From positions 7,211-71,210 of IMG/VR virus record IMGVR_UViG_3300046538_000109: a stretch of DNA of 64,000 bases; one strand, written 5' to 3'. This document shows, piece after piece, positions 1-64,000 of the stretch (within the stretch, counting starts at the first letter, position 1; each line of letters starts with the position of its first letter). The DNA is from a virus. The position numbers and the translations under genes were made by a program. A model generated the notes under the pieces. That model saw only the letters and a program-made list of their open reading frames with translations. It did not search any database and was not told the origin of the DNA.

Positions 1-11
1 CGGCCAATGCC

Positions 12-3000
12 GTGCAGGCCGCAGCCACGGCGCAGGCGGCCGCCAGCGCACCCGCAGCAGCAGCCAGCGCACCAGCCGCCGCCCAGTCAGCGCTGCCGTC
101 GATCGCGCAAATCGACGCCCGGATGGCCGAACTGGTCGCGATCGGGCAAGGCTCGCTGGCGAGCAGCACCACTGACGCTGCCGGCAACAAGGTCAAAGTG
201 CCGGGCGTGCCCGGGCGCCGCCTGACGCACGAGGAAATTACGGAATACAACAGCCTGGAAGCGGCGCGCAGGCAGCGCGCCGCCATCCCGGCCGACCAGC
301 AGGCCGAATTCACGGCGCTGCTGGCGGCCGAGGAAGCCGAGAATAACAAGAAGTTCGAACCGGCCAAGCTGGCGGCCGAGCAGGCGCGCGCCGAGGCCGA
401 AGCACGCCGCGCCGCCGCCGAAGAGGCGCAGCAGCAGGCCGCCCAGAAAGCGCGGGACGACGCCGAGCACGCGCAGATCGCCTCCATGGTCAACGCCGAC
501 GAGCAGTTGCGCCAGCAGACGGCCAAGGTGCGCCAGCAGCAGGATCTGGACGACATCGCCACCCGCGTTGCGCGCGATAACGCCGCCCGTGCGGAAGTGA
601 ACCGCGCAGGCCTGCGCGACGACGTGCTGGCCGACGATTCGATCCCGGCTGACGGTAAGAAATCCGCGTTCGCGGCAGCGCTCAAGCGCGAAGGCTACCG
701 CAGCACCGAACTGACCGAGGCCGACCACCACGAAATCGACGCCGCGACCGCGCCGGTACCGAGTCTGCCCAATGAGCTGGTCGACGCCGTGCCCGAGCGC
801 AAAGCCAGCGCCCCGGCGGCCGCACCTGGCGCGCCGAACACGGACGCCGTCGACGCCGCGATCGCCGCCGGCATGCGCCTGAAAACGGCGAACGGCGCCG
901 TGCTGCACAAGCCAGGTTCGAGCAAGATTTTCAAACTGAGCACCGCCCAGCGCGCGCACTACCTCGAGCGCATGGCCACCCCGGCCGCCGCGCCGGCGCC
1001 AGCAGCGCCGAACGTAGCCGAAGCCGACGACGCGCTGTACGCCGAAGCGGAGGCATTCGTTCGCACCACCAATGACGCATCGGCCGCCAAACTCCAGCAG
1101 CAATTCAAAATCGGCTACAACCGCGCCCAGCGCTTGCTGGAGAAAATGCATGCCGCAGGCTTGGTTTCGCCAATGACCTCGGCGGGGGCGCGCACCGTCA
1201 CGGCGCCGGCCCCAGCTGATGCGCAGCCGAGCGCCGCCGCCCAGGCATTCGACGCGGCCGCCCAGCAAGCGGCTACCAGCCCGCAGAACGACCTGCCGGA
1301 GCCGACCGCAGCCCAGAAGGAAGCCGGCAACTACAAGGTTGGCCGAGCCAAGTTGCACGGCCTGGACCTGTCGATCGAGAACCCGGCCGGGTCCACCCGT
1401 AAGGGCGTGGACAAGTCCGGTACGCCGTGGGAAACCACGATGCAGCACCACTACGGCTACATTCGCGGCACCGTTGGCGCCGACAAGGACCACATCGACA
1501 CCTTCATCGGGAAGAACCTCGACAGCGACAAGGTGTTCGTGGTCGACCAGATCCACCCGGACAGCGGCAAGTTCGATGAGCATAAGGTCATGCTCGGCTT
1601 CAATTCGCTGGAAGAGGCGCGCGCCGCCTACCAGGCGAACTATGACGCCAACTGGACCGGCGGCCGCGCTATCACCGAAACGACCGTCGACGGCTTCAAG
1701 AGCTGGCTGGCCAGCGGCAAGACCAAGAAGCCATTCGCCGCGCCGCGCAACTCGGCGGCTGCACCGACCGCGCCGGCGGCGGCCGCCGCCCCATCGGCGC
1801 CCCAGTTGACCAAGATCGAGCTGAACAAGATGACGGTCAAGGATATGACCAACGACCAGCTGCTGCAGGCAAAGGAAGTATTCAAAGGCCAGTCCCGCGA
1901 GCCGAAGATCGACAGGGAAATTGCGGCGCGCGACATTGCCCCGGCGGCCGATCGCATCGTGGCCGATGAACTGGTGGTGCCGAAGCAAGCGGCGCCGGAT
2001 GCGCGCGAGCGCGCCCGGACCCTGGCCGACTTGGCCGCCAATGCCGGCCATGCGGTCGACATCGACGGCCACTTTAAGCCGGGTGTGTACGGGACGGCAG
2101 AGCAACCGTTGAAATTCGTCTCCGGCATGACGGCCCCGGGCGACTTCACCAGGCTGTTCAGCAACGGGAAGAACGTCGGCATTTCCATGCTGGAACTGTC
2201 GAAGGTGTCCGTCCCCCGGATCGCTGAGCAGCTGGCCAAGGCCGAAGGCGCCCATCTGTTCGTGGATTCCGGCGCGTTTTCCATCCACATGAGCAATGTG
2301 CGCGAGAAAGAGGCGGCAGAGCGCGAGTTGCGCGAGGTCGCCGAGGCGGCGAAACTGGACCATGCCGCCCTGTTTGACCGATATGAGGATCTGTCGCGTG
2401 CGATCAGCGTCGCGAGCGACGGCACGGCCAACGGCCGCGCGCTCTTCGTCATGCCCGACATTGTGGGCGATCAGGCCGGCTCCCTGGCGCTGGTCCAGCG
2501 GTATGCCAGCGAGATCAACAGCTACGGCGCCAGTGCGATCGTGCCCCTGCAGGGCGGCGAACTTACGCTGACCCAGGCATACGAACAGATGATGCGCCAC
2601 CTGGGCATGGATCCGGCAGGCGACATTTCGCCGCTGATCGGGATCCCATCGCAAGCCGAGGCAGTATCGAACGACGAATTCACCGACCTGCTGCGCAAGC
2701 ATGGCGATCGCATCCATGGCGTGCATATTCTGGGCGCGCTGTCCGACCAGCGCCTGCAGCCGCGGCTGAATGCGATGATCGCAGCGGGCTATGACTTCAA
2801 TGTGTCGGCTGACGCCAACCGCGTGCGCTCCCTGACTTCCAAGAGCCGCCCCCGTAAGGAAGCGGTCAAGGCCGTGCTGAATTCTGACACCGCAGACGGC
2901 GCGCCGATGCCGCGCGTTGTGCGCGACGACCAGCGCCCGGAGCCGGCCGAGCCGGTGAGCGCACTCAAGCAGCGCGCGCGCGCGGCCGAGACGGTGGAGC

Positions 3001-6000
3001 CGAACGAGCCAGCCCAGCTGGGCGTGCATGCCAACGCGACCGCGCCGGAGCACGTTGTTCTGGGTGTGGATGACCGCGAGCTGGGCCAGGTTGTCGAGGA
3101 ATTCAACGACGCCCAGGCTGAAATGATGCAGGGCGCACACGCCATCTCCAACATCTTCCAGCCACCGACGAAGCGCGAAGTGGTGCGCCTCGAGGACAAG
3201 GCCCGGGCAACCGGCAAGCTGTGGGACAAGAAAGAGGTCCAGGCGTACAACAAGAATCTGGCCGCGCGCGAGGTGCTGGAAAAGGAAAATCAGCCGATCC
3301 CCGCTGAACTGGCCAAGGTGATCGCCGATTTTGAAGCGGTGTACCTGCCGCACGCCGCCCGGCTCGAGAAAGAAGCCAAGGCCGAAATCGGCAAATGGAA
3401 GAACCACGCGCAGGCGCAGGGTGACGACCCAGCAACCCGCCGCGCTAACGGCCGCAAGATCGTGCTGTCGCTGTTCGATCTCTCCGGTGAATGGTCGCGC
3501 CCATGGGAAGAGGCCGGCTATCAGGTGTACCGCTTCGACATTCAGGACGACCCGACCGTGGGCGACGTGAATAATTTCTCGTCCGAGTTCTTCGGCGACT
3601 GGTTCGGCGACTTCGACGGACTGGATATCCATGCCGTCCTGGCTGCCACGCCCTGCACCGACTTTGCCGTGTCCGGCGCGCGCCACTTCGCCGCCAAAGA
3701 CAAGGACGGCCGCACGGTTTCCAGCGTCAAGCTGGTGCACCAGACCCTGCGCGTGATCGAGTATTTCAAGCCGTCGGTGTGGGCGATCGAAAACCCGGTC
3801 GGTCGCATCGAGAAGCTGGGCGGCCTGCCACCATGGCGCCTGTCGTTCGACCCGAATCACCTGGGCGACTCGTACACCAAGAAAACCCTGCTGTGGGGCC
3901 GCTTCAACGCGGATCTGCCGGTCGCGCCGGTCGAGCCGACCGAAGGCAGCAAGATGCACCGGCTGTACGGCGGCAAGAGCATGGCGACCAAGAACGCCCG
4001 CAGCGAGACGCCCAAGGGCTTTTCCTACGGCTTCTTCATGGCCAACAACGTGGCCGACCATCCCGCCATGGCGCTCGCCAACAAGTTCGACCGGCTGGAC
4101 CGGGCGCTGATCGAGCAGGCGATGGCCGCCGGCGTGACCGAGGAGCAGATCACCGAGGCGGTCGAGGACTACTATTACATGGATCAGGACGACGACGCGG
4201 CCAACGCCGCCGTGCGCGACCTGATCGCGGAGGCCGCGCCGGATCCTGAGCCTGCGCCGACCAAGCCGAAGGCGCGGCAGGAGCCCGCCAAGAAGAAGGG
4301 CACCAAGCAGGCCAGCGCGCCGCAGCCGGCTCCAGCAACCGCCATGGCGGCGGCGAAGTCGGGGCAAGACTTCGGCCAGAAGGCGCGCGACGTGGTCAAC
4401 ATGCTTCCACAGATCACGACCTTCGAGCAGGTGGCCACGGCCGAAAACCTGCTGTTCGATCTGGCCTACGAGATGGAGCGAGCCAAGGACCAGTTGGCGC
4501 CGCAGGTTCGCGCGGCGGCCGATTCGGTGCGCGTCTTCAAGATGATCAACACCGGCGACAAGAGCTATGCGCGCGAAGGGGAGGGCGTGCGTCGCACCCT
4601 CGAAAACGTGCTCGAGCAGCATCCGCCGGCGGCGAAGGTGGAAGAAAACGCGCCGGCAAAAGTCAATCTGGGTTCGGCTGCGACCGGCAGCGTGCTGAAC
4701 GCAGAAGATGGCACGCTGTACCGCATTGAAGGCATCGACATCGGCGCAAACAAGATCCGCACCACCCGCAATCCGGACATGGGATCCGAACGCGTCGTAC
4801 TGATGGACCAGGGCCGCTATGATCGCCTGGCGGCCGAAGATGCCAGCGTGCGCGAAGCCTCGGTGAAGGCGGCGGACAGCGTGCGCAAAACCACGCCGGC
4901 GGCGCAGCCAGCCGCCGACCTTACCGGCCTGGACCAGCGCATTGCCGAAGTCGAGCAGCACCTGGCCACGACGCGCCAAAGCCAGAAGGACGCCGAGAAG
5001 AACGGCAACGCATGGACGTGGGATAAGAAGGTGGCCGAGTGGGAGAAAACCCTGGCCGCTTACCAGGAGGCGCGCGAGCGTCTGCTGAACCCGCCGCCGC
5101 CGTCGCAGTTCGCCGGCAACAAGCTGTTCACCTCCGACGCGGTGGAGAAGGCCCGCGCCCGCATGAAGTCGAAGCTGAGTCAGCTCAATTCCGGCATGGA
5201 CCCTGAGCTGATGATGGACGGCATCACCATCGCCGGCGCTTATATAGAGTCGGGGGTGCGCTCGTTCGCGGCATTCTCGAAGGCCATGGTGGGCGACCTG
5301 GGCGAAGCCGTGCGGCCATACCTGCGCAGCTTCTACGAGGGCGTGCGCCATTACCCGGGCCTGGACGCGGCCGGCATGAACTCGTCCGCCGAGATCGACG
5401 CGATGGAGCAGGCCAATACCGCGCCGCACACCCAGGCGTCGCCCATCAAGAATGACGCGATCGGCGAAACCGTCAAGGCGAAGCCATCGCGCGCCAAGGC
5501 GCCCGCCGACACGCTGCTGCGCGACGACTGGGGCGTGAGCCACATCGATGGATACGCAGAACTCCCCGGCGGGGCGAACGAGCAGACCGACTACGGCCTG
5601 CGCGGCGGGCTGAAAGACGCCTTCCTCAAGGATGCGCAGAATTACCTGCGTAAGGTATCGCTCGAGCTGCAGGCCCAGGGTTTTGTGCCCTACACGGCGG
5701 ACAACGGCAAACCGCTCAAGGTTGTCTCGGTCAACGAGTCGGGCACGGCCGGGTCCGGCGATATCTCGCTGTATGCCTACCACCCGGAAAAGCAGCATGG
5801 GATCTACCTGCATATCGGCGACACGGCGATCCGGGGCATGGTGCCGACCACGAAGTCCGGTATCGCCCTGATGATGCGCGTGGGCCACACGGGCGACCGC
5901 ACCGGCACCCAGGACCACAACCGCTGGATGCCGGTCAACCTGTCGGCGGTCGACCTGGCCGAGCAGGCGGCAAAAGCCGTGCATGCGGCCGCGCTCGCCC

Positions 6001-9000
6001 GCAGCCGGGTTGCACAAAGCCCAACTATCAACCATACTGAAACCATTCCCGCCCCAGTTGCGGAACCGAAGGAGCAAAACAATGATTCCACCCCTGCAGC
6101 AAGTGCGCCTGCGATCGATTCGCCGGTGGCTGAAGGACAACGACCAGCAGGCAGCCACGCTGTCACTCGAGGCGCTGAACAGCCGCGCGCTGGAGCTGGA
6201 CGAGACGATGCTCGAAGCGTTCGAGAGCGGGGAGGACGAGATCAAGTCGCAGATGATGCGCGAGAAGACTTGGGGGACCGACCAGGGGATGACGCGGTTC
6301 CCGACCGAGCGCCTGACGCTGTGGCAGGACATAGCAAGTCAGTTTCTGCCGACTTCCGCCCTGATCTCGGAGGACTGACCCGCGAGGGTTCCTGGTTCGA
6401 CACCGCCAAGCGCAATATCGACCTGATCGAATTGGCGCTCAAGATCGAGAGCGAAGGCCGCCCGGCCACCGCCGCCGAGCAGGCCCAGCTGGCCAAGTAC
6501 GTCGGCTTTGGCGCCTCGGCGATCCGCAACAAGCTGTTCCCGATCCCACCGTCCTACGCCAAGCAGCAGGATCCCAACCGCCTGATCTGGCCGAGCCTGA
6601 TCGGTGAGGCAAGCTGGCGCGCGCTGGCCGAGCGCATGGAGGCGCTGCCGGCCGCCTGGCAGCGTTCGGTGCTGCAATCGTCCCAATACGCGCACTACAC
6701 CAGCGAAGGCATCATCCGCTCGGCGTGGAGCGCCATGCAGCGCCTCGGCTTCACCGGCGGCAAGGTGTTCGAGCCAGGCATGGGTATCGGTTCGTTCTCG
6801 ATGCTGATGCCGGACGCGGTACGCAAGACGTCGCGCTATACCGGCGTGGAATTCGACGGCCCGACCGCGCTGATCGCGCGCCTGCTGTCGCCCGAGCAGA
6901 ACATGCTGCACGACGACTTCATCAAGCGCAAATTCCCGAAAGACTACTTTGACGTGGCGATCGGCAACCCGCCGTTCTCGCAGACCCAGATTTTCGCGGA
7001 TCCCGACTACGAGAAGCACGGCTTCATGCTGCACGACTTCTTCTTTGCCAAATCGATCGACCGAGTGCGCCCGGGCGGCCTACTGGCGTTCGTGACCAGC
7101 AAGGGCACCATGGACAAGCAGACCGACAAGGCCCGCAAGTACCTGGCCGCGCGCGCCGATCTGGTGGGCGCCATCCGCCTGCCGTCGACCGCCTTCGAGG
7201 ACAACGCGGGTACCTCCGTCGTCACCGACGTGATTTTCCTGCGCAAGCGTCTGGAAGACGAGGCGCCGGCCGGCGCGGCGTGGGCCAACGTCGCCACCGT
7301 CGACACCAAGGACGGCCCGGTGGTCATCAATGAATATTTCGCCAAGCATCCCGAGATGGTGCTGGGCCAGAACCGCATTTCCGGCGGCGCCGACGATATG
7401 GGCCGCCGGATCAACAGCAACGGGCGCGGCGCCGCCCAATACACGGTGGTGTCCTACGACCAGACCCCGGCCGAACTCGATGCCAAGTTCGCCGCGGCTG
7501 TTGAGCGCCTGCCGCAGAACGTGTATTCGGTGCTGGGCCAGTCGACCGAGAGTGTGCAGCGCGAAACGGCCAAGGTTGACTTTGACCCGAGCGTGAAGCG
7601 TGAGGGCGTGGTCTACCAGGCCAAGGACGGCGCGATCATGCGCGTGGAGCACGGCGTGGGCGTGCCCCTGGCCAGCGGCATGAAGATGACGGAAAGCGAC
7701 AAGGCATGGTTCGCCAGCTATATCGGCCTGCGCGATCTGGTGAACGAGGCGCGTCTGGCGCAGGCGACGGACGGCAAGTGGGAGTCGTCGCTCAAGAAGC
7801 TGAACAAGGCCTACGACGCATTCCGCAAGGAGCACGGTCCAATCAACGATTTCCGCGTGCAAGTGCGCAAATCGACCGACGAGGATGGCAAGGAGGTGGA
7901 AACCGAGTCGCGCATCTTCAAGAACCGCCGCCGCTTCCGCGAGGACTACGATGCGGCCATCCTGACCCAACTGGAAACGATCAACGAGGCCGGCGACATC
8001 GTCAAGTCGGCATTCCTGCAGGGCCGCACGATCGGCAAGCCCATCACGCGCGAGATCAAGACCGTCGGCGACGCCCTGGCTGTGTCGCTCGATGAAACCG
8101 GCCGCCTGAACCTTGCGGACGTGGGCCGACGCATCGGCCTGAATCGCGAAGAAACCATCGAGGCGCTGGGCAATCAGGTATTCCAGGCGCCCGCCGGCGA
8201 CTGGCAGCTGGCCGACGAGTACCTGTCGGGCGACGTCGTCAGCAAGCTCGAGGAAGCCGAGCAGGCCGCGCGCCTGGATGAATCCCTGTATCGCAACGTC
8301 GAGGCATTGAAGGCGGTGCAGCCCGAGAAGCTGGGACCGTCCCAGATCAGCGCCAAGCTGGGCGCCTCATGGATCCCCGAGGCGCACGTGAACGAATTCG
8401 CGGGCGAGATCGACGCGGGCGCAGTCACGTTCGACCCGAAAACCGAAACCTGGCAGGTGGACGGGGGCAACCTGCGCAGCCAGCGCCGCGCCGGCGCCGA
8501 GTACGGCACCGCCGCGCGCTCGCCGTCGGAGCTGCTGGAGTCGGCGCTGAACAGCCGATCGGTCAAGATCCTGCACGGCAAGGGAGCCGGGGAGCTGGCC
8601 GGCAAGACCGATCAGGAAGCGACCACGGCCGCCAACGAAATGCTCAAGAAGATCAAGGACAAGTTCAAGGGCTGGGTGTGGACGGACGCCGAGCGGGCCT
8701 CCGAACTGGTCGAGTCGTACAACCGGCGCTACAACAACATCGCGCCGCGCCGCTTCGATGGCTCGCACCTGACGCTGCCGGGCGTGTCACTGCGCTACAC
8801 CCTGCACCCGCACCAGAAGAACGGGATCTGGCGCCAAGTGCAGACCGGCGACACCTACCTGGCGCATGCGGTCGGAGCCGGCAAGACGATCGAAATGATC
8901 GCCGGCGGCATGGAGCAAAAGCGCCTGGGCCTGATCAAGAAGCCGATGTATGTGGTGCCGAATCACATGCTTGAACAGTTCTCCAACGAGTTCATGGAAC

Positions 9001-12000
9001 TGTACCCGCTGGCGAACATCATGGTGGCCGACGATGAGAATTTCTCGGCCGAGCGCCGCAAAGCCTTCATCGCCAACGCCACCCTGAACAACCCGGATGC
9101 CGTCATCATCACGCACGACGCGTTCCAGCGCATCGGTGTGAAAGAGGAATCGGTGGCGCCGATCCGCGACGAGATCCTGGCCGACCTCGAAATCGAACTG
9201 TCGGAAACGGCCAAGGACAACGGCGCCCGCGTGCGCCGCAGCCAGCTCGAGCAGCAGATCGAAGCAGTCACCCAGCGCTTCGACCGCATCATTTCCGCCG
9301 GCGGCAAGGATTCGACGCTCAAGTTCGAGGATATCGGCGTCGACTTCATTTTCGCCGACGAGGCGCACGTTTTCCGCAAGCTGGATTTCCACACCTCGCA
9401 GCAGATCAAGGGCATCGACCCGAACGGCTCCAAGCGCGCGCTGGATATGTACGTCAAGACCCGCTGGCTGCAACAGCAGCGGCCGGGCCGCGCCATGGTC
9501 TTCGCTTCGGGCACGCCAGTGACGAACACCATGGGCGAGCTCTACACGATCATGCGCTTCTTCGCGCCGAAGGAAATGGACCGGGCCGGCATTTCCACCT
9601 TCGACGCCTGGGCGCGCCAGTTCGGCGAAGTGGCGCCCGCGCTCGAGCCGAACGCGGCCGGCAAGTACGAGCTGATCGAGCGCTTCGCCAAGTTCGACAA
9701 CGTGCCCGAACTGATGAGCCGCGTGCGGCAATTCATGGACGTGCTGACGTCGGAGCACCTGGGCGCGCTGGTCAAGCGCCCGGACCTGATCGGCGGCAAG
9801 CCGAATCTGAACATCGTGCAGCCCAGCGCGGCCCTGGAGCACTACATGAAAACGGTGCTGGGACCGCGCATCGAGATATCGAAGAAGTGGAAGCCGACGA
9901 AGGACGAGCCGAGCAACCCGGATCCGATCGTCTCGATCATCACGGACGGCCGCTTTGCCGCGATCGACCCGCGTTTCTTCGGTGGTGAGCTGGGCGAAGA
10001 GGGCAGCATCATCACGGAAATGGGCGACAAGGTCGCGGCCGCGTACCATGCCGGCAAAAACAACGTCTATCAGGACAAGAACGGCAAGGACGAGCCGATC
10101 AAGGGCAGCACCCAGATCGTGTTCTATAACATGGGCTTTGGCGAGCAGTCGCAGAAGAACCGCGGCTTCAACGCGCGCGCCGCCTTCACCAAGCGCCTGA
10201 CCGATGGCGGCATCCCGCGCGACCAGATCGCGTGGTTTGACGACGCCAACACCGACGCCAAGAAGGAAGCCGTGTTCAAGGATATGCGCAGCGGCAAGCT
10301 GCGTGTGCTGATCGGCTCGGCGAAGAAGATGGGCACCGGCGTCAACGTGCAAAAGCGCCTGGCGGTGCTGCACTATCAGGATCCGCCATGGTTCCCGGCC
10401 GACGTCGAGCAGCCGCACGGCCGCATCATCCGCCAGGGCAACCAGAACGGCGAAGTGGCGATCGAGTGGTACACCACGAAAGGCACCTACCAGTCGACTA
10501 TGTGGCAGATGGTGGGCCGCAAGCAGCGCTTCATCGACCAGGCTTTCAGCGGCGACAAATCCCTGCGCAGCATGGAAGACATGGGCGAGGCGTCGCTGTT
10601 CGAGCAGGCTGCAGCCGTCGCGTCGGGCGACCCGCGCGCGATCCAGCTGGCGGGCCTGAAACAGGAAGTCGAGCGCTTCGAGCGCCTGCAGGCCGCGCAT
10701 GCCAGCGAACAGATCAACGTCCGCTCCGCGCTGCGCAGCGCCGAGTGGCAAGTGGAATCCGCGCAAAAGCGCATCGTCAGCTACGGCGCCGCCTTCAAGG
10801 CCATCGGCGAACGCTTCTATTCCTTCACCAGCGGCAAGGTTGGGAATCGACTGTTCGACAAGATCGGCGAGTTCGGCCAGGCCATCAAGGACGCCTTTAA
10901 CGAGGTGGCCGCCGATGCCGTGCTGGGCGGCCCGGTCCAGGACCGGCAGATTGCCACGCTCGACACGCTGCCTATCACCGTCGATTCCGAATTCGATAAG
11001 ACCGGCAAGAACCCGAGCGGCGAATTGTCCCTGTACGTCAACGTCGGCAGCCAGGCGCTACACATTTCGACCGCGCCAGCCTTCGGCGCCGACGTCGACG
11101 CCGTTGGCCTGGGCCGCCGGATGGTCAACAGCGTCAACGGCATCAGCTCCGACCTGAGCCGCGCAAAGTCCGATCTGGCCAGCGGCCAAACGGATCTGGT
11201 GCGCCTGCGCAAGAAGCAGGGCGCGCCGTTCGAGTATCAGCAGGAAATGGCCGAGAAATACGGGGATTTGAAGCGCCTCGAGGAAGAGCTGCGACTGGAA
11301 GGCCTGGCGAAGGACGAGCCGGCGCTGCCGATCGTGATCAACGCGGACGGCTCGAGCACCGAGGATAGCGCCGCCAGCGCGGGTGAGCAGGGGCAGGAGC
11401 TGGCATTCAGCCGCGCGCGCATCGACAGCGATGACCCGCTGGTCAACATCTTCTCGAAGATCGCACAGGACGATGCCGCATTCCGCCTGCCGACCAGCAC
11501 CGGCAAGACACTCTCTGCCGTCATGGCCGATATGGCGGGCCTGTCCGTCAACGAGTTCTATGGCGCCGGCGTCGAGGAAGATCCGAAAATGCCAGTTGAC
11601 CGTGTGTGGGAGGTCAGCGCACCCAGCGGCGAACATGCGTGGGTCTATCGCAACAACAAGAACAAGGAAATCTGGCTCGATATCTCGAACTGGAAAGAGG
11701 GCAAACTGGGCGCCGAGGTGTACCAGGCTGTCGCCACCTTCGCCAAGAACACCGGGCATACCTTCATCGGTGACCCGCAAGGCCTGTCCGACAAGGCACT
11801 GTACCGCCGTACCGAGCACATGATCTCGTCGGCCCTGCGCCACGGCACGACCGAGCACCTGGCGCCGCATTCGCGCCAGCGCGAGGACATCGCGACCGCC
11901 ACCGGCACCCCAATGCGCCCGATCCAGTGGCGCGAAGGCGATCACGGACATAACTTGCGGGAAATGCTGGTTTCGTCCTACACTAACATCCTGCAAGTAT

Positions 12001-15000
12001 TCCCTGAGATCGCCGATGTCCAATACAACTTCGCCAACAACCGCTTCGAGCGCGTTTCACCCGTTCGCTCATCTGCCGACGAGTTACTGGCTGACGAATC
12101 CGCTGCGGGAGAACACGCTGCTGGCGCGCGGACTGGATCCGGCGACGCTCGAGGCGCTGTCGGACGAGGATCTGACGGCGCAAATGAAGGCGATGGGCAG
12201 CTCGGCCGAGTGGATGCAGTTGCTTTCACAGACACGGATTTTAAAGCTGTTGCACAATCGGTTCGAGACGCTTATGACGCTCTCTTTCCATCCCGTCGAG
12301 GAGCGTTTACGCCTCCGCTTGGCGTGTCTGATCTTAAGAGAGCGGCGCTTGTCGGTACCGTTTTACGCGAAGAGGGATCAGGAGCAGGGCGAGCGACACT
12401 GGATCACGTTTCAAACCGGCTGCTACAACGAGTAAGCCCGCAGCTCGACTCCGTTCTCTACAGCCGTGACGCGGAATACTTCCGCGATGACGGCAATTTC
12501 CTTCCTGCGATGCCTGCCGGCGTCGACGTCGGCGCCGCCGCGCCGCTCGAACTGAGCGGCCGCGAACTGCTGGACGCCAAGAAATCGACCGAGCAGCTGA
12601 ACCGCCAGCTGGCGAAGGCCGGCATGGAGCCGGTGCGCGCGCTGCGCGTGGCGCCGAACGCGAATTTCGCGCTGGCCCGCCAAATTGGCGAAGCGCTGGG
12701 CATCACGGTCAATTTCGTCAGTCGGAACCCGGAGTTCGAGGGCGTGGCGTACGATGGCATTGCCTACCTGGCTGACGGCATGCGCAACGCCGAGCTGGCG
12801 ATCGCCGGCCACGAGACGCTGCACGCGCTCGAGCAGGGCAACCCGGAGCTGGGCGCCAAGTTGCGCACCCAGATCCGCGCCTACCTCAAGGATGGCGTGG
12901 TCGAGGATCGCCAGGCGCGCGAGTATGCGGCAAACGGGCTGCAGGACGTCTCGGTCGAGCAGGCCGAGGCCGAAGTGATCGCCGATATCAATGGCGCGAT
13001 GTGGATGGATCCGGTGTTCTGGGCGGATCTGGCGAAGGCTGATCGCTCGCTGTTCCGCTCCGTGGCCTACAAATTCATGGAAGTGGCCGCCAAGGCCATC
13101 AAGAGCCTGCGCGGTTCGCGCTTTGACGTGAGCGCCCTGGTGCGCGACGTGGAAGCGGTGCGCGCGATCATGGTGGCCACCTGGGCCGAGCATGGCGCCA
13201 GCCGCGATGCCGCCGAACAGGCCAAACCGGCCGTGTTCAGCACGTCGAACCTGTCAGTCCCATTGCTTTTGCAGGATCGACTCACCGACACGGCGATAGC
13301 CGAAGAAGTGGAGAAACGCATCGGCCAGTTTGCGCACCAGCCCGCGATCCGGATCCGTGACAGCGCGGTTGGGGAACTCCCCGACGCGACAAGCGATGAC
13401 CGGGTGGCCGGGGCGGTCCACGATGGCGCCATCTACCTGTTCCGTGACCAGCTGCCCACCCGGATGGCGGTCCAGCGGACCCTGTTTCACGAGTTGTTCC
13501 ATTACGGGCTCCGACGTTTCCTGACAAAAGACGAGTATATCACCCACATGCTGGACCTCGCCGGGCGTGACGCCGACGTGGACCGGGATGCGCGCCGCTG
13601 GGCGGAAACCCCGGACGGGCGCCGCGCGGCGGCCTATGGTGGCGAAGACTATGCGCACGCCCGCGGCGTCGACGAGCTGCTCGCACAGATCGCCGAAACC
13701 AATGCAGGCGTCTTCCTCGACCAGTCGGTGCAGGCGCGCGTGCTGCGCACCGTGCAGGGCTGGCTGGCCAGCCTGGCACAGGCCTTCGGCATGAAGGCGA
13801 CGGCTGCTTACTTGCGCGGCATGAAAAGCGACGAGGCACGCTCCACGATTCGCTCGATGTTCGCCAAGCTGGAGCAAGACGCGCCGGCGTCGGTCGAGCC
13901 GTGGGGCCCCGCAGCCGACACGGCGTTCCGCCGCGACGGCGTCACGGCAACTCCCGCCTTCAAGGCGTGGTTCGGCGACAGCAAGGTGGTCGACGCCGAC
14001 GGCAAGCCGCTGGTGGTCTATCACGGCACCAACAAGGATATTTCCAAGTTCAAGGGCTCGCATATCTGGGTAACGGATGAGGCGGAACTGGCCAATGAAT
14101 TTGTGGCCGGCGGCCGCAGAAAGATGGGGGATAAGCCCGGGCGCGGCTCGGCCGTCTACCCGGTCTATGCGGCAATACAAAATCCCGTTGATCTGCGTGG
14201 ACTGGATCTGGCATCGGACGTCACCGTGCCGGAAATTCTCAAGCGCGCGGGCATTGCGCCCACCGACGCCATTCTGGAGAAGATTGCCCGGGAAAGCTTG
14301 GACAGTGGCTATGCCGGTGTTTCCGCAAGCCTTGGCGACCCGGTTCAATACCTCGTTGAAAAATACAAGGCCGGCAGTCGCTTGTCGAACCTGTTGGATA
14401 ACCCAGCGTTGAAGTCCGCGCTGGAAGCCGGCGGAATTGATGGCATCCACCTGACGGAGAAATATACCAAGGGCACGCGCAAGGCCCCAATATCGGCCCA
14501 GGCCGATACATATGCCGCCTTCCATCCGGCGCAGATCAAATCGGCCACCGGCAACAATGGCGAATTCGACCCCGGCAATGCCGGCATCGCCTTCAGCCGC
14601 GCCGGCCTGGGCGAGACGCTGGCCAGCGCCGCCAACAACGTCGCGGCGCTGCGCCTGCCGGCCGGTTACCTGGTGGGCGACCTGTTCAACCAGTCCGGCA
14701 AACTGAGCTGGTGGCACAAGACCATCGGCACCATGGAAAACCTGGCCAAGCGCCGGCCGGCGTTCGCCCGCGTCTACGCCGCGGTGCAGAGCTTCCTCGG
14801 CGACGTGTCGCGCTATGCGGTCCAGTCGGCGGATCTGGCGCCAACCCTGCTGCCAAAACTGGAAGACATCGCCGATATCATCGGCAAGAACCGCAAGAAG
14901 CCGCTGACCGGCGAGGATACCAAGGCGATCGGCGGGCCGATCTTCGAGGGCACGCTGGTATGGGCGCGTGACGCCAATGACGAGCCTGTCAAGATCGCCG

Positions 15001-17540
15001 AACTGGAAACTTGGGCCGATACGTTGACGGCCGGACAGAAAGCGCAGATCCTGCTGCAGAAAGGGATCATCGACGATGCGCAGCACCGCTCCTGGCTGAA
15101 CAGTCCGCTCAACCTCTACGAGGCGACCATCAACGTCCGGTTCAAAGCGACCCAGCTCAAGGCCGGCGTGGTGTGGTCCGATGCCGAACTGCGCCGCCTG
15201 TTCAACCTGAACGACGCGCAGATCGGGCTGTACCGCGAATTCCGCGCCGCGATCGACAAGAGCCTGACCAGCCTGACGATCAGTGAAATGATCAAGTTGG
15301 GCGGCAAGGACGCCAAGAGCATGCTGGATCAGGCGATGGCGGCGCCGGATCTGGCGTCGGCCGCTGAACTTCTGCGCGACCACTTCATCGAACTGGCGCG
15401 CATGGATCCGGAAAGGACGGATATGCACCTCGATACCGCCAAGCAGATTATGAATCTGGCGGACAAGGGGGAAGACCTGATGGACCGGGGTTATGCGCCG
15501 CTGTCACGCTTCGGCAAATACACGGTGTACGTGCAGGACGTAAATGAGGATGGGGAGGCCGAGCAGGTCTATTTCGGCATGTTTGAAACCCAGCACGAGG
15601 CCTCACGGATGGCGCGCCAGATGGCGGCCGAGCACCCGCAGGCGCAGGTTTCGCACGGCACCGTGTCCGAGGACGCCTACAAGCTGTTCGCCGGCGTGTC
15701 GCCGGAAACGATCGAGCTCTTCGGCTCCATGGTCGGACTGGACAGCCAGGCGGACCCCGCTACCAGCGAGGTCTACCAGGCGTATCTGAAACTGGCGAAG
15801 AACAATCGAAGCGCGATGAAGCGCATGATTCAGCGCAAGGGCATCGCCGGTTTCTCGGAGGACGCGGGCCGCGTGCTGGCCGGATTCATCTACAGCAATG
15901 CCCGCCTCACGGCCGGCAACGCGCACCTGGGCGAGATCGATGAGGCGATCACCGAGATCCCGAAACAGCAGGGCGAACTGACGGACGCCGCGATGCAGCT
16001 GCGCGAGCACATCCGCAATCCGGAGGGCGGCGGCAGCAAGTTGGGCGGCCTGATGTTCGCGCAGTTCCTGGGCGGATCGGTCGCCTCGGCCATGGTCAAC
16101 TTGACGCAGCCGTTTACCATGACGCTGCCTTACCTGAGCCAATGGGGCGGGCTGGCGAAAGCCGGCACGCGCCTGGGCGCCGCCATCAAGGACGCCGGCA
16201 AGAAGGAAACCGGCGATGCCGGCCTCGATGCCGCGCTGCGGTGGGCATCCGACGAGGGCATCGTGGCGCCGCAGGAGGTGCACTACCTGCAGGCGCAGGC
16301 GGCCGGCAAGGGCTCGCTGCAGTCGGGCGACGGCACGCCAGCCGGCAACGCGCGCGCGCACCTGAACAACGCCATGACCAAGGTGTCGCTGGGCTGGGGC
16401 AAGTTGTTCGCCATGGCCGAGCTGGCCAACCGTCGCGTGACGTTCATCGCGGCCTACCGCACGGCCGTGGCCGAGGGCATCGCCAACCCGGCGGAATTCG
16501 CCCGCGAGGCGGTGTCGCAGACTCAGGGCACCTACAACTCAGGCAACAAACCGAAGTGGGCGCGCGGCGCGATCGGTGGACTTTTATTGACCTTCAAGCA
16601 GTATTCGGTCGGCTACCTCGAGCTGCTATCGCGCATGGCCTTCGCCGGCGAGCCGGGTTCGCCAGAGCGGGCGGCCGGCCGCCGCGCCGCGCTGTACATG
16701 CTCGCGGTCCTGGTGCTGATGTCGGGCGCCGACGGCCTGCCGTTCGAGCAGGATCTGGAGGACGCGATCGACGGACTGATGCAGCGTTTGGGCTACAACT
16801 TCTCGAGCAAGCGCAAGAAGCAGGAAATTCTGACCGACGTGCTGGGCCAGGGCGGCGCCGACTTCGCGCTCAAGGGGATCTCGAGCATGCCGGGTATGCC
16901 GGTCGACGTCGCCGGCCGCTTTGGCATGGGCAACCTGCTGCCGGGCACCGGCCTGCTGACCAAGAAGGCGTCGTACACGTCGGATCTGGGCGAGCTGGCC
17001 GGGCCTGCGGGCGATTTGGTCAAGCGCGCATTCCTCGCCAGCGGCAAGGCGCTGGGCGGCGACCTGGCCGGCGCCGCGCTCGATATCTCCCCGGCATCCG
17101 TGCGCAATGTGGCCAAGGGCGCCGATATGCTGGCCACCGGCGCCTACCACGACGCGCGCGGCTACAAGGTCAACGACACGACCGGCCTGGAAGGCATAAT
17201 GAAGATCGTCGGCTTCCAGCCCAACAGCACGTCCAACATTCAGGATGCCAAGGGGCAGGCGCTGGACATGATCCAGCAGAACCGCTTGCGCTCGTCGGAG
17301 ATCACCGAGCACTGGGCGCAGGGGCTGGCCAACGGCGACACGGCGATGGTCGCAGAAGCCCGGGAGCAGCGCGACGACTGGAACAAGAAGAACCCGGACA
17401 CCCCGATCCGGGTCAACATGCCGGCCGTGATCCAGCGCGTACGCGCGATGAAACAGGACGCGATCAACCGGACGCAGAAGACCGCGCCGGCGGCACTGAA
17501 GGCATCGGTGCGTAACGAGCTGGCGGAGGTTCGGGGATAA
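12..17540 (+). CDS. Giant multidomain 'polyvalent' protein, DarB-like antirestriction/virion-injected type; >5842 aa, frame open upstream of window so N-terminus missing
   Basis: Single frame without stop for 17.5 kb; host-like high GC3 over the checked segments (N-terminal coil, C5-MTase); recognisable motifs in order (see findings): FtsK-gamma-like wHTH (~1020-1175), PPase-like DxDxID (~1320-1660), C5-MTase (3445-4050), N6-MTase (6480-7260), SNF2 helicase (8760-10560), two HExxH (12809-12823, 13488-13502), YHGT ART-like (14020-14031), hydrophobic C-term (~15950-17000). The track's GTG at 12 is not the true start. Confidence 0.7.
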   Translation: MQAAATAQAAASAPAAAASAPAAAQSALPSIAQIDARMAELVAIGQGSLASSTTDAAGNKVKVPGVPGRRLTHEEITEYNSLEAARRQRAAIPADQQAEFTALLAAEEAENNKKFEPAKLAAEQARAEAEARRAAAEEAQQQAAQKARDDAEHAQIASMVNADEQLRQQTAKVRQQQDLDDIATRVARDNAARAEVNRAGLRDDVLADDSIPADGKKSAFAAALKREGYRSTELTEADHHEIDAATAPVPSLPNELVDAVPERKASAPAAAPGAPNTDAVDAAIAAGMRLKTANGAVLHKPGSSKIFKLSTAQRAHYLERMATPAAAPAPAAPNVAEADDALYAEAEAFVRTTNDASAAKLQQQFKIGYNRAQRLLEKMHAAGLVSPMTSAGARTVTAPAPADAQPSAAAQAFDAAAQQAATSPQNDLPEPTAAQKEAGNYKVGRAKLHGLDLSIENPAGSTRKGVDKSGTPWETTMQHHYGYIRGTVGADKDHIDTFIGKNLDSDKVFVVDQIHPDSGKFDEHKVMLGFNSLEEARAAYQANYDANWTGGRAITETTVDGFKSWLASGKTKKPFAAPRNSAAAPTAPAAAAAPSAPQLTKIELNKMTVKDMTNDQLLQAKEVFKGQSREPKIDREIAARDIAPAADRIVADELVVPKQAAPDARERARTLADLAANAGHAVDIDGHFKPGVYGTAEQPLKFVSGMTAPGDFTRLFSNGKNVGISMLELSKVSVPRIAEQLAKAEGAHLFVDSGAFSIHMSNVREKEAAERELREVAEAAKLDHAALFDRYEDLSRAISVASDGTANGRALFVMPDIVGDQAGSLALVQRYASEINSYGASAIVPLQGGELTLTQAYEQMMRHLGMDPAGDISPLIGIPSQAEAVSNDEFTDLLRKHGDRIHGVHILGALSDQRLQPRLNAMIAAGYDFNVSADANRVRSLTSKSRPRKEAVKAVLNSDTADGAPMPRVVRDDQRPEPAEPVSALKQRARAAETVEPNEPAQLGVHANATAPEHVVLGVDDRELGQVVEEFNDAQAEMMQGAHAISNIFQPPTKREVVRLEDKARATGKLWDKKEVQAYNKNLAAREVLEKENQPIPAELAKVIADFEAVYLPHAARLEKEAKAEIGKWKNHAQAQGDDPATRRANGRKIVLSLFDLSGEWSRPWEEAGYQVYRFDIQDDPTVGDVNNFSSEFFGDWFGDFDGLDIHAVLAATPCTDFAVSGARHFAAKDKDGRTVSSVKLVHQTLRVIEYFKPSVWAIENPVGRIEKLGGLPPWRLSFDPNHLGDSYTKKTLLWGRFNADLPVAPVEPTEGSKMHRLYGGKSMATKNARSETPKGFSYGFFMANNVADHPAMALANKFDRLDRALIEQAMAAGVTEEQITEAVEDYYYMDQDDDAANAAVRDLIAEAAPDPEPAPTKPKARQEPAKKKGTKQASAPQPAPATAMAAAKSGQDFGQKARDVVNMLPQITTFEQVATAENLLFDLAYEMERAKDQLAPQVRAAADSVRVFKMINTGDKSYAREGEGVRRTLENVLEQHPPAAKVEENAPAKVNLGSAATGSVLNAEDGTLYRIEGIDIGANKIRTTRNPDMGSERVVLMDQGRYDRLAAEDASVREASVKAADSVRKTTPAAQPAADLTGLDQRIAEVEQHLATTRQSQKDAEKNGNAWTWDKKVAEWEKTLAAYQEARERLLNPPPPSQFAGNKLFTSDAVEKARARMKSKLSQLNSGMDPELMMDGITIAGAYIESGVRSFAAFSKAMVGDLGEAVRPYLRSFYEGVRHYPGLDAAGMNSSAEIDAMEQANTAPHTQASPIKNDAIGETVKAKPSRAKAPADTLLRDDWGVSHIDGYAELPGGANEQTDYGLRGGLKDAFLKDAQNYLRKVSLELQAQGFVPYTADNGKPLKVVSVNESGTAGSGDISLYAYHPEKQHGIYLHIGDTAIRGMVPTTKSGIALMMRVGHTGDRTGTQDHNRWMPVNLSAVDLAEQAAKAVHAAALARSRVAQSPTINHTETIPAPVAEPKEQNNDSTPAASAPAIDSPVAEGQRPAGSHAVTRGAEQPRAGAGRDDARSVRERGGRDQVADDAREDLGDRPGDDAVPDRAPDAVAGHSKSVSADFRPDLGGLTREGSWFDTAKRNIDLIELALKIESEGRPATAAEQAQLAKYVGFGASAIRNKLFPIPPSYAKQQDPNRLIWPSLIGEASWRALAERMEALPAAWQRSVLQSSQYAHYTSEGIIRSAWSAMQRLGFTGGKVFEPGMGIGSFSMLMPDAVRKTSRYTGVEFDGPTALIARLLSPEQNMLHDDFIKRKFPKDYFDVAIGNPPFSQTQIFADPDYEKHGFMLHDFFFAKSIDRVRPGGLLAFVTSKGTMDKQTDKARKYLAARADLVGAIRLPSTAFEDNAGTSVVTDVIFLRKRLEDEAPAGAAWANVATVDTKDGPVVINEYFAKHPEMVLGQNRISGGADDMGRRINSNGRGAAQYTVVSYDQTPAELDAKFAAAVERLPQNVYSVLGQSTESVQRETAKVDFDPSVKREGVVYQAKDGAIMRVEHGVGVPLASGMKMTESDKAWFASYIGLRDLVNEARLAQATDGKWESSLKKLNKAYDAFRKEHGPINDFRVQVRKSTDEDGKEVETESRIFKNRRRFREDYDAAILTQLETINEAGDIVKSAFLQGRTIGKPITREIKTVGDALAVSLDETGRLNLADVGRRIGLNREETIEALGNQVFQAPAGDWQLADEYLSGDVVSKLEEAEQAARLDESLYRNVEALKAVQPEKLGPSQISAKLGASWIPEAHVNEFAGEIDAGAVTFDPKTETWQVDGGNLRSQRRAGAEYGTAARSPSELLESALNSRSVKILHGKGAGELAGKTDQEATTAANEMLKKIKDKFKGWVWTDAERASELVESYNRRYNNIAPRRFDGSHLTLPGVSLRYTLHPHQKNGIWRQVQTGDTYLAHAVGAGKTIEMIAGGMEQKRLGLIKKPMYVVPNHMLEQFSNEFMELYPLANIMVADDENFSAERRKAFIANATLNNPDAVIITHDAFQRIGVKEESVAPIRDEILADLEIELSETAKDNGARVRRSQLEQQIEAVTQRFDRIISAGGKDSTLKFEDIGVDFIFADEAHVFRKLDFHTSQQIKGIDPNGSKRALDMYVKTRWLQQQRPGRAMVFASGTPVTNTMGELYTIMRFFAPKEMDRAGISTFDAWARQFGEVAPALEPNAAGKYELIERFAKFDNVPELMSRVRQFMDVLTSEHLGALVKRPDLIGGKPNLNIVQPSAALEHYMKTVLGPRIEISKKWKPTKDEPSNPDPIVSIITDGRFAAIDPRFFGGELGEEGSIITEMGDKVAAAYHAGKNNVYQDKNGKDEPIKGSTQIVFYNMGFGEQSQKNRGFNARAAFTKRLTDGGIPRDQIAWFDDANTDAKKEAVFKDMRSGKLRVLIGSAKKMGTGVNVQKRLAVLHYQDPPWFPADVEQPHGRIIRQGNQNGEVAIEWYTTKGTYQSTMWQMVGRKQRFIDQAFSGDKSLRSMEDMGEASLFEQAAAVASGDPRAIQLAGLKQEVERFERLQAAHASEQINVRSALRSAEWQVESAQKRIVSYGAAFKAIGERFYSFTSGKVGNRLFDKIGEFGQAIKDAFNEVAADAVLGGPVQDRQIATLDTLPITVDSEFDKTGKNPSGELSLYVNVGSQALHISTAPAFGADVDAVGLGRRMVNSVNGISSDLSRAKSDLASGQTDLVRLRKKQGAPFEYQQEMAEKYGDLKRLEEELRLEGLAKDEPALPIVINADGSSTEDSAASAGEQGQELAFSRARIDSDDPLVNIFSKIAQDDAAFRLPTSTGKTLSAVMADMAGLSVNEFYGAGVEEDPKMPVDRVWEVSAPSGEHAWVYRNNKNKEIWLDISNWKEGKLGAEVYQAVATFAKNTGHTFIGDPQGLSDKALYRRTEHMISSALRHGTTEHLAPHSRQREDIATATGTPMRPIQWREGDHGHNLREMLVSSYTNILQVFPEIADVQYNFANNRFERVSPVRSSADELLADESAAGEHAAGARTGSGDARGAVGRGSDGANEGDGQLGRVDAVAFTDTDFKAVAQSVRDAYDALFPSRRGAFTPPLGVSDLKRAALVGTVLREEGSGAGRATLDHVSNRLLQRVSPQLDSVLYSRDAEYFRDDGNFLPAMPAGVDVGAAAPLELSGRELLDAKKSTEQLNRQLAKAGMEPVRALRVAPNANFALARQIGEALGITVNFVSRNPEFEGVAYDGIAYLADGMRNAELAIAGHETLHALEQGNPELGAKLRTQIRAYLKDGVVEDRQAREYAANGLQDVSVEQAEAEVIADINGAMWMDPVFWADLAKADRSLFRSVAYKFMEVAAKAIKSLRGSRFDVSALVRDVEAVRAIMVATWAEHGASRDAAEQAKPAVFSTSNLSVPLLLQDRLTDTAIAEEVEKRIGQFAHQPAIRIRDSAVGELPDATSDDRVAGAVHDGAIYLFRDQLPTRMAVQRTLFHELFHYGLRRFLTKDEYITHMLDLAGRDADVDRDARRWAETPDGRRAAAYGGEDYAHARGVDELLAQIAETNAGVFLDQSVQARVLRTVQGWLASLAQAFGMKATAAYLRGMKSDEARSTIRSMFAKLEQDAPASVEPWGPAADTAFRRDGVTATPAFKAWFGDSKVVDADGKPLVVYHGTNKDISKFKGSHIWVTDEAELANEFVAGGRRKMGDKPGRGSAVYPVYAAIQNPVDLRGLDLASDVTVPEILKRAGIAPTDAILEKIARESLDSGYAGVSASLGDPVQYLVEKYKAGSRLSNLLDNPALKSALEAGGIDGIHLTEKYTKGTRKAPISAQADTYAAFHPAQIKSATGNNGEFDPGNAGIAFSRAGLGETLASAANNVAALRLPAGYLVGDLFNQSGKLSWWHKTIGTMENLAKRRPAFARVYAAVQSFLGDVSRYAVQSADLAPTLLPKLEDIADIIGKNRKKPLTGEDTKAIGGPIFEGTLVWARDANDEPVKIAELETWADTLTAGQKAQILLQKGIIDDAQHRSWLNSPLNLYEATINVRFKATQLKAGVVWSDAELRRLFNLNDAQIGLYREFRAAIDKSLTSLTISEMIKLGGKDAKSMLDQAMAAPDLASAAELLRDHFIELARMDPERTDMHLDTAKQIMNLADKGEDLMDRGYAPLSRFGKYTVYVQDVNEDGEAEQVYFGMFETQHEASRMARQMAAEHPQAQVSHGTVSEDAYKLFAGVSPETIELFGSMVGLDSQADPATSEVYQAYLKLAKNNRSAMKRMIQRKGIAGFSEDAGRVLAGFIYSNARLTAGNAHLGEIDEAITEIPKQQGELTDAAMQLREHIRNPEGGGSKLGGLMFAQFLGGSVASAMVNLTQPFTMTLPYLSQWGGLAKAGTRLGAAIKDAGKKETGDAGLDAALRWASDEGIVAPQEVHYLQAQAAGKGSLQSGDGTPAGNARAHLNNAMTKVSLGWGKLFAMAELANRRVTFIAAYRTAVAEGIANPAEFAREAVSQTQGTYNSGNKPKWARGAIGGLLLTFKQYSVGYLELLSRMAFAGEPGSPERAAGRRAALYMLAVLVLMSGADGLPFEQDLEDAIDGLMQRLGYNFSSKRKKQEILTDVLGQGGADFALKGISSMPGMPVDVAGRFGMGNLLPGTGLLTKKASYTSDLGELAGPAGDLVKRAFLASGKALGGDLAGAALDISPASVRNVAKGADMLATGAYHDARGYKVNDTTGLEGIMKIVGFQPNSTSNIQDAKGQALDMIQQNRLRSSEITEHWAQGLANGDTAMVAEAREQRDDWNKKNPDTPIRVNMPAVIQRVRAMKQDAINRTQKTAPAALKASVRNELAEVRG
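6082..6378 (+). CDS. 98-aa acidic hypothetical protein encoded in an alternative frame inside the giant ORF's low-complexity linker
   Basis: Perfect SD GAAGGAG (6068-6074) 7 nt before ATG 6082; GC3 ~85% in this frame vs ~45% in the giant frame over the same 297 nt; translation is well-composed (MIPPLQQVRLRSIRRWLKDNDQQAATLSLEALNSRALELDETMLEAFESGEDEIKSQMMREKTWGTDQGMTRFPTERLTLWQDIASQFLPTSALISED) whereas the giant frame reads Ala/Gly/Arg/Asp/Pro low-complexity here; preceded by a short AT-richer stretch (6020-6081). Confidence 0.4.
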   Translation: MIPPLQQVRLRSIRRWLKDNDQQAATLSLEALNSRALELDETMLEAFESGEDEIKSQMMREKTWGTDQGMTRFPTERLTLWQDIASQFLPTSALISED

Positions 17541-17553
17541 GCTCCCGCGCAAG

Positions 17554-17590
17554 TAAAAAGCCCCGGGGTGATACCCGGGGCTTTTTTTCG
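17554..17590. terminator. Intrinsic (rho-independent) terminator after giant ORF, probably bidirectional
   Basis: aaaaagccccgggg-tgatac-ccggggcttttttt hairpin followed by T-run directly after stop at 17540; convergent minus-strand gene ends at 17592. Confidence 0.6.
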
Positions 17591-17591
17591 T

Positions 17592-18044
17592 CTAGTGGAT
17601 CGCTTCCCACAGGGCGGGCTGCATGCTCCTGTACCGCTCTTCAAAGCGTTCGGACCATGGGAACTGGCCGCGCGTATCTGGCAGCACAAGCTGCAAGACC
17701 GTGGGAGGCAGGGGGCGGCCCGCATAATAATTGAACAGCTGCACTGTGTAATCAGCCGCTTTCTCCGTAGCGATCGACTTGGCGGCTATCGGCAGATGCG
17801 AGAGCACGTCAACAATCAGATCGCTGTCGCGGTACACGTCGCCCTGCTTGATTCGCGCGACCAGGTTGTGCATCACGATATGCGCCATTTGCGGCGGCAG
17901 GCCGAAGATCAGCAATTCCGGATGCTTGGCCGATTCGGTCAGTCCGACCGTATAGGCGAAGCCGGGCGATTTCTCGCTGGCGAATACCGCCATCACGGAA
18001 AAGCCATGCTCGGCAATTAGCCGGCCGAGGCGGCTGTCATCCAT
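17592..18044 (-). CDS. Hypothetical protein (150 aa)
   Basis: ORF with translationally coupled neighbours (start overlaps stop of upstream gene at 18037-18044); no recognised catalytic motif. Confidence 0.45.
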   Translation of the reverse strand: MDDSRLGRLIAEHGFSVMAVFASEKSPGFAYTVGLTESAKHPELLIFGLPPQMAHIVMHNLVARIKQGDVYRDSDLIVDVLSHLPIAAKSIATEKAADYTVQLFNYYAGRPLPPTVLQLVLPDTRGQFPWSERFEERYRSMQPALWEAIH

Positions 18045-18327
18045 TGGCGGCCTCCACCGTCGTGGCGACCGTACCCGCGTCGCGGCGATAGTTTTTGATC
18101 ACGTTGCCGTCCTTATCGAAATAGCGGGTTTCCCACCAGGGATGGCAATTACTCGAACCCTTCCCATATTTGAGTCGGTTGGTAAAGACAACGTCCAGAT
18201 TGGCGCTGGAATTCATGCCAACGATCGTTCCCATATCGCCCGCGACTTCGATCTGCATGCCAATGCGAACCCAATCCATGCCTCGGCAGCGGATCATATC
18301 GGCGATAAACTGGCTGGCTTTGCTCAT
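18037..18327 (-). CDS. Hypothetical protein (96 aa)
   Basis: ORF in minus-strand operon, ATGA-type overlaps with both neighbours. Confidence 0.4.
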   Translation of the reverse strand: MSKASQFIADMIRCRGMDWVRIGMQIEVAGDMGTIVGMNSSANLDVVFTNRLKYGKGSSNCHPWWETRYFDKDGNVIKNYRRDAGTVATTVEAANG

Positions 18328-18902
18328 GCGGCCTCCCTGGAAAGTCGGGGTTCAATAATGGCATGCTCAACGGGCCGGAAAATTTCCTCCACGCGTGGCG
18401 ATTCCAGAAATTTATCCTTGATGACCACGCGCAGGCCTTTGCCGAGCGTGCGGAAGAAGCCATAGGATTTCCAGTTACACGGCTTGCCATCGCGCACCGT
18501 GCCGGCGTCGCATTCATACGGGTTATTGGAGTGGCCATCGCATGACGGGCAAACGTATTTCCCCGATGGGTAGGCCGCTTTAAATGCAGCCAGTGTGTCA
18601 AACATCGCCACGTCGGCAAGGCTCGGGAAGTTGGCCTCTTGGTAGAAGTTGATGGCGTTCACGTTGCGGCAGCTCTCGATGGCGGCCAGCACGGCATCCT
18701 GGGTCAGACCCAGCGCGGCGGCGTATTCCGGCAGCACGCGGTCGAGCAGGGCGCGCACGCTGGCGGCGCGTTCCTCTCCGATGCGACCCGCCCATCCGGC
18801 GATGCACTCGGCGGCTAAGGCGTTAATGGTTTCAGCCATCGTTTTCTGCGGCGCATTCGCGATCGGGTTGCAGCCCGGCGCATTATTTGTCTTGGTTGTC
18901 AT
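18324..18902 (-). CDS. Hypothetical Cys-rich protein (192 aa), possible zinc-ribbon
   Basis: Motif CPSCDGHSNNPYECDAG...KPC near C-terminus; operon position. Confidence 0.45.
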   Translation of the reverse strand: MTTKTNNAPGCNPIANAPQKTMAETINALAAECIAGWAGRIGEERAASVRALLDRVLPEYAAALGLTQDAVLAAIESCRNVNAINFYQEANFPSLADVAMFDTLAAFKAAYPSGKYVCPSCDGHSNNPYECDAGTVRDGKPCNWKSYGFFRTLGKGLRVVIKDKFLESPRVEEIFRPVEHAIIEPRLSREAA

Positions 18903-18920
18903 AGCTGTTTTCTGAGGAAA

Positions 18921-19274
18921 TTAAACGCGTGCGCTCTCGAGTTGGCCGGCTTCATTCAGTTTGGCCGCCCACTGGGGCATGCGGCCGCGCCCGGTCCACT
19001 GGTTTTTAGGCTCCGATGGGTCACGATATTTCACTGCCACCGTGCCGGGCGCTTTCGGCGCTTTCATGCTGTCCATCAAATCTTTCAGGGGGACGCCGAC
19101 ACTGCGGGCGATCTCGTTAATCTGGGCGCGCGCGTTGTTCACGGCTTCCGCTTCGCGGGTCGCGATCACGCGGGCGACGGCGACTGTTAATTCTTTCAGT
19201 TCTGGCAGCGACAGGGAGGACGCCAGTTCGGTCAACTCGGACAGCGACAGCAGGGAAGCAGCAGGGGTATTCAT
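18921..19274 (-). CDS. H-NS-like nucleoid-associated DNA-binding protein (xenogeneic silencer family)
   Basis: 117 aa; N-terminal helical oligomerisation-like region; C-terminal KYRDPSEPKNQWTGRGRMPQW matches the H-NS/Bv3F DNA-binding signature (TWTGRGRxPxW). Confidence 0.7.
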   Translation of the reverse strand: MNTPAASLLSLSELTELASSLSLPELKELTVAVARVIATREAEAVNNARAQINEIARSVGVPLKDLMDSMKAPKAPGTVAVKYRDPSEPKNQWTGRGRMPQWAAKLNEAGQLESARV

Positions 19275-19484
19275 AGGTTTTTTCCTTGGGTTAGCGGGTG
19301 AGTTACAATAAAACGTTGTAACGATACCCGCTCAGCATCCACGCTGTCAAAGATTATTTAAATAAAACGTCACAGCTGGCTTTAAATCTGGCTTTAAAGC
19401 CAATTGCCGAAGCGCTTTAAATGCCGATTTAAAGCATGTGGAGAAAGGGAGGCGCCCTGCGGAGAACCCGCAGGACGTGGAAGA

Positions 19485-20150
19485 TCAGGCTGCCAGGGAG
19501 ACGATCTGGGCGTGCACCTGGCGCGGCGCCTCTTGGGGTGCATCGCGCTCGCGGCGCCGGTCGCGGGCGCGGATCTCGCGGCGCTGCGGCCCCTGCGCGG
19601 CGAGGATCTGGTCGAGCAGCGCCTGCACGTCCTGCGGTTCGACGATGAGCTCCTGCGTCTCCGGCCGTGCCGCGTACAGTTGCGCGAACAGCGGTAGCCG
19701 GTGCAACTCGCGGATGTCGGACTCGACGTATTCGGGCGCGGTGTCGCGCCAGCTCATCGACCGAAGCTCCGGCATCCTGACCACTTGGCTGTTGCGCATG
19801 GCGGCGCGCTGGATCTCGATGTGTGGCAGGTGCATATCTCGCGCGGCATACCACGCGGCGCTCTGCCGGCTGAAATCGGATTCGCCCGAGTCGACCCAGC
19901 CGTACCCGCATGCCCGGTCCATGCGATCGCTGCGCAGCTGCTCCCAGCCGTTCAGGCGCCCGAACAGCGACAGGCCGAGCTCCTTGTGGTGCAGCACCGC
20001 ATTTTTGCCCAATGGGTCGCGGAAGTCCTCATCCAACGCGAGATCCCAGCCAAACCGGCCCAGGATGTACGTGTTGGTGAAGAACCCAAGCAGCTGGACC
20101 GGCACCGGCTCCGACTGCATCAGGTAGGCGCGATTAGGTGAACGAGCCAT
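19485..20150 (-). CDS. Hypothetical protein (221 aa, Arg-rich C-terminus)
   Basis: ORF; no motif recognised. Start may be the internal Met (MQSEPV...). Confidence 0.4.
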   Translation of the reverse strand: MARSPNRAYLMQSEPVPVQLLGFFTNTYILGRFGWDLALDEDFRDPLGKNAVLHHKELGLSLFGRLNGWEQLRSDRMDRACGYGWVDSGESDFSRQSAAWYAARDMHLPHIEIQRAAMRNSQVVRMPELRSMSWRDTAPEYVESDIRELHRLPLFAQLYAARPETQELIVEPQDVQALLDQILAAQGPQRREIRARDRRRERDAPQEAPRQVHAQIVSLAA

Positions 20151-20325
20151 CGGCGATGCTGGCTTTCAGGTCGTCGACTTCCGCCTCGCAGTTGCGCACC
20201 ACCTGGCGCGCCGCCTCGAGCTTGCGCAGCGCATTGACCAGCGCGCCCTTGGCCTTGGTGGTGCGCTCGGCGACGATCTGTTTCTCGGCGTCGGCGACCA
20301 CGCCCGTAATATCGATAAGACTCAT
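20134..20325 (-). CDS. Small hypothetical coiled-coil protein (63 aa)
   Basis: Short ORF overlapping downstream gene start by 17 nt; helical, charged. Confidence 0.3.
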   Translation of the reverse strand: MSLIDITGVVADAEKQIVAERTTKAKGALVNALRKLEAARQVVRNCEAEVDDLKASIADGSFT

Positions 20326-20428
20326 GCAGTTCTCCTTGATGGCGATGTGGGAACGGCAGTATGCCTGCGTGCACCGGGAAACTTGGATAGTCTACGCTCG
20401 TCGCGGACTCGGCGCCCGCCCGCAGGCG

Positions 20429-21154
20429 TCAGGCCGCTTCCGCCAGCTTCTCGTCACAGTCCCCGCAGCGCAGATTCAGCCCGGGCTTGCCCCACACGGC
20501 GACGTCGCAGCTGCAGCTGTATTTCGAGCGGTTGCTCTTGTTGGCGCCGCCTGCGGCCGTCGCCGGCGCGGCCAGCTGGAGGCCGCTGTCGGCGGCGATC
20601 GCGCTCGCCGCCGGCGGCAGATTCAGCACGATGCCGGGCGCCGCGGCGCCGGTGGCCGGCGGCCGCAGGGCGGTGAAGCGGTCATACCACGAGATCTTGA
20701 AATCGCTCGTGAGCAGCTTGGCGCACACGGCCAGGAAGCGGCCGCCGGCGATCGGGTAGTCGGCCACCTTGTCGCCGGTCTTTTTGCCGCCGGGCAGGCC
20801 GGTGGACGAGGGCATCAGTCCGATGGCCTCCATCTTGTCGCCCCATTCCTTGTCGTGATAGCGCCCGCGCGCCGGCGTGCCATGCTGGTGCTGCCACAGG
20901 TGCGCCATTTCGTGCGCGATGGTGGCCATGATTTCGACCAGCGGCACCACGGCGAAGCACTCCGGGTTCAGTGCGATCTCGTGCAGCTTTTCGCCCTGGC
21001 GGTTGCCAAAGCGGCCGGGCGAGAAGTAACCCATGGTGCCCGCTTTGCGTTGCAGTGTCAGCAGGCAGTCGCCCAAGCTGTTGTCGAACAGCTCGGCATT
21101 GAACGTGTCGTAGGCCTGCTGCAGCTCGGCGTAGACGATCGCGGTTTGTTTCAT
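20429..21154 (-). CDS. SprT-like zinc-metallopeptidase domain protein
   Basis: MKQTAIVYAELQQAYDTFNAELF... N-terminus typical of SprT family; HEMAHLWQH (HExxH) motif; C-terminal Cys cluster (CSCDVAVWGKPGLNLRCGDCDEKL) zinc ribbon. Start set to internal Met (codon 22 of the track ORF). Confidence 0.65.
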   Translation of the reverse strand: MKQTAIVYAELQQAYDTFNAELFDNSLGDCLLTLQRKAGTMGYFSPGRFGNRQGEKLHEIALNPECFAVVPLVEIMATIAHEMAHLWQHQHGTPARGRYHDKEWGDKMEAIGLMPSSTGLPGGKKTGDKVADYPIAGGRFLAVCAKLLTSDFKISWYDRFTALRPPATGAAAPGIVLNLPPAASAIAADSGLQLAAPATAAGGANKSNRSKYSCSCDVAVWGKPGLNLRCGDCDEKLAEAA

Positions 21155-21156
21155 GG

Positions 21157-21221
21157 CGTGTATTGTGCAATACAAATATGGAGGAAGATGAATTCTATCA
21201 ACTTTTGTATTGTGCAATACA
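21157..21221. promoter_or_regulatory. Two copies of an 8-2-8 palindrome TTGTATTG-TG-CAATACAA (21157-21174 imperfect 7/8; 21204-21221 perfect) overlapping the SprT-like start codon / divergent promoter
   Basis: Read directly; spaced ~47 bp centre to centre; region is AT-rich relative to genome. Confidence 0.5.
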
Positions 21222-21315
21222 AATAATGAGCAAAGACAGGCGCGATATCAATGCTTTGTTGCAGATGGTTGCCGGTCGGCTAATATGTTTGCTAACGATG
21301 CTTGCCGTTTACTAA

Positions 21316-21362
21316 ATCATAACGTAACATAACATTAGTAACATATCATAACGTAACATAAC
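21316..21362. promoter_or_regulatory. Direct repeat ATCATAACGTAACATAAC x2 (21316-21333, 21345-21362) immediately upstream of the kfrA-like start
   Basis: Read directly; 29-bp periodicity; AT-rich promoter-like region. Confidence 0.4.
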
Positions 21363-21373
21363 TGGGGTGAGCG

Positions 21374-22441
21374 ATGGGTCGAGAGTCGGCAATTACATAT
21401 GAACAAGTGGTGGCAGCGGCGGACGCGATGAAGGCGGGCGGGCTGCGGCCGACGTCCCGCGCGATCCGGGAGCGACTGGGCAATACGGGGAGCATGGGCA
21501 CCATCAACAGGATGCTGGGGGAGTGGAAAGTGGGCCAGGAGCACGCGATCACGAGTGCCCTCGTATTGCCGTCCGGGATCCAGCGCGCCATCCTCGAATT
21601 CATGGGTCAGGAACTGTCAGCAGCGAAGGCGGCGCTTGAAGCCGACTTGGCCGAGCAGCATCAAGAGGTGGCCGATCTCGCCACCGAAAACGAGCGGCAG
21701 GCCTCGGAGATCGATGGCCACATCGCCGCTGTCACGGCGCTGCAGGTGGAACTGGCGATGCTGCAGGGGCGCGCTACCCAGGTAGATCTCGACTGCCATG
21801 CCGCGCAGGCCGAGGCCGAGCGGGAGCGCCAGGCGGCCGAGAGCGCGCGTACCGAACTGGCGAAAGCGATGTTGCGCCTGGAATCCATGCCGCGCCTCGA
21901 GGCCGATCTCGGGACGGTGCGCGCTGCGCTGGAGTCTGAGCAGCGCGCCCGCGTGGCCGCAGAGCAGAGCGCGGCCGTGCTCGCGGCGCAGCTGGTGGGC
22001 TGCAATGACCGTGGCGCCGAGCTCCAGAACCGCGAAGCCAAGGGGCTGGCGCACGCCGCCGAGCTGGAGCATCAGCTGCAGGCGGCGACGGCCGATGCCG
22101 GCAAGGCCCGCGCCGCGGCGCAGACGGTCGAGCAGCAAGCAGCGGTATTGGCGGCAAAACTGGAGGCCAGCGACCAGCGCGGCGCCGAAATCGAAGCGCG
22201 GGAGCAGGCGGCAATCGCGCGCTGTGGCGAGCTCGAGCGCCAGATCCAGGGGTTGACGCGAGAAGTCGGCACGGCCAACGTGGCGGTGCAGGCCAGCCAG
22301 GCGCGACTGGAAAGCGCCGCCCGGGAACTGGATGGGGCGAGAGAGCAAATGCGCACGGCGCGGGAGGACTCCAAGCGGGCCGGCGAAGAGGCGGCCGAGC
22401 TGCGCGGGCAGCTGGACGCGCGCGGCAAGGACAAGCAGTAA
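21374..22441 (+). CDS. kfrA: KfrA-like DNA-binding protein (N-terminal KfrA_N wHTH + long Ala/Glu/Gln-rich coiled coil)
   Basis: N-terminus MGRESAITYEQVVAAADAMKAGGLRPTSRAIRERLGNTGSMGTINRMLGEWK closely parallels the RK2 KfrA N-terminal domain; remainder is a ~300 aa alanine-rich coiled coil as in KfrA. Confidence 0.7.
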   Translation: MGRESAITYEQVVAAADAMKAGGLRPTSRAIRERLGNTGSMGTINRMLGEWKVGQEHAITSALVLPSGIQRAILEFMGQELSAAKAALEADLAEQHQEVADLATENERQASEIDGHIAAVTALQVELAMLQGRATQVDLDCHAAQAEAERERQAAESARTELAKAMLRLESMPRLEADLGTVRAALESEQRARVAAEQSAAVLAAQLVGCNDRGAELQNREAKGLAHAAELEHQLQAATADAGKARAAAQTVEQQAAVLAAKLEASDQRGAEIEAREQAAIARCGELERQIQGLTREVGTANVAVQASQARLESAARELDGAREQMRTAREDSKRAGEEAAELRGQLDARGKDKQ

Positions 22442-22469
22442 CGCTGCTGTTCCCTCTCCCGGCGCCCTG

Positions 22470-22634
22470 CTACGGCGCTGCGCGTGGCTTGCTTGGCCAG
22501 GCCAGCAGCAGGGCGCCGCCGGCGAGCGAAAGCGCGCCGATGACCGGGCGCGACACATCGAACAGCAGGGCCAGTGGCCAGCCGATGATCAGCGCGACGA
22601 GTATCGACATGCTGATCCAGGTAACAAATTTCAT
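22470..22634 (-). CDS. Possible small membrane protein (54 aa, two TM segments), below ORF-track length cutoff
   Basis: MKFVTWISMSILVALIIGWPLALLFDVSRPVIGALSLAGGALLLAWPSKPRAAP; convergent with kfrA. Confidence 0.25.
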   Translation of the reverse strand: MKFVTWISMSILVALIIGWPLALLFDVSRPVIGALSLAGGALLLAWPSKPRAAP

Positions 22635-22726
22635 CGTGGTTGCGGCCGCTGCCAGTAGTTGATTTTTTGCAAGTATAGCCCGGCGTCGACGCCGCCGGTT
22701 GCAACAATACGGTTCAACCGGCGGGT

Positions 22727-22763
22727 GTGAATGCGTGATTATTGCCCATAATCACGCATTCAC
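22727..22763. repeat. Perfect 16-bp inverted repeat GTGAATGCGTGATTAT-tgccc-ATAATCACGCATTCAC
   Basis: Read directly (arms 22727-22742 and 22748-22763, 5-bp spacer); no downstream T-run so not a canonical terminator; lies between kfrA and the recombinase gene. Confidence 0.55.
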
Positions 22764-22827
22764 CATTTGCCAACTTTTTCAGCGTAGAATTACCCAATCG
22801 TCAATCGCCCTACCCCATAGGATCGCC

Positions 22828-23145
22828 ATGCACACTCTGCAAATCAGCATCCCCGAAGACCTTGATTTCTCCGCCCTGAAATTAAGCCGCCACCTTGAAA
22901 GCGGCGACATCGAATTCGACTGGGCACCCGTCGACGCCATCTGCGCCGCCTCCGGCATCGACCCGGATGTCTTCCGGCAGACCGCCGAGGACAACCTGGC
23001 CAGCTTGATCTCAACGTGGTACCACATGCACCGCGAACTGGGCGGCGCCGCCGACCCGGTGGCCGAGCAGATCACCGCCGAGATCGAGGCCGAAGCGATC
23101 GCCGGTATCGCCGGTGTTCAGGAGGCGTCGGGCCGCCTGCAATAG
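22828..23145 (+). CDS. Hypothetical protein (~105 aa)
   Basis: ORF; start assigned to internal ATG at 22828 downstream of the inverted repeat. Confidence 0.35.
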   Translation: MHTLQISIPEDLDFSALKLSRHLESGDIEFDWAPVDAICAASGIDPDVFRQTAEDNLASLISTWYHMHRELGGAADPVAEQITAEIEAEAIAGIAGVQEASGRLQ

Positions 23146-23152
23146 CGGTCCG

Positions 23153-24304
23153 ATGGACAGCAACCAGTCGCGCCCGCCAGCGCGATTCCAGCCGGCCACC
23201 GCGCTGGCCAGCCCTCCCCTACTCCCTGGCGCGCTCACGCACGCCGACACTGACGCGCGCCTGGTGCGACTATGGCTGCAACGCCCCAACCTCTCCCCGC
23301 GCACCATCCGCGCCGCCGACAAGGAGGCGCACCGTTTCCTGCTCTGGTGCGGCGCACACGGTCTGCAGCTGCGCACCGTCTACTACGAGCACCTGCTGGC
23401 CTACGCCAACTTCATCAGCCAGCCCGAACCAGCCGACCAATGGATCGCGGCGGCGAAGTACCCGCGCACCGATCAGCGCTGGCGTCCCTTCCTTGGCCCG
23501 CTGTCCGAACCGTCGCAGCGGCAAACGCTGGTGATCCTGAAAGGATTGTTCGGCTGGGCGCGCGCAGCCGAGTACCTGGCCCACAATCCGGCCAAGCTGC
23601 TGGGTAACCTGGCGCTGTCGGGCGAGGAAACCGTGTCGCGCTTCCTGCCCTCCCCAGCCATCCCGTTGCTGCTGGCGGCCGTCGAGCAGCTGCCGTGCGA
23701 TCGTCCAGGCGAAGCGATCCGCAAGGCCCGCGCCCGCTTCATCATCCTGGCCTACTACCATTCCGCCGCTAGGCTGAACGAGCTGGTGCAGGCGGACATG
23801 CGCAGCATCGCGCGCGAGCGCGACGGCCGCTGGTGGCTGCACGTTCTGGGGAAAGGAAAGAAGAAGGGCAAGGTACCGGTGACGGATCAGCTGCTGGCGG
23901 AGTATCAACGCTACCGTGAAGCGCTTGGTTTGAGTGCCCTGCCCCGGCACGATGAATCATTGCCGCTGCTACTGGCGTCACGCGGGCCACAACGCCGGGC
24001 CAGCCACTACACGATTGCCCGCGCAATCAAGCTCGTCATGAAAAGCGCCGGCGCGCTGGCCAGCGCCGATGGCAACCCCGAACTCGCGCGGCGGATTGAG
24101 CAAGCCTCCACGCACTGGTTGCGGCATTCCTCGCTCACGCACCAGCTCGACGCCGGGATGCCGCTGACCACCGTGCAGCGGAACGGCCGCCACGCGCACA
24201 TCAAAACCACGGGGCGTTACCTGCATAAAGAGGATGATGCTCGCCACAACGAAACGCAGGACGCTTGGGTGAAACTTTACACAGAGGGCGATTATTCAAA
24301 TTGA
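23153..24304 (+). CDS. Tyrosine site-specific recombinase / integrase
   Basis: C-terminal catalytic signature ...HWLRHSSLTHQ...HIKTTGRYLH (R-H-R-Y family); N-terminal SAM-like core-binding region; stop codon lies inside a palindromic repeat. Confidence 0.8.
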   Translation: MDSNQSRPPARFQPATALASPPLLPGALTHADTDARLVRLWLQRPNLSPRTIRAADKEAHRFLLWCGAHGLQLRTVYYEHLLAYANFISQPEPADQWIAAAKYPRTDQRWRPFLGPLSEPSQRQTLVILKGLFGWARAAEYLAHNPAKLLGNLALSGEETVSRFLPSPAIPLLLAAVEQLPCDRPGEAIRKARARFIILAYYHSAARLNELVQADMRSIARERDGRWWLHVLGKGKKKGKVPVTDQLLAEYQRYREALGLSALPRHDESLPLLLASRGPQRRASHYTIARAIKLVMKSAGALASADGNPELARRIEQASTHWLRHSSLTHQLDAGMPLTTVQRNGRHAHIKTTGRYLHKEDDARHNETQDAWVKLYTEGDYSN

Positions 24305-24327
24305 ATAATTCGTAAGTCATTGATTTT
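24288..24327. repeat. 40-bp direct repeat copy 1 containing 9-1-9 palindrome ATTATTCAA-a-TTGAATAAT then TCGTAAGTCATTGATTTT
   Basis: Read directly; near-identical copy at 25887-25926; overlaps recombinase stop codon (24302-24304). Confidence 0.6.
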
Positions 24328-24452
24328 TAATGGCGTGATGGCGGAATATCCGCTGACGCACTTCGTTTGTCGCCCGTCGAATTTGCTTCGCAAATCAAGC
24401 AGCGCTGTCGCGCTGTCGAAGCCGGGGCGGTTTCTTGGGGTTGCTCGTAAGA

Positions 24453-25645
24453 TCATCCATCATGAATATTCGGCATTCTGGCTATCGCAGCGAAAGAGGG
24501 CAGGATCTTTGCCTCTGGCTCAACAAATGACAAGGCCCCAGTTACCTGATGTGCAGCATACTTAACATCGCGGTTTGCGGCCGGTGGTGGCGCCAGGCTG
24601 ATGGTCGGAGGGGGAGTGGAGGCAACGACATGCTTATATTTGGCTATGGTCTGCCTGGCTAGACCAGTGGCACGTCCGATAGCTGCTTGAGTCAGTGTCT
24701 CGCCGCGCGCCTGCAATAAGCGACATGCGGCGCGGATCTTCGCTTCCGTGACAGATTGGCGCTCTTGGTGCGTGCGGGTCGCGGCGCGCTTTTGGCGCTC
24801 GGCCAGCGGCAACTCGGCGTCAAGCTGCATCACGCCGCGGTTTGCGCGACGAGAGCCGGTGTAATGCTCCCATGTCCACCTGGCGACCGATTTCACCGTC
24901 GCGCGGACTGATGACAGCGCCAGATTCGCGGCGAATCCGAGATGCAGGAACTGATTCTTGCTGTGCGCATAGGCGTCCACCATGCGTGTGAAGGAGGCGA
25001 GGGTGCCGCTGGCACGTTCGCGGCCCACAATCGAGTAGGCGTAGTGACGAAGGTACTCGAACAGCGTACAGTGGCGGGAATGCGCAACCTCATCCAGCTG
25101 GACGCCTTTGCTCCAAGGGCTTGTCGTTACCAGATCCACGTAGTCGGCCAGATCGCCCAGTTCATAGACGGTGCTGTGCAGTTCGTGCGTCAGCCACCAT
25201 GGATGGCCCGGGGTCTTGGCCACCGGCCCCGAATGATATTCCGGGTCGGCTGACAGCTTGGCGGCGAATGCCTCATAGACCGCCTTCATATAGGCGATCG
25301 GCCCGCCACGAGCTGCTGCCGTCGTGCACACTGGCGTGATGGCATAGTAAAGATGGCTGTGCCCGTTCTTTCGGTTGCGCACGATCAGATTCGGCGCCGG
25401 CAGACCGGCGTCCTCCCAGCGCCAAGCGTCCGCGTGGTCGAGGTCAAAAATCAACCAGCTCACAAAGCCCGGGCGGTTTATCTGCATATACGGGTAACGT
25501 ATCGCGTACTCACGTGGTCTAATTCGCGTCGCCGTCTTATCGTCGCTGCAGCGAGGCAGGTAAGGCGCTTCCCGCAGAATGCGGTTAAGCGCCGTTCCCG
25601 CCTGGAAGAAGCGAACCTCTTCCGATTTTGGAACGTGCATAGCCA
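24453..25645 (-). CDS. Putative plasmid/phage replication initiator (Replicase/primase-like N-terminus, C-terminal HTH)
   Basis: N-terminal region (LIVRNRKNGHSHLYYAIT...) recalled as resembling the plasmid 'Replicase' primase-type Rep family; C-terminal HTH LTQAAIGRATGLARQTIAKY; sits between partition genes and recombinase, flanked by palindromic direct repeats. Start set to the Met of MAMHVPK. Confidence 0.5.
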
Positions 25646-25683
25646 TCCTTGCCCCTGGAGGGGGTAAAGTTATTGACAGCCAT

Positions 25684-25741
25684 ACCAAGGGGGACTAAGA
25701 TGAAGTTTCTCAGGCCTCGGGGTCTTTGGTCCCCCTTGGTA
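25684..25741. promoter_or_regulatory. 13-bp perfect inverted repeat TACCAAGGGGGAC ... GTCCCCCTTGGTA (32-bp spacer) in the rep promoter region
   Basis: Read directly; 40-95 bp upstream of the rep start. Confidence 0.4.
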
Positions 25742-25757
25742 CAGCATCTAATTGTTT

Positions 25758-25790
25758 AAAAACGCCTCGATCGCCAAATCGGGGCGTTTT
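25758..25790 (-). terminator. Intrinsic terminator for the parAB operon (minus strand)
   Basis: Stem AAAACGCC/GGCGTTTT with 15-nt loop; on the minus-strand transcript followed by UUUUUAAA. Confidence 0.45.
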
Positions 25791-25886
25791 GCTTTCTAGG
25801 GTGGGTTTCAGTGGCCCATATTCATCCTCGTAGAAATGACAAAAACCCAGCCGAAGCCGGGTTTTCAATTAATAGTTGTTCCTCAC

Positions 25887-25926
25887 GCGATTATTCAATT
25901 TGAATAATTCGTAAGTCATTGATTTT
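25887..25926. repeat. 40-bp direct repeat copy 2 containing 9-1-9 palindrome ATTATTCAA-t-TTGAATAAT; 8 bp downstream of parB stop (candidate parS)
   Basis: Read directly; differs from copy 1 only at the central base of the palindrome. Confidence 0.6.
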
Positions 25927-25933
25927 ATTGAAA

Positions 25934-26869
25934 TCAACTATTGCTCTCCTGCTGAATTAACGTCCGCAGGAACGATTCTATTTTGTCGCGATGCGCTTCG
26001 AGATCCAAATTGCGGTCTGCCAAGCGAATAGTAATATCGCGCTTCTTCACTATTGTAACGTATGCAGTATTGCCGGAAGAGTTTGAAATGATGCGATTGG
26101 GCACATCTTTTTTTTCGTCGTTCAGCCTGGAAATCTGCTGAGCCACCCAGGCCTTCAAGCCATTTTGATCGGCGCCTTCTTTGAATCGCTTGACGCCCTC
26201 CACGATTGTCGCCGTATGTTCTGGGTGGGCCTTCCACAGCGCTTGGATATTGGCGGCGGCGGACACGCCAAACAGGCCGGGATCATCATCCAGCAGCGCA
26301 AGAATAGGCGAGGGCAGTTCCAGCATCGACAGGCACTTGGACACGAAGCCCTGAGACTTGCCGACTTGTACTGCCAGCTCGGACTGGGTATTCGCCAGCT
26401 TCTCATCCAGTCGGCGGCGGAAGCTGCAGCCGTACTCGTAGTCGTGCGGCGGAGTGCCGGTGTTATCGATCAGGACAGCGGCAGCGGCTTCCTTGTTGGA
26501 CAGGGCGACAATCAGCACGCGCGCCTCTTCCCATCCAATGCTCAGGGCCGAGTACTTGCGGGTATGCCCTTTGACAACTTCTGCGCGCCCTGGTGTGACA
26601 ATCCGCACCTCGATGGGGTCAACCTGGCGCGTGGCCAGCATGGACTGGCCAATGGCATCTACGCGCAGTGGATCAATCTTGAGGCGCGTCTGGTAGGGGC
26701 TATCATCCAGTAGGTCCAGGCGCATCATCATTTCGGTGCCCGGGACCGGGGCTGTTGGGCCGCTCGGCGCATCCTGTGGCGCGAATGCCGCAGATGGAGT
26801 GATGCCGGTGGCCGGCACGACACGCCCGGATTGGATTAATCCGGATACCTTGAATCCTGGCTTGCTCAC
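25934..26869 (-). CDS. parB: ParB-family partition protein
   Basis: 311 aa; ParB/Srx-like N-terminal region and central HTH (ELAVQVGKSQGFVSKCLSML); translationally coupled to the upstream parA (ATGA-type overlap 26866-26869). Confidence 0.75.
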   Translation of the reverse strand: MSKPGFKVSGLIQSGRVVPATGITPSAAFAPQDAPSGPTAPVPGTEMMMRLDLLDDSPYQTRLKIDPLRVDAIGQSMLATRQVDPIEVRIVTPGRAEVVKGHTRKYSALSIGWEEARVLIVALSNKEAAAAVLIDNTGTPPHDYEYGCSFRRRLDEKLANTQSELAVQVGKSQGFVSKCLSMLELPSPILALLDDDPGLFGVSAAANIQALWKAHPEHTATIVEGVKRFKEGADQNGLKAWVAQQISRLNDEKKDVPNRIISNSSGNTAYVTIVKKRDITIRLADRNLDLEAHRDKIESFLRTLIQQESNS

Positions 26870-28089
26870 GCGGCTTCCTCCAGCTGGGCGGCCGGGCCGG
26901 CGCCGGCCAGGCGAATACTGTAGAGGCGAGTGAGGGACTTGGTCAGGTCGATAATGTCGCGTGCACCGCCGCTATTGGGCTCCTTTTCCAACACCGGACC
27001 ATTGGTATGGATGCTATCCGGGTCGGTTTCGCGCAAGAAGCCGACGAAGTCGCGCACGATGGTGTCATTAATCTTGTCCGGATACTTCGCCAGTAACTTG
27101 GAGAGGGAGAAATTGTGCGGTTTTTTCGTCTGGTTGTACTGATTCACGACGATATGCACGTCCAAGTTGATGCCCTGGCGGTTGAAGGCGGCATTGATCT
27201 CCTGCACGTTCGACGCCAGCACGTCCAGAGCTGCGATTGCTTGGCCCTCCGGCGATACCACGGTCAGTAGCGTTTTGCTGGCCACCATGAACGTGGTGGA
27301 GAGTAGGGAGGCGCCCGGAGCCGAGTCGATGACGATCACATCATATTTGCTAAAGAATTCCTGTTCCTGCTCCAGCAGGCGCTGGAATGCGAATTCACGG
27401 TTCATGATTCCCATCAACCAAGTGTCATCCACCATCGTGATATCGCTGGGGATCAGGTCGAGCATGCCCCCAGGGTAGACCGAGCGCACCGCTTGCTCAG
27501 GATTGGCAGGCTCGTTGCGTGCTGCGCGCTGCATCAACTTGGACACGTGGGTGATCTCTTCTTCCAGCCAGTTGATGCCGAACAGGGAGGTCAACGATGC
27601 CTGTGGGTCGCCGTCAATCAGCAGCACTTTGTAGCCGGACAGGGCAAGGCAACTGGCAACATTGCCCGTGATGGTCGTCTTTCCGACGCCGCCCTTGGCC
27701 ATGCGCGTATCAATGATCGGGGGAAGGTTGCGCGGTCGCGTGGCATCTTGAGGGATGCCCAGTAGATCCATGCGGATATGCCGAATTTCTTGCGCCGAAT
27801 ACAGCTTGTGTGAGTTATCGGTCGAGTCGCGGTAGCGAGCGCGGAACGTCTTGGGCGTGCCCGTGAAGCCGGTCAACTCCATGGCGAGTTTCGCCTTCAC
27901 CCCATCAAAAGATCGCATAATTTGCCTTGGTTCAAAAATAATGTTGCCTATCATATCTTTCTCAAGGGTTCTTTTCAATACGGTTTTTGAAAAATAAAGG
28001 GGAATCTGCAAAAAAAGGGCGTTGCTACGATTGCTTGGTCGCCATGGCGTGTACGTCGATGGCTTCTCGGAGGTCGGCATGCCAGTCAT
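26866..28089 (-). CDS. parA: ParA partition ATPase, type Ia (long N-terminal extension)
   Basis: Deviant Walker A MAKGGVGKTT preceded by ~120-aa N-terminal extension as in P1 ParA/F SopA; 407 aa. Confidence 0.85.
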   Translation of the reverse strand: MTGMPTSEKPSTYTPWRPSNRSNALFLQIPLYFSKTVLKRTLEKDMIGNIIFEPRQIMRSFDGVKAKLAMELTGFTGTPKTFRARYRDSTDNSHKLYSAQEIRHIRMDLLGIPQDATRPRNLPPIIDTRMAKGGVGKTTITGNVASCLALSGYKVLLIDGDPQASLTSLFGINWLEEEITHVSKLMQRAARNEPANPEQAVRSVYPGGMLDLIPSDITMVDDTWLMGIMNREFAFQRLLEQEQEFFSKYDVIVIDSAPGASLLSTTFMVASKTLLTVVSPEGQAIAALDVLASNVQEINAAFNRQGINLDVHIVVNQYNQTKKPHNFSLSKLLAKYPDKINDTIVRDFVGFLRETDPDSIHTNGPVLEKEPNSGGARDIIDLTKSLTRLYSIRLAGAGPAAQLEEAA

Positions 28090-28200
28090 CGCTGCCTAGA
28101 ATCCTATAGGCAGTTGCTCCATCGGCCGTGCCTCGCAGGAAGCCACCTGCAGTTGCAAGGTGGTCCAGCCGTTGCGCATCCGTCAGCTCGGGGATGGCAG

Positions 28201-28704
28201 TCATGCTGCGGCCGCAGTGCTCAGTAATTGGCGCATCATGGCCAAGTTTGCGGCGGCCCCAGCAGGGAGCCCCTTTCCAGCGATCTCGTGCGCAATGCGA
28301 CGGGTGGCGCAGCTGGCCAGCGCGCGTTGTTCGGCGGCGGCATGCGCCTGTTGCCGCTCGATGCGCGCAGCGGCAGCGGCGAACAAGTAAGCGGCGTGCT
28401 CGATGGCGGCCGCACTGAAGTCGTAGCCGGGCGCGGCGATGCGCAGCTGCGCCTGCTTGAGCTGGTGCAGGCGCGTGATGGGCCGCGCCCGGTGCTCAGC
28501 TTCCAACGCGAAGCCCGCCAGGTGGCGCATCGGCGCCGGCACATTGCAGGCGCGGCCGATGAAGCGCTGCAGGCGCCGAGGGGCGTAGAAATCGTCCTCG
28601 GTGAGCAGGGTGTACACGCAGCCAGGTGCAACGATGCCCAGCGCGGGCTGATGCCAGTAACCGGCACGCATGCGTGCCAACTCGGTCGCGGGACAGTGAG
28701 CCAT
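28201..28704 (-). CDS. Hypothetical protein (167 aa); coding status uncertain (overlapping + strand ORF of similar length)
   Basis: ORF only. Confidence 0.25.
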   Translation of the reverse strand: MAHCPATELARMRAGYWHQPALGIVAPGCVYTLLTEDDFYAPRRLQRFIGRACNVPAPMRHLAGFALEAEHRARPITRLHQLKQAQLRIAAPGYDFSAAAIEHAAYLFAAAAARIERQQAHAAAEQRALASCATRRIAHEIAGKGLPAGAAANLAMMRQLLSTAAAA

Positions 28705-29810
28705 TATTCGCAGGTGCTCGGCCAGGTCGACGCGGCGGTCGCCGCCGGCGCCGGCTGCTGAAGTGGATTGGTCATGGCGTGCACTCTTGAAGGTAGTTGT
28801 CGATGGTGGCCAGCAGGTCGGTCCGATACCCGCCCAGCGTCAGGGCGGTCATCGCATAGCCTTCGCTCGCGACGATCGCGCGTAGCTCGCGCAGGGCGCC
28901 AGTGGCCCGCTCGAGCTTCTGCAGGGTGGCGCGGGCCGACTGGGGCGGGGCGGGTGTTGCGTGGGTTGTGGCGGCCGGCACGGCTATGCTTGCATTTCCG
29001 AGCGGCAGGCGAGCGGGGCGGGCGAGCGGGGCGAGTGCATGGCGATGACGTTCGCGCAGACAAGGACGGTGCCCACGACGAGCAGCACCAGGGTGTAAAG
29101 CCGTTTCATTGCGGGGTCCAGTGGCTCAAGGCAAGGGGGAATGAGGCGGGGCGGTATGGGGTGCGAAAGCGTACTCTGCATGGATCCTCGGTCGAAGGTG
29201 GCGCCCTGGTGGGCAGGCTGGCGCCGGTTCGGCAAGAGCGCCAACAGGCAAGGCGGCTTGTCGAGTCTCCCCAGAAACGCAGTAAGGCAGCGGGCGGAAT
29301 GCCCGTCTGCCACCGCCTCGCGGCCGCCTTGCCTGTTGGCGCTAAAGAGGCGCACAGGCACGAATAATTGCCAGGCAGATACTACAACTAAAAATTGCAG
29401 ATGCGCAAGCATGTTGTGACGATTTATTTAAAAATTGTTACATGGCAAATGTTGCGATACTTACGCGATACTTGGGGGGCTTAATGCTCCTTTAATTGCC
29501 CTTGATGGATGGCGAGAGGTAGGGGCAGAGTGCGCGGTATACGTGGAACAACAACTTGATGGAAGAAAATAGAATGCGCGGTATAGGTTCGAGTAATACA
29601 GGGAGCGGCCCAGTTGGCGCGATTGATATTGGCAACATGGCACCGGATGAGGGGCGCCAGTCGCTCCTGGCCGCGTTTGACCGCGCCTCGCCGGCAGACC
29701 AGGCCTACGTGGTGAAAGTCGTGCTGTCGCTGACCGCAGTAGGCGACGAGGCTGTCGCAGCGGACGACGCGGCCGCCAGGGAGGCGCAGCTCGAGCGGGC
29801 GCGCCCGGGG

Positions 29811-30242
29811 TTACGACTTGTGCCGGGCGCGGGTCTTCGCCGGCAGGGCTTCAGGGGGTAGTCGCTCCGCATGGAGGGCGGCAGCGCGCAGCTGCCGTCT
29901 ACCTGTTTCGCTCAACTCACGATACAGGGTCAGCAGGTCGGCCTCTTCGAGCAGTACATACATCAGTATCCACTCCATAGGCGGCGGCGGTAGTGGCGCC
30001 GGTGGCGTATGCGGTGTGCTGCCAAATTTCAAATACTCCGGGGTCACGTTCAGATATCCGGCCACCTTGCGGAGGACGCGATCGCGTGGGAATTGCATTC
30101 CCTTTACCCACTTGTTGACTGCTTGCGGGGTGCACCCGATGGATCGGGCCATTTCCGATTGGTTTCCCCCGTTTTTCGTTTTCAGGGCCGCTTCCAGTCT
30201 CGCTGCGAACTCTTTGGTTGCCATATCGTCATACTTCTTCAT
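29811..30242 (-). CDS. cI-like repressor (XRE-family HTH)
   Basis: HTH_3 motif QSEMARSIGCTPQAVNKWVKG; divergent from a Cro-like gene across a palindrome-rich 92-bp region. Confidence 0.65.
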   Translation of the reverse strand: MKKYDDMATKEFAARLEAALKTKNGGNQSEMARSIGCTPQAVNKWVKGMQFPRDRVLRKVAGYLNVTPEYLKFGSTPHTPPAPLPPPPMEWILMYVLLEEADLLTLYRELSETGRRQLRAAALHAERLPPEALPAKTRARHKS

Positions 30243-30254
30243 TGGGTGGAGCAT

Positions 30255-30346
30255 ACAGCGAGAATCGCGCGTTTACACTACAACAATTCGTTGCAAAAAC
30301 TAGTGTTTATCTGTAATAATTCGGTTAACTTTCTTACTGGGAAACA
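30255..30346. promoter_or_regulatory. Divergent cI/cro promoter-operator region with nested palindromes (ACACTA-20 bp-TAGTGT; CAACAATTCGTTG; GTTAAC)
   Basis: Read directly; AT-rich. Confidence 0.45.
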
Positions 30347-30562
30347 ATGTTGGAATCAGGTATCGCAAAAGCAGTGCGCTTGGCGGAGAGTCAATCTGCC
30401 CTTGCAAGGTTGCTCAAGTGCACACCGCAGTGCGTGCAGCGCTGGGCCAAGCAAGGATTCGTGGCCGCAAAGCGCTGCAAAGATGTTGAGGCCGCACTGG
30501 GCGGGCGCGTGACGAGGGCGGAGCTCAACCCGTCGACGTTCGGCCCGGCAGCGCTGGCCTGA
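30347..30562 (+). CDS. Cro/YdaS-like small HTH regulator
   Basis: 71 aa, HTH SQSALARLLKCTPQCVQRWAKQG; position opposite the repressor gene. Confidence 0.6.
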   Translation: MLESGIAKAVRLAESQSALARLLKCTPQCVQRWAKQGFVAAKRCKDVEAALGGRVTRAELNPSTFGPAALA

Positions 30563-30608
30563 TACATCAGCACGGCAATTTTTTCGATTTACATAGCATA
30601 GGAAAGTA

Positions 30609-30914
30609 ATGACAGATAACACCGCAAACAGCACAGACGAGCTCGAATTCAGCAGGACGGCATCCTTCGAACTGGAGCCAGTATCCCCCGAAATAGCCGC
30701 GCGGTCACGCAAGAATCAAGCCGTTATCTTGCAGACAATTAATGATGTCACGGCGGCAGCGATCGCCGAGACGATGAACGTGCACGAATCCTCCGTGTCG
30801 CGTTTTAAATCGGGCGGCGGCTTGGCGTTTGCCGCCCGCCTGCTGGCGAGCGCCGGCCTGAAAGTTGTCCCGGTGGATGCCATTGTCTTTACCCAGTCAG
30901 ACGTACACAAATGA
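30609..30914 (+). CDS. CII-like transcriptional activator
   Basis: Alignable by eye to lambda CII core: AAIAETMNVHESSVSRFK vs TAEAVGVDKSQISRWK, followed by a hydrophobic helix; good SD. Confidence 0.5.
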   Translation: MTDNTANSTDELEFSRTASFELEPVSPEIAARSRKNQAVILQTINDVTAAAIAETMNVHESSVSRFKSGGGLAFAARLLASAGLKVVPVDAIVFTQSDVHK

Positions 30915-30999
30915 TGCCGCCGCGCCAGCACGCGTAAAAACGCTGGACGAAAAAAAGCCCGGCTGCAACCGGGCTTCCCTCTTACTTCACTTGACTGCC

Positions 31000-31611
31000 A
31001 TGACAAAACGAACTTTACCACAACCGGACGCCGCATGCCTTGCTGTTGTCCTCGATGTGCTGGCGACCACAGAGGCGCCGTTGTCCCTGCCCCTCATTCA
31101 AAAAACGATCCGGGCTAAACATAAGCTCACAGCCTCCGAGATCCGGGCCGCCGTGAACGCCCTGGTGGCGGACGAGCGGGTCGATAGCGAGCAGTTCAGC
31201 CTGGCCCAGCCCCGCGTGTACTTTCTCCCCAGTCGGCCGCCACGCGGCGCAATCTGGACGCCAGCCAGCCAGGTGCCGCGCATCGCCCCGGTAGTGCCGC
31301 GCCAGCCTGGCATGAGCGCCTTCGCCATGTTTGCCGCGCAGCACGAGCAACTGCTGGACCACCAGCGTGCTGGCGCCGCGCCAGCCGCGGCGCCCATCGT
31401 CCGACCCGGCGCGCTCGAACACCCAACCGAGATCGCCGTGCTCGAGCACGTCAAGGCAAATCCGAATGTCGACGTCGGCGGGATCGCGCTCGCCATCAAT
31501 GTTCAGACTGAACTGCTGTACCCGGTCATGCAGAAGCTGAAACGCACAGGGCAGATTTGCTCCGCCGGCCGCGTCGGCAATAGCAACCAGTGGCGGGCTG
31601 TCGTATGCTGA
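31000..31611 (+). CDS. Hypothetical protein (~203 aa)
   Basis: ORF; start assigned to internal ATG at 31000 after a weak hairpin at 30956-30975. Confidence 0.4.
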   Translation: MTKRTLPQPDAACLAVVLDVLATTEAPLSLPLIQKTIRAKHKLTASEIRAAVNALVADERVDSEQFSLAQPRVYFLPSRPPRGAIWTPASQVPRIAPVVPRQPGMSAFAMFAAQHEQLLDHQRAGAAPAAAPIVRPGALEHPTEIAVLEHVKANPNVDVGGIALAINVQTELLYPVMQKLKRTGQICSAGRVGNSNQWRAVVC

Positions 31612-31790
31612 TCGGCTACGCAAGTACCATCGAAAAGTTCCGCGAGCGCACCGCCGCAAGCGTCGCGTATGTTCACCGCAAGCAAAAATGCGCCTGTGGC
31701 AAAGAGGCGCCGGCCAAGCAGTTGACCCAATACGGCAAGTGCGTGGCGTGTGTCCGGCTCGCGGCCGCAGCGATTCCGGAGGCGGCATGA
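31605..31790 (+). CDS. Small Cys-rich hypothetical protein (possible zinc finger)
   Basis: CACGKEAPAKQLTQYGKCVAC; ATGA overlap with the downstream dam. Confidence 0.25.
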   Translation: MLIGYASTIEKFRERTAASVAYVHRKQKCACGKEAPAKQLTQYGKCVACVRLAAAAIPEAA

Positions 31791-32638
31791 TCGACACAAT
31801 CAAGCCGGTCCTGCGCTACCACGGCGGGAAGTTCCGCCTGGCCCAGTGGATTATGTCGTTCTTCCCCGATCACAGCTGCTATGTCGAGCCGTTCGGCGGC
31901 GCGGCCGGCGTGCTGATTCAGAAGGAACGCGTCTATGCCGAGGTCTACAACGACCTCGATCGGGACGTCGCCAATTTCTTCGCTGTGCTGCGCGATCCTG
32001 AGCTGCGCCGCCAGTTGATCGAGGCCGTTGTGTTCACGCCCTACGCGCGCACCGAGTTCGAGCAGGCCTGGGAGCCCACAGACGAGCCGATCGAGTCCGC
32101 GCGCCGTCTGTGCATCCGTGCCCAGATGGGATTCGGATCCGCCGGCGCTACTAAGGGGACGACGGGCTTTCGCATCGACACCAAGCGCGAATACGGTACG
32201 GCCCAGCACCTATGGGCGCAATACCCGGCGGCGCTGGCGGCCGCCGGCGAGCGCCTCACTGGCGTGCTGATCGAAAACCGGCCGGCGCTCGAAGTGATCG
32301 CCGCCCACGACGCCCCGACCACGCTGCATTTCGTGGATCCGCCGTATGTGCACGCGACGCGGACCCATGGCGGCCGCAAGGGCTATCGCCATGAAATGAG
32401 CGACGAAGACCACCTCGAACTGATCGAATCGCTCGGCGAACTGGACGGCTTTGTCGTCCTGTCGGGCTACGATTCGGACCTGTATCGGTCGCGCTTGGCT
32501 GGATGGACCCGACACTGCACAACGTCCCGCATTTCAGGGGGGCGCGGCTCCGTGCTGCGCAATGAGGTTGTCTGGGTCAACCCGGCCTGCAGCGCCGCGC
32601 TCGCGCGCGAAGCTGCACAGCAGAGCTTGTTCGCATGA
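31787..32638 (+). CDS. dam: DNA adenine methyltransferase (Dam-like, D12 class)
   Basis: Motif I VEPFGGAAGV and motif IV DPPY (LHFVDPPYVHATR); N-terminal MIDTIKPVLRYHGGK typical of Dam. Confidence 0.85.
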   Translation: MIDTIKPVLRYHGGKFRLAQWIMSFFPDHSCYVEPFGGAAGVLIQKERVYAEVYNDLDRDVANFFAVLRDPELRRQLIEAVVFTPYARTEFEQAWEPTDEPIESARRLCIRAQMGFGSAGATKGTTGFRIDTKREYGTAQHLWAQYPAALAAAGERLTGVLIENRPALEVIAAHDAPTTLHFVDPPYVHATRTHGGRKGYRHEMSDEDHLELIESLGELDGFVVLSGYDSDLYRSRLAGWTRHCTTSRISGGRGSVLRNEVVWVNPACSAALAREAAQQSLFA

Positions 32639-32706
32639 GGCGCGACCCGATGAATCGCAGTACCGCAGCGATCAAACGCTCCCCCATCGCCCCCAGTTCG
32701 GCGCCG

Positions 32707-32811
32707 ATGGCCCGCTCGGCCATCCAGCCGGGCTCGTCCCAGCTGACCCGGTCCAGTCCTATGGTGCGCTCGGCGATTCAGCCCGGCCCGGCCCAGCTCG
32801 TGCGCGCGCCG
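32707..32811. repeat. Imperfect tandem direct repeat (~54 + 51 bp) in the dam/ybcO-like intergenic region
   Basis: atggcccgctcggccatccagccgggctcgtcccagctgacccggtccagtcct / atggtgcgctcggcgattcagcccggcccggcccagctcgtgcgcgcgccg. Confidence 0.35.
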
Positions 32812-32898
32812 ATGGCATGGGCACAGGTCACCCGCTCCGAGACGCGGGTGGCGGCGCCGCTGCCGCGCAAGCGCGGGCTGCGATCGCGCGGGCCAAGG

Positions 32899-33198
32899 AT
32901 GACGCCTATCCGCCGCTCGGCAAAGAACGAGGACTGCACGCTGAACATCCCCGGCCTCTGCGAGAACAAGACCGACACGACGGTGTGGTGCCACTCGAAT
33001 CTCTACACCGATGGAAAGGGAATGGGCATCAAGGCCGATGATGAAGCCGGCTGCTATGGGTGCGCGATCTGTCACGCGTTCTATGACGGGGGATGGACCA
33101 GCTATCCGGGCATGACCCGCGAACTGGTCGAGCAGTATTTCGCAATCGCCCGCGCCAAGAGCCGTCTGAAATTGAAGCACAAAGGATTAGTTGAATGA
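32899..33198 (+). CDS. YbcO-like (DUF1364) putative prophage nuclease
   Basis: CTLNIPGLCENKTDTTVWCHSN...GKGMGIKADD...GCYGCAICH parallels E. coli YbcO (CQVRIPGVCNGNPETSVLAHIR...GTGTKPPD...ACSACH); start at ATG 32899 with AAGGA SD gives 99 aa. Confidence 0.5.
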   Translation: MTPIRRSAKNEDCTLNIPGLCENKTDTTVWCHSNLYTDGKGMGIKADDEAGCYGCAICHAFYDGGWTSYPGMTRELVEQYFAIARAKSRLKLKHKGLVE

Positions 33199-34106
33199 GT
33201 ATTGTTTTAATGACACAGGCATGGGCTTCAACAATGTCTTCGGGCAAAAAGTTCGTGCTGCTCTCCCTGTGCGACAACGCCAACGAGCAGGGCATGTGCT
33301 ATCCGTCCGTCGGACTGATCGCGCAGAAGTGCACGATGGGCGAGCGCACCGTCCAGCAGCACCTGCGCGCCCTAGAAGAAGAGGGCATCATTCGCCGCGA
33401 AATGCGCGCCGGACGTCGCACCTGGTACTTCATCCACCCCGAGCAATTCCCGCAAACCCCCGCAGATAATGCACCCCCGCAGTACCCGCACCCCGCAGAT
33501 GACGACGTGATACCCCCGCAAGATTTGCCAAAAACCCCCGCAAAACTCGCACCCAGAACCGTCAAGGAACCATCACAGAAGCGTCAGGTGGTGCGCGCTG
33601 CGCGCTTACCCTCCGACTGGGTACTGCCGAAAGCTTGGGGAGAATGGGCAATGCAACACTGTCCCGAATGGACCGTCGAGCAGGTCCGGCAGATCGGCGA
33701 GAAGTTCAAGGACCACTGGATCGCCTTGTCCGGACAGCGGGCCAACAAGACCGACTGGCTGGCCACTTGGCGCAACTGGTGCCGCAATGAAAGCGCTCGC
33801 CAGCCGGCCGCCGGTGGCGCCAAGCAGGGCGGCGGAATGTGGTGGGCCAGCGACACGTCCATCCTGGCCAAGGGTGCGGAGCTGAACCTGCGACCGTATC
33901 CGGGCGAGGCCATGCCGGCGTTCAAGGGCCGCGTGCAGGCCGCCATCGACAACGGCGGCGTGGCTCCAGCGCCGAAGCCGAGCGTATTGCCGCCGCTGCC
34001 CGTGCCAACTGCTCCAGCCTCGTCCGACGGCAAGCGCGTCAAGCCGGAAGGCCTGGACCTCAAATCGCTCATCAGCAAAAACTATAAACGTATTAACAAT
34101 AACTAA
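33195..34106 (+). CDS. Phage replication-initiation protein (N-terminal HTH_36-like, W-rich C-terminal DnaT-like domain)
   Basis: KFVLLSLCDNANEQGMCYPSVGLIAQKCTMGERTVQQHLRALEEEGII motif; C-terminal WVLPKAWGEWAMQHCPEWT...WLATWRNW. Confidence 0.5.
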   Translation: MSIVLMTQAWASTMSSGKKFVLLSLCDNANEQGMCYPSVGLIAQKCTMGERTVQQHLRALEEEGIIRREMRAGRRTWYFIHPEQFPQTPADNAPPQYPHPADDDVIPPQDLPKTPAKLAPRTVKEPSQKRQVVRAARLPSDWVLPKAWGEWAMQHCPEWTVEQVRQIGEKFKDHWIALSGQRANKTDWLATWRNWCRNESARQPAAGGAKQGGGMWWASDTSILAKGAELNLRPYPGEAMPAFKGRVQAAIDNGGVAPAPKPSVLPPLPVPTAPASSDGKRVKPEGLDLKSLISKNYKRINNN

Positions 34107-34119
34107 TTAATAAGAAATC

Positions 34120-34392
34120 ATGCCGAATTCGACCACCACCAACTCCGCCGGCGCCCTGCTGGACGCCGCCATCGCCAAGATGGGCCTGAAAAGCGATGCC
34201 GAGTTGTCGCGCGCCTTGGGCATGGCGCCTGCGAACATCAGCAGCATCCGCTGCAACAGAATGCCAGTGCGCGCTTCCATGTTGCTGCGCCTGCACGACA
34301 TCACTGGTTTGGCACTCGCCGAAATGCGCGGCATGATCGGCGCCGAGCCGTACCGCAGCCCCTTGTTGGCCCCCCATGCCGCCGCTATGTGA
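34120..34392 (+). CDS. Small HTH regulatory protein
   Basis: LKSDAELSRALGMAPANISSIRCNR HTH-like. Confidence 0.4.
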   Translation: MPNSTTTNSAGALLDAAIAKMGLKSDAELSRALGMAPANISSIRCNRMPVRASMLLRLHDITGLALAEMRGMIGAEPYRSPLLAPHAAAM

Positions 34393-34641
34393 ATGGTGCA
34401 TGGAACTCTCACCACGCTTCCAGGCGCGGCGGGAGTGCTGCCAGGTGCGGCTGCTGGCGAGCATGCCCAGGCACGCGCGCGCAACGGCCTACCAGCAAGC
34501 GCGCCAGACCGAGGGAGCCGACGCCGAGCAGCGACTCAAGGATCTGGTGGCGGCGGAATACCAGCGACAGAACGGCGAGCGCCTGGCGCTGGCCAAGAAG
34601 CACTTTGAAGAAATGAAGAAATTGATAGGAGCAAGACCGCG

Positions 34642-35154
34642 ATGAGCAAGACCAAGAAACCCCGCAACAAACCCTACCGCCCCAAGATGACAGCTGCAGG
34701 CGGCGGCCTGATGGCGCTGGTGCGGATTGAAGACCGTGCGCGCCATCGTGCCGTGCTCAGCTCGCCCTACGCTGAGGAAGACCGCAACGACCTGGCCACC
34801 GCCTACTGGAGGGCGTTCGGTGACCTGAAAAGCGGGACCGCGACCGAGGAAGCCTGGTCGAATGTGGCCGCATCCGTGAATATGGCGCTGCTGCTGGCCG
34901 AGGGCGGACTGGGCGAAGAATGCACGCCTGAAATCGTACCGGCGCTGGAAGGCCTGTTCAAGGCCAAGCAGCGCGGCGAGCGTCACGGTAGCTATCGCCT
35001 CGACGGCCCCGGCTTGGTGGCGGTCCAGAACGTGCTCAAGATCCACGATGCGCAGATGGAGCACGCTACGCCGATGGACATGCTGAACGCCGACGCGGAG
35101 CTGAAAAAGCGCATGCGCGAGGGCAACGTCTATTCGGCGGAACGCATTCATTGA
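34642..35154 (+). CDS. Hypothetical protein (170 aa)
   Basis: ORF, good coding composition. Confidence 0.4.
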   Translation: MSKTKKPRNKPYRPKMTAAGGGLMALVRIEDRARHRAVLSSPYAEEDRNDLATAYWRAFGDLKSGTATEEAWSNVAASVNMALLLAEGGLGEECTPEIVPALEGLFKAKQRGERHGSYRLDGPGLVAVQNVLKIHDAQMEHATPMDMLNADAELKKRMREGNVYSAERIH

Positions 35155-35243
35155 CAGGCGCGCCGCGCCGATCGCGCGGCGTCACGGCCGAGCCGATCTC
35201 GGCCTGACCGATTCGACAAACACTCTACCAACCACCGGAAAAC

Positions 35244-35528
35244 ATGGCTTTCTCTGACACCCTGGACCGATTGCGCGACGCAGCGCTACCCTATCCTCGA
35301 TCGGATGCGCACCGCGGAATGCAGGCCGAGCGCCGGATCGTGGCGCGCCGCGATCTGGTCGATATCCTGCGCCAGTTCGACCGCCTCGATGCTGAGGCGC
35401 GACTGGGCTATCCGCCGCACATCGCCCAACTTGCCGACGCTGCGACGAATGCGATCGGCTGGATACCGCCCGGGGATGTGCGCGGGCAGCTGAAGTACGC
35501 GCTGAACCTGGTGAGGCCGGCCCGATGA
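35244..35528 (+). CDS. Hypothetical protein (94 aa)
   Basis: ORF. Confidence 0.35.
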   Translation: MAFSDTLDRLRDAALPYPRSDAHRGMQAERRIVARRDLVDILRQFDRLDAEARLGYPPHIAQLADAATNAIGWIPPGDVRGQLKYALNLVRPAR

Positions 35529-35881
35529 AATTCCCCGAAACGAACTCGCGCGGAGAGGCGATCCTGAAAGCCTTCCTCAAAGGGCCGATGACGATATACC
35601 AGGGCGCAGAGGCGCATGGCGAATTCCCGAACCGCCATCTTCCCAACGGCATCAACCATGCCAAGATGGTCGAGTTGTACGACAGCCTCGTTGAGCGCGG
35701 CTGCCTGGTGAAGGAGGGAATTGTGTACCGGATCACGACGCAGGCCCGCACCCGCCTTGAGCAGAAATTGCGTGGACCCGAAGAGCCGCCTTCGATCGTG
35801 CCCCCGCGCGTGCGCAATTTCTTCGCCAAGTCTCTGTTCGTGGGCTATTCGCCCATGTTCCCATGGCGTATAGCGTTGTGA
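35525..35881 (+). CDS. Hypothetical protein (118 aa)
   Basis: ORF, ATGA overlap with upstream gene. Confidence 0.35.
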   Translation: MKFPETNSRGEAILKAFLKGPMTIYQGAEAHGEFPNRHLPNGINHAKMVELYDSLVERGCLVKEGIVYRITTQARTRLEQKLRGPEEPPSIVPPRVRNFFAKSLFVGYSPMFPWRIAL

Positions 35882-35946
35882 CGAAAATCTAAGTTTTCCG
35901 GAAAGCCCACTTAGACTGCCTCGCGTTGACCAAGGAGGCGGGGCAG

Positions 35947-36378
35947 ATGAAAACGAAGGATCCGATAACGCAATACTGCTGGGACTGGGTGCGATGGTGC
36001 GAAACGCGCCATTTCTACATCCGCTCTGTCGGGCAGGGCACGCTCGGCGCCCTGCAGCAGGGCAAGGGCGGCGGCCGCGAGCCCAACGCGCGCAACGATC
36101 CCGACATGCAGTATTTCAACATGGCCGTGCACACCCTGCGCGACCTACCCCAGTATCGCCGCGAGTGGCTGGCGTTCGAGTATTTTTATCTCAAGCCCGA
36201 TCAGGTCGTGAAGCGCACGGCCGAGCAGCTGGGCGTCGGCCTGCGCACCTACTACGACATGGTGCGCCGGTTCGGCCAGCGCGCCTACCGGCTTTACCCG
36301 AGCATCAAGAAAGCCCACGAGGCAATGTCCGCCGCGAGCAACAAGCACGCCGCGCTGGCGGCCGCAGACATCGACTGA
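35947..36378 (+). CDS. Possible late-gene regulator (Q-antiterminator-like by position)
   Basis: SD AAGGAGG 8 nt before ATG 35947; W/Y-rich small protein at the position lambdoid phages place Q; homology not verified. Confidence 0.3.
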   Translation: MKTKDPITQYCWDWVRWCETRHFYIRSVGQGTLGALQQGKGGGREPNARNDPDMQYFNMAVHTLRDLPQYRREWLAFEYFYLKPDQVVKRTAEQLGVGLRTYYDMVRRFGQRAYRLYPSIKKAHEAMSAASNKHAALAAADID

Positions 36379-36421
36379 CCGGCGCCGGCCGCCGCATCCC
36401 GTCCACTTCGCCCAGAGCGCC

Positions 36422-37486
36422 ATGACCTGTACCGTTTTCCTCGTCGGCAGCAAGTATCACTACCGATTCCGCCTGGCGCCGCTGCCCCGGATCCAGCGCA
36501 GCACGCGCGACACTGACAAGCGCCGCGCCCAGCGGATCGCCAATCTGGCCTACGCCGCCGCGCTGGTGCGGGTCAACGGCGGCCACATAATGCCCACGCT
36601 CGATGAGCTGATCGACCAGTGGTTCGAGATCCGTGGCCCGGTGGCCAGCGCCTCGCACCGGCGCGGCGTCGACACCTTCAAGCGCAAGCACCTGTACGGC
36701 ATGGGCGCGCTGCCGATCGACCAGCTGCACACCAAGGTGGTGGAGATCGCCCGCAACAAGCATCTGGCCACGCGCAAGCCGGCGTCGGGCAATCACTGGC
36801 TGCGGATACTCAATCTGCTGGTCAACTGGGCCGTCAAGGGCAAGATCCTCACCGAACGGCCGTGGGATGTGGACATGCTGCCGGAGCAGAAGTCGCCGCG
36901 CCAAATCCTTCCCATCAGCCTGACCGACGCATGGTTTGACGCGATCGACGCGGCCAGTCGGCGCCGCCCGTCGGTGGCGATCGCCGTGCGCCTGATGTAC
37001 GGACTGGGCTTGCGCGAGTCGGAAGCGGCCACCGCGCGCTGGGAATGGATCGACTGGGAGCGCCGCACGTACACGCCCGGCATCACCAAGGGCAAGGAAG
37101 CGGTGCCGATCCGGATGCCTGGCTGGCTGGCCGGCTACCTGCACGAGCGCCGCCAGAAGGATGGACCGATCACGCCCGGGCGCAACGGCCAGCTGCCCGA
37201 GGGTTACGCGCGCCACGCCATGCGGCAAGCCAACCTGGCGACGTCGCTGACCGGCATCACGCCGCACCGACTGCGCGGCACCTGCGCGACGCTGCTGTCT
37301 GAGGAAGGAACGCCCGTCCAGACCATCCAGGCCATCATGCGCCACAAGGACGCCACGACCACCATGCGCTATCTGGAAATCAACATGGACACCGCCGGCG
37401 CAGCGCAGGACCGCATCGAAAGCAAGGTCCGCTTCGGTGGGCGAAAACTGGGCGCAGACCTGCCAACGGAGGCTACGGGCAAATGA
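36422..37486 (+). CDS. Second tyrosine integrase (phage integrase family)
   Basis: N-terminal arm-binding-like GSKYHYRFR; C-terminal HRLRGTCATLL...HKDATTTMRYL (R...HxxR...Y). Confidence 0.8.
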   Translation: MTCTVFLVGSKYHYRFRLAPLPRIQRSTRDTDKRRAQRIANLAYAAALVRVNGGHIMPTLDELIDQWFEIRGPVASASHRRGVDTFKRKHLYGMGALPIDQLHTKVVEIARNKHLATRKPASGNHWLRILNLLVNWAVKGKILTERPWDVDMLPEQKSPRQILPISLTDAWFDAIDAASRRRPSVAIAVRLMYGLGLRESEAATARWEWIDWERRTYTPGITKGKEAVPIRMPGWLAGYLHERRQKDGPITPGRNGQLPEGYARHAMRQANLATSLTGITPHRLRGTCATLLSEEGTPVQTIQAIMRHKDATTTMRYLEINMDTAGAAQDRIESKVRFGGRKLGADLPTEATGK

Positions 37487-37790
37487 AGACGCGGACAAAT
37501 CATAATCATCGGTGTCAATTCAGCCGGCCGCCTTGCCACAACGGCAACTGCCCGGTTGCGCCGCCGGTTGCAGAGGTTGCGCGCGACCCGAAATGCAACC
37601 GCGCGGGCACCGTCCCGCAAATTGTTCCACGGCCAGCAAGTGCGGGGAAATGCCGCACGCCGATTCATGGAAATCACAAGCGTTATCAATCACTTAGCCG
37701 ATCAGAACCAGACGCGGCCGAGCAGCTGCGCGCGGCGTCCGGACATCGGCAAATCGGCCAAAAATCGGGCCTGTCGGAAGACCTCAGAAA

Positions 37791-37848
37791 GTTACACAAA
37801 ATCCGGTTACACAAAAAGTTACACAACGCCCATTTGTGCAACCTGCAC
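37791..37848. promoter_or_regulatory. Three direct repeats GTTACACAA (37791, 37806, 37819) followed by 6-3-6 palindrome TGTGCA-acc-TGCACA
   Basis: Read directly; between integrase 2 and the SPFH gene. Confidence 0.4.
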
Positions 37849-37905
37849 ACATTTTCAGCACCGGGAAACCGCGCCCCGATCCGCGCGGACTAGAAGGAAG
37901 AACAA

Positions 37906-38847
37906 ATGCAATTTGCACAACGCTACACCAAGCAATTCCCTGAAACGCTCCGCCGCCCGGCCTACACCGAGCTGAACACTTTCGCCATCGCCCGCGATGT
38001 GATCGCCGCTCTGCTGGTTGCGATACTGCTGCTGACCCTCTGGCCATTCCGCACGGTGCCGACGGGCTCGCGCGGCGTCGTCACCCAGTTCGGCGCGATC
38101 AAGGGCATCCAGAACGAAGGACTGGTAATCCTGGCACCGTGGGAGAAGCTGGCCCTGTTCAGCGTGCGCGCCGAGACGGCCAGCATTGAGAGCGCGGACG
38201 GAAGCACGTCCGACACCCAGCCGGTCAAGGTCAGCATGACGGTGCGCTACAGCATCAAGGTTGCGAAGGTGGCCGAGGTCTACGAGAAATACAGCCACGA
38301 CGGGGATTTGTCCTCCTACGTGCAAACCGCCACCCAGGAAGCATTTAAGGCGGTGACGGCCCGCTACACCGCGCCGGACCTGATTTCCAAGCGCGCGCAG
38401 GTTTCCGCCGATATCGCGACCGCACTCTCGGGCAAGCTGGCGATGTACGGCGCCCAGGTAATCAACATCGATATGCGCAACTTCGCATTCTCGGGCGACT
38501 ACATGAATGCCATCAGCGCGAAGGTGACGCAGGAGCAGCTGCGCTTGGGCGCGGAGAACAAGCTGCACACCGTCGAGGCGGAACAGAAACAAAAGGTCGC
38601 CATCGCCGAGGCGGAAGCGAACGCGCTCAAGGCCAAGGCCGACGGCGAGGCGTATGCAAATCTGAAAGTGGCAACCGCCCAGGCCGACGCGCTGCGTATC
38701 CAGAACGCCGCACTGGCGCAGAACAAGGACGTGCTCGAGCTGCGCCGCATTGAAGTGGAGAAGGTCAAGGCCGAGCGCTGGAATGGCGCGCTGCCGCAGA
38801 ACATGTATGCGGGAGCCCCGATCCCATTCCTCAACATGGGCAAGTAA
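37906..38847 (+). CDS. SPFH/band-7 (prohibitin/HflC-like) membrane protein
   Basis: N-terminal TM helix then band-7 core (VPTGSRGVVTQFGAIKG...APWEKLALFSVRAE...) and C-terminal coiled coil (KQKVAIAEAEANALKAKADGEA). Confidence 0.8.
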   Translation: MQFAQRYTKQFPETLRRPAYTELNTFAIARDVIAALLVAILLLTLWPFRTVPTGSRGVVTQFGAIKGIQNEGLVILAPWEKLALFSVRAETASIESADGSTSDTQPVKVSMTVRYSIKVAKVAEVYEKYSHDGDLSSYVQTATQEAFKAVTARYTAPDLISKRAQVSADIATALSGKLAMYGAQVINIDMRNFAFSGDYMNAISAKVTQEQLRLGAENKLHTVEAEQKQKVAIAEAEANALKAKADGEAYANLKVATAQADALRIQNAALAQNKDVLELRRIEVEKVKAERWNGALPQNMYAGAPIPFLNMGK

Positions 38848-38922
38848 CAGCAGTGCATTGCGGGGCACCCTCACCGGAAGCCCCTCACCGCGCGCCTCCT
38901 AACCACCACCAAGGAAACGACA

Positions 38923-39483
38923 ATGCCCCACTCAACATGTCTTGCGGCACTGCGCGCCGAACGTGACAAAACGACAGGTCCTATTCGCCGCGCCTACAAC
39001 GCAGTGTGCGATCGCCTCGAGGTGCTAAACAGCGTGATTGCGCAGGAAGCCGCCGGCCCAGCCGCGCGGACCATTGAAACAATGGGAATGCAGTCGACGC
39101 ACATCGCCAAGCCCGAACTCGTCACCGCGATCGCGATCTCCAACTGCGTCATGACCGCAACCGGATATCGGCTCACCCTGGCAGATAACACCGACTTGGA
39201 GATCCCAGCCGCGACCGTCGAGATCTTCGGCGGGCCTCAGTTTGGCGACTACTGGGTAACGCGCGATGGTTTCAGCTACATCATGAAAAAGACCGTGTTC
39301 GAGCACCGCTACATGAAGCTGGCCAGTCTGCCGACCGATCCGCGCCCGCTTTGCTACCCAATGCCGCCGGTGGAAGTCTGCGCCGCAGCGGAACTCGTCG
39401 GCCGCTACTTCGCAACCCAGAACGTCGGCAGCTGGGAGCTCGGACCGTGCAAGACCCGCTTCCCGCGCGGAGCACTCGCATGA
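38923..39483 (+). CDS. Hypothetical protein (186 aa)
   Basis: ORF; SD-like ACCAAGGAAACG upstream. Confidence 0.4.
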   Translation: MPHSTCLAALRAERDKTTGPIRRAYNAVCDRLEVLNSVIAQEAAGPAARTIETMGMQSTHIAKPELVTAIAISNCVMTATGYRLTLADNTDLEIPAATVEIFGGPQFGDYWVTRDGFSYIMKKTVFEHRYMKLASLPTDPRPLCYPMPPVEVCAAAELVGRYFATQNVGSWELGPCKTRFPRGALA

Positions 39484-40562
39484 GCGCCACAATCGATCAC
39501 GGCGAGCCAGAGTGGATCGTCAATGACCTCGGCGAGCTGGGCGTGAAACTGCGCGGGCGCTTCTTCTTCCTCTACAAGGGCGACAGCATCGAATATCACG
39601 ACGGCGTGCACGACGACGGTACGCCAATCCTGTGGCGCCCAGTCGGCAAGCGCGAGTTCGGCGAGACGTGCTGGCCGGTAGTTTGGCAATTGGCCGGGAG
39701 CCGCGAGGCTCGCTACACCCAGGAGCTGATCTACACCCCCGGGCTGAGCTTCGGCGCGCCCGGAGATTGCGACTGGCGGCCGTTGGGCAAGGCCGTACCC
39801 GCTGCGCCAGATCCGGTCGAGCCGCCAGCGCACATCGCCGCCCCGAACATCAAGGACATGAGCCTGCTGATCGCGCGGCTGGCGTATTCGCTCAAGAAGG
39901 CCGCACCCGAGCACGAGTTGCCCGCCAAGGCGACGGCTTACCTGAAAAAGCACGATCTGATCGGCAGTCCGTTGCGCGGCGCGGAAGAACCCAGCACCGT
40001 CCCGGTCAATGCTTCGCTGCGCGCATGGGTGGAGCGCCGCTACCTGGGCGACGAAATGGTGCATGAAACTGTGACGTTGCAGCCGATGCCAGAGCACGAG
40101 CGCACGCATCTGGAGCAGTTTTATCGGCTGGAGATCATCGAATTGGCCCCGGTCGCGCCGCTGGCGACCCTCAGCTACATGGGGGAGAGCGGCGAGTACC
40201 AAGAAATTGGGGTGGCGAATGGCGCCGGCACGATGCGCGGCAATCTGGTCCATGTGTATCGGGACGCCAAGACGGGCATCCTCTACTACCGCACGCCGAT
40301 GGAATTCGCCGCGCGCATGGTGCGCACCTCGCCGGCGCCTGATGCTACACAGATGCGCTGCACTTGCCCAAGCCATGCCGCTCCCACCTTGCCGAAGGTG
40401 AAGGGCCACGTCTTGGCTGCGGTCGTCAACAACCTCCGCGATATCGCCATCCAGTTCCATGCGGCGGGCCAGCTGCGCGAGCGCCTTCGAGCAGCGTTAG
40501 GGCCGCTCCTATCTGGCACAGAACCCGATCCGCGCGACCTACATGAAGGGAAAACAACATGA
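39480..40562 (+). CDS. Hypothetical protein (360 aa)
   Basis: ATGA overlap with upstream gene; no motif recognised. Confidence 0.45.
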   Translation: MSATIDHGEPEWIVNDLGELGVKLRGRFFFLYKGDSIEYHDGVHDDGTPILWRPVGKREFGETCWPVVWQLAGSREARYTQELIYTPGLSFGAPGDCDWRPLGKAVPAAPDPVEPPAHIAAPNIKDMSLLIARLAYSLKKAAPEHELPAKATAYLKKHDLIGSPLRGAEEPSTVPVNASLRAWVERRYLGDEMVHETVTLQPMPEHERTHLEQFYRLEIIELAPVAPLATLSYMGESGEYQEIGVANGAGTMRGNLVHVYRDAKTGILYYRTPMEFAARMVRTSPAPDATQMRCTCPSHAAPTLPKVKGHVLAAVVNNLRDIAIQFHAAGQLRERLRAALGPLLSGTEPDPRDLHEGKTT

Positions 40563-40801
40563 GAGATATGTGCATCATGGCATGCGTGTTCTGCCACAAC
40601 CTCGAATTCCAGCGATGGGCGGACTCGCTCGGCGATCGCCGCGTCGAAGATGACGAGGACGCCAAGGCGTTCATCCTCGATACCTGCAGCGTCACAACCC
40701 GCAACGCCCTGGACAGTGACGCGGCCGCCGCCGAACGATTCCACGAGCAGATCCGCAAGCCGTTTCTGGCATGGAAGGAGGCGCAGCATGCCCAGCGATG
40801 A
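40559..40801 (+). CDS. Hypothetical protein (80 aa)
   Basis: ATGA overlap with upstream gene. Confidence 0.35.
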   Translation: MRDMCIMACVFCHNLEFQRWADSLGDRRVEDDEDAKAFILDTCSVTTRNALDSDAAAAERFHEQIRKPFLAWKEAQHAQR

Positions 40802-41528
40802 ACGTCACCCAGGCGGGCACATCTCACCCCGATACGCGATCTACCCGGGCAGCGTGGGCAGCCGGTCCGATGGCGACGTACACCACATCACCGCCGGCCA
40901 GCTGCGCGCGCTCTACCGCGTGCGGCAGGACGAGTGCATCGTGGTCTACCCGCACGAATCGTTCGACCCGTCGAAGCGCGAAAAGCTCGAACGGGCCAGC
41001 AACCTGATCCCGCTCACGCCGCGCTACGACGGCAATTACACCTTACCGACGGCAGGCGCCGGATTCAAACGACTCCACCACAGTCCACAAGCGGTATTCA
41101 AGGGCGCAACCCTGTTATCACTATCGCCGCGCGGCACCTGGTTGAAAAAGCGAAGTGAAGAGCGTTACCTTGCGCGCGATGACGCTTATGGCTTGCGCGC
41201 CCCACCTATCGCCGAAATTGGAGTAGTGGAGCAGTTTCGATTCATTGTTTCGCCGACCACCCCCAAACCACCAACGAGAAAAACAAATATGGCAATCACC
41301 GTATTCAAGTCGAGCAGCATCGGCAAGTCGCAGATCGAGCCCCACGTCGTCAACACGCACAGCCTACTCACGCGCGCCGGCTTTCACCGCTACGTGATCC
41401 AGCGTCTCAGCGGCTACGCCAGCGACGGCGAAGCCTGGACCGGCACGCATTTCCTTCGATTCGTACCCTGCAGGCGCAATCACGGCGCAGCTGCCGTGCA
41501 CGCGGCGTTCACCAGTTCGGCAACCTGA
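40788..41528 (+). CDS. Hypothetical protein (246 aa)
   Basis: Strong SD GGAAGGAGG before ATG 40788; overlaps upstream stop by 14 nt. Confidence 0.45.
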   Translation: MPSDERHPGGHISPRYAIYPGSVGSRSDGDVHHITAGQLRALYRVRQDECIVVYPHESFDPSKREKLERASNLIPLTPRYDGNYTLPTAGAGFKRLHHSPQAVFKGATLLSLSPRGTWLKKRSEERYLARDDAYGLRAPPIAEIGVVEQFRFIVSPTTPKPPTRKTNMAITVFKSSSIGKSQIEPHVVNTHSLLTRAGFHRYVIQRLSGYASDGEAWTGTHFLRFVPCRRNHGAAAVHAAFTSSAT

Positions 41529-41548
41529 CCACCACCCAACCACAAGGA

Positions 41549-42322
41549 ATGACACCTATGCGCCTCACCTACCTTATCCTGTCCGTTGTCTGGGTCGCGT
41601 TCTACGCGCTCGTACTGAGCCCCTTCCTCGCGACGAGCCCGGCGAGCGCCGCCGGCGAGATCGACCAGGCTCTCGTCATCTTCGGTTGCTGCTGGACCGC
41701 GCTCGGCGTGTGCCTTGCCCTGCATGCGCACCCGGTAAATCAGCCCCGCACCGAAGCGGAAGCGCCGGCCGAGGCACCCGCGCACGAAGCAGCAGAGCCA
41801 CCCTTGCAGCCCCCGAGCCGCGCGGACGCGCAAAAGCACAACGCACGCATGCACGCCATGTTGGATCGCCTCACCGCCAGTTCGCCCGACATGGGCATGG
41901 ACATGCGCGACGCGTTCCTCTACGGCCTGTCCGGGCAGTCAATCGCGTTCGACCCAGAAAGCGGCGAACCAGTCTGGAAGATTATCCCCATGCCGGAATT
42001 ATTCAATCACCTTGGATCGATGCACGCCGCGGAGCGCACGGCCGCAATCGCAGCGAAGGTGCCACCCACCAGTAGCGCAGTCGATCCGTCGCGCCCTGTT
42101 GTTATCGGCGTCGACCTGGCGAAGCCGGGCGCCGAGCGGACCGTAATCCTTCAAGCCAGTCGGATCGGGCGCGCGACCATCCTCAAGGCCCGCCAGAATG
42201 GGATAACAGAGGCGGCCAAGCGCGAGGCGGCAGCGGGCCACCAGCACGCGGCCAAGGCAGCGGCGAAGCGCGCGAAGCGGGAACAGCGCAACGCGCACCA
42301 GGTTGCGATGGGAGCGGCATAG
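41549..42322 (+). CDS. Hypothetical membrane protein (two N-terminal TM helices)
   Basis: LTYLILSVVWVAFYALVLSPFL / ALVIFGCCWTALGVCLALH hydrophobic segments. Confidence 0.45.
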   Translation: MTPMRLTYLILSVVWVAFYALVLSPFLATSPASAAGEIDQALVIFGCCWTALGVCLALHAHPVNQPRTEAEAPAEAPAHEAAEPPLQPPSRADAQKHNARMHAMLDRLTASSPDMGMDMRDAFLYGLSGQSIAFDPESGEPVWKIIPMPELFNHLGSMHAAERTAAIAAKVPPTSSAVDPSRPVVIGVDLAKPGAERTVILQASRIGRATILKARQNGITEAAKREAAAGHQHAAKAAAKRAKREQRNAHQVAMGAA

Positions 42323-43242
42323 TGGACGGCCACGGCATAAGCGCAGCGGCCGGACGCTGGGGCAAGATCACCGCTGCGGACACCATCACGCCGGATATCG
42401 TCATCCATCCCGGGCCGAACGAGACACGATTCACCACCAAGGGCATGACGTACCGGGGCCAGCTGGTCGAGGACGCCGGCGCCGCGCATGCGATCCTGCT
42501 GGCCGTGCTCAATGGGCACCCGGTACCGCCGCCAGCAGCAGCGAACGAGGGGCAGGAGGCAAGGGAGATAGCGCGCCTCACCAAGCTGGCGGCCCAGAAC
42601 AACGCCGACGCCGAAATGTACGCGCGCGCGTGGCAGCGCGAACTGGCCGGGTTCCTGCGTCCAAAGGGCCACCACATCGATATGCTGGTAGTGTCGACGC
42701 GCGATCTCGCAGAGCGCTGCCGCACCGCAGAGAGTCGGGTCAAGGAATTGACTGCAGCAAGCGCGGACTGCGGCGCACCGATCGCCGAATCTGGCTCCCT
42801 TGCGGACAAGTTCGACCGCGCCCGTTTCGATGCGATGAACCTCACCGCAGCCCACGGAACCGCATTGCCGCCGCTGGCATTCGTCATCGACCAACTGGAG
42901 GCGGCCGACGCGCCCGATACCCGTCTCGACTGCCTGATCGCGATCGTGGTCGGATGCAACCAGGCGCCGGTCCCGGCCTACACGGCCAGCTTTGATGAAG
43001 CGCTCAAGCTGATCGAGCCGGGCCGCGACTATGAGCTGACCAGCTACGGCAGCGGCAGCGATGGCGCCACCTACACATGCGCCGCAATGAAGTGGTGGCC
43101 ACGCCCGGACGATAAGAAAGGCTGGCGCAGCGAAAGCGGGAACAAGCTGTCGCCGGCACTTGCGCTGTGCATCGCGGCGCTAAAGGTGAAACTGGCCCGG
43201 GCGGAAGAGGGCGGCGGCGCCGTTAAGCGGAGCGCGGCCTGA
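42322..43242 (+). CDS. Hypothetical protein (306 aa)
   Basis: GTG start overlapping upstream TAG (taGTG). Confidence 0.4.
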   Translation: MDGHGISAAAGRWGKITAADTITPDIVIHPGPNETRFTTKGMTYRGQLVEDAGAAHAILLAVLNGHPVPPPAAANEGQEAREIARLTKLAAQNNADAEMYARAWQRELAGFLRPKGHHIDMLVVSTRDLAERCRTAESRVKELTAASADCGAPIAESGSLADKFDRARFDAMNLTAAHGTALPPLAFVIDQLEAADAPDTRLDCLIAIVVGCNQAPVPAYTASFDEALKLIEPGRDYELTSYGSGSDGATYTCAAMKWWPRPDDKKGWRSESGNKLSPALALCIAALKVKLARAEEGGGAVKRSAA

Positions 43243-43393
43243 TAACACGGCGATACCGACCACAGCACGCAATTATGTGTGCACATGGCAATTATATGCG
43301 CATATAATTCTCTGTCGTCGCGCACCCGGCGCGGCTTTAACCAGAGGACTACCATGACAGATCCCACCATCCCGACGTCTCGGCTGCAACCGA

Positions 43394-43636
43394 ATGACAG
43401 TTCCACAGAGCCAGGCACCTCTGACCATGGCCAGTAACGCCAACAAGACCACCAAGCCAGCACCGGAACCCGCGCCAGTCGGCGCACCGCGCCAGCTTGA
43501 GGGCGGCCGTGCCGTCAATGTCTACCTCGATGCCGCCAGCATCACCAAGGCAGAGCGACTGGGCGACGGCGTCATCAGCAAAGGGATCCGGATCGCCCTG
43601 CAGGCGGCCAAAATAACAACGAAAGGCAAGCAATGA
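43394..43636 (+). CDS. Small hypothetical protein, possible ribbon-helix-helix-type DNA binder
   Basis: AVNVYLDAASITKAERLGDGVISKGIRIAL resembles RHH/antitoxin-like beta-strand-helix pattern; weak. Confidence 0.3.
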   Translation: MTVPQSQAPLTMASNANKTTKPAPEPAPVGAPRQLEGGRAVNVYLDAASITKAERLGDGVISKGIRIALQAAKITTKGKQ

Positions 43637-44337
43637 GCACACCACACGAGGCGTTACTCGCAGAAATCGACACCATGCAGGCACAGTGCGCGCAACTGGG
43701 CGCCCTGGTAGAGCGCCAAGAGGCCGAACTGGCCGAAGCGCACCGCGCCAACGACAACATGCAGCAATGCCTGCAAGAGCAATCTGAGTTGATTGGTGCG
43801 CAGGCGCGAGATTTGCGCGCCACCCCGCAGGCACAGCCCACGCTGACGGATGCGCAGATCGAGCAGCACGTACGCGCCATCTACGGCACGGCGGCGACGG
43901 CGCAGGAATTTGCCCTTGCTCGTGCTCTTTCTGGCGCGCCATCACAGTGCGCAGCGCCGAGTGAGCGGGCGCAGATCAAGCGCGTTGATTTAGAGGGCGG
44001 ATTCTGGATCGAGTTCGAGCGCAAGACCAGCGGAGCGAGTGGATGGCTACTGCGTGATAAGACAGGAAAGCTGTTGAGCGCTCTAACCTTGCATGAGGTT
44101 GATCTGGTTGACGGCGCATTGCGCGCATCCCTCGCACCAGCACCGCCAGTTGCAACGCCGGGTGAGCGGGAGCCCGACACCGACTTGGGCGCGGCCACCG
44201 ACGGCATGGAAATCCTTGACGACCTGATCGAGAGCATCAGGAAGCACGGCAACTACAGCGCGGAGGCTACGCTGACTTTCCTGGGGCAGTTGCGGCAATG
44301 CCTGGTCGCCGCCCCAGCACCGGAAGCACAGCGATGA
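43633..44337 (+). CDS. Hypothetical protein (234 aa, N-terminal coiled coil)
   Basis: ATGA overlap with upstream. Confidence 0.45.
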   Translation: MSTPHEALLAEIDTMQAQCAQLGALVERQEAELAEAHRANDNMQQCLQEQSELIGAQARDLRATPQAQPTLTDAQIEQHVRAIYGTAATAQEFALARALSGAPSQCAAPSERAQIKRVDLEGGFWIEFERKTSGASGWLLRDKTGKLLSALTLHEVDLVDGALRASLAPAPPVATPGEREPDTDLGAATDGMEILDDLIESIRKHGNYSAEATLTFLGQLRQCLVAAPAPEAQR

Positions 44338-44495
44338 GTGCCACGCCTACAGTGGAATGGATCACCGAGAAAATCCTGTCGTACACGCGCCCGGAAACAC
44401 CACGCGACCACGAGGCCGCGCAACGCTGCGCGCGCGTCATCGCCATTGCATTTGAAAAGGCTTCGGCCAACCAGCAACAGAAAGGACAACCATGA
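44334..44495 (+). CDS. Small hypothetical protein (53 aa)
   Basis: ATGA overlaps on both sides. Confidence 0.3.
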   Translation: MSATPTVEWITEKILSYTRPETPRDHEAAQRCARVIAIAFEKASANQQQKGQP

Positions 44496-45760
44496 GTACG
44501 AATGTCAAGAAGTGGGATGCGCTGCGCGATGCAGCCATGGCATGCGAAGGCTGGTCGTGGCCTGACCGCATGCGCGATGAGAATGGAACGCATCATTTTG
44601 GCCAGCGCCGGGAAGGTGAGTTCTACCAAATCGGAACCATCGACGCATGGACCTACACAAGCGATTACGCGGACGATATCCGCGTCCTGAAATTCATCCG
44701 CGCCGCTCAGCCAGAGGCCGTACTTTCCCTGTTCTCGGAAATCGACCGGCTCCGCGCAGCCCTCCAGGCGCAACAGGGCACAATCGGTCAAGCTGTCGCC
44801 TACTGCTACGAAGTGCGTCAGCCGTTCACCGATCCTTTCGAGTGGGCTGAATTCTTAGACCGCGATAAGCCATCCGAGAGCCGCGACGTGCGCAACGTCC
44901 GCGCCCTTGGCTATATAGATAGTCCTAGTGCTGCGGACGCAGGCAATCAGCTGGAAGACGCCGCCCTGGTGGCGATCAGGGAAACGGCCCCACCGCGTGA
45001 CCGACTGGGACCGCCGACGAGCAACGACAAGATGAGGGCGCAGATTGGCGAACGCATCGCGGAAAAAATCCGCGCACTGAAACCTGGTGCTACGAACGCA
45101 GGCGCTCAACCTGTTGAGCAATCCCCATACGAAGCGATCACGCTTGCCAACCTGCGCGCGGGCAAGCTGTCGGCGGCCAGGGTATACGTCGGCTACTGCG
45201 AGGTAAGCGAAGAACTGAAGGCCGCCAACGGCGCAATCAAGCGCTACCAGGCCCAGGCCGCGCCAGCACCTACAGGAGATCTGGAGTGGCGACGCTTGGC
45301 CTTGCAGTTCGACGGACACCGTATGCAAGCCATTGGGCATCTGAAATGCATGCTGAAAGATCCACAGGCTCATAAAGATGTGGCTGAAAAGTTTCTGTCT
45401 GCTGGCCCGATCAGTGGTGAAGAAGTGCTGGCAGAGCGCATTAAAGCTCTTGCGCCAGCACCGGCCACGCTGAGTGATGAGCAGATCATGCGGATTATTG
45501 GCGACGTTAGGCAGCGCAATGCGGGCACATGGCCTGGTGATGTCGTTGTCGCCAGATCCCTGCTGGCCGCTGCCGGTAACGGCCAAGGGCAGGATGGCCG
45601 GATTCTTGGCCTGCTGCGAGAAGCTCGGGCCGCGCTGGAAATGTGGAAGGACGTAGCGCCCGCTGTAAGCCTTTGCGCTGATATCGATGCCGCTCTGGAG
45701 GCGAATGAACAAGCCAACATGCGGCCTGCGCGAGTGTGCGGGAAAATCCGCACGATTTAG
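44492..45760 (+). CDS. Hypothetical protein (422 aa)
   Basis: Long ORF with good composition; no motif recognised. Confidence 0.5.
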   Translation: MSTNVKKWDALRDAAMACEGWSWPDRMRDENGTHHFGQRREGEFYQIGTIDAWTYTSDYADDIRVLKFIRAAQPEAVLSLFSEIDRLRAALQAQQGTIGQAVAYCYEVRQPFTDPFEWAEFLDRDKPSESRDVRNVRALGYIDSPSAADAGNQLEDAALVAIRETAPPRDRLGPPTSNDKMRAQIGERIAEKIRALKPGATNAGAQPVEQSPYEAITLANLRAGKLSAARVYVGYCEVSEELKAANGAIKRYQAQAAPAPTGDLEWRRLALQFDGHRMQAIGHLKCMLKDPQAHKDVAEKFLSAGPISGEEVLAERIKALAPAPATLSDEQIMRIIGDVRQRNAGTWPGDVVVARSLLAAAGNGQGQDGRILGLLREARAALEMWKDVAPAVSLCADIDAALEANEQANMRPARVCGKIRTI

Positions 45761-45908
45761 TTATGGCAAAACCCGCACAAAAGCCCGTAAAATTCGCCTC
45801 AATTCGATAGTCTGAAAAACTGTCTCTTGCGTAAAGACCCGCCATCGTGGGCCTTTCAAGGGTATCGAATGTGCGGCGCCACCGTCCAGATAGGGCGGGG
45901 CGCACCGA

Positions 45909-45984
45909 TGTCATGTAGCTCAGTTGGTAGAGCGCCGGACTGTTAATCCGGTGGTCGCTGGTTCGATCCCAGCCTTGACAGCCA
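45909..45984 (+). tRNA. tRNA-Asn (anticodon GTT), 76 nt with encoded CCA
   Basis: Cloverleaf folded by hand: acceptor TGTCATG/CTTGACA (one T:T mismatch at 6:67), D-arm GCTC-AGTTGGTA-GAGC, anticodon arm CCGGA-CTGTTAA-TCCGG, T-arm GCTGG-TTCGATC-CCAGC, discriminator G, CCA. Confidence 0.8.
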
Positions 45985-46004
45985 TAATTTACGAGCACTT
46001 CGAG

Positions 46005-46040
46005 AAAGCCCGGACGACGAAAAATCGCCCGGGCTTTTTT
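46005..46040 (+). terminator. Intrinsic terminator downstream of the tRNA
   Basis: GCCCGG-(15 nt)-CCGGGC followed by TTTTTT. Confidence 0.6.
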
Positions 46041-46096
46041 CATGGGCCGGCCGAGTAGACGCCGCCCACAACACCGAATTCAACGCGGAAGCGAGC

Positions 46097-46357
46097 ATGA
46101 AAGCCAGAATCACCATCAAGCCCTCGTCCCTCCCGATGGGGTCGCCAATCGGCATCATCATCCTGTTCGGCCTGCTGCTGGATCGCCTTGCCGCGCCTAG
46201 CTGGGTATGGGGCGTGGCGGGCATATTCGCTGTCCTTCTGGTGATCGAGTTCTTCCGTCAGCGCGCGTGGGGCGTCGAGCACGACGTTCCCGGCTTCGGG
46301 GATGCGAGCCCGGCGTACGCCACACCTGATCCGGACTTTCCACCGCCGCCGCTTTAA
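46097..46357 (+). CDS. Small hypothetical membrane protein (86 aa)
   Basis: Hydrophobic segments IGIIILFGLLL and VWGVAGIFAVLLVI. Confidence 0.35.
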   Translation: MKARITIKPSSLPMGSPIGIIILFGLLLDRLAAPSWVWGVAGIFAVLLVIEFFRQRAWGVEHDVPGFGDASPAYATPDPDFPPPPL

Positions 46358-46660
46358 ATCAAAGGCTTACGAGCCGTGGTAAATCGCGCGGGGCAAACCC
46401 CCAGCGGCATTTACCACCTACCGGCCCCGCCGCAGCGATGCGTTCGGGGCCTTCTTTTTGGGGGCGCCGTGAAAACCACCCGTCAAAGCAGGCCGATGCC
46501 GGAATGCCAGCAGGAACACCGCCAGTTGACGATCCATGACGCGCGCAACCCGTCGCTGCCGTGGCTTTCCGCCGGCGATGGCCCCGACGACTACGAGGAC
46601 ATGCAATACGCGGCCAGCTGGGTGCACTCCCGCGACAAATACAAGGAAGCCTAGCAACCC

Positions 46661-47284
46661 ATGGCAGCAGCAGACAAAAAGACGATCGACTGGGATCTGG
46701 TCGAGGCCGACTGGCGCGCCGGCGTCAAGACCAAGCAGCAAATGGCGACCCAGTACGGCGTGTCGCGCGCCGCGATGGACAAGCATTTCACCAAGCGCGG
46801 CATCACGCGCAACCTGGCTGACAAGATCCGCGCGAAAACGGAATCCATCGTCGCGGAGTCGATCATCGTCGTTGCGCCGGACCTGCCGCCCGCCCAGGAG
46901 CGCGACATCATCGAGGCCAACGCCGCGATGCAGTCGAAAATCATCCTGGCGCACCGCACCGATATCCAGCGTGCGCGCAAGCTGTCGATGAGCCTGTTGA
47001 CGGAACTGGAATTCCAGACCGACAACCAGAGCTTGCTCGAGCAGCTGGCGGAAATGCTGTGCGATCCCGACGACAAGGGCCAGAACAAGCGCATGGAGCT
47101 GTTCGAGAAGGTTATTTCGCTGGGCTCGCGCGCCGGCACCATGAAAACGCTGGCCGACTCCCTGCGCGGCCTGATCTCGATGGAGCGCCAGGCCTTCGGA
47201 CTGGACGAGAAGAGCGACGACGAAGTCGGCAGCGGCGTCGAAGACGCGATTCGCCGCGTGATGGACAAGCATGGCGGCGATTAA
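46661..47284 (+). CDS. terS: Terminase small subunit
   Basis: Position immediately upstream of the large terminase with 14-nt overlap; N-terminal HTH-like TKQQMATQYGVSRAAMDKHFTKRGI. Confidence 0.55.
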   Translation: MAAADKKTIDWDLVEADWRAGVKTKQQMATQYGVSRAAMDKHFTKRGITRNLADKIRAKTESIVAESIIVVAPDLPPAQERDIIEANAAMQSKIILAHRTDIQRARKLSMSLLTELEFQTDNQSLLEQLAEMLCDPDDKGQNKRMELFEKVISLGSRAGTMKTLADSLRGLISMERQAFGLDEKSDDEVGSGVEDAIRRVMDKHGGD

Positions 47285-48803
47285 CGCCCGCCAGTCCGAC
47301 TACGATCGGACCATCGCGGCGCTGCGGGACGATATCCAGCTGCACTGCGAAACCCAGATGTACGTGCAGAACAAGAAGGGCGAACGCGTCCTCTTGCGGT
47401 TCAACCGGGCGCAACGCTATATCCACGCCAAGATCGAGGAACAGCGCAAGCGCACTGGCAAAGTGCGCGCCATCATCCTCAAGGGCCGCCAGCAGGGCGC
47501 CAGCACCTACATCGGCGCGCGCTTCTACTGCATCAGCAGCATCAACTACGGCCGCAACGCCTTCATCGTGGCCCACGAGCAGAAGGCGACTGACAATCTT
47601 TTCAAGATGGTCAAGCGCTACCACCAGCACAACGTGTTCGCGCCAGCCACCAGCGCGACCAACAGCAAGGAGCTGGTGTTCAACCGCCTCGATGGCGGCT
47701 ACAAGCTGGCCACCGCCGGCTCGAAGGACGTCGGCCGCTCCAACACCGCCCAGTTGCTGCACGCCTCCGAATTCGCGTTCTGGGACAACGCCATCATGCA
47801 CATGGCGGGCCTGGGCAACGCCATTTCGGACGCCGAGGGCACCGAGATCATCATCGAGTCGACCGCCAACGGCATCGGCGGCGCCTACCACCAGATGTGG
47901 CAGGACGCCGAAGCGGGGAAGGGCGAGTACATCGCCATCTTCGTGCCCTGGTACTGGCAGGACGAGTATCGCGCGCCGGTACCGGACGGCTTCACGCTCT
48001 CTGCGGACGACACCAAGTACATGGAGGTGTACGCGCTCGATATGGAGCAGATGGCGTGGCGCGCGAACAAGATCACAGTCTACGGGCAGGGTTTCGCCTG
48101 GCTGTTCGACCAAGAGTACCCGGCCACCGCGGCGCTGGCATTCAAGTCGGCCACGACAGATCCGCTGATCAACCCGACTTCCGTCATGGCGGCGATCAAC
48201 AACAGCTACCGCGAAATGCACGGCCCGCTGATCATCGGCTGCGACCCGGCCGAGTATGGCCCCGACCGCACCGCGATCGCGTTCCGGCGCGGCCGCGTGG
48301 TGTACCGCCTGGAGACGCACGAAAAGAAGGGGCCGATGGAAGTGGCCGGCATCCTTGCGTCCTACTGGCGCGAGTACCAGCCCGACGGCATGCTGGTCGA
48401 CAAGATCGGTATCGGCTCGGGCATCGTGGACCGCCTGCACGAGCTCAACATCCCGGTTATCGGCGTCAACAGCGCCTCGCGCGCCGAGGACAGCGAGACA
48501 TACGCCAACAAGCGGGCGGAAATGTGGTACCGGATGAAAAAATGGGTCGAGGACTTCCCCTGCCGCCTGCCCAACAACGCCGCGATGACGGCAGATATGT
48601 CGGCGCCCAAGTTCAAGACCAGTTCGAACGGCCGCAAGCTGATCGAATCGAAGGAGGAAATGGCGAAGCGCCAGGTCCGCTCGCCCGACTTAGCCGACGC
48701 GATCGCGCTGACCTTCGCCGAGAACGTCGCGCCGCGCAGCGCTCCACTGGACGGTCGCGGCGACCATACGAACTACAAAGCGGCGACCAGCGCGGGCTAT
48801 TGA
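47271..48803 (+). CDS. terL: Terminase large subunit (ATPase + nuclease)
   Basis: Walker-A-like ILKGRQQGAST, 510 aa, followed by the portal gene. Confidence 0.8.
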   Translation: MAAINARQSDYDRTIAALRDDIQLHCETQMYVQNKKGERVLLRFNRAQRYIHAKIEEQRKRTGKVRAIILKGRQQGASTYIGARFYCISSINYGRNAFIVAHEQKATDNLFKMVKRYHQHNVFAPATSATNSKELVFNRLDGGYKLATAGSKDVGRSNTAQLLHASEFAFWDNAIMHMAGLGNAISDAEGTEIIIESTANGIGGAYHQMWQDAEAGKGEYIAIFVPWYWQDEYRAPVPDGFTLSADDTKYMEVYALDMEQMAWRANKITVYGQGFAWLFDQEYPATAALAFKSATTDPLINPTSVMAAINNSYREMHGPLIIGCDPAEYGPDRTAIAFRRGRVVYRLETHEKKGPMEVAGILASYWREYQPDGMLVDKIGIGSGIVDRLHELNIPVIGVNSASRAEDSETYANKRAEMWYRMKKWVEDFPCRLPNNAAMTADMSAPKFKTSSNGRKLIESKEEMAKRQVRSPDLADAIALTFAENVAPRSAPLDGRGDHTNYKAATSAGY

Positions 48804-48827
48804 CGCGCGGCGCACCATCAACAACAA

Positions 48828-48852
48828 GCCATCCCCCGGGGTGGCTTTTTTT
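48828..48852 (+). terminator. Hairpin + T7 run between terL and portal (partial terminator/attenuator)
   Basis: GCCATCCCCC-GGGGTGGC then TTTTTTT, immediately followed by ATGAGCAACCAC. Confidence 0.45.
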
Positions 48853-51216
48853 ATGAGCAACCACATGACAGACAGCACCGCATCGGACGAGGGCCAGCTG
48901 GGAGCGATGGCGCACGCCATGCTCAAGGCGCAAGCCGGCGCGCAGCGCGAAGCCGAGCAGCGCGAATACGAGCAGGCCTCGGCCGAGGCGCTGATGTCGG
49001 AAGAACCCGGCGCGCCGGCGTTCAAGACGCTGGCCAGCCTGGGCTCCGTATGGCTGGCCGAGTTCAGCCAGGCGGAACAGGATCGCCGGACCACCGAGCA
49101 GCGCTGGCTGCAGGATCTGCGCCAGTATCGCGGCAAGTACGATCCGGACATCGAATCCAACATGGACGTAAACCGCTCCAAGGCCTTCGTGCGCAAGACG
49201 CGCGTGAAGGTCAAGACGGTCGATTCGCGCGTGTTCGACCTGCTGTTCCCGGCCAATGCGGACCGCAACTGGTCGATCGAGCCCACGCCGGTACCGACGG
49301 TGGCGCCAGAACAAGAACAGGCGATCAAGAGCGAGCTCGAGCAAGCCCTGCAGCGCAAGCCACTTGCCGACGAGGTCAATCAGGCGATAAAACAGATGGT
49401 CGACACGGCGGCGACAGCTATGTCGAAGACGATCGATGACCAGCTTACCGAGTCGCGCTACAAGAAGGCGGCGCGCGCCGTCATCCACAGCGGACATTTG
49501 TACGGCACCGGGATCTTGAAAGCGCCGCTCATCGAGCGCAAGGTGCGCACCCGCTTCGTGCACCGCGACGGCAAGTGGCAGTCGATCACCGAGTCGTATG
49601 TCGTGCCGTTCGTCGATTACGTGCCGCTGTGGCGCTTTTTCCCCGATATGAGCGCCACCGAGCTCGAGAACTGCCGCTATGTGTACGAGCGCCACGTCCT
49701 GAGCAAGGCGGCCACGCTGGCACTGGCCGAGCGCAAGAGCTTCGATTCGGCCAAGATCCGCGAATATGTGCTGTCCAACCCGGACGGCTCGCAGCAGCGC
49801 AAATCCTTCGAGGACGAGTTACGCGACGTGGGCGAGCGCAGCATCACGCACCTTACCGATGGACAGTACGAGATACTGGAGCGGTGGGGCTGGGTCGATG
49901 CGGTCCAGCTGGCCCATTGCGGCGTGACGGTGCCGGAAGACCGCATGCACGAGACGTTTTTCGCCAACGTGTGGCTGCTGCCCAACGGCGAAGTGGTGCG
50001 CGCGGCCCTGCAGCCGATCAACGGCGTCACTTGGCCATACCATTTATATTATTTCGACAAGGACGAGACGTCGATCTTCGGCGAAGGCCTGGCCACCATC
50101 ATGCGCGATGATCAGACCATGATCAACGCAGGCGTGCGCATGATTCTGGACAACGCCGCGCTGACCGCCGGCCCGCAGCTGGAAGTGAACATGGACCTGA
50201 TGGCGCCGTCGGAGCGCGCGGACCGCATGCACCCGTTCAAGATCTGGGCGCGCAACGGCAAGGAGCCGAACGCGCAGGCCATCCGCGTGCTCAACATTCC
50301 CGGCAAGCTCGAAGAGCTGTATCCCATTGTGGAAATGTTCGAGTCCAACGCTGACGAGGTCACGGCGGTACCGCGCTACATGGGCGGCGACAACCCGACG
50401 CAGGGGGCCGCCGGCACCGCCTCCGGCCTGTCTATGCTGATGGGCAATACCTCCGTCGTGATGAAAGACCTGATCACCGGCTACGACGAGGGCATCACCA
50501 CCCCGTTTATCTCCGCCCTGTACTACTGGAACATGCAGTTCAACCAGGACAACGCCATCAAAGGCGACTACAACATCAAGGCACGCGGATCGGCCTCGTT
50601 AGTGGCGAAAGAGATCCGCGCCCAGCAACTCGACGCGTTTTCGGCCCAGACTGCCAACCCGATGGACGCGCCGTTCATCAAGCGCGAGAAGCTGCTGCGC
50701 CAGCGCGCCGAGGCGCACGACCTGGTCGACGTCGTCAAGACCGAGGAAGAAGTCGCGGCAGAGCAGAACAACGACCAGGCGAAGCAACAGATGCAGCTGG
50801 CCCAGCAGCAGCAAGAACTGGCCATGAAGATCCAAATGGCGACGCTGGACAAGCTGACCGCCGAAGTGACGAAGGTACTTGCGGAAGCACGCCTCAAGTC
50901 GGCCGAGGCGGTCGCCAAGAACGTCGGCGCCGTGTATGCGGCGACGCAGGCCAGCGGCGTGGCGGCGACCAATCCAGCGATCGCGCCGGGCGCCGATGAA
51001 GTCCTGAAATCGTCGGGCTGGCAGGACGCCGCGGCGCCGGAGCAAATGCCGCAGGCGCCGGCAGGCACCATCCAGGCGGCCGCGCCCGGTAACGATCTGC
51101 CCACCCCAGCGCCGGCCGGGAGCCCAGCACCGGAGCAGCCGAGCGCAGCTGTTCCCGCCATGCCGGGGCCGGATCAGGGCCTGCGGGCCGGCATCGAGAC
51201 ACAGGCGATTGACTGA
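48853..51216 (+). CDS. Portal protein (T7-like, with Gln/Ala-rich C-terminal tail)
   Basis: Gene order terL-portal-scaffold-capsid; C-terminus (EEEVAAEQNNDQAKQQMQLAQQQQELAMKIQMA...) resembles the Q/A-rich C-terminus of T7 gp8; the track's 'MAFF' GTG start lies inside the terminator hairpin, so the start is set to ATG 48853. Confidence 0.55.
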   Translation: MSNHMTDSTASDEGQLGAMAHAMLKAQAGAQREAEQREYEQASAEALMSEEPGAPAFKTLASLGSVWLAEFSQAEQDRRTTEQRWLQDLRQYRGKYDPDIESNMDVNRSKAFVRKTRVKVKTVDSRVFDLLFPANADRNWSIEPTPVPTVAPEQEQAIKSELEQALQRKPLADEVNQAIKQMVDTAATAMSKTIDDQLTESRYKKAARAVIHSGHLYGTGILKAPLIERKVRTRFVHRDGKWQSITESYVVPFVDYVPLWRFFPDMSATELENCRYVYERHVLSKAATLALAERKSFDSAKIREYVLSNPDGSQQRKSFEDELRDVGERSITHLTDGQYEILERWGWVDAVQLAHCGVTVPEDRMHETFFANVWLLPNGEVVRAALQPINGVTWPYHLYYFDKDETSIFGEGLATIMRDDQTMINAGVRMILDNAALTAGPQLEVNMDLMAPSERADRMHPFKIWARNGKEPNAQAIRVLNIPGKLEELYPIVEMFESNADEVTAVPRYMGGDNPTQGAAGTASGLSMLMGNTSVVMKDLITGYDEGITTPFISALYYWNMQFNQDNAIKGDYNIKARGSASLVAKEIRAQQLDAFSAQTANPMDAPFIKREKLLRQRAEAHDLVDVVKTEEEVAAEQNNDQAKQQMQLAQQQQELAMKIQMATLDKLTAEVTKVLAEARLKSAEAVAKNVGAVYAATQASGVAATNPAIAPGADEVLKSSGWQDAAAPEQMPQAPAGTIQAAAPGNDLPTPAPAGSPAPEQPSAAVPAMPGPDQGLRAGIETQAID

Positions 51217-51503
51217 TGCGCTCCCGGACTCAACTCAACACCGCCACCAACGAAGCACTGGCCGAGGTGCAGGCCTATCGCGGATCCAGCCTCTACGCCG
51301 CGCTCATCCAGTTGCTCGACGTCGTTGGCGCGCAGCACCTCGAGAACCTGGCCGACGCCAGCGTCGACGCGGTACCGAAGATGCAGGGCGCGCTGTCCCA
51401 GGTGCGCCAGCTGCGCAAGGCGCTGATGGGCGACGCCAACACTTCCCCGATCGGGTAACGCCCGCAACGATTCTTTGACCCCTGAGCGATCAGGACAGCC
51501 AAA

Positions 51504-51530
51504 GCCACTCCTGACGGGGTGGCTTTTTTT
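51504..51530 (+). terminator. Second copy of hairpin + T7 run element upstream of the scaffold gene
   Basis: GCCACTCC-tgac-GGGGTGGC then TTTTTTT then ATGAGCCAACCAC; near-duplicate of the 48828-48860 element. Confidence 0.45.
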
Positions 51531-51554
51531 ATGAGCCAACCACAGGAGATCCAC

Positions 51555-52502
51555 ATGGCGACCATTACCGACGACAGCAAGAAAAAAGACGCAGCCGACT
51601 TCGAGGCGGCCTACGCCGAAGAGCAGAAGAAACCCGAGCAGAGCGAAGATGAGGCGTTCGGCCTGACCCCGGACGAAGCGCCGGGCACCGCGACGCCGAC
51701 CGGCGCGCCGACCGTCGTTATCGCCATGGACAAGGGCGCTGAAGGCAGCGCTGCCGAAGAGGCGGGCGAGATATCGGGACAGGAAGCGGACGAACAGGCC
51801 GCCGGCAGCAATGCGGACGACCAGGGCGGCGGCGCTGCGCCAGCTGTCGACGTGGAGAAGGAAACCCAGCGCCTCAAATCGTGGGAGGGCCGCTTGAAAG
51901 CCCAGCAGGCCGAGATTGACCGCGCCAAAGCGGAAGCGGCAGCATCGGGCGCCGGCGGCACTGGCGACGACGACGCGGACGGCGCCAAGGCCGGCAAAGG
52001 CGAAGGTGAAGGCGAAGATGAGGACTTCAACAAGGCGATGGAAGCGCTGGAGGCGGACTTCGGCCCCGAATTCGTCCAACTGCTGAAAACGGTAGTGACT
52101 GGCATCACGAAGCGCTGCGCCAGTGAGCACGCCGCGCCATATCGCAAGGATATCGACGCCATCATCGCCGAGATCACCAACGAAAAGCAGCGCAACCACT
52201 ACGAAAAGATCGCCGACGCACACCCGGACTTCATGGAGCTGGCGGAATCCGCCGACTTCAAGGCGTGGGTCGCCGGCATGGCAGAAGCCGACAAGGCCGA
52301 AACCGAACGCATCATCAGTTCCGGCACCGCCAAGGAAATCATCGCCATGCTCAAGCGCTACAAGGCGACGCAGGGCAACGCCGGCGCGGACATGGATCAC
52401 GCCATGGACCAAGCCGAGGGCGTGCGCTCGACGGGCGGCCTCAAGTTGCCGGAATCCCCGGCCGCCTCCGGCGACTACGCGGACGCCTGGGACAAGTTCT
52501 GA
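51555..52502 (+). CDS. Scaffolding protein (acidic, Ala/Glu/Asp-rich)
   Basis: Highly acidic low-complexity N-half, helical C-half, located between the portal and capsid genes; SD AGGAGA before ATG 51555. Confidence 0.5.
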   Translation: MATITDDSKKKDAADFEAAYAEEQKKPEQSEDEAFGLTPDEAPGTATPTGAPTVVIAMDKGAEGSAAEEAGEISGQEADEQAAGSNADDQGGGAAPAVDVEKETQRLKSWEGRLKAQQAEIDRAKAEAAASGAGGTGDDDADGAKAGKGEGEGEDEDFNKAMEALEADFGPEFVQLLKTVVTGITKRCASEHAAPYRKDIDAIIAEITNEKQRNHYEKIADAHPDFMELAESADFKAWVAGMAEADKAETERIISSGTAKEIIAMLKRYKATQGNAGADMDHAMDQAEGVRSTGGLKLPESPAASGDYADAWDKF

Positions 52503-52773
52503 TCCACACGTTGTAGCTGCATCTGCGCAGTCTCGCAGATCGCCTCCCCGCCAGCGTCATCGGCGGGGGCCACAGGAACACAACCATAGCGCAAGCAACA
52601 CCTGTCGCGCGGCCGCCATCGGGCGCCCGCGCCGCCAGGTCACGTCTGCATACGACTGGTTTCCGAATTTCATGGTGTGAACGGACAGGCCGAACGGTCC
52701 CCGCTCCCGCGCTGAATCGACTGTGCACACAACTTTCAATTCGATTTTGCACCCATTTTTTTAAGGAAATTTT

Positions 52774-53751
52774 ATGTCCGTTTTCGGCGATATCACCCCC
52801 CGCACCGCGGCGTTCGCGGCCAAGGAACTGCTCAAGCGCGGCCTGCCGTACCTGATCCTGGAGAAGTTCGGCCAGTCCAAGCCCCTGCCGGGCAACTCGA
52901 GCAAGACCGTCAAATTCCGCCGCTACAACGCGCTGGACGCCACCCCGACCGCCCTGGCCGAAGGCATCACGCCTGCATCGCAGTCCCTGACCGTCACCGA
53001 CGTGACCGCCAACCTGCAGCAGTACGGCAGCCGCATCCAGATCACCGACGTGATCATCGACACGCACGAGGATCCAGTGCTGAACGAGTCGGTCACGCTG
53101 CTGGGCGAGCAAGCCGCCCAGATGATCGAAAAGATGCGCTACGGCGTGCTGAAGGCCGGCACCAACGTGGTCTACGCCAACGGCGCGACCCGCAACGCGG
53201 TCAACACCGTGCTGACCATCGCCACCCAGCGCAAAGCCACCCGCGCGCTGAAACGCCAGAACGGCCGCCCGATCACCAACGTGGTCAAGTCGACCCCAGC
53301 ATGGGGCACCGAGGCCATCGCGCCAGGCTTCATCGGCCTGACCCACCCGGATCTGGAAAGCGACATTCGCGGCATGCCGGGCTTCGTCCCAGCCGAGAAG
53401 TACGGCTCGATGACGCCGTTCGAGAACGAGCTGGGCAAGGTCGAGGACGTGCGCTACCTCACCTCGACGATTTTCGACGCGTTCCCGGATGCCGGCGGCG
53501 CCAAGGGCACGACGCTGTCGACTGGCGGCGCGAACTCGGACGTGTACCCAGTGCTGTACATCGCCGCGAATGCCTACGGCATCGTCCCGCTGAAAGGCAT
53601 GCACGCCGTGACCCCGATGGTGGTCAATCCCAAGCCTTCGGACAGCGATCCGATGGGCCAGCGTGGCCACGCCGCATGGAAATCCATGCAAACCGCCGTG
53701 ATCCTGAACGACGCGTGGATGGTGCGCTGCGAGGTCGCCGCCACCGCGTAA
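52774..53751 (+). CDS. Major capsid protein
   Basis: 325 aa, strong SD, follows the scaffold gene and is followed by a strong terminator (high-expression unit). Confidence 0.6.
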   Translation: MSVFGDITPRTAAFAAKELLKRGLPYLILEKFGQSKPLPGNSSKTVKFRRYNALDATPTALAEGITPASQSLTVTDVTANLQQYGSRIQITDVIIDTHEDPVLNESVTLLGEQAAQMIEKMRYGVLKAGTNVVYANGATRNAVNTVLTIATQRKATRALKRQNGRPITNVVKSTPAWGTEAIAPGFIGLTHPDLESDIRGMPGFVPAEKYGSMTPFENELGKVEDVRYLTSTIFDAFPDAGGAKGTTLSTGGANSDVYPVLYIAANAYGIVPLKGMHAVTPMVVNPKPSDSDPMGQRGHAAWKSMQTAVILNDAWMVRCEVAATA

Positions 53752-53766
53752 TGCGGTAACACCCAG

Positions 53767-53794
53767 AGGCCCGCGCAGATCGCGGGCCTTTTTC
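53767..53794 (+). terminator. Intrinsic terminator after the capsid gene
   Basis: AGGCCCGCG-cagat-CGCGGGCCT + TTTTT. Confidence 0.6.
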
Positions 53795-53817
53795 ATTCCC
53801 ATTCAAGGAGCAACAGC

Positions 53818-54177
53818 ATGAGCACCAAAAAGAACGAAAACACCCAAATCTCCACCCTGGACGACGCACCTTACGCCGATCAGTCCGCGCCAGTCGCGCA
53901 CGTCGTCACCGGCTCGACCCACGACGACGCCCTGAGCGGCGACAAGGTCAACATCGTCATCCACGAGCAGGAAGGCGACGCCGGCCGCGAGGCGGTATTC
54001 GTCAGCGTCAATGGCGTGGGCTACCAGATCCCGCGCGGCATCGTGTGCGCGGTGCCGGTGGAAGTGCTGCACGTACTGGACAACAGCGTGCAAAAAATCT
54101 TCGAGTCGCTGCCGAACGGCGAGACGCGCGAGCGCGCCCTGCGCCGCTTCAACCACCAGAACCACGGCAAGGCGTAA
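53818..54177 (+). CDS. Hypothetical virion protein (119 aa)
   Basis: ORF with SD in the structural module. Confidence 0.4.
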   Translation: MSTKKNENTQISTLDDAPYADQSAPVAHVVTGSTHDDALSGDKVNIVIHEQEGDAGREAVFVSVNGVGYQIPRGIVCAVPVEVLHVLDNSVQKIFESLPNGETRERALRRFNHQNHGKA

Positions 54178-54225
54178 TCCACGCCCCTTCCGGCGCCGCC
54201 GGTCCACCTTCCATCGGAGAGCGAC

Positions 54226-55020
54226 ATGCCTTCAATACTTGTCCGGGACGCGCTGTTTCGCGTCTCTACCCAACTGCAGGACATGGCGCCGCAGTACACC
54301 CGGTGGACCGAGCGCGAGCTCGTTACCTGGCTCAACGACGGCCAACGCGCCATCGCCAAGTACCTGGCCGCAGCCTGCGCGCGCGTCGACGCAGTCAAAC
54401 TCAAGGCCGGCACGAAACAGTCGATCGAGCTCATTGCCGCCGCCGACGTCAAGCCCGGCGACGGCGCTCCGGCGGCTATCGTGCGCGGCAATTATCTCAA
54501 CGACGTGGTGCGCAACATGGGCGCCGATGGCCTGACGCCCGGCCGCGCGGTGCGCATGGTGTCGCGCGAGCTGCTCGACGCCCAAAACCCCGACTGGCAC
54601 AGCCAGACCGGCACCGGCAAGGTCGATCAGTTCGTGTTCGATCCGCGCGCGCCGAAGGTGTTCTACGTCACGCCTGCGGTCGGCGCCGCGCCGACGTGGG
54701 TCGAGCTCTCCTACATCGCCGATCCGCTCGAGATCCCGAACACGGGCACGCCGGCCGCCCCCTTGTACCAGGCCGACGGCGCCAACACGACCGTGATCTC
54801 GGTTGACGACAAGTACGTCGACGACCTGGTGAACTACGTTATGGCGCGCGCCTACATGAAAGACGTCGACTTTGCCGTGTCGCAGCCCAACGTCTCCGCC
54901 TACACGTCCATGTTTCTCAGCTCGATCAATGCCCAGGCGCAGGCCATCACCGGCAACAACCCGAACCTGACCGCGCTGCCGTTCGCCGGGCAGTCCCAGA
55001 TCCCCGCAGCCACCCGATAA
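54226..55020 (+). CDS. Hypothetical virion protein (264 aa)
   Basis: ORF in the structural module. Confidence 0.45.
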   Translation: MPSILVRDALFRVSTQLQDMAPQYTRWTERELVTWLNDGQRAIAKYLAAACARVDAVKLKAGTKQSIELIAAADVKPGDGAPAAIVRGNYLNDVVRNMGADGLTPGRAVRMVSRELLDAQNPDWHSQTGTGKVDQFVFDPRAPKVFYVTPAVGAAPTWVELSYIADPLEIPNTGTPAAPLYQADGANTTVISVDDKYVDDLVNYVMARAYMKDVDFAVSQPNVSAYTSMFLSSINAQAQAITGNNPNLTALPFAGQSQIPAATR

Positions 55021-55023
55021 GCC

Positions 55024-55665
55024 ATGACCACATCGATTGACGTTTTCCTACCCCATATCCTGCCATCCGTGATCGGCTGCCCGGATTTTTCCGTGCGCAG
55101 CGCCATCGTCGAGGCCGCGATCAAGTTCTGCACGGAGTCGCACGCGTGGACCGAGACGCTGGACACGCTGTACCTGAACAACGGCACCCATTCCTACGAG
55201 CTGGATCTGCCCAAGGACACCCGCGTGGTGCTGGTCAAGAACGTCTGGGCCGACCAGGGCGAGCTGACCGACGCGACCATGACGGAAATCAGCAGCCAGA
55301 TTCCCAACTGGCAGAGCGCGCGCGGCACGCCGAGGTTCTACAACCAGCTGAACTGGGAGGAATTGCGCATCTACCCGACGCCATCCGCCCCGGCAACGAC
55401 GGCGCTGACCGTGCGCGCCGCCCTGGCGCCGAAGCGCACCGCGACCACGTTCCCGGATTCGTTCGCCGATCGGAACTTCCAGGCGATTGTCTCGGGCGCG
55501 CTGTGGAAGCTGATGCTGACACCGGGGCAGGCTTGGGCCAACCCGTCCCTTGCGGCATTCCATAAGGGCGAATTCGATATCGCCGTCGGCACCGCCAAGG
55601 CGGAAATGTTCCACGAGCGCGTCGTCGGCAATGTGCGCGTGGCCCCGCGCCGCTTCGGAGGCTGA
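55024..55665 (+). CDS. Hypothetical virion protein (213 aa)
   Basis: ORF in the structural module. Confidence 0.45.
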   Translation: MTTSIDVFLPHILPSVIGCPDFSVRSAIVEAAIKFCTESHAWTETLDTLYLNNGTHSYELDLPKDTRVVLVKNVWADQGELTDATMTEISSQIPNWQSARGTPRFYNQLNWEELRIYPTPSAPATTALTVRAALAPKRTATTFPDSFADRNFQAIVSGALWKLMLTPGQAWANPSLAAFHKGEFDIAVGTAKAEMFHERVVGNVRVAPRRFGG

Positions 55666-55668
55666 CCC

Positions 55669-56052
55669 ATGGCTGAAAAAATCAAACTGGTTGCCGGCGA
55701 CACCCGCCCGCAACTGGTCTTCGCGATCACCGACGACCATACCGGGCGACCTATCGACCTGTCCAACGCGGCCACAACGATCGCGCTCAAATTCCGCCAA
55801 CTCGGCTCGACCGCAATCAAGGACACCATGGCGTGCGGCAAGCTGGCCGGCTTGCTGCTGGAGGACGGCACGATCAGCTATGAGGCGCCGTACGGCGCGC
55901 CGGGCGTCGGCGGCCGCGCCTACATGAACTGGTCGCCCACCGCGCTCGACACCGAGGGCGAATACGAGGGCGAGATCGAAATCACGTTCGAGGACGGCGG
56001 CCGGCAAACCGTCTTCGAAACACTGAAATTCAAGGTCCGGAGCCAGTATTAA
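55669..56052 (+). CDS. Hypothetical virion protein (127 aa)
   Basis: ORF in the structural module. Confidence 0.4.
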   Translation: MAEKIKLVAGDTRPQLVFAITDDHTGRPIDLSNAATTIALKFRQLGSTAIKDTMACGKLAGLLLEDGTISYEAPYGAPGVGGRAYMNWSPTALDTEGEYEGEIEITFEDGGRQTVFETLKFKVRSQY

Positions 56053-56913
56053 ATGCCGTTGACGCTGACCTTCATCCACCCGGCGATCGCGGTGACGGTG
56101 CTGGCGGCGCAGGCGACCAGCACCTATGTACAGCCGGTGGCCGGCGTGGCCGCCGTCCTCATGGCGGTAAGCGCCTATACGGATGCGCGGCCGATGAATT
56201 TCGAGATGGCCGACGACGTCAACGCGATCGACCTGGCGACGATCGCCGTCAACAAGCTGCTGGCCGACACCGCACTGGCTGGCGACGGCCTCGCCCTGGC
56301 CGTGACCAAGGCGCTGCAAGATGCCGCAGCCGCGACCGACGTGCTGGCCAGAGTGGTCCAGTTCTACCGAACGTTCGCCGAGGTCGCAGCCGCCAGCGAC
56401 GTTGCCGTGCTGGCGACCGTCAAGGTGCTGGCGGAGGCGGTCACCGCCGCCGACGCGACACAAGTCACCACCAGCAAGGAGCTGGCCGACGCTGCGGCGG
56501 GCAGTGACGCGGCCACGCTTGCCACCGTCAAGGCGCTGGCGGAGGCGGTCACCGCCACCGACGCGACACAGGTCACCACCGGCAAGGAGTTGGCCGACGC
56601 TGCGGCGGGCAGTGACGCGGCCACGCTTGCCACCGTCAAGGCGCTGGCGGAGGCGGTCACCGCCACCGACGCGACACAAGTCACCACCGGCAAGGCGCTG
56701 ACCGACACCGTCAACGCGAGCGAATCCGTGCAACTCGGCGCCGACAAGGAGTTGGCCGACGCTGTGGCGGGCAGTGACGCGGCCACGCTTGCCACCGTCA
56801 AGGCCACCAGCGACACAGCCGCAGCAACAGAAGCCGGCAGCGTCCGCATGACCAGCTACGCCGACATCACTTATTTTGCCGACGACTTTGTCGGCACCTC
56901 CACCACCTTCTAA
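56053..56913 (+). CDS. Hypothetical structural protein with ~4 tandem 36-aa repeats (ATVKALAEAVTATDATQVTTGKELADAAAGSDAATL)
   Basis: 108-bp tandem repeats at ~56400-56830 read directly. Confidence 0.45.
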   Translation: MPLTLTFIHPAIAVTVLAAQATSTYVQPVAGVAAVLMAVSAYTDARPMNFEMADDVNAIDLATIAVNKLLADTALAGDGLALAVTKALQDAAAATDVLARVVQFYRTFAEVAAASDVAVLATVKVLAEAVTAADATQVTTSKELADAAAGSDAATLATVKALAEAVTATDATQVTTGKELADAAAGSDAATLATVKALAEAVTATDATQVTTGKALTDTVNASESVQLGADKELADAVAGSDAATLATVKATSDTAAATEAGSVRMTSYADITYFADDFVGTSTTF

Positions 56914-56922
56914 AGGAGCACT

Positions 56923-57363
56923 ATGAAACTGAACGAATTACCGCAAGCACTCGGCCAGCTCGACATCAAGTTGTTCGACCAGCACGGCAACCTCAAGGAT
57001 CAGCGCCTGGTCGACAACCTGCTCGTCACCACTGGCCTGAACTGGATGGCGGCGCGGTTTGTCGGCACGCCGACCGCCATGAGCCACATGGCGGTCGGCT
57101 CGGGCGCTGTCGCACCGGCCCTGGCGAATACCACGCTGGGCGCTGAACTCGGCCGCGCCGCGCTGTCGGCGCAGACCTCCGCCGCCAACGTCGCGACCTA
57201 CTCGGCATCCTTCGCTGCCGGCGTAGGTACCGGCGCGGTCACCGAGGCCGGCATCTTCAACGCGGCCGGCGCCGGCACCATGCTCAACCGTGCGACGTTT
57301 GCCGTCGTGAACAAGGGCGCGCTGGACACGATGCAGATTAACTGGACCGTGACCCAGAACTGA
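56923..57363 (+). CDS. Hypothetical virion protein (146 aa)
   Basis: Strong SD AAGGAG. Confidence 0.45.
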   Translation: MKLNELPQALGQLDIKLFDQHGNLKDQRLVDNLLVTTGLNWMAARFVGTPTAMSHMAVGSGAVAPALANTTLGAELGRAALSAQTSAANVATYSASFAAGVGTGAVTEAGIFNAAGAGTMLNRATFAVVNKGALDTMQINWTVTQN

Positions 57364-57372
57364 TAGGCGCCC

Positions 57373-58593
57373 ATGGCAATCACTCTTCGAAGTGTCAAGG
57401 GCACGCCCCTGACGAACGCGGAACTGGACGGCAATTTCACCGACCTGAACAACCAGATTGCATTGAAGGCGGATCTGAACGGCAACGCCGGGCAGAACTT
57501 CAACATGGCCAGCCTGAATGGTGGTGCTTTGAGTGGTATGAATAACCGCATCATCAACGGCGACATGGCCGTAGATCAGCGGTACGCCGGTACGCTTATC
57601 ACTGTCCCGGCGCAATCGTTCCAGTACACGGCGGATCGCTGGCAGGTGGGTAACAACCGAAATTCCGGCGCTATGACGGTTCAGCGCGTTGTCCGTTCCG
57701 CGCCGAGCGTAAGCGCTAACCCGTATGCGCTGCGCATCACCGTTAGCACAGGGAACGCGCTGGCCGCTGGTGATAACACCAACCTGACGCAGTGCATCGA
57801 GGGGCTTAACATCGCTGACTTTGCATGGGGCACTGCTAACGCTAAACCGCTAACGCTGGCATTCTGCGTCACTGCAAGCATTGCCGGCAACTACGCCATC
57901 GCCGTGCGCAACGCTTCGGTGAACCGCTGCTACGTGGCGCACTTTAACGTGGCGAGTGCGGGTGTGGAGCAACTTTGCTCGGTTACAATTCCCGGAGAGA
58001 CGACCGGCAGTTGGAATTCCGACACTGGGCCGGGGGCATACGTGTCGTTCGACCTCGGCATCGGCAGCACGTACAACACCGCCAGCCTTAACACTTGGGT
58101 AACTAGCGGCAACGTATTCGGAAGCACTACCAGTGTTAAGCTAAGCACCGTCACCGGGGCCACGTTTGAAATAACTAACATCCGTGCAGTTGCCGGTTCG
58201 GTAGTGGTGCCTATGGAGTCGATGCCCTTCTCGGTAAAGCTGGCCTTGTGCCAGCGATACTTTGCCAAGACCTTTGCACAGGGCGTAGCAGTAGGCAACA
58301 ACAAAGGCACTACAGGTGCACTGTTCATTGGGCCTACGTCAACAGCCGCCTACTGGTCTGCACGCTGGGAGTTCCCTGTCACCATGCGTACGACGCCGAC
58401 CGTCAATTGCTACAACCCTGATGTCGGTACAGTGGGCTACTGGCGGGATGCAGGGAATGCCTCAGATATCCCGGCAACGCCGTTGGCTACAAGCGATAAG
58501 GCTGTGCAAATCCTGCTGGGTACTGGTGGGCCATACACACCGGCAGCCAGTTCTGCCATTTATCTACAAGTTACAGCCGCTGCGGAGTTTTAA
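57373..58593 (+). CDS. Tail fibre protein
   Basis: N-terminus MAITLRSVKGTPLTNAELDGNFTDLN is the conserved opener of many podo-/siphophage tail-fibre proteins; Gly/Asn/Thr-rich beta-rich remainder. Confidence 0.55.
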   Translation: MAITLRSVKGTPLTNAELDGNFTDLNNQIALKADLNGNAGQNFNMASLNGGALSGMNNRIINGDMAVDQRYAGTLITVPAQSFQYTADRWQVGNNRNSGAMTVQRVVRSAPSVSANPYALRITVSTGNALAAGDNTNLTQCIEGLNIADFAWGTANAKPLTLAFCVTASIAGNYAIAVRNASVNRCYVAHFNVASAGVEQLCSVTIPGETTGSWNSDTGPGAYVSFDLGIGSTYNTASLNTWVTSGNVFGSTTSVKLSTVTGATFEITNIRAVAGSVVVPMESMPFSVKLALCQRYFAKTFAQGVAVGNNKGTTGALFIGPTSTAAYWSARWEFPVTMRTTPTVNCYNPDVGTVGYWRDAGNASDIPATPLATSDKAVQILLGTGGPYTPAASSAIYLQVTAAAEF

Positions 58594-58596
58594 TCC

Positions 58597-59055
58597 ATGT
58601 ACAAACTATCAAACAACCCTGACTTCATCGTGCATTTGGACGATGGTGCAATTATCCCTATGGATGCCGGAAATTCCGATTACGCTGCATACTTGGCATG
58701 GGTGGATGCTGGCTACACCCCGGCGCCACCAGAGGGTCCGGACTCCGCCACGCTGCTGAAGCTGGGCGAGGTAGCCATCCAGAAGGTAATGGACGAAATG
58801 GCGCGCACGCGAGGTTACGACGACATCAAGAGTGCCTGCGCATACGCGAGTCCTACGCCTGTTGTTGCTGAGGATTCGCCCCTTTTTGAGCGCTGCGAGC
58901 GCTTCCGCATCGAGGGCAATGCGCTGCAACAGTGGATGGCGCAGACGTGGGCCAAGGCTTACGACTATCTTGACCTCGTGGCAGCGGGTCAGCATCCGAT
59001 GCCTACGCCAGATGAGGCGGTGGCCATGATGCCTGCATTCTCTTGGCCGGGTTGA
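58597..59055 (+). CDS. Hypothetical protein following the tail fibre (possible fibre assembly/chaperone)
   Basis: Position only. Confidence 0.35.
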   Translation: MYKLSNNPDFIVHLDDGAIIPMDAGNSDYAAYLAWVDAGYTPAPPEGPDSATLLKLGEVAIQKVMDEMARTRGYDDIKSACAYASPTPVVAEDSPLFERCERFRIEGNALQQWMAQTWAKAYDYLDLVAAGQHPMPTPDEAVAMMPAFSWPG

Positions 59056-59059
59056 CCGA

Positions 59060-59356
59060 ATGACGTGGCTAAAACGCTTCATTATCCTGCTGATCCTATG
59101 GCCCGCCTGTGTCGCAGCATCGGCGATTTCTTCCGCCCTGATGCTGAGTGCGATCATCTTCAACCACGGCCGGGCATGGACGCTGGCCATCGCGCATGAC
59201 CAGCTGGCCAACGCCGCGACCGGCGGCAGTGAGGATGAAACGATCAGCAGCCGCGCCAATCGCGCCAGCCTGAAAGGGCGGCGCTGGGGTTGTCTGCTGT
59301 GCCGGCTGCTGGACCACATCGACAAAGACCACTGCCGCAGAGCGACTGGCACCTGA
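59060..59356 (+). CDS. Small membrane protein (98 aa)
   Basis: N-terminal TM FIILLILWPACVAASAISSALMLSAIIF. Confidence 0.35.
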   Translation: MTWLKRFIILLILWPACVAASAISSALMLSAIIFNHGRAWTLAIAHDQLANAATGGSEDETISSRANRASLKGRRWGCLLCRLLDHIDKDHCRRATGT

Positions 59357-59408
59357 TCCCCCACCTTGACCCGCTTCGGCGGGTTTTTCTTTTTGAAACA
59401 GGATCCAC

Positions 59409-59756
59409 ATGGCAGAGCCAGTATCAACCCTCGCTGCAATCCTCGCCGCCATCGGCAAATGCGCACTGTCGTTCCTTCCGGGCGCGGCCGGCGCGGCCGT
59501 CTCGCTCAAGTTCTTGGGCGACAACCTCACGCTGTCGCAAAAGCTGATCTCGTTCATGGTCGGCTTCGCCTGCGCCGTGTTCATCGGCCCGGCGCTGATC
59601 GAGTTCTTCGACATCAGCGGTGCCCGCGTGCATTCTGGCGTGGAATTCCTCGTCGGCCTGTTTGCCTTGGCCACCACCCGCGAGTTGTTCACCGAGATCA
59701 ATTCGGCCGACCTGGTCGGCGCCTTGAAGCGCCGTTACCTGGGAGCCGATCAATGA
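59409..59756 (+). CDS. Putative holin (115 aa, 3 hydrophobic segments)
   Basis: TM-rich small protein directly upstream of the endolysin. Confidence 0.45.
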   Translation: MAEPVSTLAAILAAIGKCALSFLPGAAGAAVSLKFLGDNLTLSQKLISFMVGFACAVFIGPALIEFFDISGARVHSGVEFLVGLFALATTRELFTEINSADLVGALKRRYLGADQ

Positions 59757-59890
59757 TAATCAAGACCGCTGCCGCACTCGTCCTCGCCACCTGCGTCTGG
59801 GGCGTGCTTGACCACCGCATCAAGACACGCACCGTCGGCACCCTGGCGCTCTCCCTGATCGGCATTCTCTCCCTCATGCACCTACTATGA
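59753..59890 (+). CDS. Small membrane protein (45 aa), possible second holin/antiholin component
   Basis: MIIKTAAALVLATCVWGVLDHRIKTRTVGTLALSLIGILSLMHLL; ATGA overlaps with both neighbours. Confidence 0.3.
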   Translation: MIIKTAAALVLATCVWGVLDHRIKTRTVGTLALSLIGILSLMHLL

Positions 59891-60546
59891 TTACCCTCGA
59901 CCAGTTGATCAAGATCATGCCGGATGCCCGCTCTCGAGCGGGTATTTTTTTGGCTCCGCTCAATGCCGCCATGGCCGAGTTCGGCATCAACACGAAAGCG
60001 CGCCAGGCGCCGTTCCTTGCCCAGTTCGCGAATGAAACCGGGCAACTGGCATCGGTGGCCGAAAACCTCAACTACACCCCGCAGGCGATCATCGCCACCT
60101 TCAATCGCAAGGTGCAGCGCTTCACGCCCGCCCAGGCGGAACAGTACGGCCGCACCAAGGCGCACGCGGCCAATCAGGAAATGATCGCCAACATCGCCTA
60201 CGCAAACCGGATGGGCAACGGCGCGCCGGAAACCGGCGACGGCTGGCGGCATCGCGGATCCGGGGGTATCCAGCTGACCGGCAAGGACAACCAGCGAACC
60301 TGCGCCGCCCACTTCGGCATCCCGACCGGGCAGATCGGCGAGTGGTTGCGCACGCCCGAGGGCGCCTGTCGTTCGGCCGCCTGGTTCTGGCAGCGCGCCG
60401 GCTGCAACGAGATGGCCGACAGGTACGACTTCGATGCCGTGTCGGACGCGGTCAACATCGGCCACGATACCGCCGCCGAGGGCGATGCGATCGGCTACGG
60501 CGACCGCCTGGCCTTCAACATCGTCGCCAATCGGGTGCTCGCATGA
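59887..60546 (+). CDS. Endolysin, glycoside hydrolase family 19 (chitinase-like)
   Basis: APFLAQFANETGQLASVAEN matches the GH19 catalytic-region signature of phage endolysins; 219 aa. Confidence 0.8.
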   Translation: MITLDQLIKIMPDARSRAGIFLAPLNAAMAEFGINTKARQAPFLAQFANETGQLASVAENLNYTPQAIIATFNRKVQRFTPAQAEQYGRTKAHAANQEMIANIAYANRMGNGAPETGDGWRHRGSGGIQLTGKDNQRTCAAHFGIPTGQIGEWLRTPEGACRSAAWFWQRAGCNEMADRYDFDAVSDAVNIGHDTAAEGDAIGYGDRLAFNIVANRVLA

Positions 60547-61016
60547 TCCGCCAGCTGGGCGCGGCGATCGCGCTCGCGGCGGCCGCGTTTTGCGCTGGCC
60601 AGTGGCGCGAGAGCCTGGCCGGCGCGGCCCGCATGGAGCTGGCCGACGGCATCGCCAAAGCCACGCTCGAGAACGCCACCGCGCGCGCGCTGAAAGCCGA
60701 GAAAGCCCTGGCCGATTCCCATTCGGCCATTGATAACGACCTCAAATCAGGAAAAGCCAATGCGAAAACCGCTATTGATTCTTTGCGTGCTGACGTGCGC
60801 AGCGGCGCTGAGCGCCTGTCAGTCCCCACCCGTTCGTGTAGTCCAGCCCCCGCCAGTGGCAGTGCCGCCACTGGGGATCCAGAAGCGCGTGCCGAACTCC
60901 TGCCAGCGACTGCTCTCGAGCTTATCGACATCGCCGCAGACGGCGACGACGCGGTGCGCGAGCTCAACGCCTGCGTCGACAAATACAACGCGGTAAGGAA
61001 TGGCATCCACCCGTAA
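60543..61016 (+). CDS. Rz-like i-spanin
   Basis: N-terminal TM (LGAAIALAAAAFCAG) then periplasmic coiled coil; start overlaps the endolysin stop (ATGA); contains an embedded +1-frame lipoprotein gene. Confidence 0.6.
   Translation: MIRQLGAAIALAAAAFCAGQWRESLAGAARMELADGIAKATLENATARALKAEKALADSHSAIDNDLKSGKANAKTAIDSLRADVRSGAERLSVPTRSCSPAPASGSAATGDPEARAELLPATALELIDIAADGDDAVRELNACVDKYNAVRNGIHP
60760..60996 (+). CDS. Rz1-like o-spanin embedded in the i-spanin gene
   Basis: MRKPLLILCVLTCAAALSAC lipobox then Pro-rich QSPPVRVVQPPPVAVPP; entirely within the Rz-like gene in another frame. Confidence 0.5.
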   Translation: MRKPLLILCVLTCAAALSACQSPPVRVVQPPPVAVPPLGIQKRVPNSCQRLLSSLSTSPQTATTRCASSTPASTNTTR

Positions 61017-61032
61017 CGGCCGAGTCACCAGT

Positions 61033-61058
61033 TCAAGCCCGCCGTGTGCGGGCTTTTT
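61033..61058 (+). terminator. Intrinsic terminator after the lysis cassette
   Basis: AAGCCCGC-cgtgt-GCGGGCTT + TTTTTTT. Confidence 0.55.
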
Positions 61059-61073
61059 TTATCTCCGGGCACC

Positions 61074-62669
61074 ATGATCTCAATTTCCAATTTCGGCGGC
61101 ATGATGCCGCTGCTCAATCCCGTCATGCTGCCGAACACGGCCGCGCAAATGGCGCGCAACTGCACGCTCTGGCATGGCGACCTGCGCCCGCTCAAGGCGC
61201 CCTTGCCGGTGCTGACGCCGGCCGCGATCGGCGCCACGATCCGCAGCATCTACCGGATCGGCATGACGTTGCCAGAGACGCAGTACTGGATGGCGTGGGC
61301 TGGCGACGTCAATGTCGTGCGCGGCATGATCGCCGGCGACACGTCCGAACGCACCTACTTCACCGGCGACGGCGTGCCAAAGGTGACGAACCTGCAAATG
61401 GCGACACAGGGCGGCGCGCGCTACCCGGTCAATGCGTTCACCTTGGGCGTGCAAGCCCCGACGCAGGCGCCGGCGTGCGTCCCCAGCAGCATCGTCGCTC
61501 CCGTCGAAACCCGGGTCTACGTCTACACGTACGTGACGGCCTGGGGCGAAGAGGGCGCGCCGTCGCCACCTACGCGGATCGTGGTCAGCGAAAGCGGCAC
61601 CGTGCAGCTGTCGGCCCTGAGCACGGCGCCGGGCGGCAACCACAACATCGTGGCCAAGCGGATCTACCGGAGCGTGCAAGCCGCCACCGGTGGCGCGCTT
61701 TACGAGTTCGCTGCCGAAATCCCGGACGCCAATGTCGTCTTCAACGACATCCTCAAGCCTACCGAGCTGGGCGAAGAACTCACTACGCTGAGCTATGCCG
61801 AGCCGCCTGACGGACTGGCCGGACTGATCGCGCTGCCGAACGGCATCATGGCCGGCTTCGACGGGTACGACCTGTATTTCTGCGAGCCGTTCCTGCCGTA
61901 CGCATGGCCGGAAAAGTACCGCCTGACGGCCGACTACCCGATCGTCGGACTGGGCGTATTCGGCTCCAGTCTGCTGGTGTGCACCAAAGGCGCGCCCTAC
62001 CTCGTCACCGGCGTGCACCCGGACAGCATGAGCATGGAGCGCATCGAACTGGATCAGGCCTGCGTGTCGAAGCGCTCGATCGTGTCGATTGGCGGCGGCG
62101 TCATGTACGCGTCCCCGGACGGCCTGGTGTATGTCGGCGCCGGCGGGTCGCGCATCGTGACCCAGGGCCTGTACACCCGCGAGGAATGGCAGGCGCTCAA
62201 CCCGAGCACGATAGATGGCTATTTTCACGACGGCAAGTACGTCGCCCTGTATGCCGGCGGCGGCTTCATCCTCAATTCAATCGAGGATGCCAGCCTGACC
62301 GTGTTTGACGAAGCGGTTACCGCCGGCTACGCCGATCCGGTCAACGACACGCTCTATCTGGCCATCGGGGGCGTGATCACCAAATTCAACGCCGGTGTCG
62401 ACAAGCAGTACACCTGGCGCTCCAAGAAATTCGTCTTTTCGGCCCGCCCCGGGCCTGGGTGCGCGCGCGTCGACGCCGATTCCTACCCCGTCACCCTGAA
62501 CCTGTACGCGGATGGCGCGCTGTTCCATACCCGATCGGTGACGGACGAGCGGGTATTCCGCCTGCCTGGCAACTATCGCCCGCGTGAAGTTGAATTCGAG
62601 CTGGTCGGCACGCCACGCGTGCGCCTGCTCAGCATCGCGGACCGACCCGAGGAGTTGAAGATTGCTTAA
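61074..62669 (+). CDS. Hypothetical virion/tail protein (531 aa)
   Basis: Long ORF upstream of the J-like fibre gene; the track start (61044) lies inside the terminator, so the start is set to ATG 61074. Confidence 0.45.
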   Translation: MISISNFGGMMPLLNPVMLPNTAAQMARNCTLWHGDLRPLKAPLPVLTPAAIGATIRSIYRIGMTLPETQYWMAWAGDVNVVRGMIAGDTSERTYFTGDGVPKVTNLQMATQGGARYPVNAFTLGVQAPTQAPACVPSSIVAPVETRVYVYTYVTAWGEEGAPSPPTRIVVSESGTVQLSALSTAPGGNHNIVAKRIYRSVQAATGGALYEFAAEIPDANVVFNDILKPTELGEELTTLSYAEPPDGLAGLIALPNGIMAGFDGYDLYFCEPFLPYAWPEKYRLTADYPIVGLGVFGSSLLVCTKGAPYLVTGVHPDSMSMERIELDQACVSKRSIVSIGGGVMYASPDGLVYVGAGGSRIVTQGLYTREEWQALNPSTIDGYFHDGKYVALYAGGGFILNSIEDASLTVFDEAVTAGYADPVNDTLYLAIGGVITKFNAGVDKQYTWRSKKFVFSARPGPGCARVDADSYPVTLNLYADGALFHTRSVTDERVFRLPGNYRPREVEFELVGTPRVRLLSIADRPEELKIA

Positions 62670-64000
62670 AGTTCCTAGCATCCCATCGGTATCGTCGCGG
62701 ATCCCGGCCGAGATCGGCGCGCTCCTGCGCCCGATGCGCGAGATTCTGACTGCGTTCACCGCCGGCAGCGGCGTGGCGATGAAAAGCGATCTTCTGGCGA
62801 CCAAGATCCCGGACCCGACCGGCTGGATTGCCGACGGCACCGACTCGTCCACCCCACCAGGGCCGACCGGGCTCTCTGTCAGCGGCGCGCTGGCCAACAT
62901 CATCCTGAGCTGGGATCCGGTTATCTACAAGAACCTGTCGCACACCGAGATCTGGCGCGCCCAGACGGACGATTTCGCGCTGGCACAGATGATCGGCCGC
63001 GGCGAAGGCCGAAGCTACGTCGACAGCATTGGCGGCTCGGCGGTGCGCTACTACTGGATCCGCCACATCTCGCGCGCGAATGTCCAAGGGCCGTTCAACG
63101 CGCAGGCGGGCACGCGCGGCGAAACCGGCACCGACCCGGCCTATCTCCTGCAGCTGATGCTCAATAAACTGGGTTACGACCAGTTCGACAGCGCCGCAGG
63201 AGTGTTCCCGGTGCGCACCGAGACGGCGCTGCCGGCCCTGCCACACGCGAAATACCCCGTCGGCGTGCTGGTCATGCTCACCACCGATGGCAAGCTCTAC
63301 CGCAACGTGGCGAATGTGTGGACCGCAGCCGTTCCAGCGGCCGATATTACCGGCCAGCTCACCGACGCCCAACTCGGCTCGATCGATGCCGCCAAGGTGG
63401 CCGGGCAGCTCACCAATGCCCAGATCGCCGCGATCGCGTCGACCAAGATCACCGGCCAGCTCACCGACGCCCAACTCGGCTCGATCGATGCCGCCAAGGT
63501 GGCCGGGCAGCTCACCAATGCCCAGATCGCCGCGATCGCGTCGACCAAGATCACCGGCCAGCTCACCGACGCCCAGGTGGCGGCAATCGCCGCCGCGAAG
63601 GTGACTGGACAGATCGCCGGTACGCAGATCACGGACGGCGCTATCTCGACAGCTAAAATCGCCGCCGGCGCCGTCACCGCCAACCAGATCGCCGCCGACA
63701 CCATCACGGCAGCGCAAATCGCCGCTTCCGCCATCACCGCAACCGAACTGAGCGCGGGCGCCGTCACCACCGCCAAGCTCGCAGCGGGCGCCGTCACCGC
63801 CGGCGAGCTGGCAGCGGGCGCGGTCACGACCGTGAAGCTCGCCGCCGGCGCAGTCACCGCCAACGAGATCGCGGCCGACACCATCACGGCGGCGCAAATC
63901 GCCGCTTCCGCCATCACCGCAACCGAACTAAGCGCGGGCGCCGTCACCACCGCCAAGCTCGCGGCGGGCGCCGTCACCGCCGGCGAGCTGGCAGCGGGCG
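62662..64000 (+). CDS. Tail fibre / host-specificity protein J-like, partial (runs off the window end)
   Basis: Not in the ORF track because there is no stop in the window. Hand translation from TTG 62662 (SD GGAG 7 nt upstream) gives an FN3-like segment PTGLSVSGALANIILSWDP as in lambda J's central region, then exact tandem repeats ITGQLTDAQLGSIDAAKVAGQLTNAQIAAIASTK x2 and a ~180-bp repeat block. Confidence 0.55.
   Translation, partial: MLKVPSIPSVSSRIPAEIGALLRPMREILTAFTAGSGVAMKSDLLATKIPDPTGWIADGTDSSTPPGPTGLSVSGALANIILSWDPVIYKNLSHTEIWRAQTDDFALAQMIGRGEGRSYVDSIGGSAVRYYWIRHISRANVQGPFNAQAGTRGETGTDPAYLLQLMLNKLGYDQFDSAAGVFPVRTETALPALPHAKYPVGVLVMLTTDGKLYRNVANVWTAAVPAADITGQLTDAQLGSIDAAKVAGQLTNAQIAAIASTKITGQLTDAQLGSIDAAKVAGQLTNAQIAAIASTKITGQLTDAQVAAIAAAKVTGQIAGTQITDGAISTAKIAAGAVTANQIAADTITAAQIAASAITATELSAGAVTTAKLAAGAVTAGELAAGAVTTVKLAAGAVTANEIAADTITAAQIAASAITATELSAGAVTTAKLAAGAVTAGELAAG

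What the first reader, a model, noticed from the sequence alone, without database searches (positions are those of the whole stretch)
12..17540. 17.5-kb uninterrupted frame encoding a >5800-aa 'polyvalent' protein with an unusual domain assortment
The frame has no stop for 17529 nt and is still open at the window start. Along it I can place, in order: an FtsK-gamma-like wHTH (KLQQQFKIGYNRAQRLLEKMHAAGLVS); a family-I inorganic-pyrophosphatase-like segment (ENPAGSTRKG...HHYGYIRGT...GADKDHIDTFIG, compare PPase EIPRGSRNKYE...NYGFIPQT...DGDPLDVLV); a C5-cytosine MTase (LSLFDLSG / PCTDFAVSG / AIENPVG); an N6-adenine MTase (EPGMGIGSF / NPPF) fused to an SNF2/DEAH helicase (GAGKT, FADEAH, HGRIIRQGNQ), which is the phage P1 DarB architecture; two HExxH modules with similar flanks ((Y/H)DG(I/A)xYL...HExxH); a diphtheria-toxin-like YHGT segment; and a hydrophobic C-terminal ~350 aa that resembles ejection/internal-virion proteins. 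Polyvalent virion-injected proteins are known, but the combination of two different DNA MTases, helicase, PPase-like, ART-like and twin peptidase modules in one >5.8k-aa polypeptide is exceptional. The unassigned stretches (e.g. aa ~600-1000 and ~1460-2090) may hide further effector domains.
Basis: partly seen in the sequence, partly recalled or inferred. Interest (0 to 1): 0.8.

Follow-up and report, generated by a model that had tools for sequence, protein, structure and literature searches.

The report
Giant phage polyvalent protein with hidden gene
The 17.5-kb frame is real and encodes most of a roughly 6,000-residue multi-enzyme protein that a Bcep22-like temperate phage probably packs into its virion and injects with its DNA; proteins of this kind are already known, but this one also contains a widespread undescribed enzyme-like domain and a small conserved gene hidden in a second reading frame.

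Summary
Frame 3..17540 (+) has 5,846 sense codons, no stop, and is open at the window start. A 5,555-aa Massilia homologue places about 390-415 further residues upstream.

- FtsK-gamma, InPase and a C5-MTase.
- An N6-MTase plus SNF2 helicase, collinear with P1 DarB.
- LPD37, ART-PolyVal and a C-terminal PLxRFG domain.

The two HExxH modules match no peptidase family. The gene lies in a phage-plasmid-like element (ParAB, integrases, terminase, portal, capsid) that is syntenic with a Massilia plasmid and related to Burkholderia Lessievirus phages. The 4,515-aa homologue in phage JC1 was found in virions by mass spectrometry.

This is therefore a new member of the known polyvalent / DarB-like class. 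It is not exceptional: metagenomic relatives with the same module order reach 7,235 aa.

Two new points emerged:
- A 98-codon ORF in the +1 frame (nt 6082-6378) lies inside the linker before the MTase. It has its own Shine-Dalgarno and ATG and is under purifying selection, while the main frame there evolves neutrally. It is conserved in 41 phage records and also occurs as a free-standing prophage gene.

The parts
3..17540 (+). Giant ORF, 5' end cut by the window (5,846 sense codons plus stop). aa numbering used here: aa1 = nt 12.
   Evidence: collinear homologues
1023..1202 (+). FtsK-gamma winged helix (aa 338-397)
   Evidence: Pfam PF09397, 8e-18
1311..1709 (+). InPase, the type-I pyrophosphatase-like OB-fold domain of polyvalent proteins (aa 434-566)
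   Evidence: Pfam PF18823, 4e-58; described in PMC5512222
2103..2861 (+). Undescribed TIM-barrel domain (aa ~698-950; HMM envelope aa 641-1023). Invariant residues: D752 (FVDSGAF), P815-D816 (VMPDxVGDQ), Q847, G849, P879, H905xLG908, D934, R939.
3444..4061 (+). C5-cytosine DNA methyltransferase (aa 1145-1350; PCTDF at 1214, ENPVG at 1260)
   Evidence: Pfam PF00145 1e-4 at its cutoff; PHROG 757 6e-41
4626..5468 (+). Conserved region of unknown function shared with Bcep22 gp75 (aa 1539-1819, 37% identity)
   Evidence: no Pfam or PDB hit
6099..6341 (+). R/G/D/A-rich main-frame linker (aa ~2030-2110). Codon-position GC is inverted (0.93/0.6/0.35) and main-frame dN/dS is ~1.1.
6082..6378 (+). Embedded ORF 'X', 98 codons plus stop, in the +1 frame relative to the giant ORF. 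Shine-Dalgarno AGGAG at 6070-6074, ATG at 6082.
6273..11300 (+). DarB-like core (aa 2088-3763), 46% identical to Bcep22 gp75 and collinear with P1 DarB
6669..7271 (+). N6-adenine DNA methyltransferase (EPGMGIGSF; NPPF at aa 2319)
   Evidence: Pfam N6_Mtase 9e-6, Eco57I 4e-7; BLASTP to P1 DarB 3e-19
8802..10751 (+). SNF2/DEAH helicase (GAGKT aa 2955, DEAH 3116; Helicase_C aa ~3413-3476)
   Evidence: Pfam SNF2-rel_dom, ResIII, Helicase_C; P1 DarB 3e-21 and 3e-12
11451..12143 (+). LPD37, large polyvalent-protein-associated domain 37 (aa 3814-4044)
   Evidence: Pfam PF18853, 3e-60
12039..12416 (+). Second low-GC3 linker (aa ~4010-4135) with a weak candidate +1-frame ORF 'Y'
   Evidence: only the Massilia homologue was found
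12549..13196 (+). HExxH module 1 (HETLH aa 4267-4271), seen only in Massilia relatives
13197..13946 (+). HExxH module 2 (HELFH aa 4493-4497), a recurrent module found in 7 other proteins with other polyvalent domains
   Evidence: model core pLDDT 70-84 shows three strands plus the HExxH helix
13992..14567 (+). ART-PolyVal ADP-ribosyltransferase (aa 4661-4852; YHGT at 4670)
   Evidence: Pfam PF18760, 1e-16
15489..17492 (+). PLxRFG C-terminal domain (PLSRFG at aa 5163). It holds the only two hydrophobic 19-mers of the protein: aa 5344-5362 (nt 16041-16097) and aa 5558-5578 (nt 16683-16745).
   Evidence: NCBIfam NF032893 1e-186; PHROGs 21376 and 11358; hydropathy
25937..28095 (-). Context: ParB and ParA partition genes (34% and 66% identical to those of the Massilia plasmid)
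47262..53748 (+). Context: large terminase, portal and major capsid genes of the same element
61017..62666 (+). Context: homologue of Bcep22 gp67 'internal virion protein' (40% identity). The virion module runs off the window end towards the start of the giant gene.

Best explanation
The frame is the 3' ~94% of one gene. It encodes a polyvalent, DarB-like internal virion protein of about 6,200 residues. The host element is a temperate Bcep22-like (Lessievirus-related) podophage or phage-plasmid of a Massilia-like betaproteobacterium.

Shown here:
- One continuous coding frame.
- A string of at least 12 modules in this order: FtsK-gamma DNA-binding wHTH, InPase, a TIM-barrel enzyme-like domain, C5-cytosine MTase, a conserved unknown region, N6-adenine MTase, SNF2 helicase, LPD37, two HExxH modules, ART-PolyVal, and a PLxRFG C-terminal domain with two hydrophobic helices.
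- The gene sits at the end of a virion-gene block.
- The homologue in phage JC1 is physically present in virions.

Inferred mechanism:
- A few copies are packed in the capsid and ejected with or ahead of the DNA. The PLxRFG tail probably serves packaging and envelope passage.
- Once inside the cell, the enzymes act before any phage gene is expressed. The two methyltransferases and the helicase protect the entering DNA from restriction, as P1 DarB does. The ART modifies a host target. InPase removes pyrophosphate or a nucleotide signal.
- The HExxH modules may cut the chain into separate effectors.

The linker before the N6-MTase is not a conventional linker. Its nucleotide sequence is constrained by a small embedded gene (X) read in the +1 frame. 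The giant protein's own residues there are a disordered by-product that only has to stay free of stops.
For: Continuity and coding signature of the frame.

Domain profiles.

Homologues: collinear similarity to P1 DarB, 46% identity over ~1,700 aa to Bcep22 gp75, and 75% identity over ~4,050 aa to the 5,555-aa Massilia protein.

Phage context: synteny with an 87-kb circular Massilia plasmid that carries an N4-gp56-type capsid, tail fibre, endolysin, ParAB and integrases. Portal and capsid Pfam hits occur in the window.

Virion association: JC1 gp69 (4,515 aa) gave 51 unique peptides in CsCl-purified virions (PMC9144972).

Class already described: InPase, ART, LPD, FtsK-gamma, N6A-MTase and SNF2 are named as recurrent polyvalent-protein modules, and phage versions are predicted to be packaged (PMC5512222).

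The architecture recurs in giants of up to 7,235 aa.

Embedded gene X:
- Shine-Dalgarno plus ATG are conserved in Burkholderia phages, Ralstonia phages, the window and two metagenome contigs (L020/L021); the Massilia SD is weaker and L022 has the ATG but no clear SD.
- dN/dS is 0.15-0.81 in the X frame and 0.86-8.6 in the main frame, over 12 pairs.
- Controls elsewhere in the gene give 0.05-0.41 for the main frame and above 1.2 for off-frames.
- The main frame has 0 stops in 12 embedded copies, against 2 stops in each of 3 free-standing copies.
Against: - No experiment on this element exists. Packaging, ejection, anti-restriction and processing are all inferred from homologues.
- The true start of the gene is outside the window.
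- The Massilia N-terminus has no recognisable domain, so the lytic-transglycosylase head annotated in DC1 and CSP3 may be absent here.
- No homologues of the P1 DarA/Hdf/DdrA packaging partners are reported in Lessieviruses (PMC9144972), so the DarB analogy may not cover packaging.
- The peptidase assignment rests on the HExxH motif alone.
- The C5-MTase Pfam score is only at the family cutoff.
Confidence: 0.85

Rival explanations
1. The long frame is an artefact. It would be several adjacent genes joined by assembly or sequencing errors, or an off-frame that stays open by chance in GC-rich DNA.
For: Long shadow ORFs do occur here: a 2,081-aa antisense ORF at 87..6332 and off-frame open stretches of up to 523 codons. 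Two linkers have an inverted codon signature.
Against: The coding signature and purifying selection (main-frame dN/dS 0.05-0.41) hold along the frame. The same continuous ORF exists in Massilia, five Burkholderia phages (Bcep22, BcepIL02, BcepMigl, DC1, JC1) and the Ralstonia phages whose records annotate it (CSP3's product annotation matches). The main frame has no stop across X in 12 embedded copies but has stops in the free-standing copies.
Confidence: 0.02
2. It is a polyvalent protein of a conjugative plasmid or ICE, delivered through a type IV secretion system, rather than a virion protein.
For: About 40% of known polyvalent proteins are in conjugative elements (PMC5512222). The element has ParAB and its closest relative is filed as a plasmid. 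One free-standing TIM-barrel homologue lies among Toprim, ParB-HTH and AAA_34/ResIII helicase genes with no virion genes visible, which would fit a plasmid or ICE.
Against: The Massilia plasmid is typed non-mobilizable. The window carries terminase, portal, capsid and internal-virion-protein homologues. No ArdC-N domain or T4SS gene was seen. The homologue JC1 gp69 is in virions.
Confidence: 0.03
3. Its main role is structural. It would be a T7 gp16-like internal core or ejection protein that builds the trans-envelope channel, with enzymatic modules that are secondary or decayed.
For: It lies at the end of the virion module, next to internal-virion-protein homologues. The hydrophobic helices occur only in the conserved C-terminal PLxRFG domain. 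Relatives are annotated with a lytic-transglycosylase head.
Against: Catalytic motifs are intact: PC and ENV, NPPF, GAGKT and DEAH, and an InPase match at 4e-58. Enzymatic regions are under strong purifying selection, with dN/dS 0.05-0.09. This reading is compatible with the main explanation rather than excluding it.
Confidence: 0.25
4. ORF X is not an independent gene. Its coding-like signature would reflect ribosomal frameshifting into and out of the +1 frame, or a truncated frameshift product ending at X's stop, with the internal Shine-Dalgarno acting as a frameshift stimulator.
For: SD-like sequences stimulate frameshifting in prfB and dnaX (general knowledge). Selection clearly acts on the +1 frame.
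Against: An ATG lies 6-10 nt after the SD in the ten phage-derived copies examined (for the window, Massilia, Bcep22 and JC1; for DC1, CSP3, Gerry, GP4 and Gervaise, with L020/L021 assumed from the gene calls); L022 keeps the ATG but has no clear SD. Gene callers independently called the same 88-113-aa ORF 51 times. Free-standing copies with no giant gene around them exist next to integrases.
Confidence: 0.05

Closest known systems
Polyvalent proteins of phages and conjugative elements (Iyer, Burroughs, Anand, de Souza, Aravind 2017, PMC5512222)
   Same: One polypeptide strings together many effector domains from the same repertoire: InPase, ART-PolyVal, LPD37, FtsK-gamma, N6A-MTase, SNF2 helicase and HExxH modules. 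It is phage-encoded and predicted to be delivered with the DNA.
   Different: It contains a TIM-barrel domain that is not in Pfam; 'TIM barrel' does not occur in that paper's text. At 5,846 aa or more it is larger than its relatives in isolated phages (Bcep22 4,602 aa), though not larger than metagenomic ones.
Lessievirus gp75-type 'DarB-like antirestriction' protein (Bcep22 gp75, JC1 gp69; PMC9144972)
   Same: 46% identity over the MTase-helicase core. The C-terminal region is homologous (PHROG 10089). The gene is in the same position at the end of the virion module. The same embedded +1 ORF lies upstream of the MTase.
   Different: In the pairwise comparisons and the module search, the window protein carries FtsK-gamma, InPase, TIM barrel, C5-MTase, LPD37, both HExxH modules and ART, none of which aligned to Bcep22 or JC1. 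The host element is a ParAB phage-plasmid-like replicon.
Phage P1 DarB
   Same: N6-adenine MTase followed by an SF2 helicase in one chain. Three collinear blocks are 25-29% identical, at 3e-19, 3e-21 and 3e-12. DarB is virion-packaged and protects incoming DNA from type I restriction (P1 record note; PMC9144972).
   Different: DarB is 2,255 aa with no other modules and needs DarA, Hdf and DdrA for incorporation. No such partners are known in Lessieviruses.
Massilia violaceinigra B2 plasmid protein WP_099883082.1 ('PLxRFG domain-containing protein', 5,555 aa)
   Same: It is the closest relative: 75% identity over ~4,050 aa, the same module order, and a syntenic replicon.
   Different: It lacks the TIM-barrel module (window aa 643-996 has no counterpart) and differs in aa 1415-1786.
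tRNA/DNA-guanine transglycosylase superfamily (TGT, ArcTGT, DpdA, CBASS Cap10)

Membership tests
Polyvalent proteins (Iyer et al. 2017) | Several unrelated effector domains from the defined repertoire in one polypeptide | tested here: met
   PF18823 InPase, PF18853 LPD37, PF18760 ART-PolyVal, PF09397 FtsK_gamma, N6_Mtase, SNF2, C5 MTase
Polyvalent proteins (Iyer et al. 2017) | Encoded by a phage or conjugative element | tested here: met
   Terminase, portal, capsid and internal-virion-protein homologues plus ParAB and integrases in the window
Polyvalent proteins (Iyer et al. 2017) | Delivered into the recipient cell together with the DNA | not testable with these tools
   Only indirect evidence: JC1 gp69 is in purified virions (PMC9144972)
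P1 DarB | N6-adenine MTase followed by an SF2 helicase, with significant collinear similarity | tested here: met
   BLASTP at 3e-19, 3e-21 and 3e-12 in order
P1 DarB | Packaging depends on DarA, Hdf and DdrA | not tested
   No search for these partners was run here. The JC1 paper reports no homologues in Lessieviruses.
P1 DarB | Protects incoming DNA from type I restriction in cis | not testable with these tools
   Needs plating assays on restricting hosts
Lessievirus gp75-type giant virion protein | Homology across the MTase-helicase core and the C-terminal domain | tested here: met
   46% identity over aa 2088-3763. PHROG 10089 scores E=0 on the core and 1.3e-31 on the C-terminus.
Lessievirus gp75-type giant virion protein | N-terminal lytic transglycosylase head | not testable with these tools
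   The N-terminus is outside the window. The first 500 aa of the Massilia homologue have no Pfam hit.
TGT / DpdA / Cap10 superfamily (for aa 698-950) | TIM-barrel fold closest to TGT-family structures | tested here: inconclusive
TGT / DpdA / Cap10 superfamily (for aa 698-950) | Sequence or profile similarity to TGT | tested here: inconclusive
   There is no Pfam TGT hit. PHROG 887 scores E 0.011 on the DSGAF motif only. hhalign gives probability 5-6%.
TGT / DpdA / Cap10 superfamily (for aa 698-950) | Zinc site (CxCxxC...H) after the barrel | tested here: not met
   No Cys is among the positions conserved at 80% or more in 144 homologues. The TGT alignment has invariant C302, C304, C307 and H317/H333.
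Zincin metallopeptidase (e.g. MPTase-PolyVal) | HExxH motif | tested here: met
   aa 4267 and 4493. H324 and E325 of the tile are invariant in module-2 homologues.
Zincin metallopeptidase (e.g. MPTase-PolyVal) | Profile match to a peptidase family, or a zincin fold | tested here: not met
   No Pfam or PHROG hit at E<=1 and no PDB sequence hit. The model has pLDDT 50 and the fold search was meaningless.

The most novel reading that the evidence does not exclude
The giant gene is dual-coding. A ~100-codon gene (X, nt 6082-6378) with its own ribosome-binding site is translated in the +1 frame inside the linker that precedes the DarB-like methyltransferase. X is the frame under purifying selection there. 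The giant protein's residues over that stretch are a stop-free passenger. The arrangement is conserved across Burkholderia Lessieviruses, Ralstonia phages, the Massilia plasmid and metagenomic relatives, is annotated in none of the records examined, and X also exists as a free-standing prophage gene next to integrases. Separately, the TIM-barrel module would be a new transglycosylase-like effector family of injected phage proteins.
Probability: 0.7. Interest if true: 0.65.

Novelty: new member of a known kind. Interest (0 to 1): 0.5.

Why it matters
The giant protein itself extends a known class, so it mainly serves as a well-annotated and unusually module-rich example.

Two by-products could matter more:
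- A TIM-barrel domain with about 950 cluster representatives, many inside 4,000-7,000-aa injected proteins, has no family entry. It has an invariant Asp/Asp/Gln/His/Asp constellation. If it is a base-exchange enzyme like DpdA or Cap10, it would be a new kind of early-acting phage effector.
- The embedded gene X is a clean comparative case of same-strand overlapping genes in tailed phages. Two separate constraints are visible: purifying selection on one frame, and stop avoidance on the other. It is directly testable in cultured phages (Bcep22, JC1, DC1, Ralstonia phages) with a mutation that is silent in the main frame.
- X also shows that annotation pipelines miss conserved genes inside very long ORFs.

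Tried and rejected
- An exact 50-mer from the window was not found in viral, genome or metagenome contig collections. The contig could therefore not be extended and the true start was not recovered.
- Pfam at E<=1 and PHROGs on the unassigned tiles gave nothing for aa 1-340, 1350-2250, 2420-2930, 3480-3820, 4040-4660 and 4850-5160, apart from family-internal PHROGs.
- PDB sequence searches of the TIM tile, the HExxH tile, aa 1415-2040, aa 2088-3813 and aa 4856-5842 found nothing significant.
- A profile of the TIM family hit only family-II pyrophosphatases at E 0.006. The conserved motifs did not line up, so I treat this as chance.
- hhalign of the TIM family against E. coli Tgt and against a five-sequence TGT alignment gave probability 5-6%.
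- tblastn of the TIM tile found no copy in 50,697 phage records.
- The two HExxH modules are not detectably related to each other. Their AF2 model was poor and the Foldseek output was noise.
- I considered that the inverted codon signature at aa 2030-2110 meant a compensated frameshift or wrong frame. I rejected this because distant homologues align in the main frame and that frame is kept open.
- The second linker candidate, ORF Y, has only weak support: +1 dN/dS 0.64 against main-frame 0.99, no clear start codon, and no homologue beyond Massilia.
- X has no Pfam or PHROG family.
- No paper in the searchable library mentions an overlapping gene in DarB-like genes, or DpdA in polyvalent proteins, in this sense.
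Full report
OBSERVATION

Translating nt 12-17540 gives 5,842 sense codons and a single terminal stop. The three codons before nt 12 in the same frame are also sense codons, so the frame is open at the window start. With this base composition a stop is expected about every 36 codons. The chance of none in 5,843 codons is about 1e-70. Third-position GC is 0.75-0.91 along the frame, the coding signature of this 64% GC element, except at two short stretches discussed below.

WHAT THE PROTEIN IS MADE OF

Profile searches confirm the domains read by eye. Residue numbers take aa1 = nt 12.

| Module | Residues | Evidence |
|---|---|---|
| FtsK_gamma | 338-397 | 8e-18 |
| InPase PF18823 | 434-566 | 4e-58 |
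| C5 DNA methylase | 1145-1350 | Pfam 1e-4, at its cutoff; PHROG 757 6e-41 |
| N6_Mtase / Eco57I | ~2250-2415 | |
| SNF2 / ResIII | ~2931-3133 | |
| Helicase_C | ~3413-3476 | |
| LPD37 | 3814-4044 | 3e-60 |
| ART-PolyVal | 4661-4852 | 1e-16 |
| NCBIfam PLxRFG 'tail-700' | 5160-5827 | 1e-186 |

PHROG 10089, 'DarB-like antirestriction', covers the core with E = 0. A direct BLASTP against P1 DarB gives three collinear blocks: MTase 3e-19, helicase N-lobe 3e-21 and helicase C-lobe 3e-12. The whole protein has only two strongly hydrophobic 19-residue stretches, aa 5344-5362 and 5558-5578. Both lie in the PLxRFG domain.

The two HExxH modules (aa 4267 and 4493) are present but could not be assigned.
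- No Pfam or PHROG family matches at E<=1, and there is no PDB sequence hit.
- They are not significantly similar to each other.
- The AlphaFold model of aa 4170-4650 is poor, with mean pLDDT 50. Only ~90 residues around the second motif are confident, showing three strands followed by the HExxH helix.
- The fold search on that model returned noise.
- Module 2 is nevertheless a real recurrent unit. Seven other proteins carry it next to other polyvalent-protein domains, with the invariant block GAVhxGxIYLFRDQL...LFHELLHYGL.

CONTEXT AND RELATIVES

The nearest relative is an 87-kb circular 'plasmid' of Massilia violaceinigra B2. It carries an N4-gp56-type capsid gene, tail fibre, endolysin, ParAB, integrases and a 5,555-aa 'PLxRFG domain-containing protein'.

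The window is syntenic with it:
- ParA 26869-28095 (-) and ParB 25937-26971 (-).
- Integrases at 23009-24301 and 36212-37483.
- Large terminase 47262-48800, portal 48712-51213 and major capsid 52765-53748.
- A homologue of Bcep22 gp67 'internal virion protein' at 61017-62666.

The window protein aligns to the Massilia protein as follows:

| Window aa | Massilia aa |
|---|---|
| 30-642 | 416-988 |
| 997-1414 | 1006-1381 |
| 1787-5841 | 1548-5553 (75% identity) |

About 390-415 residues are therefore missing upstream, and the full protein should be about 6,200-6,250 aa.

More distant relatives are the 4,500-4,600-aa 'DarB-like' proteins of Burkholderia Lessievirus phages, at 46% identity over aa 2088-3763. 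JC1 gp69 was detected in CsCl-purified virions with 51 unique peptides (PMC9144972).

The class as a whole is the 'polyvalent proteins' of Iyer et al. 2017. That paper describes InPase, ART, LPDs, FtsK-gamma, N6A-MTase and SNF2 as recurrent modules and predicts that phage versions are packaged and injected (PMC5512222).

IS IT EXCEPTIONAL?

No. An exhaustive profile search seeded with one of its domains returned 150 listed relatives. Of these, 32 are 4,000 aa or longer and the largest is 7,235 aa. Searching those proteins with each module of the window protein shows the same order in several of them. For example, P0039 (7,099 aa) has InPase > C5-MTase > TIM > N6-MTase > SNF2 > PLxRFG, and P0067 (7,235 aa) has InPase > TIM > N6-MTase > SNF2 > ART > PLxRFG. 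The window protein is a large, module-rich member of a populous class.

A NEW DOMAIN IN THE 'UNASSIGNED' STRETCH

Window aa 643-996 has no counterpart in the Massilia protein. The word-indexed search found only 8 homologues. The exhaustive search found 951 cluster representatives, 167 of them at E<=1e-30. Some are free-standing proteins of about 350 aa and others are embedded in giants.

Conservation. Across 144 homologues the following are invariant or nearly so:
- D752 in FVDSGAF.
- P815-D816 in VMPDxVGDQ.
- Q847, G849 and P879.
- H905xLG908.
- D934 and R939.

Structure. The AlphaFold model has core pLDDT 85-95 and is a beta/alpha barrel.

Sequence-level tests are weak.
- PHROG 887 (queuine tRNA-ribosyltransferase) scores E 0.011 on the DSGAF motif only.
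- hhalign to Tgt aligns DSGAF with DSGGFQ, and MPD with the DEC region, at probability 5-6%.
- There is no Pfam or PDB profile hit.
- No conserved Cys zinc site is present.

I therefore call it a TIM-barrel enzyme-like domain. My estimate that it belongs to the transglycosylase superfamily is roughly even odds. It fails one defining feature of that superfamily, the zinc site.

Suggestive context:
- One free-standing copy directly follows a gene that fuses InPase to a PAPS-reductase-type PP-loop domain, and lies near LPD1, RelA/SpoT and helicase genes.
- Lessieviruses carry a PAPS-reductase gene two genes upstream of the giant gene.
- Cap10 works with a QueC-like PP-loop enzyme (bioRxiv 10.1101/2025.04.06.647259).
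- Half of the TIM-bearing giants also carry InPase.

The domain is absent from 50,697 phage records at tblastn level.

A GENE INSIDE THE GENE

The two stretches with low third-position GC were examined. At aa ~2030-2110, codon-position GC in the main frame is 0.93/0.6/0.35. This means the +1 frame has the normal coding pattern, and that frame is open for 167 codons.

The +1 frame holds an ATG at nt 6082, preceded by AGGAG at 6070-6074, giving a 98-codon ORF that ends at 6378. The same arrangement (SD, ATG, ~95-112 codons, +1 relative to the giant ORF, just upstream of the N6-MTase) is present in Bcep22, JC1, DC1, CSP3, three Ralstonia phages of two genera, and metagenome contigs; in the Massilia plasmid the SD is weaker (AGAG), and in contig L022 the ATG has no clear SD. 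tblastn of the Bcep22 version finds it in 41 phage records, in every case under the giant gene, which is labelled DarB-like in about half of the records and hypothetical or multidomain in the others. No record examined annotates it.

Selection.
- Between the window and Massilia, differences per 40 codons at main-frame positions 1/2/3 are 11/8/4 and 12/7/5, against a background of 4.3/3.1/13.4.
- Nei-Gojobori estimates over 12 pairs give dN/dS 0.15-0.81 in the X frame and 0.86-8.6 in the main frame.
- Control regions of the same gene give 0.05-0.41 for the main frame and above 1.2 for off-frames.

X as an independent gene.
- A profile of X sequences retrieved 51 independently called proteins of 88-113 aa.
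- Some are free-standing genes in prophages next to integrase genes, with no giant gene nearby.
- In those copies the frame equivalent to the giant ORF contains two stops. In all 12 embedded copies it contains none.
- In contig L022 the DarB-like gene appears to start only ~90 codons before X, so the overlap belongs to the DarB-like unit itself.

Conclusion. X is very likely a real gene. Over it, the giant protein's R/G/D-rich 'linker' is a passenger sequence kept free of stops.

The Burkholderia/Ralstonia type of X (motif KAPxxYxxMKADGTL) and the window/Massilia type are only ~21-24% identical. Their homology is inferred mainly from position. X has no family match and its function is unknown.

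The second linker (aa ~4010-4135) shows a weaker version of the same pattern: +1 dN/dS 0.64 against main-frame 0.99, with no clear start codon and no homologue outside Massilia. I leave it as a candidate.

MECHANISM

Shown here:
- A single frame.
- Intact catalytic motifs for two DNA methyltransferases and an SF2 helicase.
- An InPase and an ART domain.
- Strong purifying selection on the enzymatic core.
- A position at the end of a virion-gene block.
- Virion association of a homologue.

Inferred:
- The protein is packed in the head and ejected with the genome.
- The PLxRFG tail, with its two hydrophobic helices, serves packaging or envelope passage.
- The MTases and helicase protect incoming DNA, as DarB does.
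- ART and InPase act on host targets or nucleotide pools.
- The HExxH modules may process the chain.

None of these inferred steps can be tested with sequence tools.

VERDICT

The object is a new member of the known polyvalent / DarB-like class rather than an exceptional one. The added value is an undescribed TIM-barrel module family and a conserved, unannotated overlapping gene.

Noticed in passing
window 6082-6378 (+), +1 frame inside the giant ORF; SD at 6070-6074: A conserved embedded ORF X of 98 codons with its own SD and ATG. Purifying selection acts on the X frame while the main frame there evolves neutrally. It is present in 41 phage records under the giant (DarB-like) gene and unannotated in the nine records I inspected. 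Free-standing copies also occur next to integrases.
   Followed up: yes
window ~12039-12416 (+), +1 frame (aa ~4010-4135 of the giant ORF): A second linker with low third-position GC and a 203-codon open +1 frame that reads like a real protein and is 60% identical in Massilia. Selection evidence is weak (dN/dS 0.64 against 0.99), there is no clear start codon, and no other homologue was found.
   Followed up: partly
window 87-6332 (-): A 2,081-aa antisense ORF opposite the giant gene. Its codon-position GC is 0.82/0.47/0.69 and its product is rich in R, G, L, A and V. It looks like a shadow ORF of a GC3-rich gene, not a gene.
   Followed up: partly
L007 6199-9566 (metagenome contig SRR25260019_624); compare L004 25545-26273 (Bcep22 gp73): A free-standing copy of the TIM-barrel domain directly follows a gene fusing InPase to a PAPS-reductase-type PP-loop domain. 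Lessieviruses carry a PAPS-reductase gene two genes upstream of the giant gene. This resembles the QueC-like plus TGT-like pairing of CBASS Cap9/Cap10.
   Followed up: partly
window 21371-37483: The element has ParA/ParB partition genes and two tyrosine-integrase homologues alongside a full virion module. It may be a phage-plasmid that can also integrate. The closest relative is filed as a non-mobilizable plasmid.
   Followed up: partly
window 45909-45984 (+): A single tRNA-Asn (GTT) gene lies just upstream of the terminase region. The JC1 paper reports a tRNA-Ser in related Lessieviruses.
   Followed up: no
window 17592-18098 (-): A DUF4262 gene (Pfam 2e-32) on the opposite strand lies immediately after the giant gene. 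The Massilia plasmid has an H-NS gene in that position, and Lessieviruses have two small reverse-strand genes there.
   Followed up: no
profile of alignment A3 (window aa 698-950 family) against PDB: The only PDB sequences reached by the TIM-family profile are family-II (DHH) Mn-dependent pyrophosphatases (E 0.006-0.07). The conserved motifs do not align, so this is probably chance. It is curious given the frequent co-occurrence with InPase.
   Followed up: no
L023 26577-26975 (phage P1 record): The P1 record annotates iddB, an ORF lying inside ddrB on the opposite strand, in the dar operon region. This is another gene-within-a-gene annotated in an antirestriction locus.
   Followed up: no

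Follow-up and report, generated by a model that had tools for sequence, protein, structure and literature searches.

A temperate phage with an N4-type capsid and plasmid maintenance genes, probably resident as a low-copy plasmid in an Oxalobacteraceae host

Relation to described phages and plasmids

Maintenance of a prophage as a free plasmid is already known from phage P1, which has one replicon with a plasmid Rep and another for lytic growth, pairs a long-form ParA with an HTH ParB, and carries an IHF-containing parS site 3' of parB, a tyrosine recombinase, a Dam methylase and a virion DarB protein. The same combination, with a candidate parS site, is found in the 64,000-nucleotide stretch of viral DNA analysed here (the window), which belongs to a phage lineage without a described relative and probably to a prophage with this same lifestyle. 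The first-pass annotation had proposed that the element mirrors P1, and this holds for its functional logic, but not for the virion genes, the Rep family or the immunity genes. The window encodes a podovirus with an N4-type capsid, whereas P1 is a myovirus with unrelated virion genes, and no P1 protein was found among the capsid hits. P1 RepA is an iteron-binding protein, unlike the ColE2/pPT23A-type Rep of the window. Immunity depends on a cI/Cro pair unrelated to the P1 immunity genes, and a c4-like RNA was looked for in the window and not found. P1 ParA was not among the PDB matches of the window ParA. The element resembles P1 in function alone. A second, lambda-O-like initiator and the IHF consensus within the candidate parS 3' of parB are further P1-like elements, beyond those recognised in the first pass.

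The Rep protein has its described relatives on the RepA-PFP (pPT23A-family), ColE2-related class C theta replicons, such as pHS87a, pTiK12, pXAC33/64, pJG1 and pVF2 (MOB-suite rep_cluster_429). Over 300 genuine plasmids encode Reps about 70% identical to it, among them the rep_cluster_429 plasmids pHS87a, pJG1 and pVF2 and Xanthomonas plasmids; they share its PF03090 plus PriCT_1 architecture and have the invariant 28-nt block within the 3' end of their rep genes as well as stem-loops upstream of rep. On RepA-PFP plasmids, rep follows an operon of short parA, small parB and parC, whereas in the window it lies between two candidate parS sites, beside a ParB_N-type system and in a phage, and the non-coding DNA around rep does not align with theirs.

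By major capsid protein, the closest cultured phages are Pseudomonas phage Rollin, Xanthomonas phage DES1 and Stenotrophomonas phage StenR_269 (39-43% identity), which have no nucleotide similarity to the window. These podophages have genomes of 61-66 kb, in which one virion protein is encoded by a very large gene; plasmid or partition genes were not reported for StenR_269, and an integrase was not clearly detected (PMC10747016). The DarB-like character assigned to the giant protein of the window in the first pass is borne out by its methylase-helicase core, which is 47-49% identical over 1,500 aa to the 'DarB-like antirestriction' proteins of the Bcep22-like Burkholderia podophages BcepIL02 and DC1 and the Ralstonia phages Gervaise and Eline, and 26% identical to P1 DarB over 49% of the query (E-value 5e-16). 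For the Bcep22-like proteins, the identity across this core is 48-49%. The capsids of the Bcep22-like phages, Gervaise and Eline are absent from the window capsid hits.

The whole element is collinear with an unnamed, closed circular plasmid of 87,120 bp from Massilia violaceinigra B2 (NZ_CP024609.1), which is annotated as a plasmid only; we found no paper calling it a phage-plasmid. The shared order (with protein identities) is giant PLxRFG protein (75%), H-NS (48%), KfrA (59%), integrase Int1 (59%), ParB (35%), ParA (66%), cI (57%) and Cro (60%), O-like initiator (53%), Int2 (64%), terminase TerL (75%), portal (55%) and capsid (67%). The palindrome and IHF consensus 3' of parB are also shared. 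The Massilia plasmid differs in encoding a 274-aa protein without known family in place of the window's Rep, in having its two candidate parS copies in tandem, 97 bp apart, where those of the window flank rep, and in its additional cargo of some 15-20 kb, which includes RHS, IS6/IS66 and two-component genes.

The maintenance region

All five maintenance genes recognised in the first pass between 21374 and 28089, namely those for KfrA, a tyrosine recombinase, Rep, ParB and ParA, have strong family matches. The kfrA gene (21374-22441, plus strand) encodes a KfrA_N domain (PF11740, Pfam E-value 1.8e-19), also present in the Massilia homologue, followed by a long Ala-rich coiled coil; the exact protein is also encoded on a 52.8 kb Logan contig. 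Three direct repeats resembling CATAACGTAACATAA, with a period of 15, lie in the kfrA promoter region (21316-21362) and are a candidate KfrA operator; an analogous repeat, TATCATATCGTATCAT, is found upstream of kfrA on the Massilia plasmid. Another candidate operator is a perfect palindrome with 16-bp arms (22727-22763), about 65 nt upstream of the operon of a small ORF and int1, to which a palindrome on the Massilia plasmid is related. To the left of kfrA are genes for an H-NS family protein (18921-19274, minus strand; PF00816, 5.4e-11), kept at the same position in relatives, and a SprT-like metalloprotease (20429-21217, minus strand; PF10263, 1.6e-11), 70-80% identical in relatives. KfrA and H-NS would serve as accessory DNA-binding factors.

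The genes that follow form a 5.9 kb maintenance cassette (22816-28708) consisting of orf105, int1, parS-A, rep with its candidate origin, parS-B, parB, parA and orf167. It is 90.3% identical across 5,926 nt to IMGVR_UViG_3300046660_000403, whereas its flanks are at most 66-79% identical or unalignable. The presence of a 90% identical cassette in an otherwise diverged relative shows that maintenance modules are exchanged between related elements. The GC content is 0.57 in the cassette and about 0.64 in its flanks. No known family was matched by orf105 (22828-23145, plus strand), a small acidic protein encoded directly upstream of int1 and 66% identical in the close relative, or found in searches with orf167 (28201-28704, minus strand; 91% amino acid identity in the close relative). 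The int1 gene (23153-24304, plus strand; ORF 23114-24304, with the start at 23153 according to an independent gene call) encodes a tyrosine recombinase with all catalytic residues (PF00589, 2.6e-16; phrog_1, 8.7e-26) and weak XerC/XerD-like matches. Homologues of about 40% identity are found on more than 1,700 plasmids, mostly of Burkholderiales and Enterobacterales, and Int1 may resolve plasmid multimers in a Cre-like manner.

The rep gene (24453-25640, minus strand; ORF 24453-25688, likely start 25640) encodes a 395-aa protein with Replicase (PF03090, 4.2e-47) and PriCT_1 (PF08708, 5.7e-11) domains. The Replicase domain is primase-like, and by its sequence Rep is assigned, following previous work, to the ColE2/pPT23A-type (RepA-PFP) initiators (PMC4739549; PMC5304414). 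RepA-PFP replicons are reported to have a ColE2-like origin within repA or just after it (PMC5304414), and the candidate plasmid origin of the window is the 28-nt block GTTAAGTATGCTGCACATCAGGTAACTG in the 3' end of rep (24539-24566, minus strand). No position of this block, not even a third codon position, varies among the seven aligned rep genes, where neighbouring columns average 52% identity, and the block occurs in all nine loci with this rep and in none of 165 other loci. ColE2 primes with AGA, unlike the AGG read in the window's block. The leader or control region of rep (25641-25800, minus strand) contains a terminator-like hairpin flanked by A/T runs and then a 20-bp stem-loop, features kept in a relative with a 63%-identical Rep; its minimum free energy is -62.8 kcal/mol (z -3.9), and none of 200 shuffles folds equally well. 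ColE2 and RepA-PFP replicons have a stem-and-loop/antisense control region of matching architecture (PMC5304414). Rep would be predicted to drive theta replication from the short origin within its own gene, with the stem-loop leader throttling Rep synthesis, probably via an antisense RNA. Since the Massilia relative lacks any homologue of this Rep, the replicon of the window is a swapped-in part, with a predicted function in this context.

The parA gene (26866-27954, minus strand; AAA_31, 3.8e-30; phrog_164, 5.6e-35) encodes 362 aa with the deviant Walker A motif KGGVGKT, within an ORF of 407 aa (26866-28089). An in-frame stop upstream in a relative and the conservation of Met46 in all homologues indicate that M46 is the true start. 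ParA is, by its predicted primary structure, a long-form (type Ia-like) Walker ATPase, as first proposed, but its N-terminal extension is then about 85 residues ahead of the Walker A motif rather than 130, and shorter than in P1/F. The parB gene (25934-26869, minus strand; TIGR00180, 1.5e-22) encodes ParB_N and HTH domains, with a weak SopB-like match. Two 38-bp sites, each with the IHF consensus AATCAATGACTTA and the palindrome ATTATTC-N5-GAATAAT, flank rep: parS-A (24288-24325, minus strand) overlaps the int1 stop codon and parS-B (25887-25924, minus strand) lies 10 nt downstream of the parB stop. Across about 3 Mb of retrieved loci, the palindrome occurs nine times, with a copy just 3' of the parB homologue in seven of seven independent related loci, including one (L022) with no detectable integrase; second copies in L022 and L028 are located elsewhere. 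The IHF consensus stands at the same offset in every instance examined, and in one relative the palindrome arms carry compensatory changes (ATTATTA...TAATAAT). The palindrome was not found beside the closest plasmid ParAB, that of J. lividum p356839. The 38-bp site is a candidate P1-style parS; ParB would load onto the two predicted copies, after which ParA would segregate the plasmid copies.

Lysogeny switch, lytic genes and the second integrase

The adjacent cI/Cro switch noted in the first pass consists of a cI-like HTH repressor gene (29811-30254, minus strand; phrog_8 and phrog_4 matches, HTH_3) and a divergent Cro/YdaS-like HTH gene of the YdaS family (30347-30562, plus strand). To their right are the stand-alone D12 (Dam-type) N6-adenine methyltransferase gene, likewise anticipated (31688-32638, plus strand; phrog_56, 6.5e-71; PF02086, 9.8e-14), and that of the lambda-O-like replication initiator (33195-34106, plus strand; phrog_391, phrog_11896 and phrog_1032, HTH_36). 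The cI-like repressor would silence lytic genes in lysogeny, and upon induction the lambda-O-like initiator would drive lytic replication as a separate replicon. It is highly improbable that the phage is instead virulent or pseudolysogenic, with par genes that merely stabilise a carrier state. In favour of this reading, none of Rollin, DES1 and StenR_269 is known as a lysogen, and host lysis by StenR_269 is poor. Against it, the window has a plasmid Rep of its own with a candidate origin, KfrA, a resolvase-type recombinase and the divergent cI and Cro genes, and in one sequenced isolate a relative is carried as a plasmid.

The second tyrosine recombinase gene, int2 (36422-37486, plus strand; phrog_1, 1.7e-42), is of the phage-integrase type, with catalytic residues intact, and its product is 81% identical to that of a Janthinobacterium S3T4 contig. 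Many viral contigs of 33-40 kb, a few of them derived from isolate genomes, encode homologues at 53-58%, and GTTACACAA is repeated three times downstream of int2, resembling arm-type sites. With two intact tyrosine recombinases, the element could be a temperate phage that integrates via Int2 (or Int1), with plasmid-derived rep and par genes serving only a transient state, for example a pre-integration or carrier state, or an alternative lifestyle next to integration. We consider this unlikely, because the sequence is uninterrupted across both integrase neighbourhoods, the Massilia element, syntenic and equipped with both integrases, is itself a closed circular plasmid, the int2 homologues have neither a tRNA nor any other recognisable att target beside them, and relatives only 50-80% identical retain the full set of replicon, centromere and partition system. 

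The giant polyvalent DarB-like virion protein is encoded at the left end of the window (1-17540, plus strand), which holds the 3' 94% of a gene starting about 1.07 kb further left. In an independent Logan assembly it is 6,204 aa long, with FtsK_gamma, InPase, C5- and N6-methylase, SNF2, LPD37, ART-PolyVal and PLxRFG 'tail-700' domains. It would be packaged with the DNA and probably ejected alongside it, countering host restriction. The packaging, head, tail and lysis module, also as first described, occupies 47271-64000 (plus strand), where identity to the Massilia plasmid genes is 55-75%: TerL (47271-48803), an SU10-type portal (48841-51216), an N4-gp56-type capsid (52774-53751), adaptors (54226-55665), an endolysin (59887-60546), an internal virion protein (61074-62669) and a tail fibre that begins at 62662 and runs off the window, all on the plus strand.

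The element as a free plasmid and its host

The element is most likely a temperate podovirus-type phage of about 70 kb with an N4-type capsid and an SU10-type portal, of which the window covers about 91%. One window edge lies inside the giant gene and the other inside a tail-fibre repeat. The sequence appears to come from a metagenome. Independently assembled Logan contigs, 100% identical to the window, reach 6.8 kb past its left end and break only at tandem repeats and at the tRNA-Asn (GTT) gene (45909-45984, plus strand), where the assembly branches; their extent and break points, in repeats rather than at host junctions, are compatible with closure at about 70.2 kb. This size agrees with the S3T4 relative, a 70,830-bp contig whose giant ORF is split, running off the contig at either end. 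Relatives are found on 70-80 kb Janthinobacterium or Massilia contigs, or on IMG/VR contigs.

Some relatives are visibly decaying or laden with cargo: the Massilia plasmid, 87 kb long, has RHS, IS and two-component genes, and an IS6 composite transposon interrupts the giant gene in the Janthinobacterium CG3 copy. This would fit a plasmid with a defective or captured prophage, making no particles and spreading only vertically or by other means. For the window such an origin is quite unlikely: every module in it is intact, its open reading frames are long, the 64 kb contain no IS element, the estimated size of the element agrees with that of the S3T4 relative, and the association of phage and plasmid genes has been kept over deep divergence, which argues against recent insertion of a prophage into a plasmid.

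We think it likely, instead, that this is a prophage kept as a low-copy circular plasmid and not integrated. This reading is suggested by the intact maintenance genes, the approximately 70% identical Reps on real plasmids and the shared origin-like block; by collinearity with the closed circular Massilia plasmid; by the nearest ParA lying on Janthinobacterium plasmids and int1-like genes being common on Burkholderiales plasmids; by a rep leader fold beyond that of shuffles and a parS palindrome 3' of parB across seven loci with an IHF consensus; and by the open S3T4 giant ORF, the Logan contig breaks and the absence of host genes from the 64-kb window. Corroboration of the extrachromosomal prophage proposed in the first pass comes entirely from relatives, namely the circular Massilia plasmid and the 70-80 kb contigs; we infer the free state of this copy, and each activity in the mechanism, from these comparisons. 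The predicted host is most likely a Massilia/Janthinobacterium-like member of the Oxalobacteraceae, since all named relatives belong to this family and the nearest ParA (76% identity) is found on Janthinobacterium lividum plasmids, which fits the earlier guess of a Burkholderiales host.

Replicon and partition genes

The five maintenance genes that the first-pass annotation had placed within 21374-28089, and had read as the maintenance set of a phage-plasmid with a P1-like lifestyle, were all recovered by ORF listing and profile searches, with E-values far beyond chance. The replication initiator Rep (24453 to 25640 or 25688, minus strand) combines a Replicase domain (PF03090, 4.2e-47), matched over the full profile (1-130 of 130), with a PriCT_1 domain (5.7e-11). 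Rep proteins about 70% identical to it, typed as rep_cluster_429, are found on more than 300 plasmids of Comamonadaceae, Xanthomonas, Pseudomonas and Vitreoscilla; a tblastn search of phage records gave no match, and no sequence relative was found in the PDB. The paper describing pHS87a, one of these plasmids, places this type of Rep in the pTiK12/pXAC/pPT23A family (PMC4739549), and the pPT23A-type family is related to ColE2-type theta replicons of class C (PMC5304414). In ColE2-related replicons, an antisense RNA acting on stem-loops of the leader controls Rep expression, and a ColE2-like origin lies inside repA or directly 3' of it (PMC5304414).

Both of these features, the leader stem-loops and an origin in the 3' end of the rep gene, have counterparts here. 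The 170 nt 5' of rep contain a terminator-like hairpin between A/T runs, followed by a 20-bp stem-loop (folding z -3.9), and this arrangement is kept in a relative that has just 63% identity in Rep. At the 3' end of rep, a 28-nt block (GTTAAGYATGSTGCACATCAGGTAACWG, 24539-24566, minus strand) is invariant, third codon positions included, in an alignment of seven reps in which columns average 52% identity; it is present in nine of nine loci with this rep, three true plasmids among them, and in none of 165 other loci. We take it as the candidate plasmid origin; it seems to resemble the ColE2 origin, a likeness based on PMC5304414 and on the core sequence ATCAGATAAC. The non-coding DNA on either side of rep has no convincing counterpart in plasmids pJG1 and pVF2, to which it was aligned. 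Judged on sequence, the Rep/ori unit appears to be a ColE2 / RepA-PFP replicon.

The partition genes lie next to rep on the same strand. ParB (25934-26869, minus strand; 311 aa; TIGR00180, 1.5e-22) has ParB_N and HTH_ParB domains with weak SopB_HTH and PRK13698 matches, and is a large ParB of the kind that characterises type Ia systems. The ParA ORF (26866-28089, minus strand; AAA_31, 3.8e-30) contains a KGGVGKT motif. Met46 of this ORF is conserved in all homologues and one relative has an in-frame stop upstream of it, so ParA is a protein of 362 aa. The long N-terminal extension that had been attributed to ParA, as typical of P1 and F, is indeed present, but with the start at Met46 about 85 residues, and not about 130, precede the deviant Walker A motif (KGGVGKT, near residue 86), and the extension is shorter than the extensions of the P1 and F proteins. 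Alignments of SopA, RepA (repABC) and Vibrio ParA2 to this ParA begin 35-40 residues before Walker A, and short ParAs align only from Walker A onward, so an extension of the type Ia kind can be recognised. The nearest relatives of ParA (76%) are encoded on Janthinobacterium lividum plasmids of 357-440 kb. In its domain make-up, the partition system would belong to the type Ia-like class of P1 ParAB and F SopAB.

The two remaining genes of the set are on the plus strand. KfrA (21374-22441) has a KfrA_N domain at residues 8-113 (PF11740, 1.8e-19) and then a long coiled coil giving weak SMC and Sec3 coiled-coil matches, the layout of the KfrA family. The tyrosine recombinase int1 (23114 or 23153 to 24304; PF00589, 2.6e-16) has a complete set of catalytic residues visible in its translation, and recombinases like it (about 40% identity) occur widely on plasmids of Burkholderiales. 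A 46-codon ORF (22470-22610, minus strand) that lies between kfrA and the int1 operon, and is also called as a gene in the independent Logan assembly, encodes a strongly hydrophobic peptide; this could act in post-segregational killing as a small membrane toxin, or could be nothing.

The candidate centromere and the maintenance cassette

The rep gene is bracketed by a 38-bp direct repeat (AATCAATGACTTACGAATTATTCAAWTTGAATAATCGC) found in exactly two copies in the window, at 24288-24325 and 25887-25924, where chance would predict none. The first copy overlaps the int1 stop codon and the second begins 10 nt past that of parB. Each consists of a perfect IHF consensus (WATCAANNNNTTR) followed by the palindrome ATTATTC-N5-GAATAAT. 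In about 3 Mb of collected loci, this palindrome occurs in only nine places in seven loci, all seven of which have one copy directly 3' of a parB homologue, even at ParB identities of 29-44%, and the IHF consensus is at a constant offset from it in every instance examined. The central pentamer varies between elements, and is the same or the reverse complement within each element in which both copies were compared, while the Janthinobacterium relative CG3 has compensatory changes in the arms (ATTATTA-N5-TAATAAT). The linkage to parB, the behaviour of the pentamer and the compensatory arms together are the hallmark of a sequence bound by a dimeric protein that is associated with parB. In P1, parS is located downstream of parB and has an IHF site inside it. 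We thus consider the 38-bp site a candidate parS, lying downstream of parB as in type Ia systems; 13 kb of sequence around the plasmid ParAB closest to this one, on J. lividum p356839, contain no copy of the palindrome.

The repeats might instead be targets of int1, a reading that we rank lower, since every relative examined has a copy of the site just 3' of parB, one of them (L022) with no integrase-sized gene nearby, and since the distance between site and int1 varies, from the overlap with the int1 stop seen here to 1.2 kb on NZ_CP024609.1, a plasmid of Massilia violaceinigra B2. On this Massilia plasmid, both copies of the candidate parS palindrome lie in tandem 3' of parB, 97 bp apart, whereas rep lies between the two copies in the window and in two relatives with the same Rep family. 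This difference suggests that the rep-ori unit was inserted between the centromere repeats, or recombined in with them.

The maintenance genes have also clearly moved as a block between related phages. The segment 22816-28708, which comprises the small gene orf105, int1, the first parS candidate, rep, the second parS candidate, parB, parA and the small gene orf167, has 90.3% nucleotide identity to one 76.8 kb IMG/VR contig (IMGVR_UViG_3300046660_000403), the flanks of which reach no more than 66-79% identity or fail to align, and which is without this KfrA. The genomes sharing this 90%-identical segment of about 5.9 kb are otherwise 40-80% identical. Its GC content is 0.57, compared to 0.64 in the flanks, and in the Massilia and CG3 relatives and at two further loci (L017 and L022) the slot beside parB holds different genes, none of which falls into a known family. 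The shared segment with its diverged flanks, the variable slot and the plasmid relatives of ParA and int1 mark the maintenance kit as a cassette that derives from plasmids and can be exchanged, set in a phage backbone that is conserved. Exchange of plasmid modules on a phage backbone is a general pattern among phage-plasmids (Pfeifer et al., PMC7969092), and a plasmid module moving as a unit between related phages bears on the evasion of incompatibility and on gene exchange with plasmids. Just outside the left edge of the cassette, at 22727-22763, lies a perfect palindrome with 16-bp arms (GTGAATGCGTGATTAT / ATAATCACGCATTCAC); a related palindrome is found upstream of kfrA on the Massilia plasmid.

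Phage backbone and state of the prophage

The further claims offered in support of the phage-plasmid reading, of a cI/Cro switch, a Dam methylase, a DarB-like protein and a full virion module, all proved correct. Beyond the maintenance module, a cI-like gene (29811-30254) and a YdaS/Cro-like gene (30347-30562) form a divergent pair, after which come a D12 Dam-type methylase, an HNH endonuclease, a lambda-O-like replication initiator (33195-34106) and an intact second tyrosine recombinase, int2 (36422-37486, plus strand), the last two of which are conserved on the Massilia plasmid. The virion region encodes TerL, an SU10-type portal, an N4-gp56-type capsid, SU10-type adaptors, an endolysin, a lysis protein, an internal virion protein and a repeat-rich tail fibre, the gene for which continues past the window's right end. 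The types of capsid, portal and adaptor point to a podovirus, and the window has no tape-measure-sized gene.

The left part of the window (1-17540) is the 3' part of a single ORF, which reaches about 1.07 kb past the left end and encodes 6,204 aa in the independent assembly. Its product has FtsK-gamma, inorganic pyrophosphatase (InPase), C5- and N6-methylase, SNF2 helicase, LPD37 and ADP-ribosyltransferase (ART-PolyVal) domains and a PLxRFG C-terminal domain. In its methylase-helicase core it shares 47-49% identity with the 'DarB-like antirestriction' proteins that are known from the Burkholderia phages BcepIL02 and DC1 and from Ralstonia phages, and it matches P1 DarB at 26% identity (E 5e-16).

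Several smaller features accompany the backbone. In the interval that separates the par module from the cI-like gene there is a perfect 21-nt inverted repeat (29237-29257 / 29323-29343, with a 65-nt spacer). Three GTTACACAA repeats (37791-37830), which lie some 300 nt downstream of int2 and inside a 420-nt non-coding stretch, could serve a recombinase as arm-type sites or act as an operator. A complete tRNA-Asn(GTT) gene (45909-45984), the sole match of an Rfam scan, precedes the terminase genes; the Janthinobacterium relative S3T4 has no tRNA at the matching position. Long in-frame tandem repeats are found in the structural genes, with a period of 108 at 56409-56706 and periods of 102 and 180 in the tail fibre (63349-64000).

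With its phage gene set on the one hand and a plasmid Rep, ParAB and candidate parS on the other, the element combines the sequence features that identify phage-plasmids sensu Pfeifer et al. (2021, PMC7969092) and can be classed as one on gene content. Its state as an extrachromosomal circular prophage has good indirect support, short of proof, from relatives, among them the closed circular plasmid of M. violaceinigra B2, and from assembly. The ends of the window lie inside genes and its source is apparently a metagenome. Three contigs of the Logan assembly (run SRR26077549) are 100% identical to the window and together span coordinates -6,812 to 63,378, with breaks only in the tRNA-Asn gene, at the tandem repeat of 108 bp between 56.4 and 56.7 kb and, from 63.35 kb onward, in the repeats of the tail fibre; the tandem repeats coincide with assembly breaks and with the right end of the window. 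At the tRNA-Asn gene, two contigs overlap by 30 nt, which indicates that the assembly graph branches there, as if the sample held another sequence sharing part of it. Should the two outer ends meet within the tail-fibre repeat, the molecule would be about 70.2 kb, close to the 70.4 kb or so predicted from synteny with S3T4. The S3T4 contig (70,830 bp) is circularly permuted relative to the window, with the giant ORF open at both ends, and is continuous across the junction of tail fibre and giant gene that is missing from the window; a metagenome scan with a tail-fibre fragment, aimed at bridging the window ends, returned only distant relatives.

We consider it probable that the element has a P1-like division of labour between a plasmid-maintained prophage and separate lytic functions. 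The ColE2-type Rep/ori and ParAB/parS would keep the prophage as a plasmid, int1 would act as a resolvase, KfrA and H-NS would be accessory factors in plasmid maintenance, and the O-like initiator and virion module would serve the lytic cycle. An integrating phage that uses the intact int2 is unlikely: no tRNA-type att sites were found next to int2 homologues. No host genes occur anywhere in the span of window and Logan contigs, and both integrase neighbourhoods are uninterrupted. That the element is a plasmid carrying a defective prophage, which is plausible for the cargo-laden Massilia copy and for the IS-disrupted CG3 copy, is not obvious for the intact copy studied here, and we hold it to be quite unlikely. 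A virulent phage in a carrier state seems very improbable.

Relatives and the phage-plasmid lineage

Megablast of the module and the structural half gave no match in 50,697 phage or 72,556 plasmid records, and the closest cultured phages by capsid, Rollin, DES1 and StenR_269, are only 39-43% identical; the paper on StenR_269, a podophage, mentions no plasmid or partition genes (PMC10747016). A much closer capsid (67% identical) is encoded on the closed circular Massilia violaceinigra B2 plasmid of 87,120 bp, which is collinear with the window around the full circle. The shared order runs from the giant PLxRFG protein through H-NS, KfrA, integrase, ParB, ParA, cI/YdaS and the O-like initiator, and continues with the second integrase, terminase, portal, capsid, tail fibre and endolysin until the giant gene is reached again. 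Scans with the C-terminus of the giant protein found nine Oxalobacteraceae genome loci (Janthinobacterium, Massilia and an unclassified isolate from Greenland), along with 12 IMG/VR contigs; contigs of 70-95 kb are frequent among these relatives. The scan of the genome collection yielded relatives with no 100% match to the window, and exact-protein look-ups placed window proteins only on the Logan contigs and on one 1.7 kb JGI contig.

The element resembles P1 in functional logic, but their homology is limited to the distant DarB. The virion, Rep and immunity genes of P1-like phages (Punavirus) are unrelated to those of the window, which sets it apart from Punavirus by homology, and the capsid search returned no P1-like phage. 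The element would accordingly work like P1 without being a relative of P1.

Phage-plasmids are now seen as common, and the groups that have been studied well consist of siphoviruses and myoviruses infecting enterobacteria, Vibrio, Acinetobacter and Firmicutes. Few are podoviruses (Pfeifer et al., PMC7969092). Leaving aside the supplementary lists of Pfeifer et al., we found no paper in which this lineage, or the plasmid of Massilia, is treated as a phage-plasmid. We regard the element as representing a previously uncharacterised podovirus-type phage-plasmid lineage of Oxalobacteraceae, in principle unsurprising. We give about an even chance to a fuller reading, in which this undescribed lineage, with N4-like capsids and several hosts that are glacial or polar by name or source, carries an exchangeable maintenance cassette of about 6 kb, here with a ColE2/pPT23A-type rep-ori between two copies of a P1-style centromere of IHF site plus ParB box, and in which diversification of replicon and centromere lets several distinct versions share one cell; the assembly of one Greenland isolate contains five distinct giant-gene copies (see below).

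The element offers a concrete, dissectable phage-plasmid of environmental Betaproteobacteria. Its usefulness comes from a clearly delimited replicon, with a candidate minimal unit of rep, 28-nt origin candidate and control leader, from the centromere candidate, and from a cultured relative, M. violaceinigra B2, which bears the syntenic closed plasmid and serves as an entry point.

Some further observations concern the relatives themselves. Among their named hosts, M. violaceinigra B2 comes from a Tianshan glacier according to its record, and names alone suggest a cold origin for Massilia frigida, Janthinobacterium sp. CG3 and the isolate 'GrIS'. Oxalobacteraceae isolate GrIS 1.11 has five distinct 3' ends of the giant gene on five contigs (L004, L006, L007, L008 and L011), with 86-94% nucleotide identity among themselves, which points to a strain or culture that harbours several related elements. 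On CG3 scaffold3.3 (L010, 1-11300), a composite transposon, made of two identical IS6/IS240 transposase genes around a chemoreceptor, CheW and another transposase, cuts the giant gene to its last 430 codons; an ArdC/MPTase/Toprim polyvalent ORF lies upstream, and the CG3 element looks like a decaying copy. Lastly, the 54 kb circular Endozoicomonas gorgoniicola plasmid NZ_CP103299.1 encodes an N4-gp56-type capsid (46% identical), a terminase, an LPD38 giant protein and RecT/YqaJ genes. No par gene is annotated in the first 50 kb. This plasmid, too, could be a phage that was recorded as a plasmid.

Follow-up and report, generated by a model that had tools for sequence, protein, structure and literature searches.

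Repeats bracketing the replication gene of a phage-plasmid are predicted centromere sites that pair a ParB-type palindrome with an IHF motif

The stretch of viral DNA analyzed here (64,000 nt, hereafter the window) carries a replication initiator gene, rep, bracketed by two nearly identical 40-nt direct repeats, which raises the question of what these repeats do. The initial annotation offered two answers: the repeats could be centromeres (parS) of the neighboring parAB genes or recombination sites able to excise or amplify the rep cassette. Comparison of related loci strongly supported the first, based on the conserved position of the site after parB, co-variation of its core with the ParB recognition helix, the presence of one to eight copies per element, and the occurrence of sites without a recombinase. 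Judging from the sequences, both repeats are probably parS sites of the ParA/ParB system of a phage-plasmid, and each is most likely a predicted ParB-type palindrome joined to a bending site for host IHF.

The phage-plasmid context recognized at the outset was correct, since the window encodes a terminase, portal, major head, tail fibre, and internal virion protein, and domain matches bore out the order recombinase, site, rep, site, parB-parA (Table 1). ParB also matched TIGR00180 (parB_part) and PRK13698. The parA open reading frame encodes 407 aa; its likely start, according to the gene call of the source contig, gives a product of ~350 aa (26866-27918). The recombinase gene (Int) has an alternative start at 23114, and its product showed weak XerC/XerD matches. 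Rep shares 70% identity with its counterparts in pHS87a and in Xanthomonas and Comamonas plasmids, and 59-65% with those of the sister elements. The antisense RNA-like module in the rep leader comprises the best promoter-like match of the region (TTGACA-17-TAAGAT, 25673-25701, 10/12) followed by a bidirectional hairpin terminator, and CTGAGAAC..CATCTTA..GTCAA with the terminator is kept upstream of the post-parB gene in L003, L004, L006, L015, and L016. The motif ATTTGCGAAGCAAATTCG, downstream of rep, has exact matches at the equivalent place in L010, L020, and L023; a different conserved block replaces it in L022, L025, and L027. We infer only that this motif is a candidate ori or Rep target.

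Table 1. Coordinates of the predicted centromere sites and surrounding features in the window.
Feature	Coordinates	Strand	Description
parS-A (predicted)	25887..25926	-	Composite centromere site directly 3' of parB
parS-A palindrome	25890-25908		ATTATTCAA-T-TTGAATAAT (plus-strand reading); dyad 25899
parS-A IHF consensus	25912-25924	-	AATCAATGACTTA; motif end 13 bp from dyad 25899
parS-B (predicted)	24288..24327	-	Second composite centromere site, 3' of rep and candidate ori
parS-B palindrome	24291-24309		Centre A 24300
parS-B IHF consensus	24313-24325	-	
parB	25934..26869	-	311 aa; presumed palindrome binder; ParB_N, HTH_ParB, weak SopB_HTH
parA	26866..28089	-	Walker-type partition ATPase; AAA_31, CbiA, ParA families
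rep	24453..25646	-	Replication initiator between sites; PF03090 Replicase and PriCT_1, E=4e-47
Tyrosine recombinase (Int)	23153..24304	+	Xer/integrase-like, 383-396 aa; convergent with rep; Phage_integrase match
Conserved motif ATTTGCGAAGCAAATTCG	24378..24395	-	58-75 nt 3' of rep, inside bracket
Antisense (countertranscript) RNA-like module	25673..25795	+	rep leader, inside bracket
parAB intrinsic terminator	25840..25867	-	Right after parS-A; 12-bp stem then T tract; kept in L010

Each repeat reads GCGATTATTCAA[A/T]TTGAATAATTCGTAAGTCATTGATTTT. The copies are identical at 39 of 40 positions and differ, as the initial annotation had it, solely at the palindrome centre (A at 24300, T at 25899). 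Their edges are sharp, and the sequences outside them are unrelated. Each contains a perfect 9-1-9 palindrome, ATTATTCAA-N-TTGAATAAT, which is AT-rich, 19 bp long, and odd-centred, with a centre base that varies among sites. The repeat "flank" TCGTAAGTCATTGATTTT, previously overlooked, is an exact IHF consensus at a constant 13-bp offset and has the look of a functional module. Both placements proposed earlier, over the recombinase stop and 8 bp downstream of parB, were also accurate: parS-B covers the final five recombinase codons and the TGA stop (24302-24304), and the last base of parS-A lies 7 nt short of the parB stop codon (25934-25936, minus strand), so that this copy starts at the eighth base after the stop. 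A search with the palindrome and the 18-nt right half, allowing up to three mismatches, revealed no further copy in the 64-kb window except an unrelated, IHF-like match at 46355 with three mismatches, and none of 100 dinucleotide-preserving shuffles gave a match.

Each site also contains a weak promoter-like match (ATGACT-18-AATAAT, 9/12), judged incidental because the parS-A copy fires directly into the terminator. A role of the palindrome as a hairpin or terminator was rejected, as its sequence is AT-rich, its loop would be a single nucleotide, and it lacks a T tract; the true terminator lies at 25867-25840. An Rfam search of 24000-26200 at a permissive E-value gave sub-threshold noise only.

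We compared about 15 related par loci from Oxalobacteraceae plasmids and metagenomic contigs of ~76-80 kb; two of these contigs, the window and its relative in IMG/VR, represent phage or predicted phage genomes. A scan of genome contigs with a ParB alignment returned six loci, one of which (L014) stops 41 bp past parB. ParB identity to the window protein was 95% in L010 and 33-47% in the other related loci. Among loci with sequence available downstream of parB, 15 of 15 had a palindrome of the same family, in the same orientation, starting 0-36 bp past the parB stop, the exception in distance being Massilia L016 (151 bp). Placement and orientation relative to parB were identical to those of parS-A in L001, L003, L010-L013, and L020-L027. 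The site-rep-site order was kept in at least five PF03090 lineages and was intact in all seven sequenced elements, and no empty single-site version of the PF03090 arrangement was found among the relatives compared. In L010, L022, L025, L027, and L020, the last with two copies, the site after rep adjoins or overlaps the 3' end of Int. A post-rep site is also present in L023, and no homologue of the window Int was detected at that locus. Site copy number ranged from one to eight per element, with variable orientation. Clusters of sites flank the post-parB gene on both sides in Massilia and Undibacterium, and in Janthinobacterium rep lies on the opposite side of parAB.

The IHF motif was regularly placed in most clades. 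Exact WATCAANNNNTTR ended 13 bp from the dyad in 27 sites of 15 loci, including both window copies, and all 19 palindromes found without reference to IHF carried WATCAANNNNTTR at this distance. The window contains six matches to the IHF consensus (0.42 expected), a consensus that is from E. coli and may not be that of the host, here probably a member of the Burkholderiales. It is absent from the sites of Undibacterium and Massilia (L006 and L016), and IHF is thus not universal in the family.

Eight core variants were found across lineages, and every copy within one element had the same core. These were ATTATTCAA in the window, ATTATTCAC in L025 and L026, ATTATTC[C/G]C in L022 and L027, TATTCCA in L003, L020, and L023, ATTATTCTA in Undibacterium, AATATTACC in L021, TATTACT in Janthinobacterium, and GTTTAGA in Massilia L006 and L016. 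Across 14 ParB homologues, the helix motif SQGxVSK co-varied with the palindrome core, its change paralleling that of the core from SQG-F/T/N,K,S/V-VSK to SQAKVSN and then NLSKVNG. Site sequence thus tracks the recognition helix. All four bases occur at the palindrome centre, as expected of the dyad in a dimer site. ParB has also diverged much faster (39-47% identity in most relatives) than ParA (68-77%), Rep (59-65%), or Int (55-60%), which is expected if centromere specificity diverges; L023 is an exception for ParA (34%).

Comparison with L010, which is 90% identical to the window, showed the sites to be islands of conservation, with changes at 3 of 80 site positions versus 14 of 70 in the immediate flanks. 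parS-A differs at 1 of 40 positions and its neighboring 10-20 nt are 70-85% identical; parS-B differs at 2 of 40, with flanks 75-85% identical. This pattern suggests that the sites are under purifying selection. The A/T difference at the palindrome centre, whose sharing with L010 the initial annotation missed, occurs in both elements, indicating that the copies are old and not a recent duplication.

The locus thus combines a cis site adjoining parAB, inverted-repeat symmetry, an encoded ParA ATPase, and a ParB with ParB_N and HTH domains. In the proposed mechanism, a ParB HTH dimer would bind the 19-bp palindrome with one monomer per 9-bp arm, leaving the centre uncontacted, and a bend induced by host IHF 13 bp from the dyad would aid assembly of the partition complex. 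One site lies at the 3' end of parB and the other past rep and the probable origin, so that the complex moved by ParA would form around the replication module, which may be the benefit of bracketing rep. Chromosomal parS sites likewise cluster around oriC.

Several observations count against the parS assignment. The reverse-complement cores, present in four of five lineages among the matches listed, are not predicted by it; in at least six PF03090 elements, representing four of five lineages, the site after rep is found where the recombinase gene ends; and the att sites of tyrosine recombinases also typically have a core beside an IHF site. The Undibacterium and Massilia sites without the IHF consensus, and the E. 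coli origin of that consensus, count here as well.

The same ParB-bound centromeres might in addition regulate replication and couple it to partition, with ParB spreading or bridging across the 1.6-kb bracket and modulating rep and antisense RNA expression or origin firing. The whole replication module (terminator, antisense promoter, rep, and candidate ori) lies between the sites, and the bracket recurs in at least five PF03090 lineages and, as clusters, in Massilia and Undibacterium. There is also a precedent in Vibrio cholerae chromosome II, where ParB2 controls replication via spreading from parS and binding within the origin (PMC3688505). Against this, L003 and L021 have no second site and the Janthinobacterium rep is located across parAB; function in the family therefore does not depend on the bracket. 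We regard such coupling as unlikely.

It is unlikely, too, that the inverted cores mark a second activity on the same DNA beyond redundant ParB sites, and we give this idea little weight. Reading the post-parB core as its reverse complement gives exactly the post-rep core in four of five PF03090 lineages among the matches listed, with A/T, C/G, and G/C centre pairs and with CCCCGCG versus CGCGGGG in L022 and L027; the IHF modules keep direct orientation where the cores are reverse complements. The abutting tyrosine recombinase might, for example, carry out recombination or conversion with the cores in inverted alignment; alternatively, parS could delimit a replicon cassette that is swapped between elements. 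Non-homologous initiators in the same slot, and a window Rep closer to those of unrelated plasmids than to its sisters, were cited for such a swap. The inverted cores also suggested an invertible segment, a reading rejected on account of the identical rep orientation in all seven PF03090 elements.

Could the repeats instead be targets of the adjacent tyrosine recombinase, with a res, att, or dif-like core and an IHF accessory site? Recombination between them would then serve to resolve multimers or to excise, amplify, or invert the segment carrying rep. Copy 1 overlaps the Int stop, and in five relatives (L010, L020, L022, L025, and L027) the post-rep site abuts the Int 3' end. Many tyrosine-recombinase sites are accompanied by IHF sites, one possible reading of the core has ATTATT arms flanking a 7-bp overlap that differs between lineages, and the exact inverted repeats formed by the two cores in four of five lineages among the matches listed also fit. 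However, the sites follow ParB and not the recombinase. Int homologues at 55-60% identity occur in L003, L020-L022, L025, and L027, yet two of these (L003 and L021, 59%) have no adjoining site and carry sites only by parB, whereas five Janthinobacterium-type loci (L001, L011-L013, and L024) have sites and no Int homologue within 5-8 kb. Up to eight copies occur, and the core co-varies with the ParB helix.

The palindrome centre is 1 bp rather than an asymmetric spacer of 6-8 bp; a forced 6-7-6 reading is possible and leaves an overlap that is symmetric except for the centre base. Deletion between the repeats would yield a rep-only circle lacking par and a large circle lacking rep, splitting rep and ori from par and every other gene. 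The constant rep orientation and arrangement in seven of seven PF03090 elements also weigh against inversion or excision being frequent. At 22727-22763, upstream of the Int operon, a perfect 16-5-16 inverted repeat offers this enzyme a more canonical candidate site. The excision or amplification suggested by the initial annotation is therefore unsupported, as the presence of the sites in relatives is not tied to that of the recombinase, and the separation of rep/ori from par and the intact order in seven elements speak against it; we consider a recombinase target very unlikely.

Binding of Rep to the repeats as iterons or ori boxes of a PF03090 replicon is highly improbable. In favor of it, the repeats lie on either side of rep, and plasmid origins often include an IHF site. 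The sequence is missing, however, from plasmids whose Rep is 70% identical, pHS87a among them, and nothing related emerged when the two site regions were compared by distant-mode blastn with 72,556 plasmids. The repeats do not track the Rep family: homologous sites occur by parB beside unrelated initiators (Rep_3 or an unclassified "gene X"). A better ori candidate is the conserved motif that follows rep. The post-parB initiators of Massilia and Undibacterium showed no homology to the window Rep by BLASTP or Pfam.

A functionless scar of rep-cassette insertion (attL/attR or a duplication) would account for the sharp edges, for a Rep closer to Xanthomonas/Comamonas plasmid proteins than to those of sister elements, and for the non-homologous initiators in the same slot, but it is scarcely credible given copies that predate the L010 split and have changed less than their flanks, the occurrence of paired sites with other cores in diverged lineages, a recombinase outside the bracket rather than within an element bounded by the repeats, and the lack of empty sites in the relatives compared.

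Megablast of 23000-28200 against plasmid and phage collections gave no match, and the locus thus has no annotated close relative. An exact-palindrome scan of IMG/VR recovered the true relative (L008/L010) and two AT-rich contigs, L007 and L009, which were set aside as unrelated (no ParA, ParB, Rep, or Int). The distant-mode blastn of the site regions yielded weak matches only; about 100 of these, in Acinetobacter baumannii plasmids (E=0.07), beside UDG and NUMOD4 genes and without par context, were attributed to chance in AT-rich DNA, and the sole metagenome match to the palindrome plus CGC (L018) was an unrelated 1.2-kb contig.

The parS assignment provides a concrete, testable centromere for an uncharacterised ParB clade common to Oxalobacteraceae plasmids and the ~76-80 kb contig family. 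In this phage-plasmid lineage, the sites would mark the partition/replication module as well as the determinant of incompatibility, and the eight natural specificity variants, each a core with its helix residue, could be used to study how partition incompatibility diverges. Current understanding is not overturned: a ParB palindrome with an IHF site is an ordinary kind of element, found here in a previously uncharacterised ParB clade.

Among known systems, repABC cassettes of alpha-proteobacterial plasmids have the order partition ATPase, ParB-like protein, antisense RNA, and initiator, with parS palindromes within or beside the cassette. The window resembles them in gene order and palindromes, and its ParA weakly matches TIGR03453 (partition_RepA). 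It differs in having a PF03090/PriCT_1 initiator rather than RepC, scores far below the repABC family cut-offs, and a terminator between parB and rep. The KorB operator OB of IncP plasmids is a 6-1-6 palindrome (TTTAGC-S-GCTAAA) bound by a ParB-family protein at several places in the replicon, and the Massilia core GTTTAGA-W-TCTAAAC resembles it. Unlike KorB, the window ParB has no detected KorB Pfam domain, and its two sites are both at the par/rep module.

The parS sites of chromosomes and of Burkholderiales secondary replicons (Bsr) are even palindromes of 16 bp with a central CG and no IHF site, and related systems differ by few discriminating bases (PMC5450999). The window shares with them a perfect palindrome, an HTH ParB dimer (predicted), and several copies near the origin, but not the 16-bp form: its palindrome is an AT-rich 9-1-9 with a free centre and a fixed IHF module.

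In P1, parS follows parB without a gap of note and contains an IHF site that raises ParB affinity (PMC10999674, PMC3258138). The window resembles type Ia parS of P1 and P7 in the position directly 3' of parB and in a host IHF site that is predicted to be integral; like P1, it represents a phage maintained as a plasmid, with a large ParA and an HTH ParB with a ParB_N domain. P1 parS has box A heptamers and box B hexamers on both sides of its IHF site (PMC10999674). Here, that box layout is absent; one 19-bp palindrome stands on one side and only an A/T tract on the far side, and there are two sites versus one in P1. The window ParB is only distantly related to P1 ParB, and no P1-like phage was among the matches. 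The fixed 13-bp coupling of IHF motif and palindrome represents an architecture intermediate between P1 parS and chromosomal-type parS.

The initial annotation had placed a 40-nt direct repeat on both sides of rep, and it is present there: the copy next to the tyrosine recombinase gene int (post-rep site) and the copy next to parB (post-parB site) are identical at 39 of 40 positions and have sharp boundaries at both ends. The lone mismatch is the centre (A at 24300, T at 25899) of a perfect 9-1-9 palindrome, ATTATTCAA-N-TTGAATAAT, found in both copies. On the opposite strand, the 18 nt at the right end of the repeat (TCGTAAGTCATTGATTTT) read AATCAATGACTTA, which exactly fits the IHF consensus WATCAANNNNTTR (that of Escherichia coli, which may not be that of the host). 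Each repeat thus joins a palindrome to an IHF-type site, with 13 bp between the end of the IHF motif and the dyad. The window contains six matches to the IHF consensus (0.42 expected). Searching the 64-kb window for further copies of the palindrome or the right-hand 18 nt (up to three mismatches) returned only an unrelated, IHF-like match at 46355 (three mismatches), and no dinucleotide-preserving shuffle gave a match. Each composite site also carries a weak sigma-70-like match whose -10 element is a palindrome arm; if this promoter is real, ParB would repress it. The match in the post-parB copy would fire straight into the parAB terminator.

Features of the window relevant to the repeats and their context
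Feature	Position	Strand	Remark
Post-rep site (copy 1)	24288-24327
Post-parB site (copy 2)	25887-25926
Sigma-70-like matches	25919-25890; 24320-24291	-	ATGACT-18-AATAAT, 9/12
Tyrosine recombinase (Int)	23114/23153-24304	+	Final five codons and TGA stop within copy 1
Rep	24453-25646	-	Replicase (PF03090) plus PriCT_1 type
ParB	25934-26869	-	ParB_N plus HTH_ParB; stop codon 7 nt from copy 2
ParA ATPase	26866-28089	-	~350 aa from likely start
KfrA-like protein	21374-22441	+
parAB terminator	25867-25840		Between sites
Antisense promoter and terminator module	25673-25795	+	rep leader; conserved; between sites
18-nt motif ATTTGCGAAGCAAATTCG	24378-24395	-	58-75 nt downstream of rep; between sites
16-5-16 inverted repeat	22727-22763
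Giant ORF	12-17540	+	At least 5,842 aa; extends past left window edge
Second tyrosine integrase	36422-37486	+	354 aa
IHF consensus	37684-37696
tRNA-Asn	45909-45984		Another IHF consensus at 46357-46369
Phage structural module	46418-64000
TerL	47271-48803		Structural module
SU10-type portal	48841-51216		Structural module
Major head	52774-53751		Structural module
Tail fibre	57373-58593		Structural module
Internal virion protein	61044-62669		Structural module

The phage-plasmid context is real, since the window encodes terminase, portal, major head, tail fibre, and internal virion proteins and its 90%-identical relative (L010) is a 76.8-kb IMG/VR viral contig. The nearest capsids, those of Pseudomonas phage Rollin and Xanthomonas phage DES1, are only ~40% identical, and no close ParB was found among sequenced phages, so the window represents an unsampled phage-plasmid lineage. 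The giant ORF encodes a polyvalent protein with InPase, FtsK_gamma, N6 DNA methylase/Eco57I, LPD37, and ART-PolyVal domains. Given the second integrase and the IHF consensus ~200 bp downstream of it (one of the six), the element may also integrate.

No close annotated relative of the window was found, and its proteins were therefore traced instead. ParB homologues (33-47% identity) are encoded by Janthinobacterium, Massilia, and Undibacterium plasmids and by metagenomic contigs, a number of which are 76-80 kb in length. At every locus with downstream sequence, a palindrome of the same family is oriented as in the post-parB site and begins 0-36 bp past the parB stop, the sole exception to this spacing being Massilia locus L016 (151 bp). 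The exact IHF consensus lies at the 13-bp offset at 27 sites in 15 loci; only Undibacterium and two Massilia plasmids lack it, and 19 of 19 palindromes found independently of IHF carry it.

One core half-site is common to all copies within a given element, and all four bases occur at the unconstrained centre. The half-site is ATTATTCAA in the window and L010, ATTATTCAC in L025 and L026, ATTATTC[C/G]C in L022 and L027, TATTCCA in L003, L020, and L023, ATTATTCTA in Undibacterium (L004, L005, and L015), AATATTACC in L021, TATTACT in Janthinobacterium (L001, L011-L013, and L024), and GTTTAGA in Massilia L006 and L016. Across these lineages the ParB recognition helix varies in step with the core: SQG-F-VSK occurs with inner core bases AA, SQG-T-VSK with AC and [C/G]C, SQG-N/K/S-VSK with CA, SQA-V-VSK with TA, SQAKVSN with TATTAC-type cores, and NLSKVNG with GTTTAGA. 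Of the module's proteins, ParB also evolves fastest (39-47% identity to the window protein, compared with 68-77% for ParA [34% in L023], 59-65% for Rep, and 55-60% for Int). Such joint change of core and helix, together with a fast ParB, would be expected if a centromere and the protein that binds it were diverging in specificity. The two repeats are thus probably parS centromeres of a ParA/ParB system with an uncharacterised ParB clade, as judged from sequence comparison. Of the two functions first proposed for them, centromere or recombination site, the former is favored by position and co-variation with ParB, and the latter is disfavored because the sites do not follow Int.

It is accordingly very unlikely that the repeats are recombination sites of the adjacent Int. 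In six elements the 3' end of int touches or overlaps the post-rep site, tyrosine-recombinase att sites commonly consist of a core beside an IHF site, and each of the two cores is a perfect inverted repeat of the other. However, Int homologues 59% identical in L003 and L021 have no adjoining site, five Janthinobacterium-type loci have sites but no detected homologue of the window Int, site copy number reaches eight, the core follows the ParB helix, and 1 bp separates the palindrome arms. Moreover, deletion from one direct repeat to the other would cut rep and its origin off from par and all other genes; the arrangement is intact and its orientation constant in seven of seven PF03090 elements. 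Tight packing accounts for the overlap between the post-rep site and the int stop codon; the C-terminal tail of Int is as long as that of L003, where no site adjoins int. A more canonical Int target, or an operator, could be the perfect inverted repeat GTGAATGCGTGATTAT-N5-ATAATCACGCATTCAC, which lies upstream of an operon of a small ORF and int, beside a promoter-like TTGCCA-17-TAGAAT, and is kept in L010. A reading of the repeats as iterons or an origin fails because the sites are missing from plasmids with 70%-identical Reps and present beside unrelated initiators.

The putative centromere pair is old. L010 keeps both sites at equivalent places and, like the window, has A (parB sense) at the centre of the post-parB site and T in the post-rep site; this difference predates the split of the two elements, and the repeat is therefore not a fresh duplication. 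Between them, 3 of 80 site positions changed vs. 14 of 70 immediately flanking positions. The two L010 copies match at ~37 of 40 positions and have diverged independently, so near-identity is held by selection on the full 40-bp unit and not by recent conversion. With the IHF motif used to set the orientation of every site, reverse-complementing the post-parB core yields the post-rep core in four of five PF03090 lineages: window and L010 (A vs. T), L020 (C vs. G; third site C), L023 (G vs. C), and L022 with L027 (CCCCGCG vs. CGCGGGG, three asymmetric positions flipped). The relation fails in L025 (G and G) and in L003, L012, and L001, which lack the site-rep-site bracket. Four of five corresponds to p ~0.016 under independent 1-in-4 events, although the lineages are not fully independent. 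The parS model makes no prediction about core inversion. This is a lead only.

L010, L020 (two post-rep sites), L022, L025, and L027 share the order parA-parB-site-rep(PF03090)-site-int with the window, and L023 matches up to the post-rep site, with no homologue of the window Int detected in that locus; with the window, these form the five PF03090 lineages. Massilia site clusters flank an unclassified gene after parB (gene X, non-homologous to rep), with two to three copies on one side and four to five on the other, and in Undibacterium gene X is bracketed by one copy and then two to three. Some relatives do without the bracket: in L003 the interval from parB to gene X contains both of its sites, L021 carries a single one, and Janthinobacterium has a Rep_3 gene on the opposite flank of parAB, with additional sites of either orientation 3-4 kb downstream.

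Because the parAB terminator, antisense module, rep, and 18-nt motif all lie inside, the two window sites enclose the whole replication module. The motif, exactly kept in L010, L020, and L023, may plausibly serve the PF03090 Rep as an origin; in L022, L025, and L027 a different conserved block, GCCCCCGGCAGGGCGGG..., takes its place. In the rep leader, a promoter (TTGACA-17-TAAGAT) faces away from rep and is followed by a bidirectional terminator, a layout like that of antisense (countertranscript) RNA modules. No Rfam family matched it, and similar modules lie 3' of parB in L003, L004, L006, L015, and L016, preceding non-homologous initiator genes. The window Rep is 70% identical to those of small Pseudomonas, Comamonas, and Xanthomonas plasmids vs. 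59-65% to those of sister elements, which have the par/int backbone in common with the window, and its first codons, ATGCACGTYCC (MHVP), also start the unrelated Undibacterium gene X; the sequences hint at initiator exchange within a fixed leader. Upstream of parA by a few kb, several relatives have genes of the LuxR type, which combine GerE with Autoind_bind and/or DUF4902 (L020, 86-1249; L021, 1-477; L022, 1994-2626; L026, 1187-1846; L003, 3195-4331), which suggests quorum-sensing-type regulators in the plasmid/phage-plasmid backbone.

We propose that ParB dimers would bind the 19-bp palindromes, that IHF 13 bp away may bend the DNA and aid partition complex assembly, as in P1, and that ParA would then position the plasmid prophage copies. 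With a site on either side of rep and the origin, the complex would form on the earliest-replicated DNA, by analogy with chromosomal parS around oriC. The finding is modest, as a specialist would expect such a site beside parB; new here are the probable centromere for an uncharacterised ParB clade and its mildly distinctive composite architecture. The natural variants of core and recognition helix and the conserved bracket around rep provide material for work on partition specificity. The repABC gene order includes an antisense RNA before the initiator. Gene order in the window is similar, but family scores are far below the cut-off. In P1, IHF raises the affinity of ParB for parS, which lies directly downstream of parB (PMC3258138, PMC10999674). 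The window sites resemble P1-like type Ia parS in position and IHF involvement but lack its defining box A/box B architecture. Like chromosomal/Bsr parS they are simple palindromes, but those are 16 bp with a central CG (PMC5450999), whereas the window sites are odd-centred, AT-rich, and IHF-coupled.
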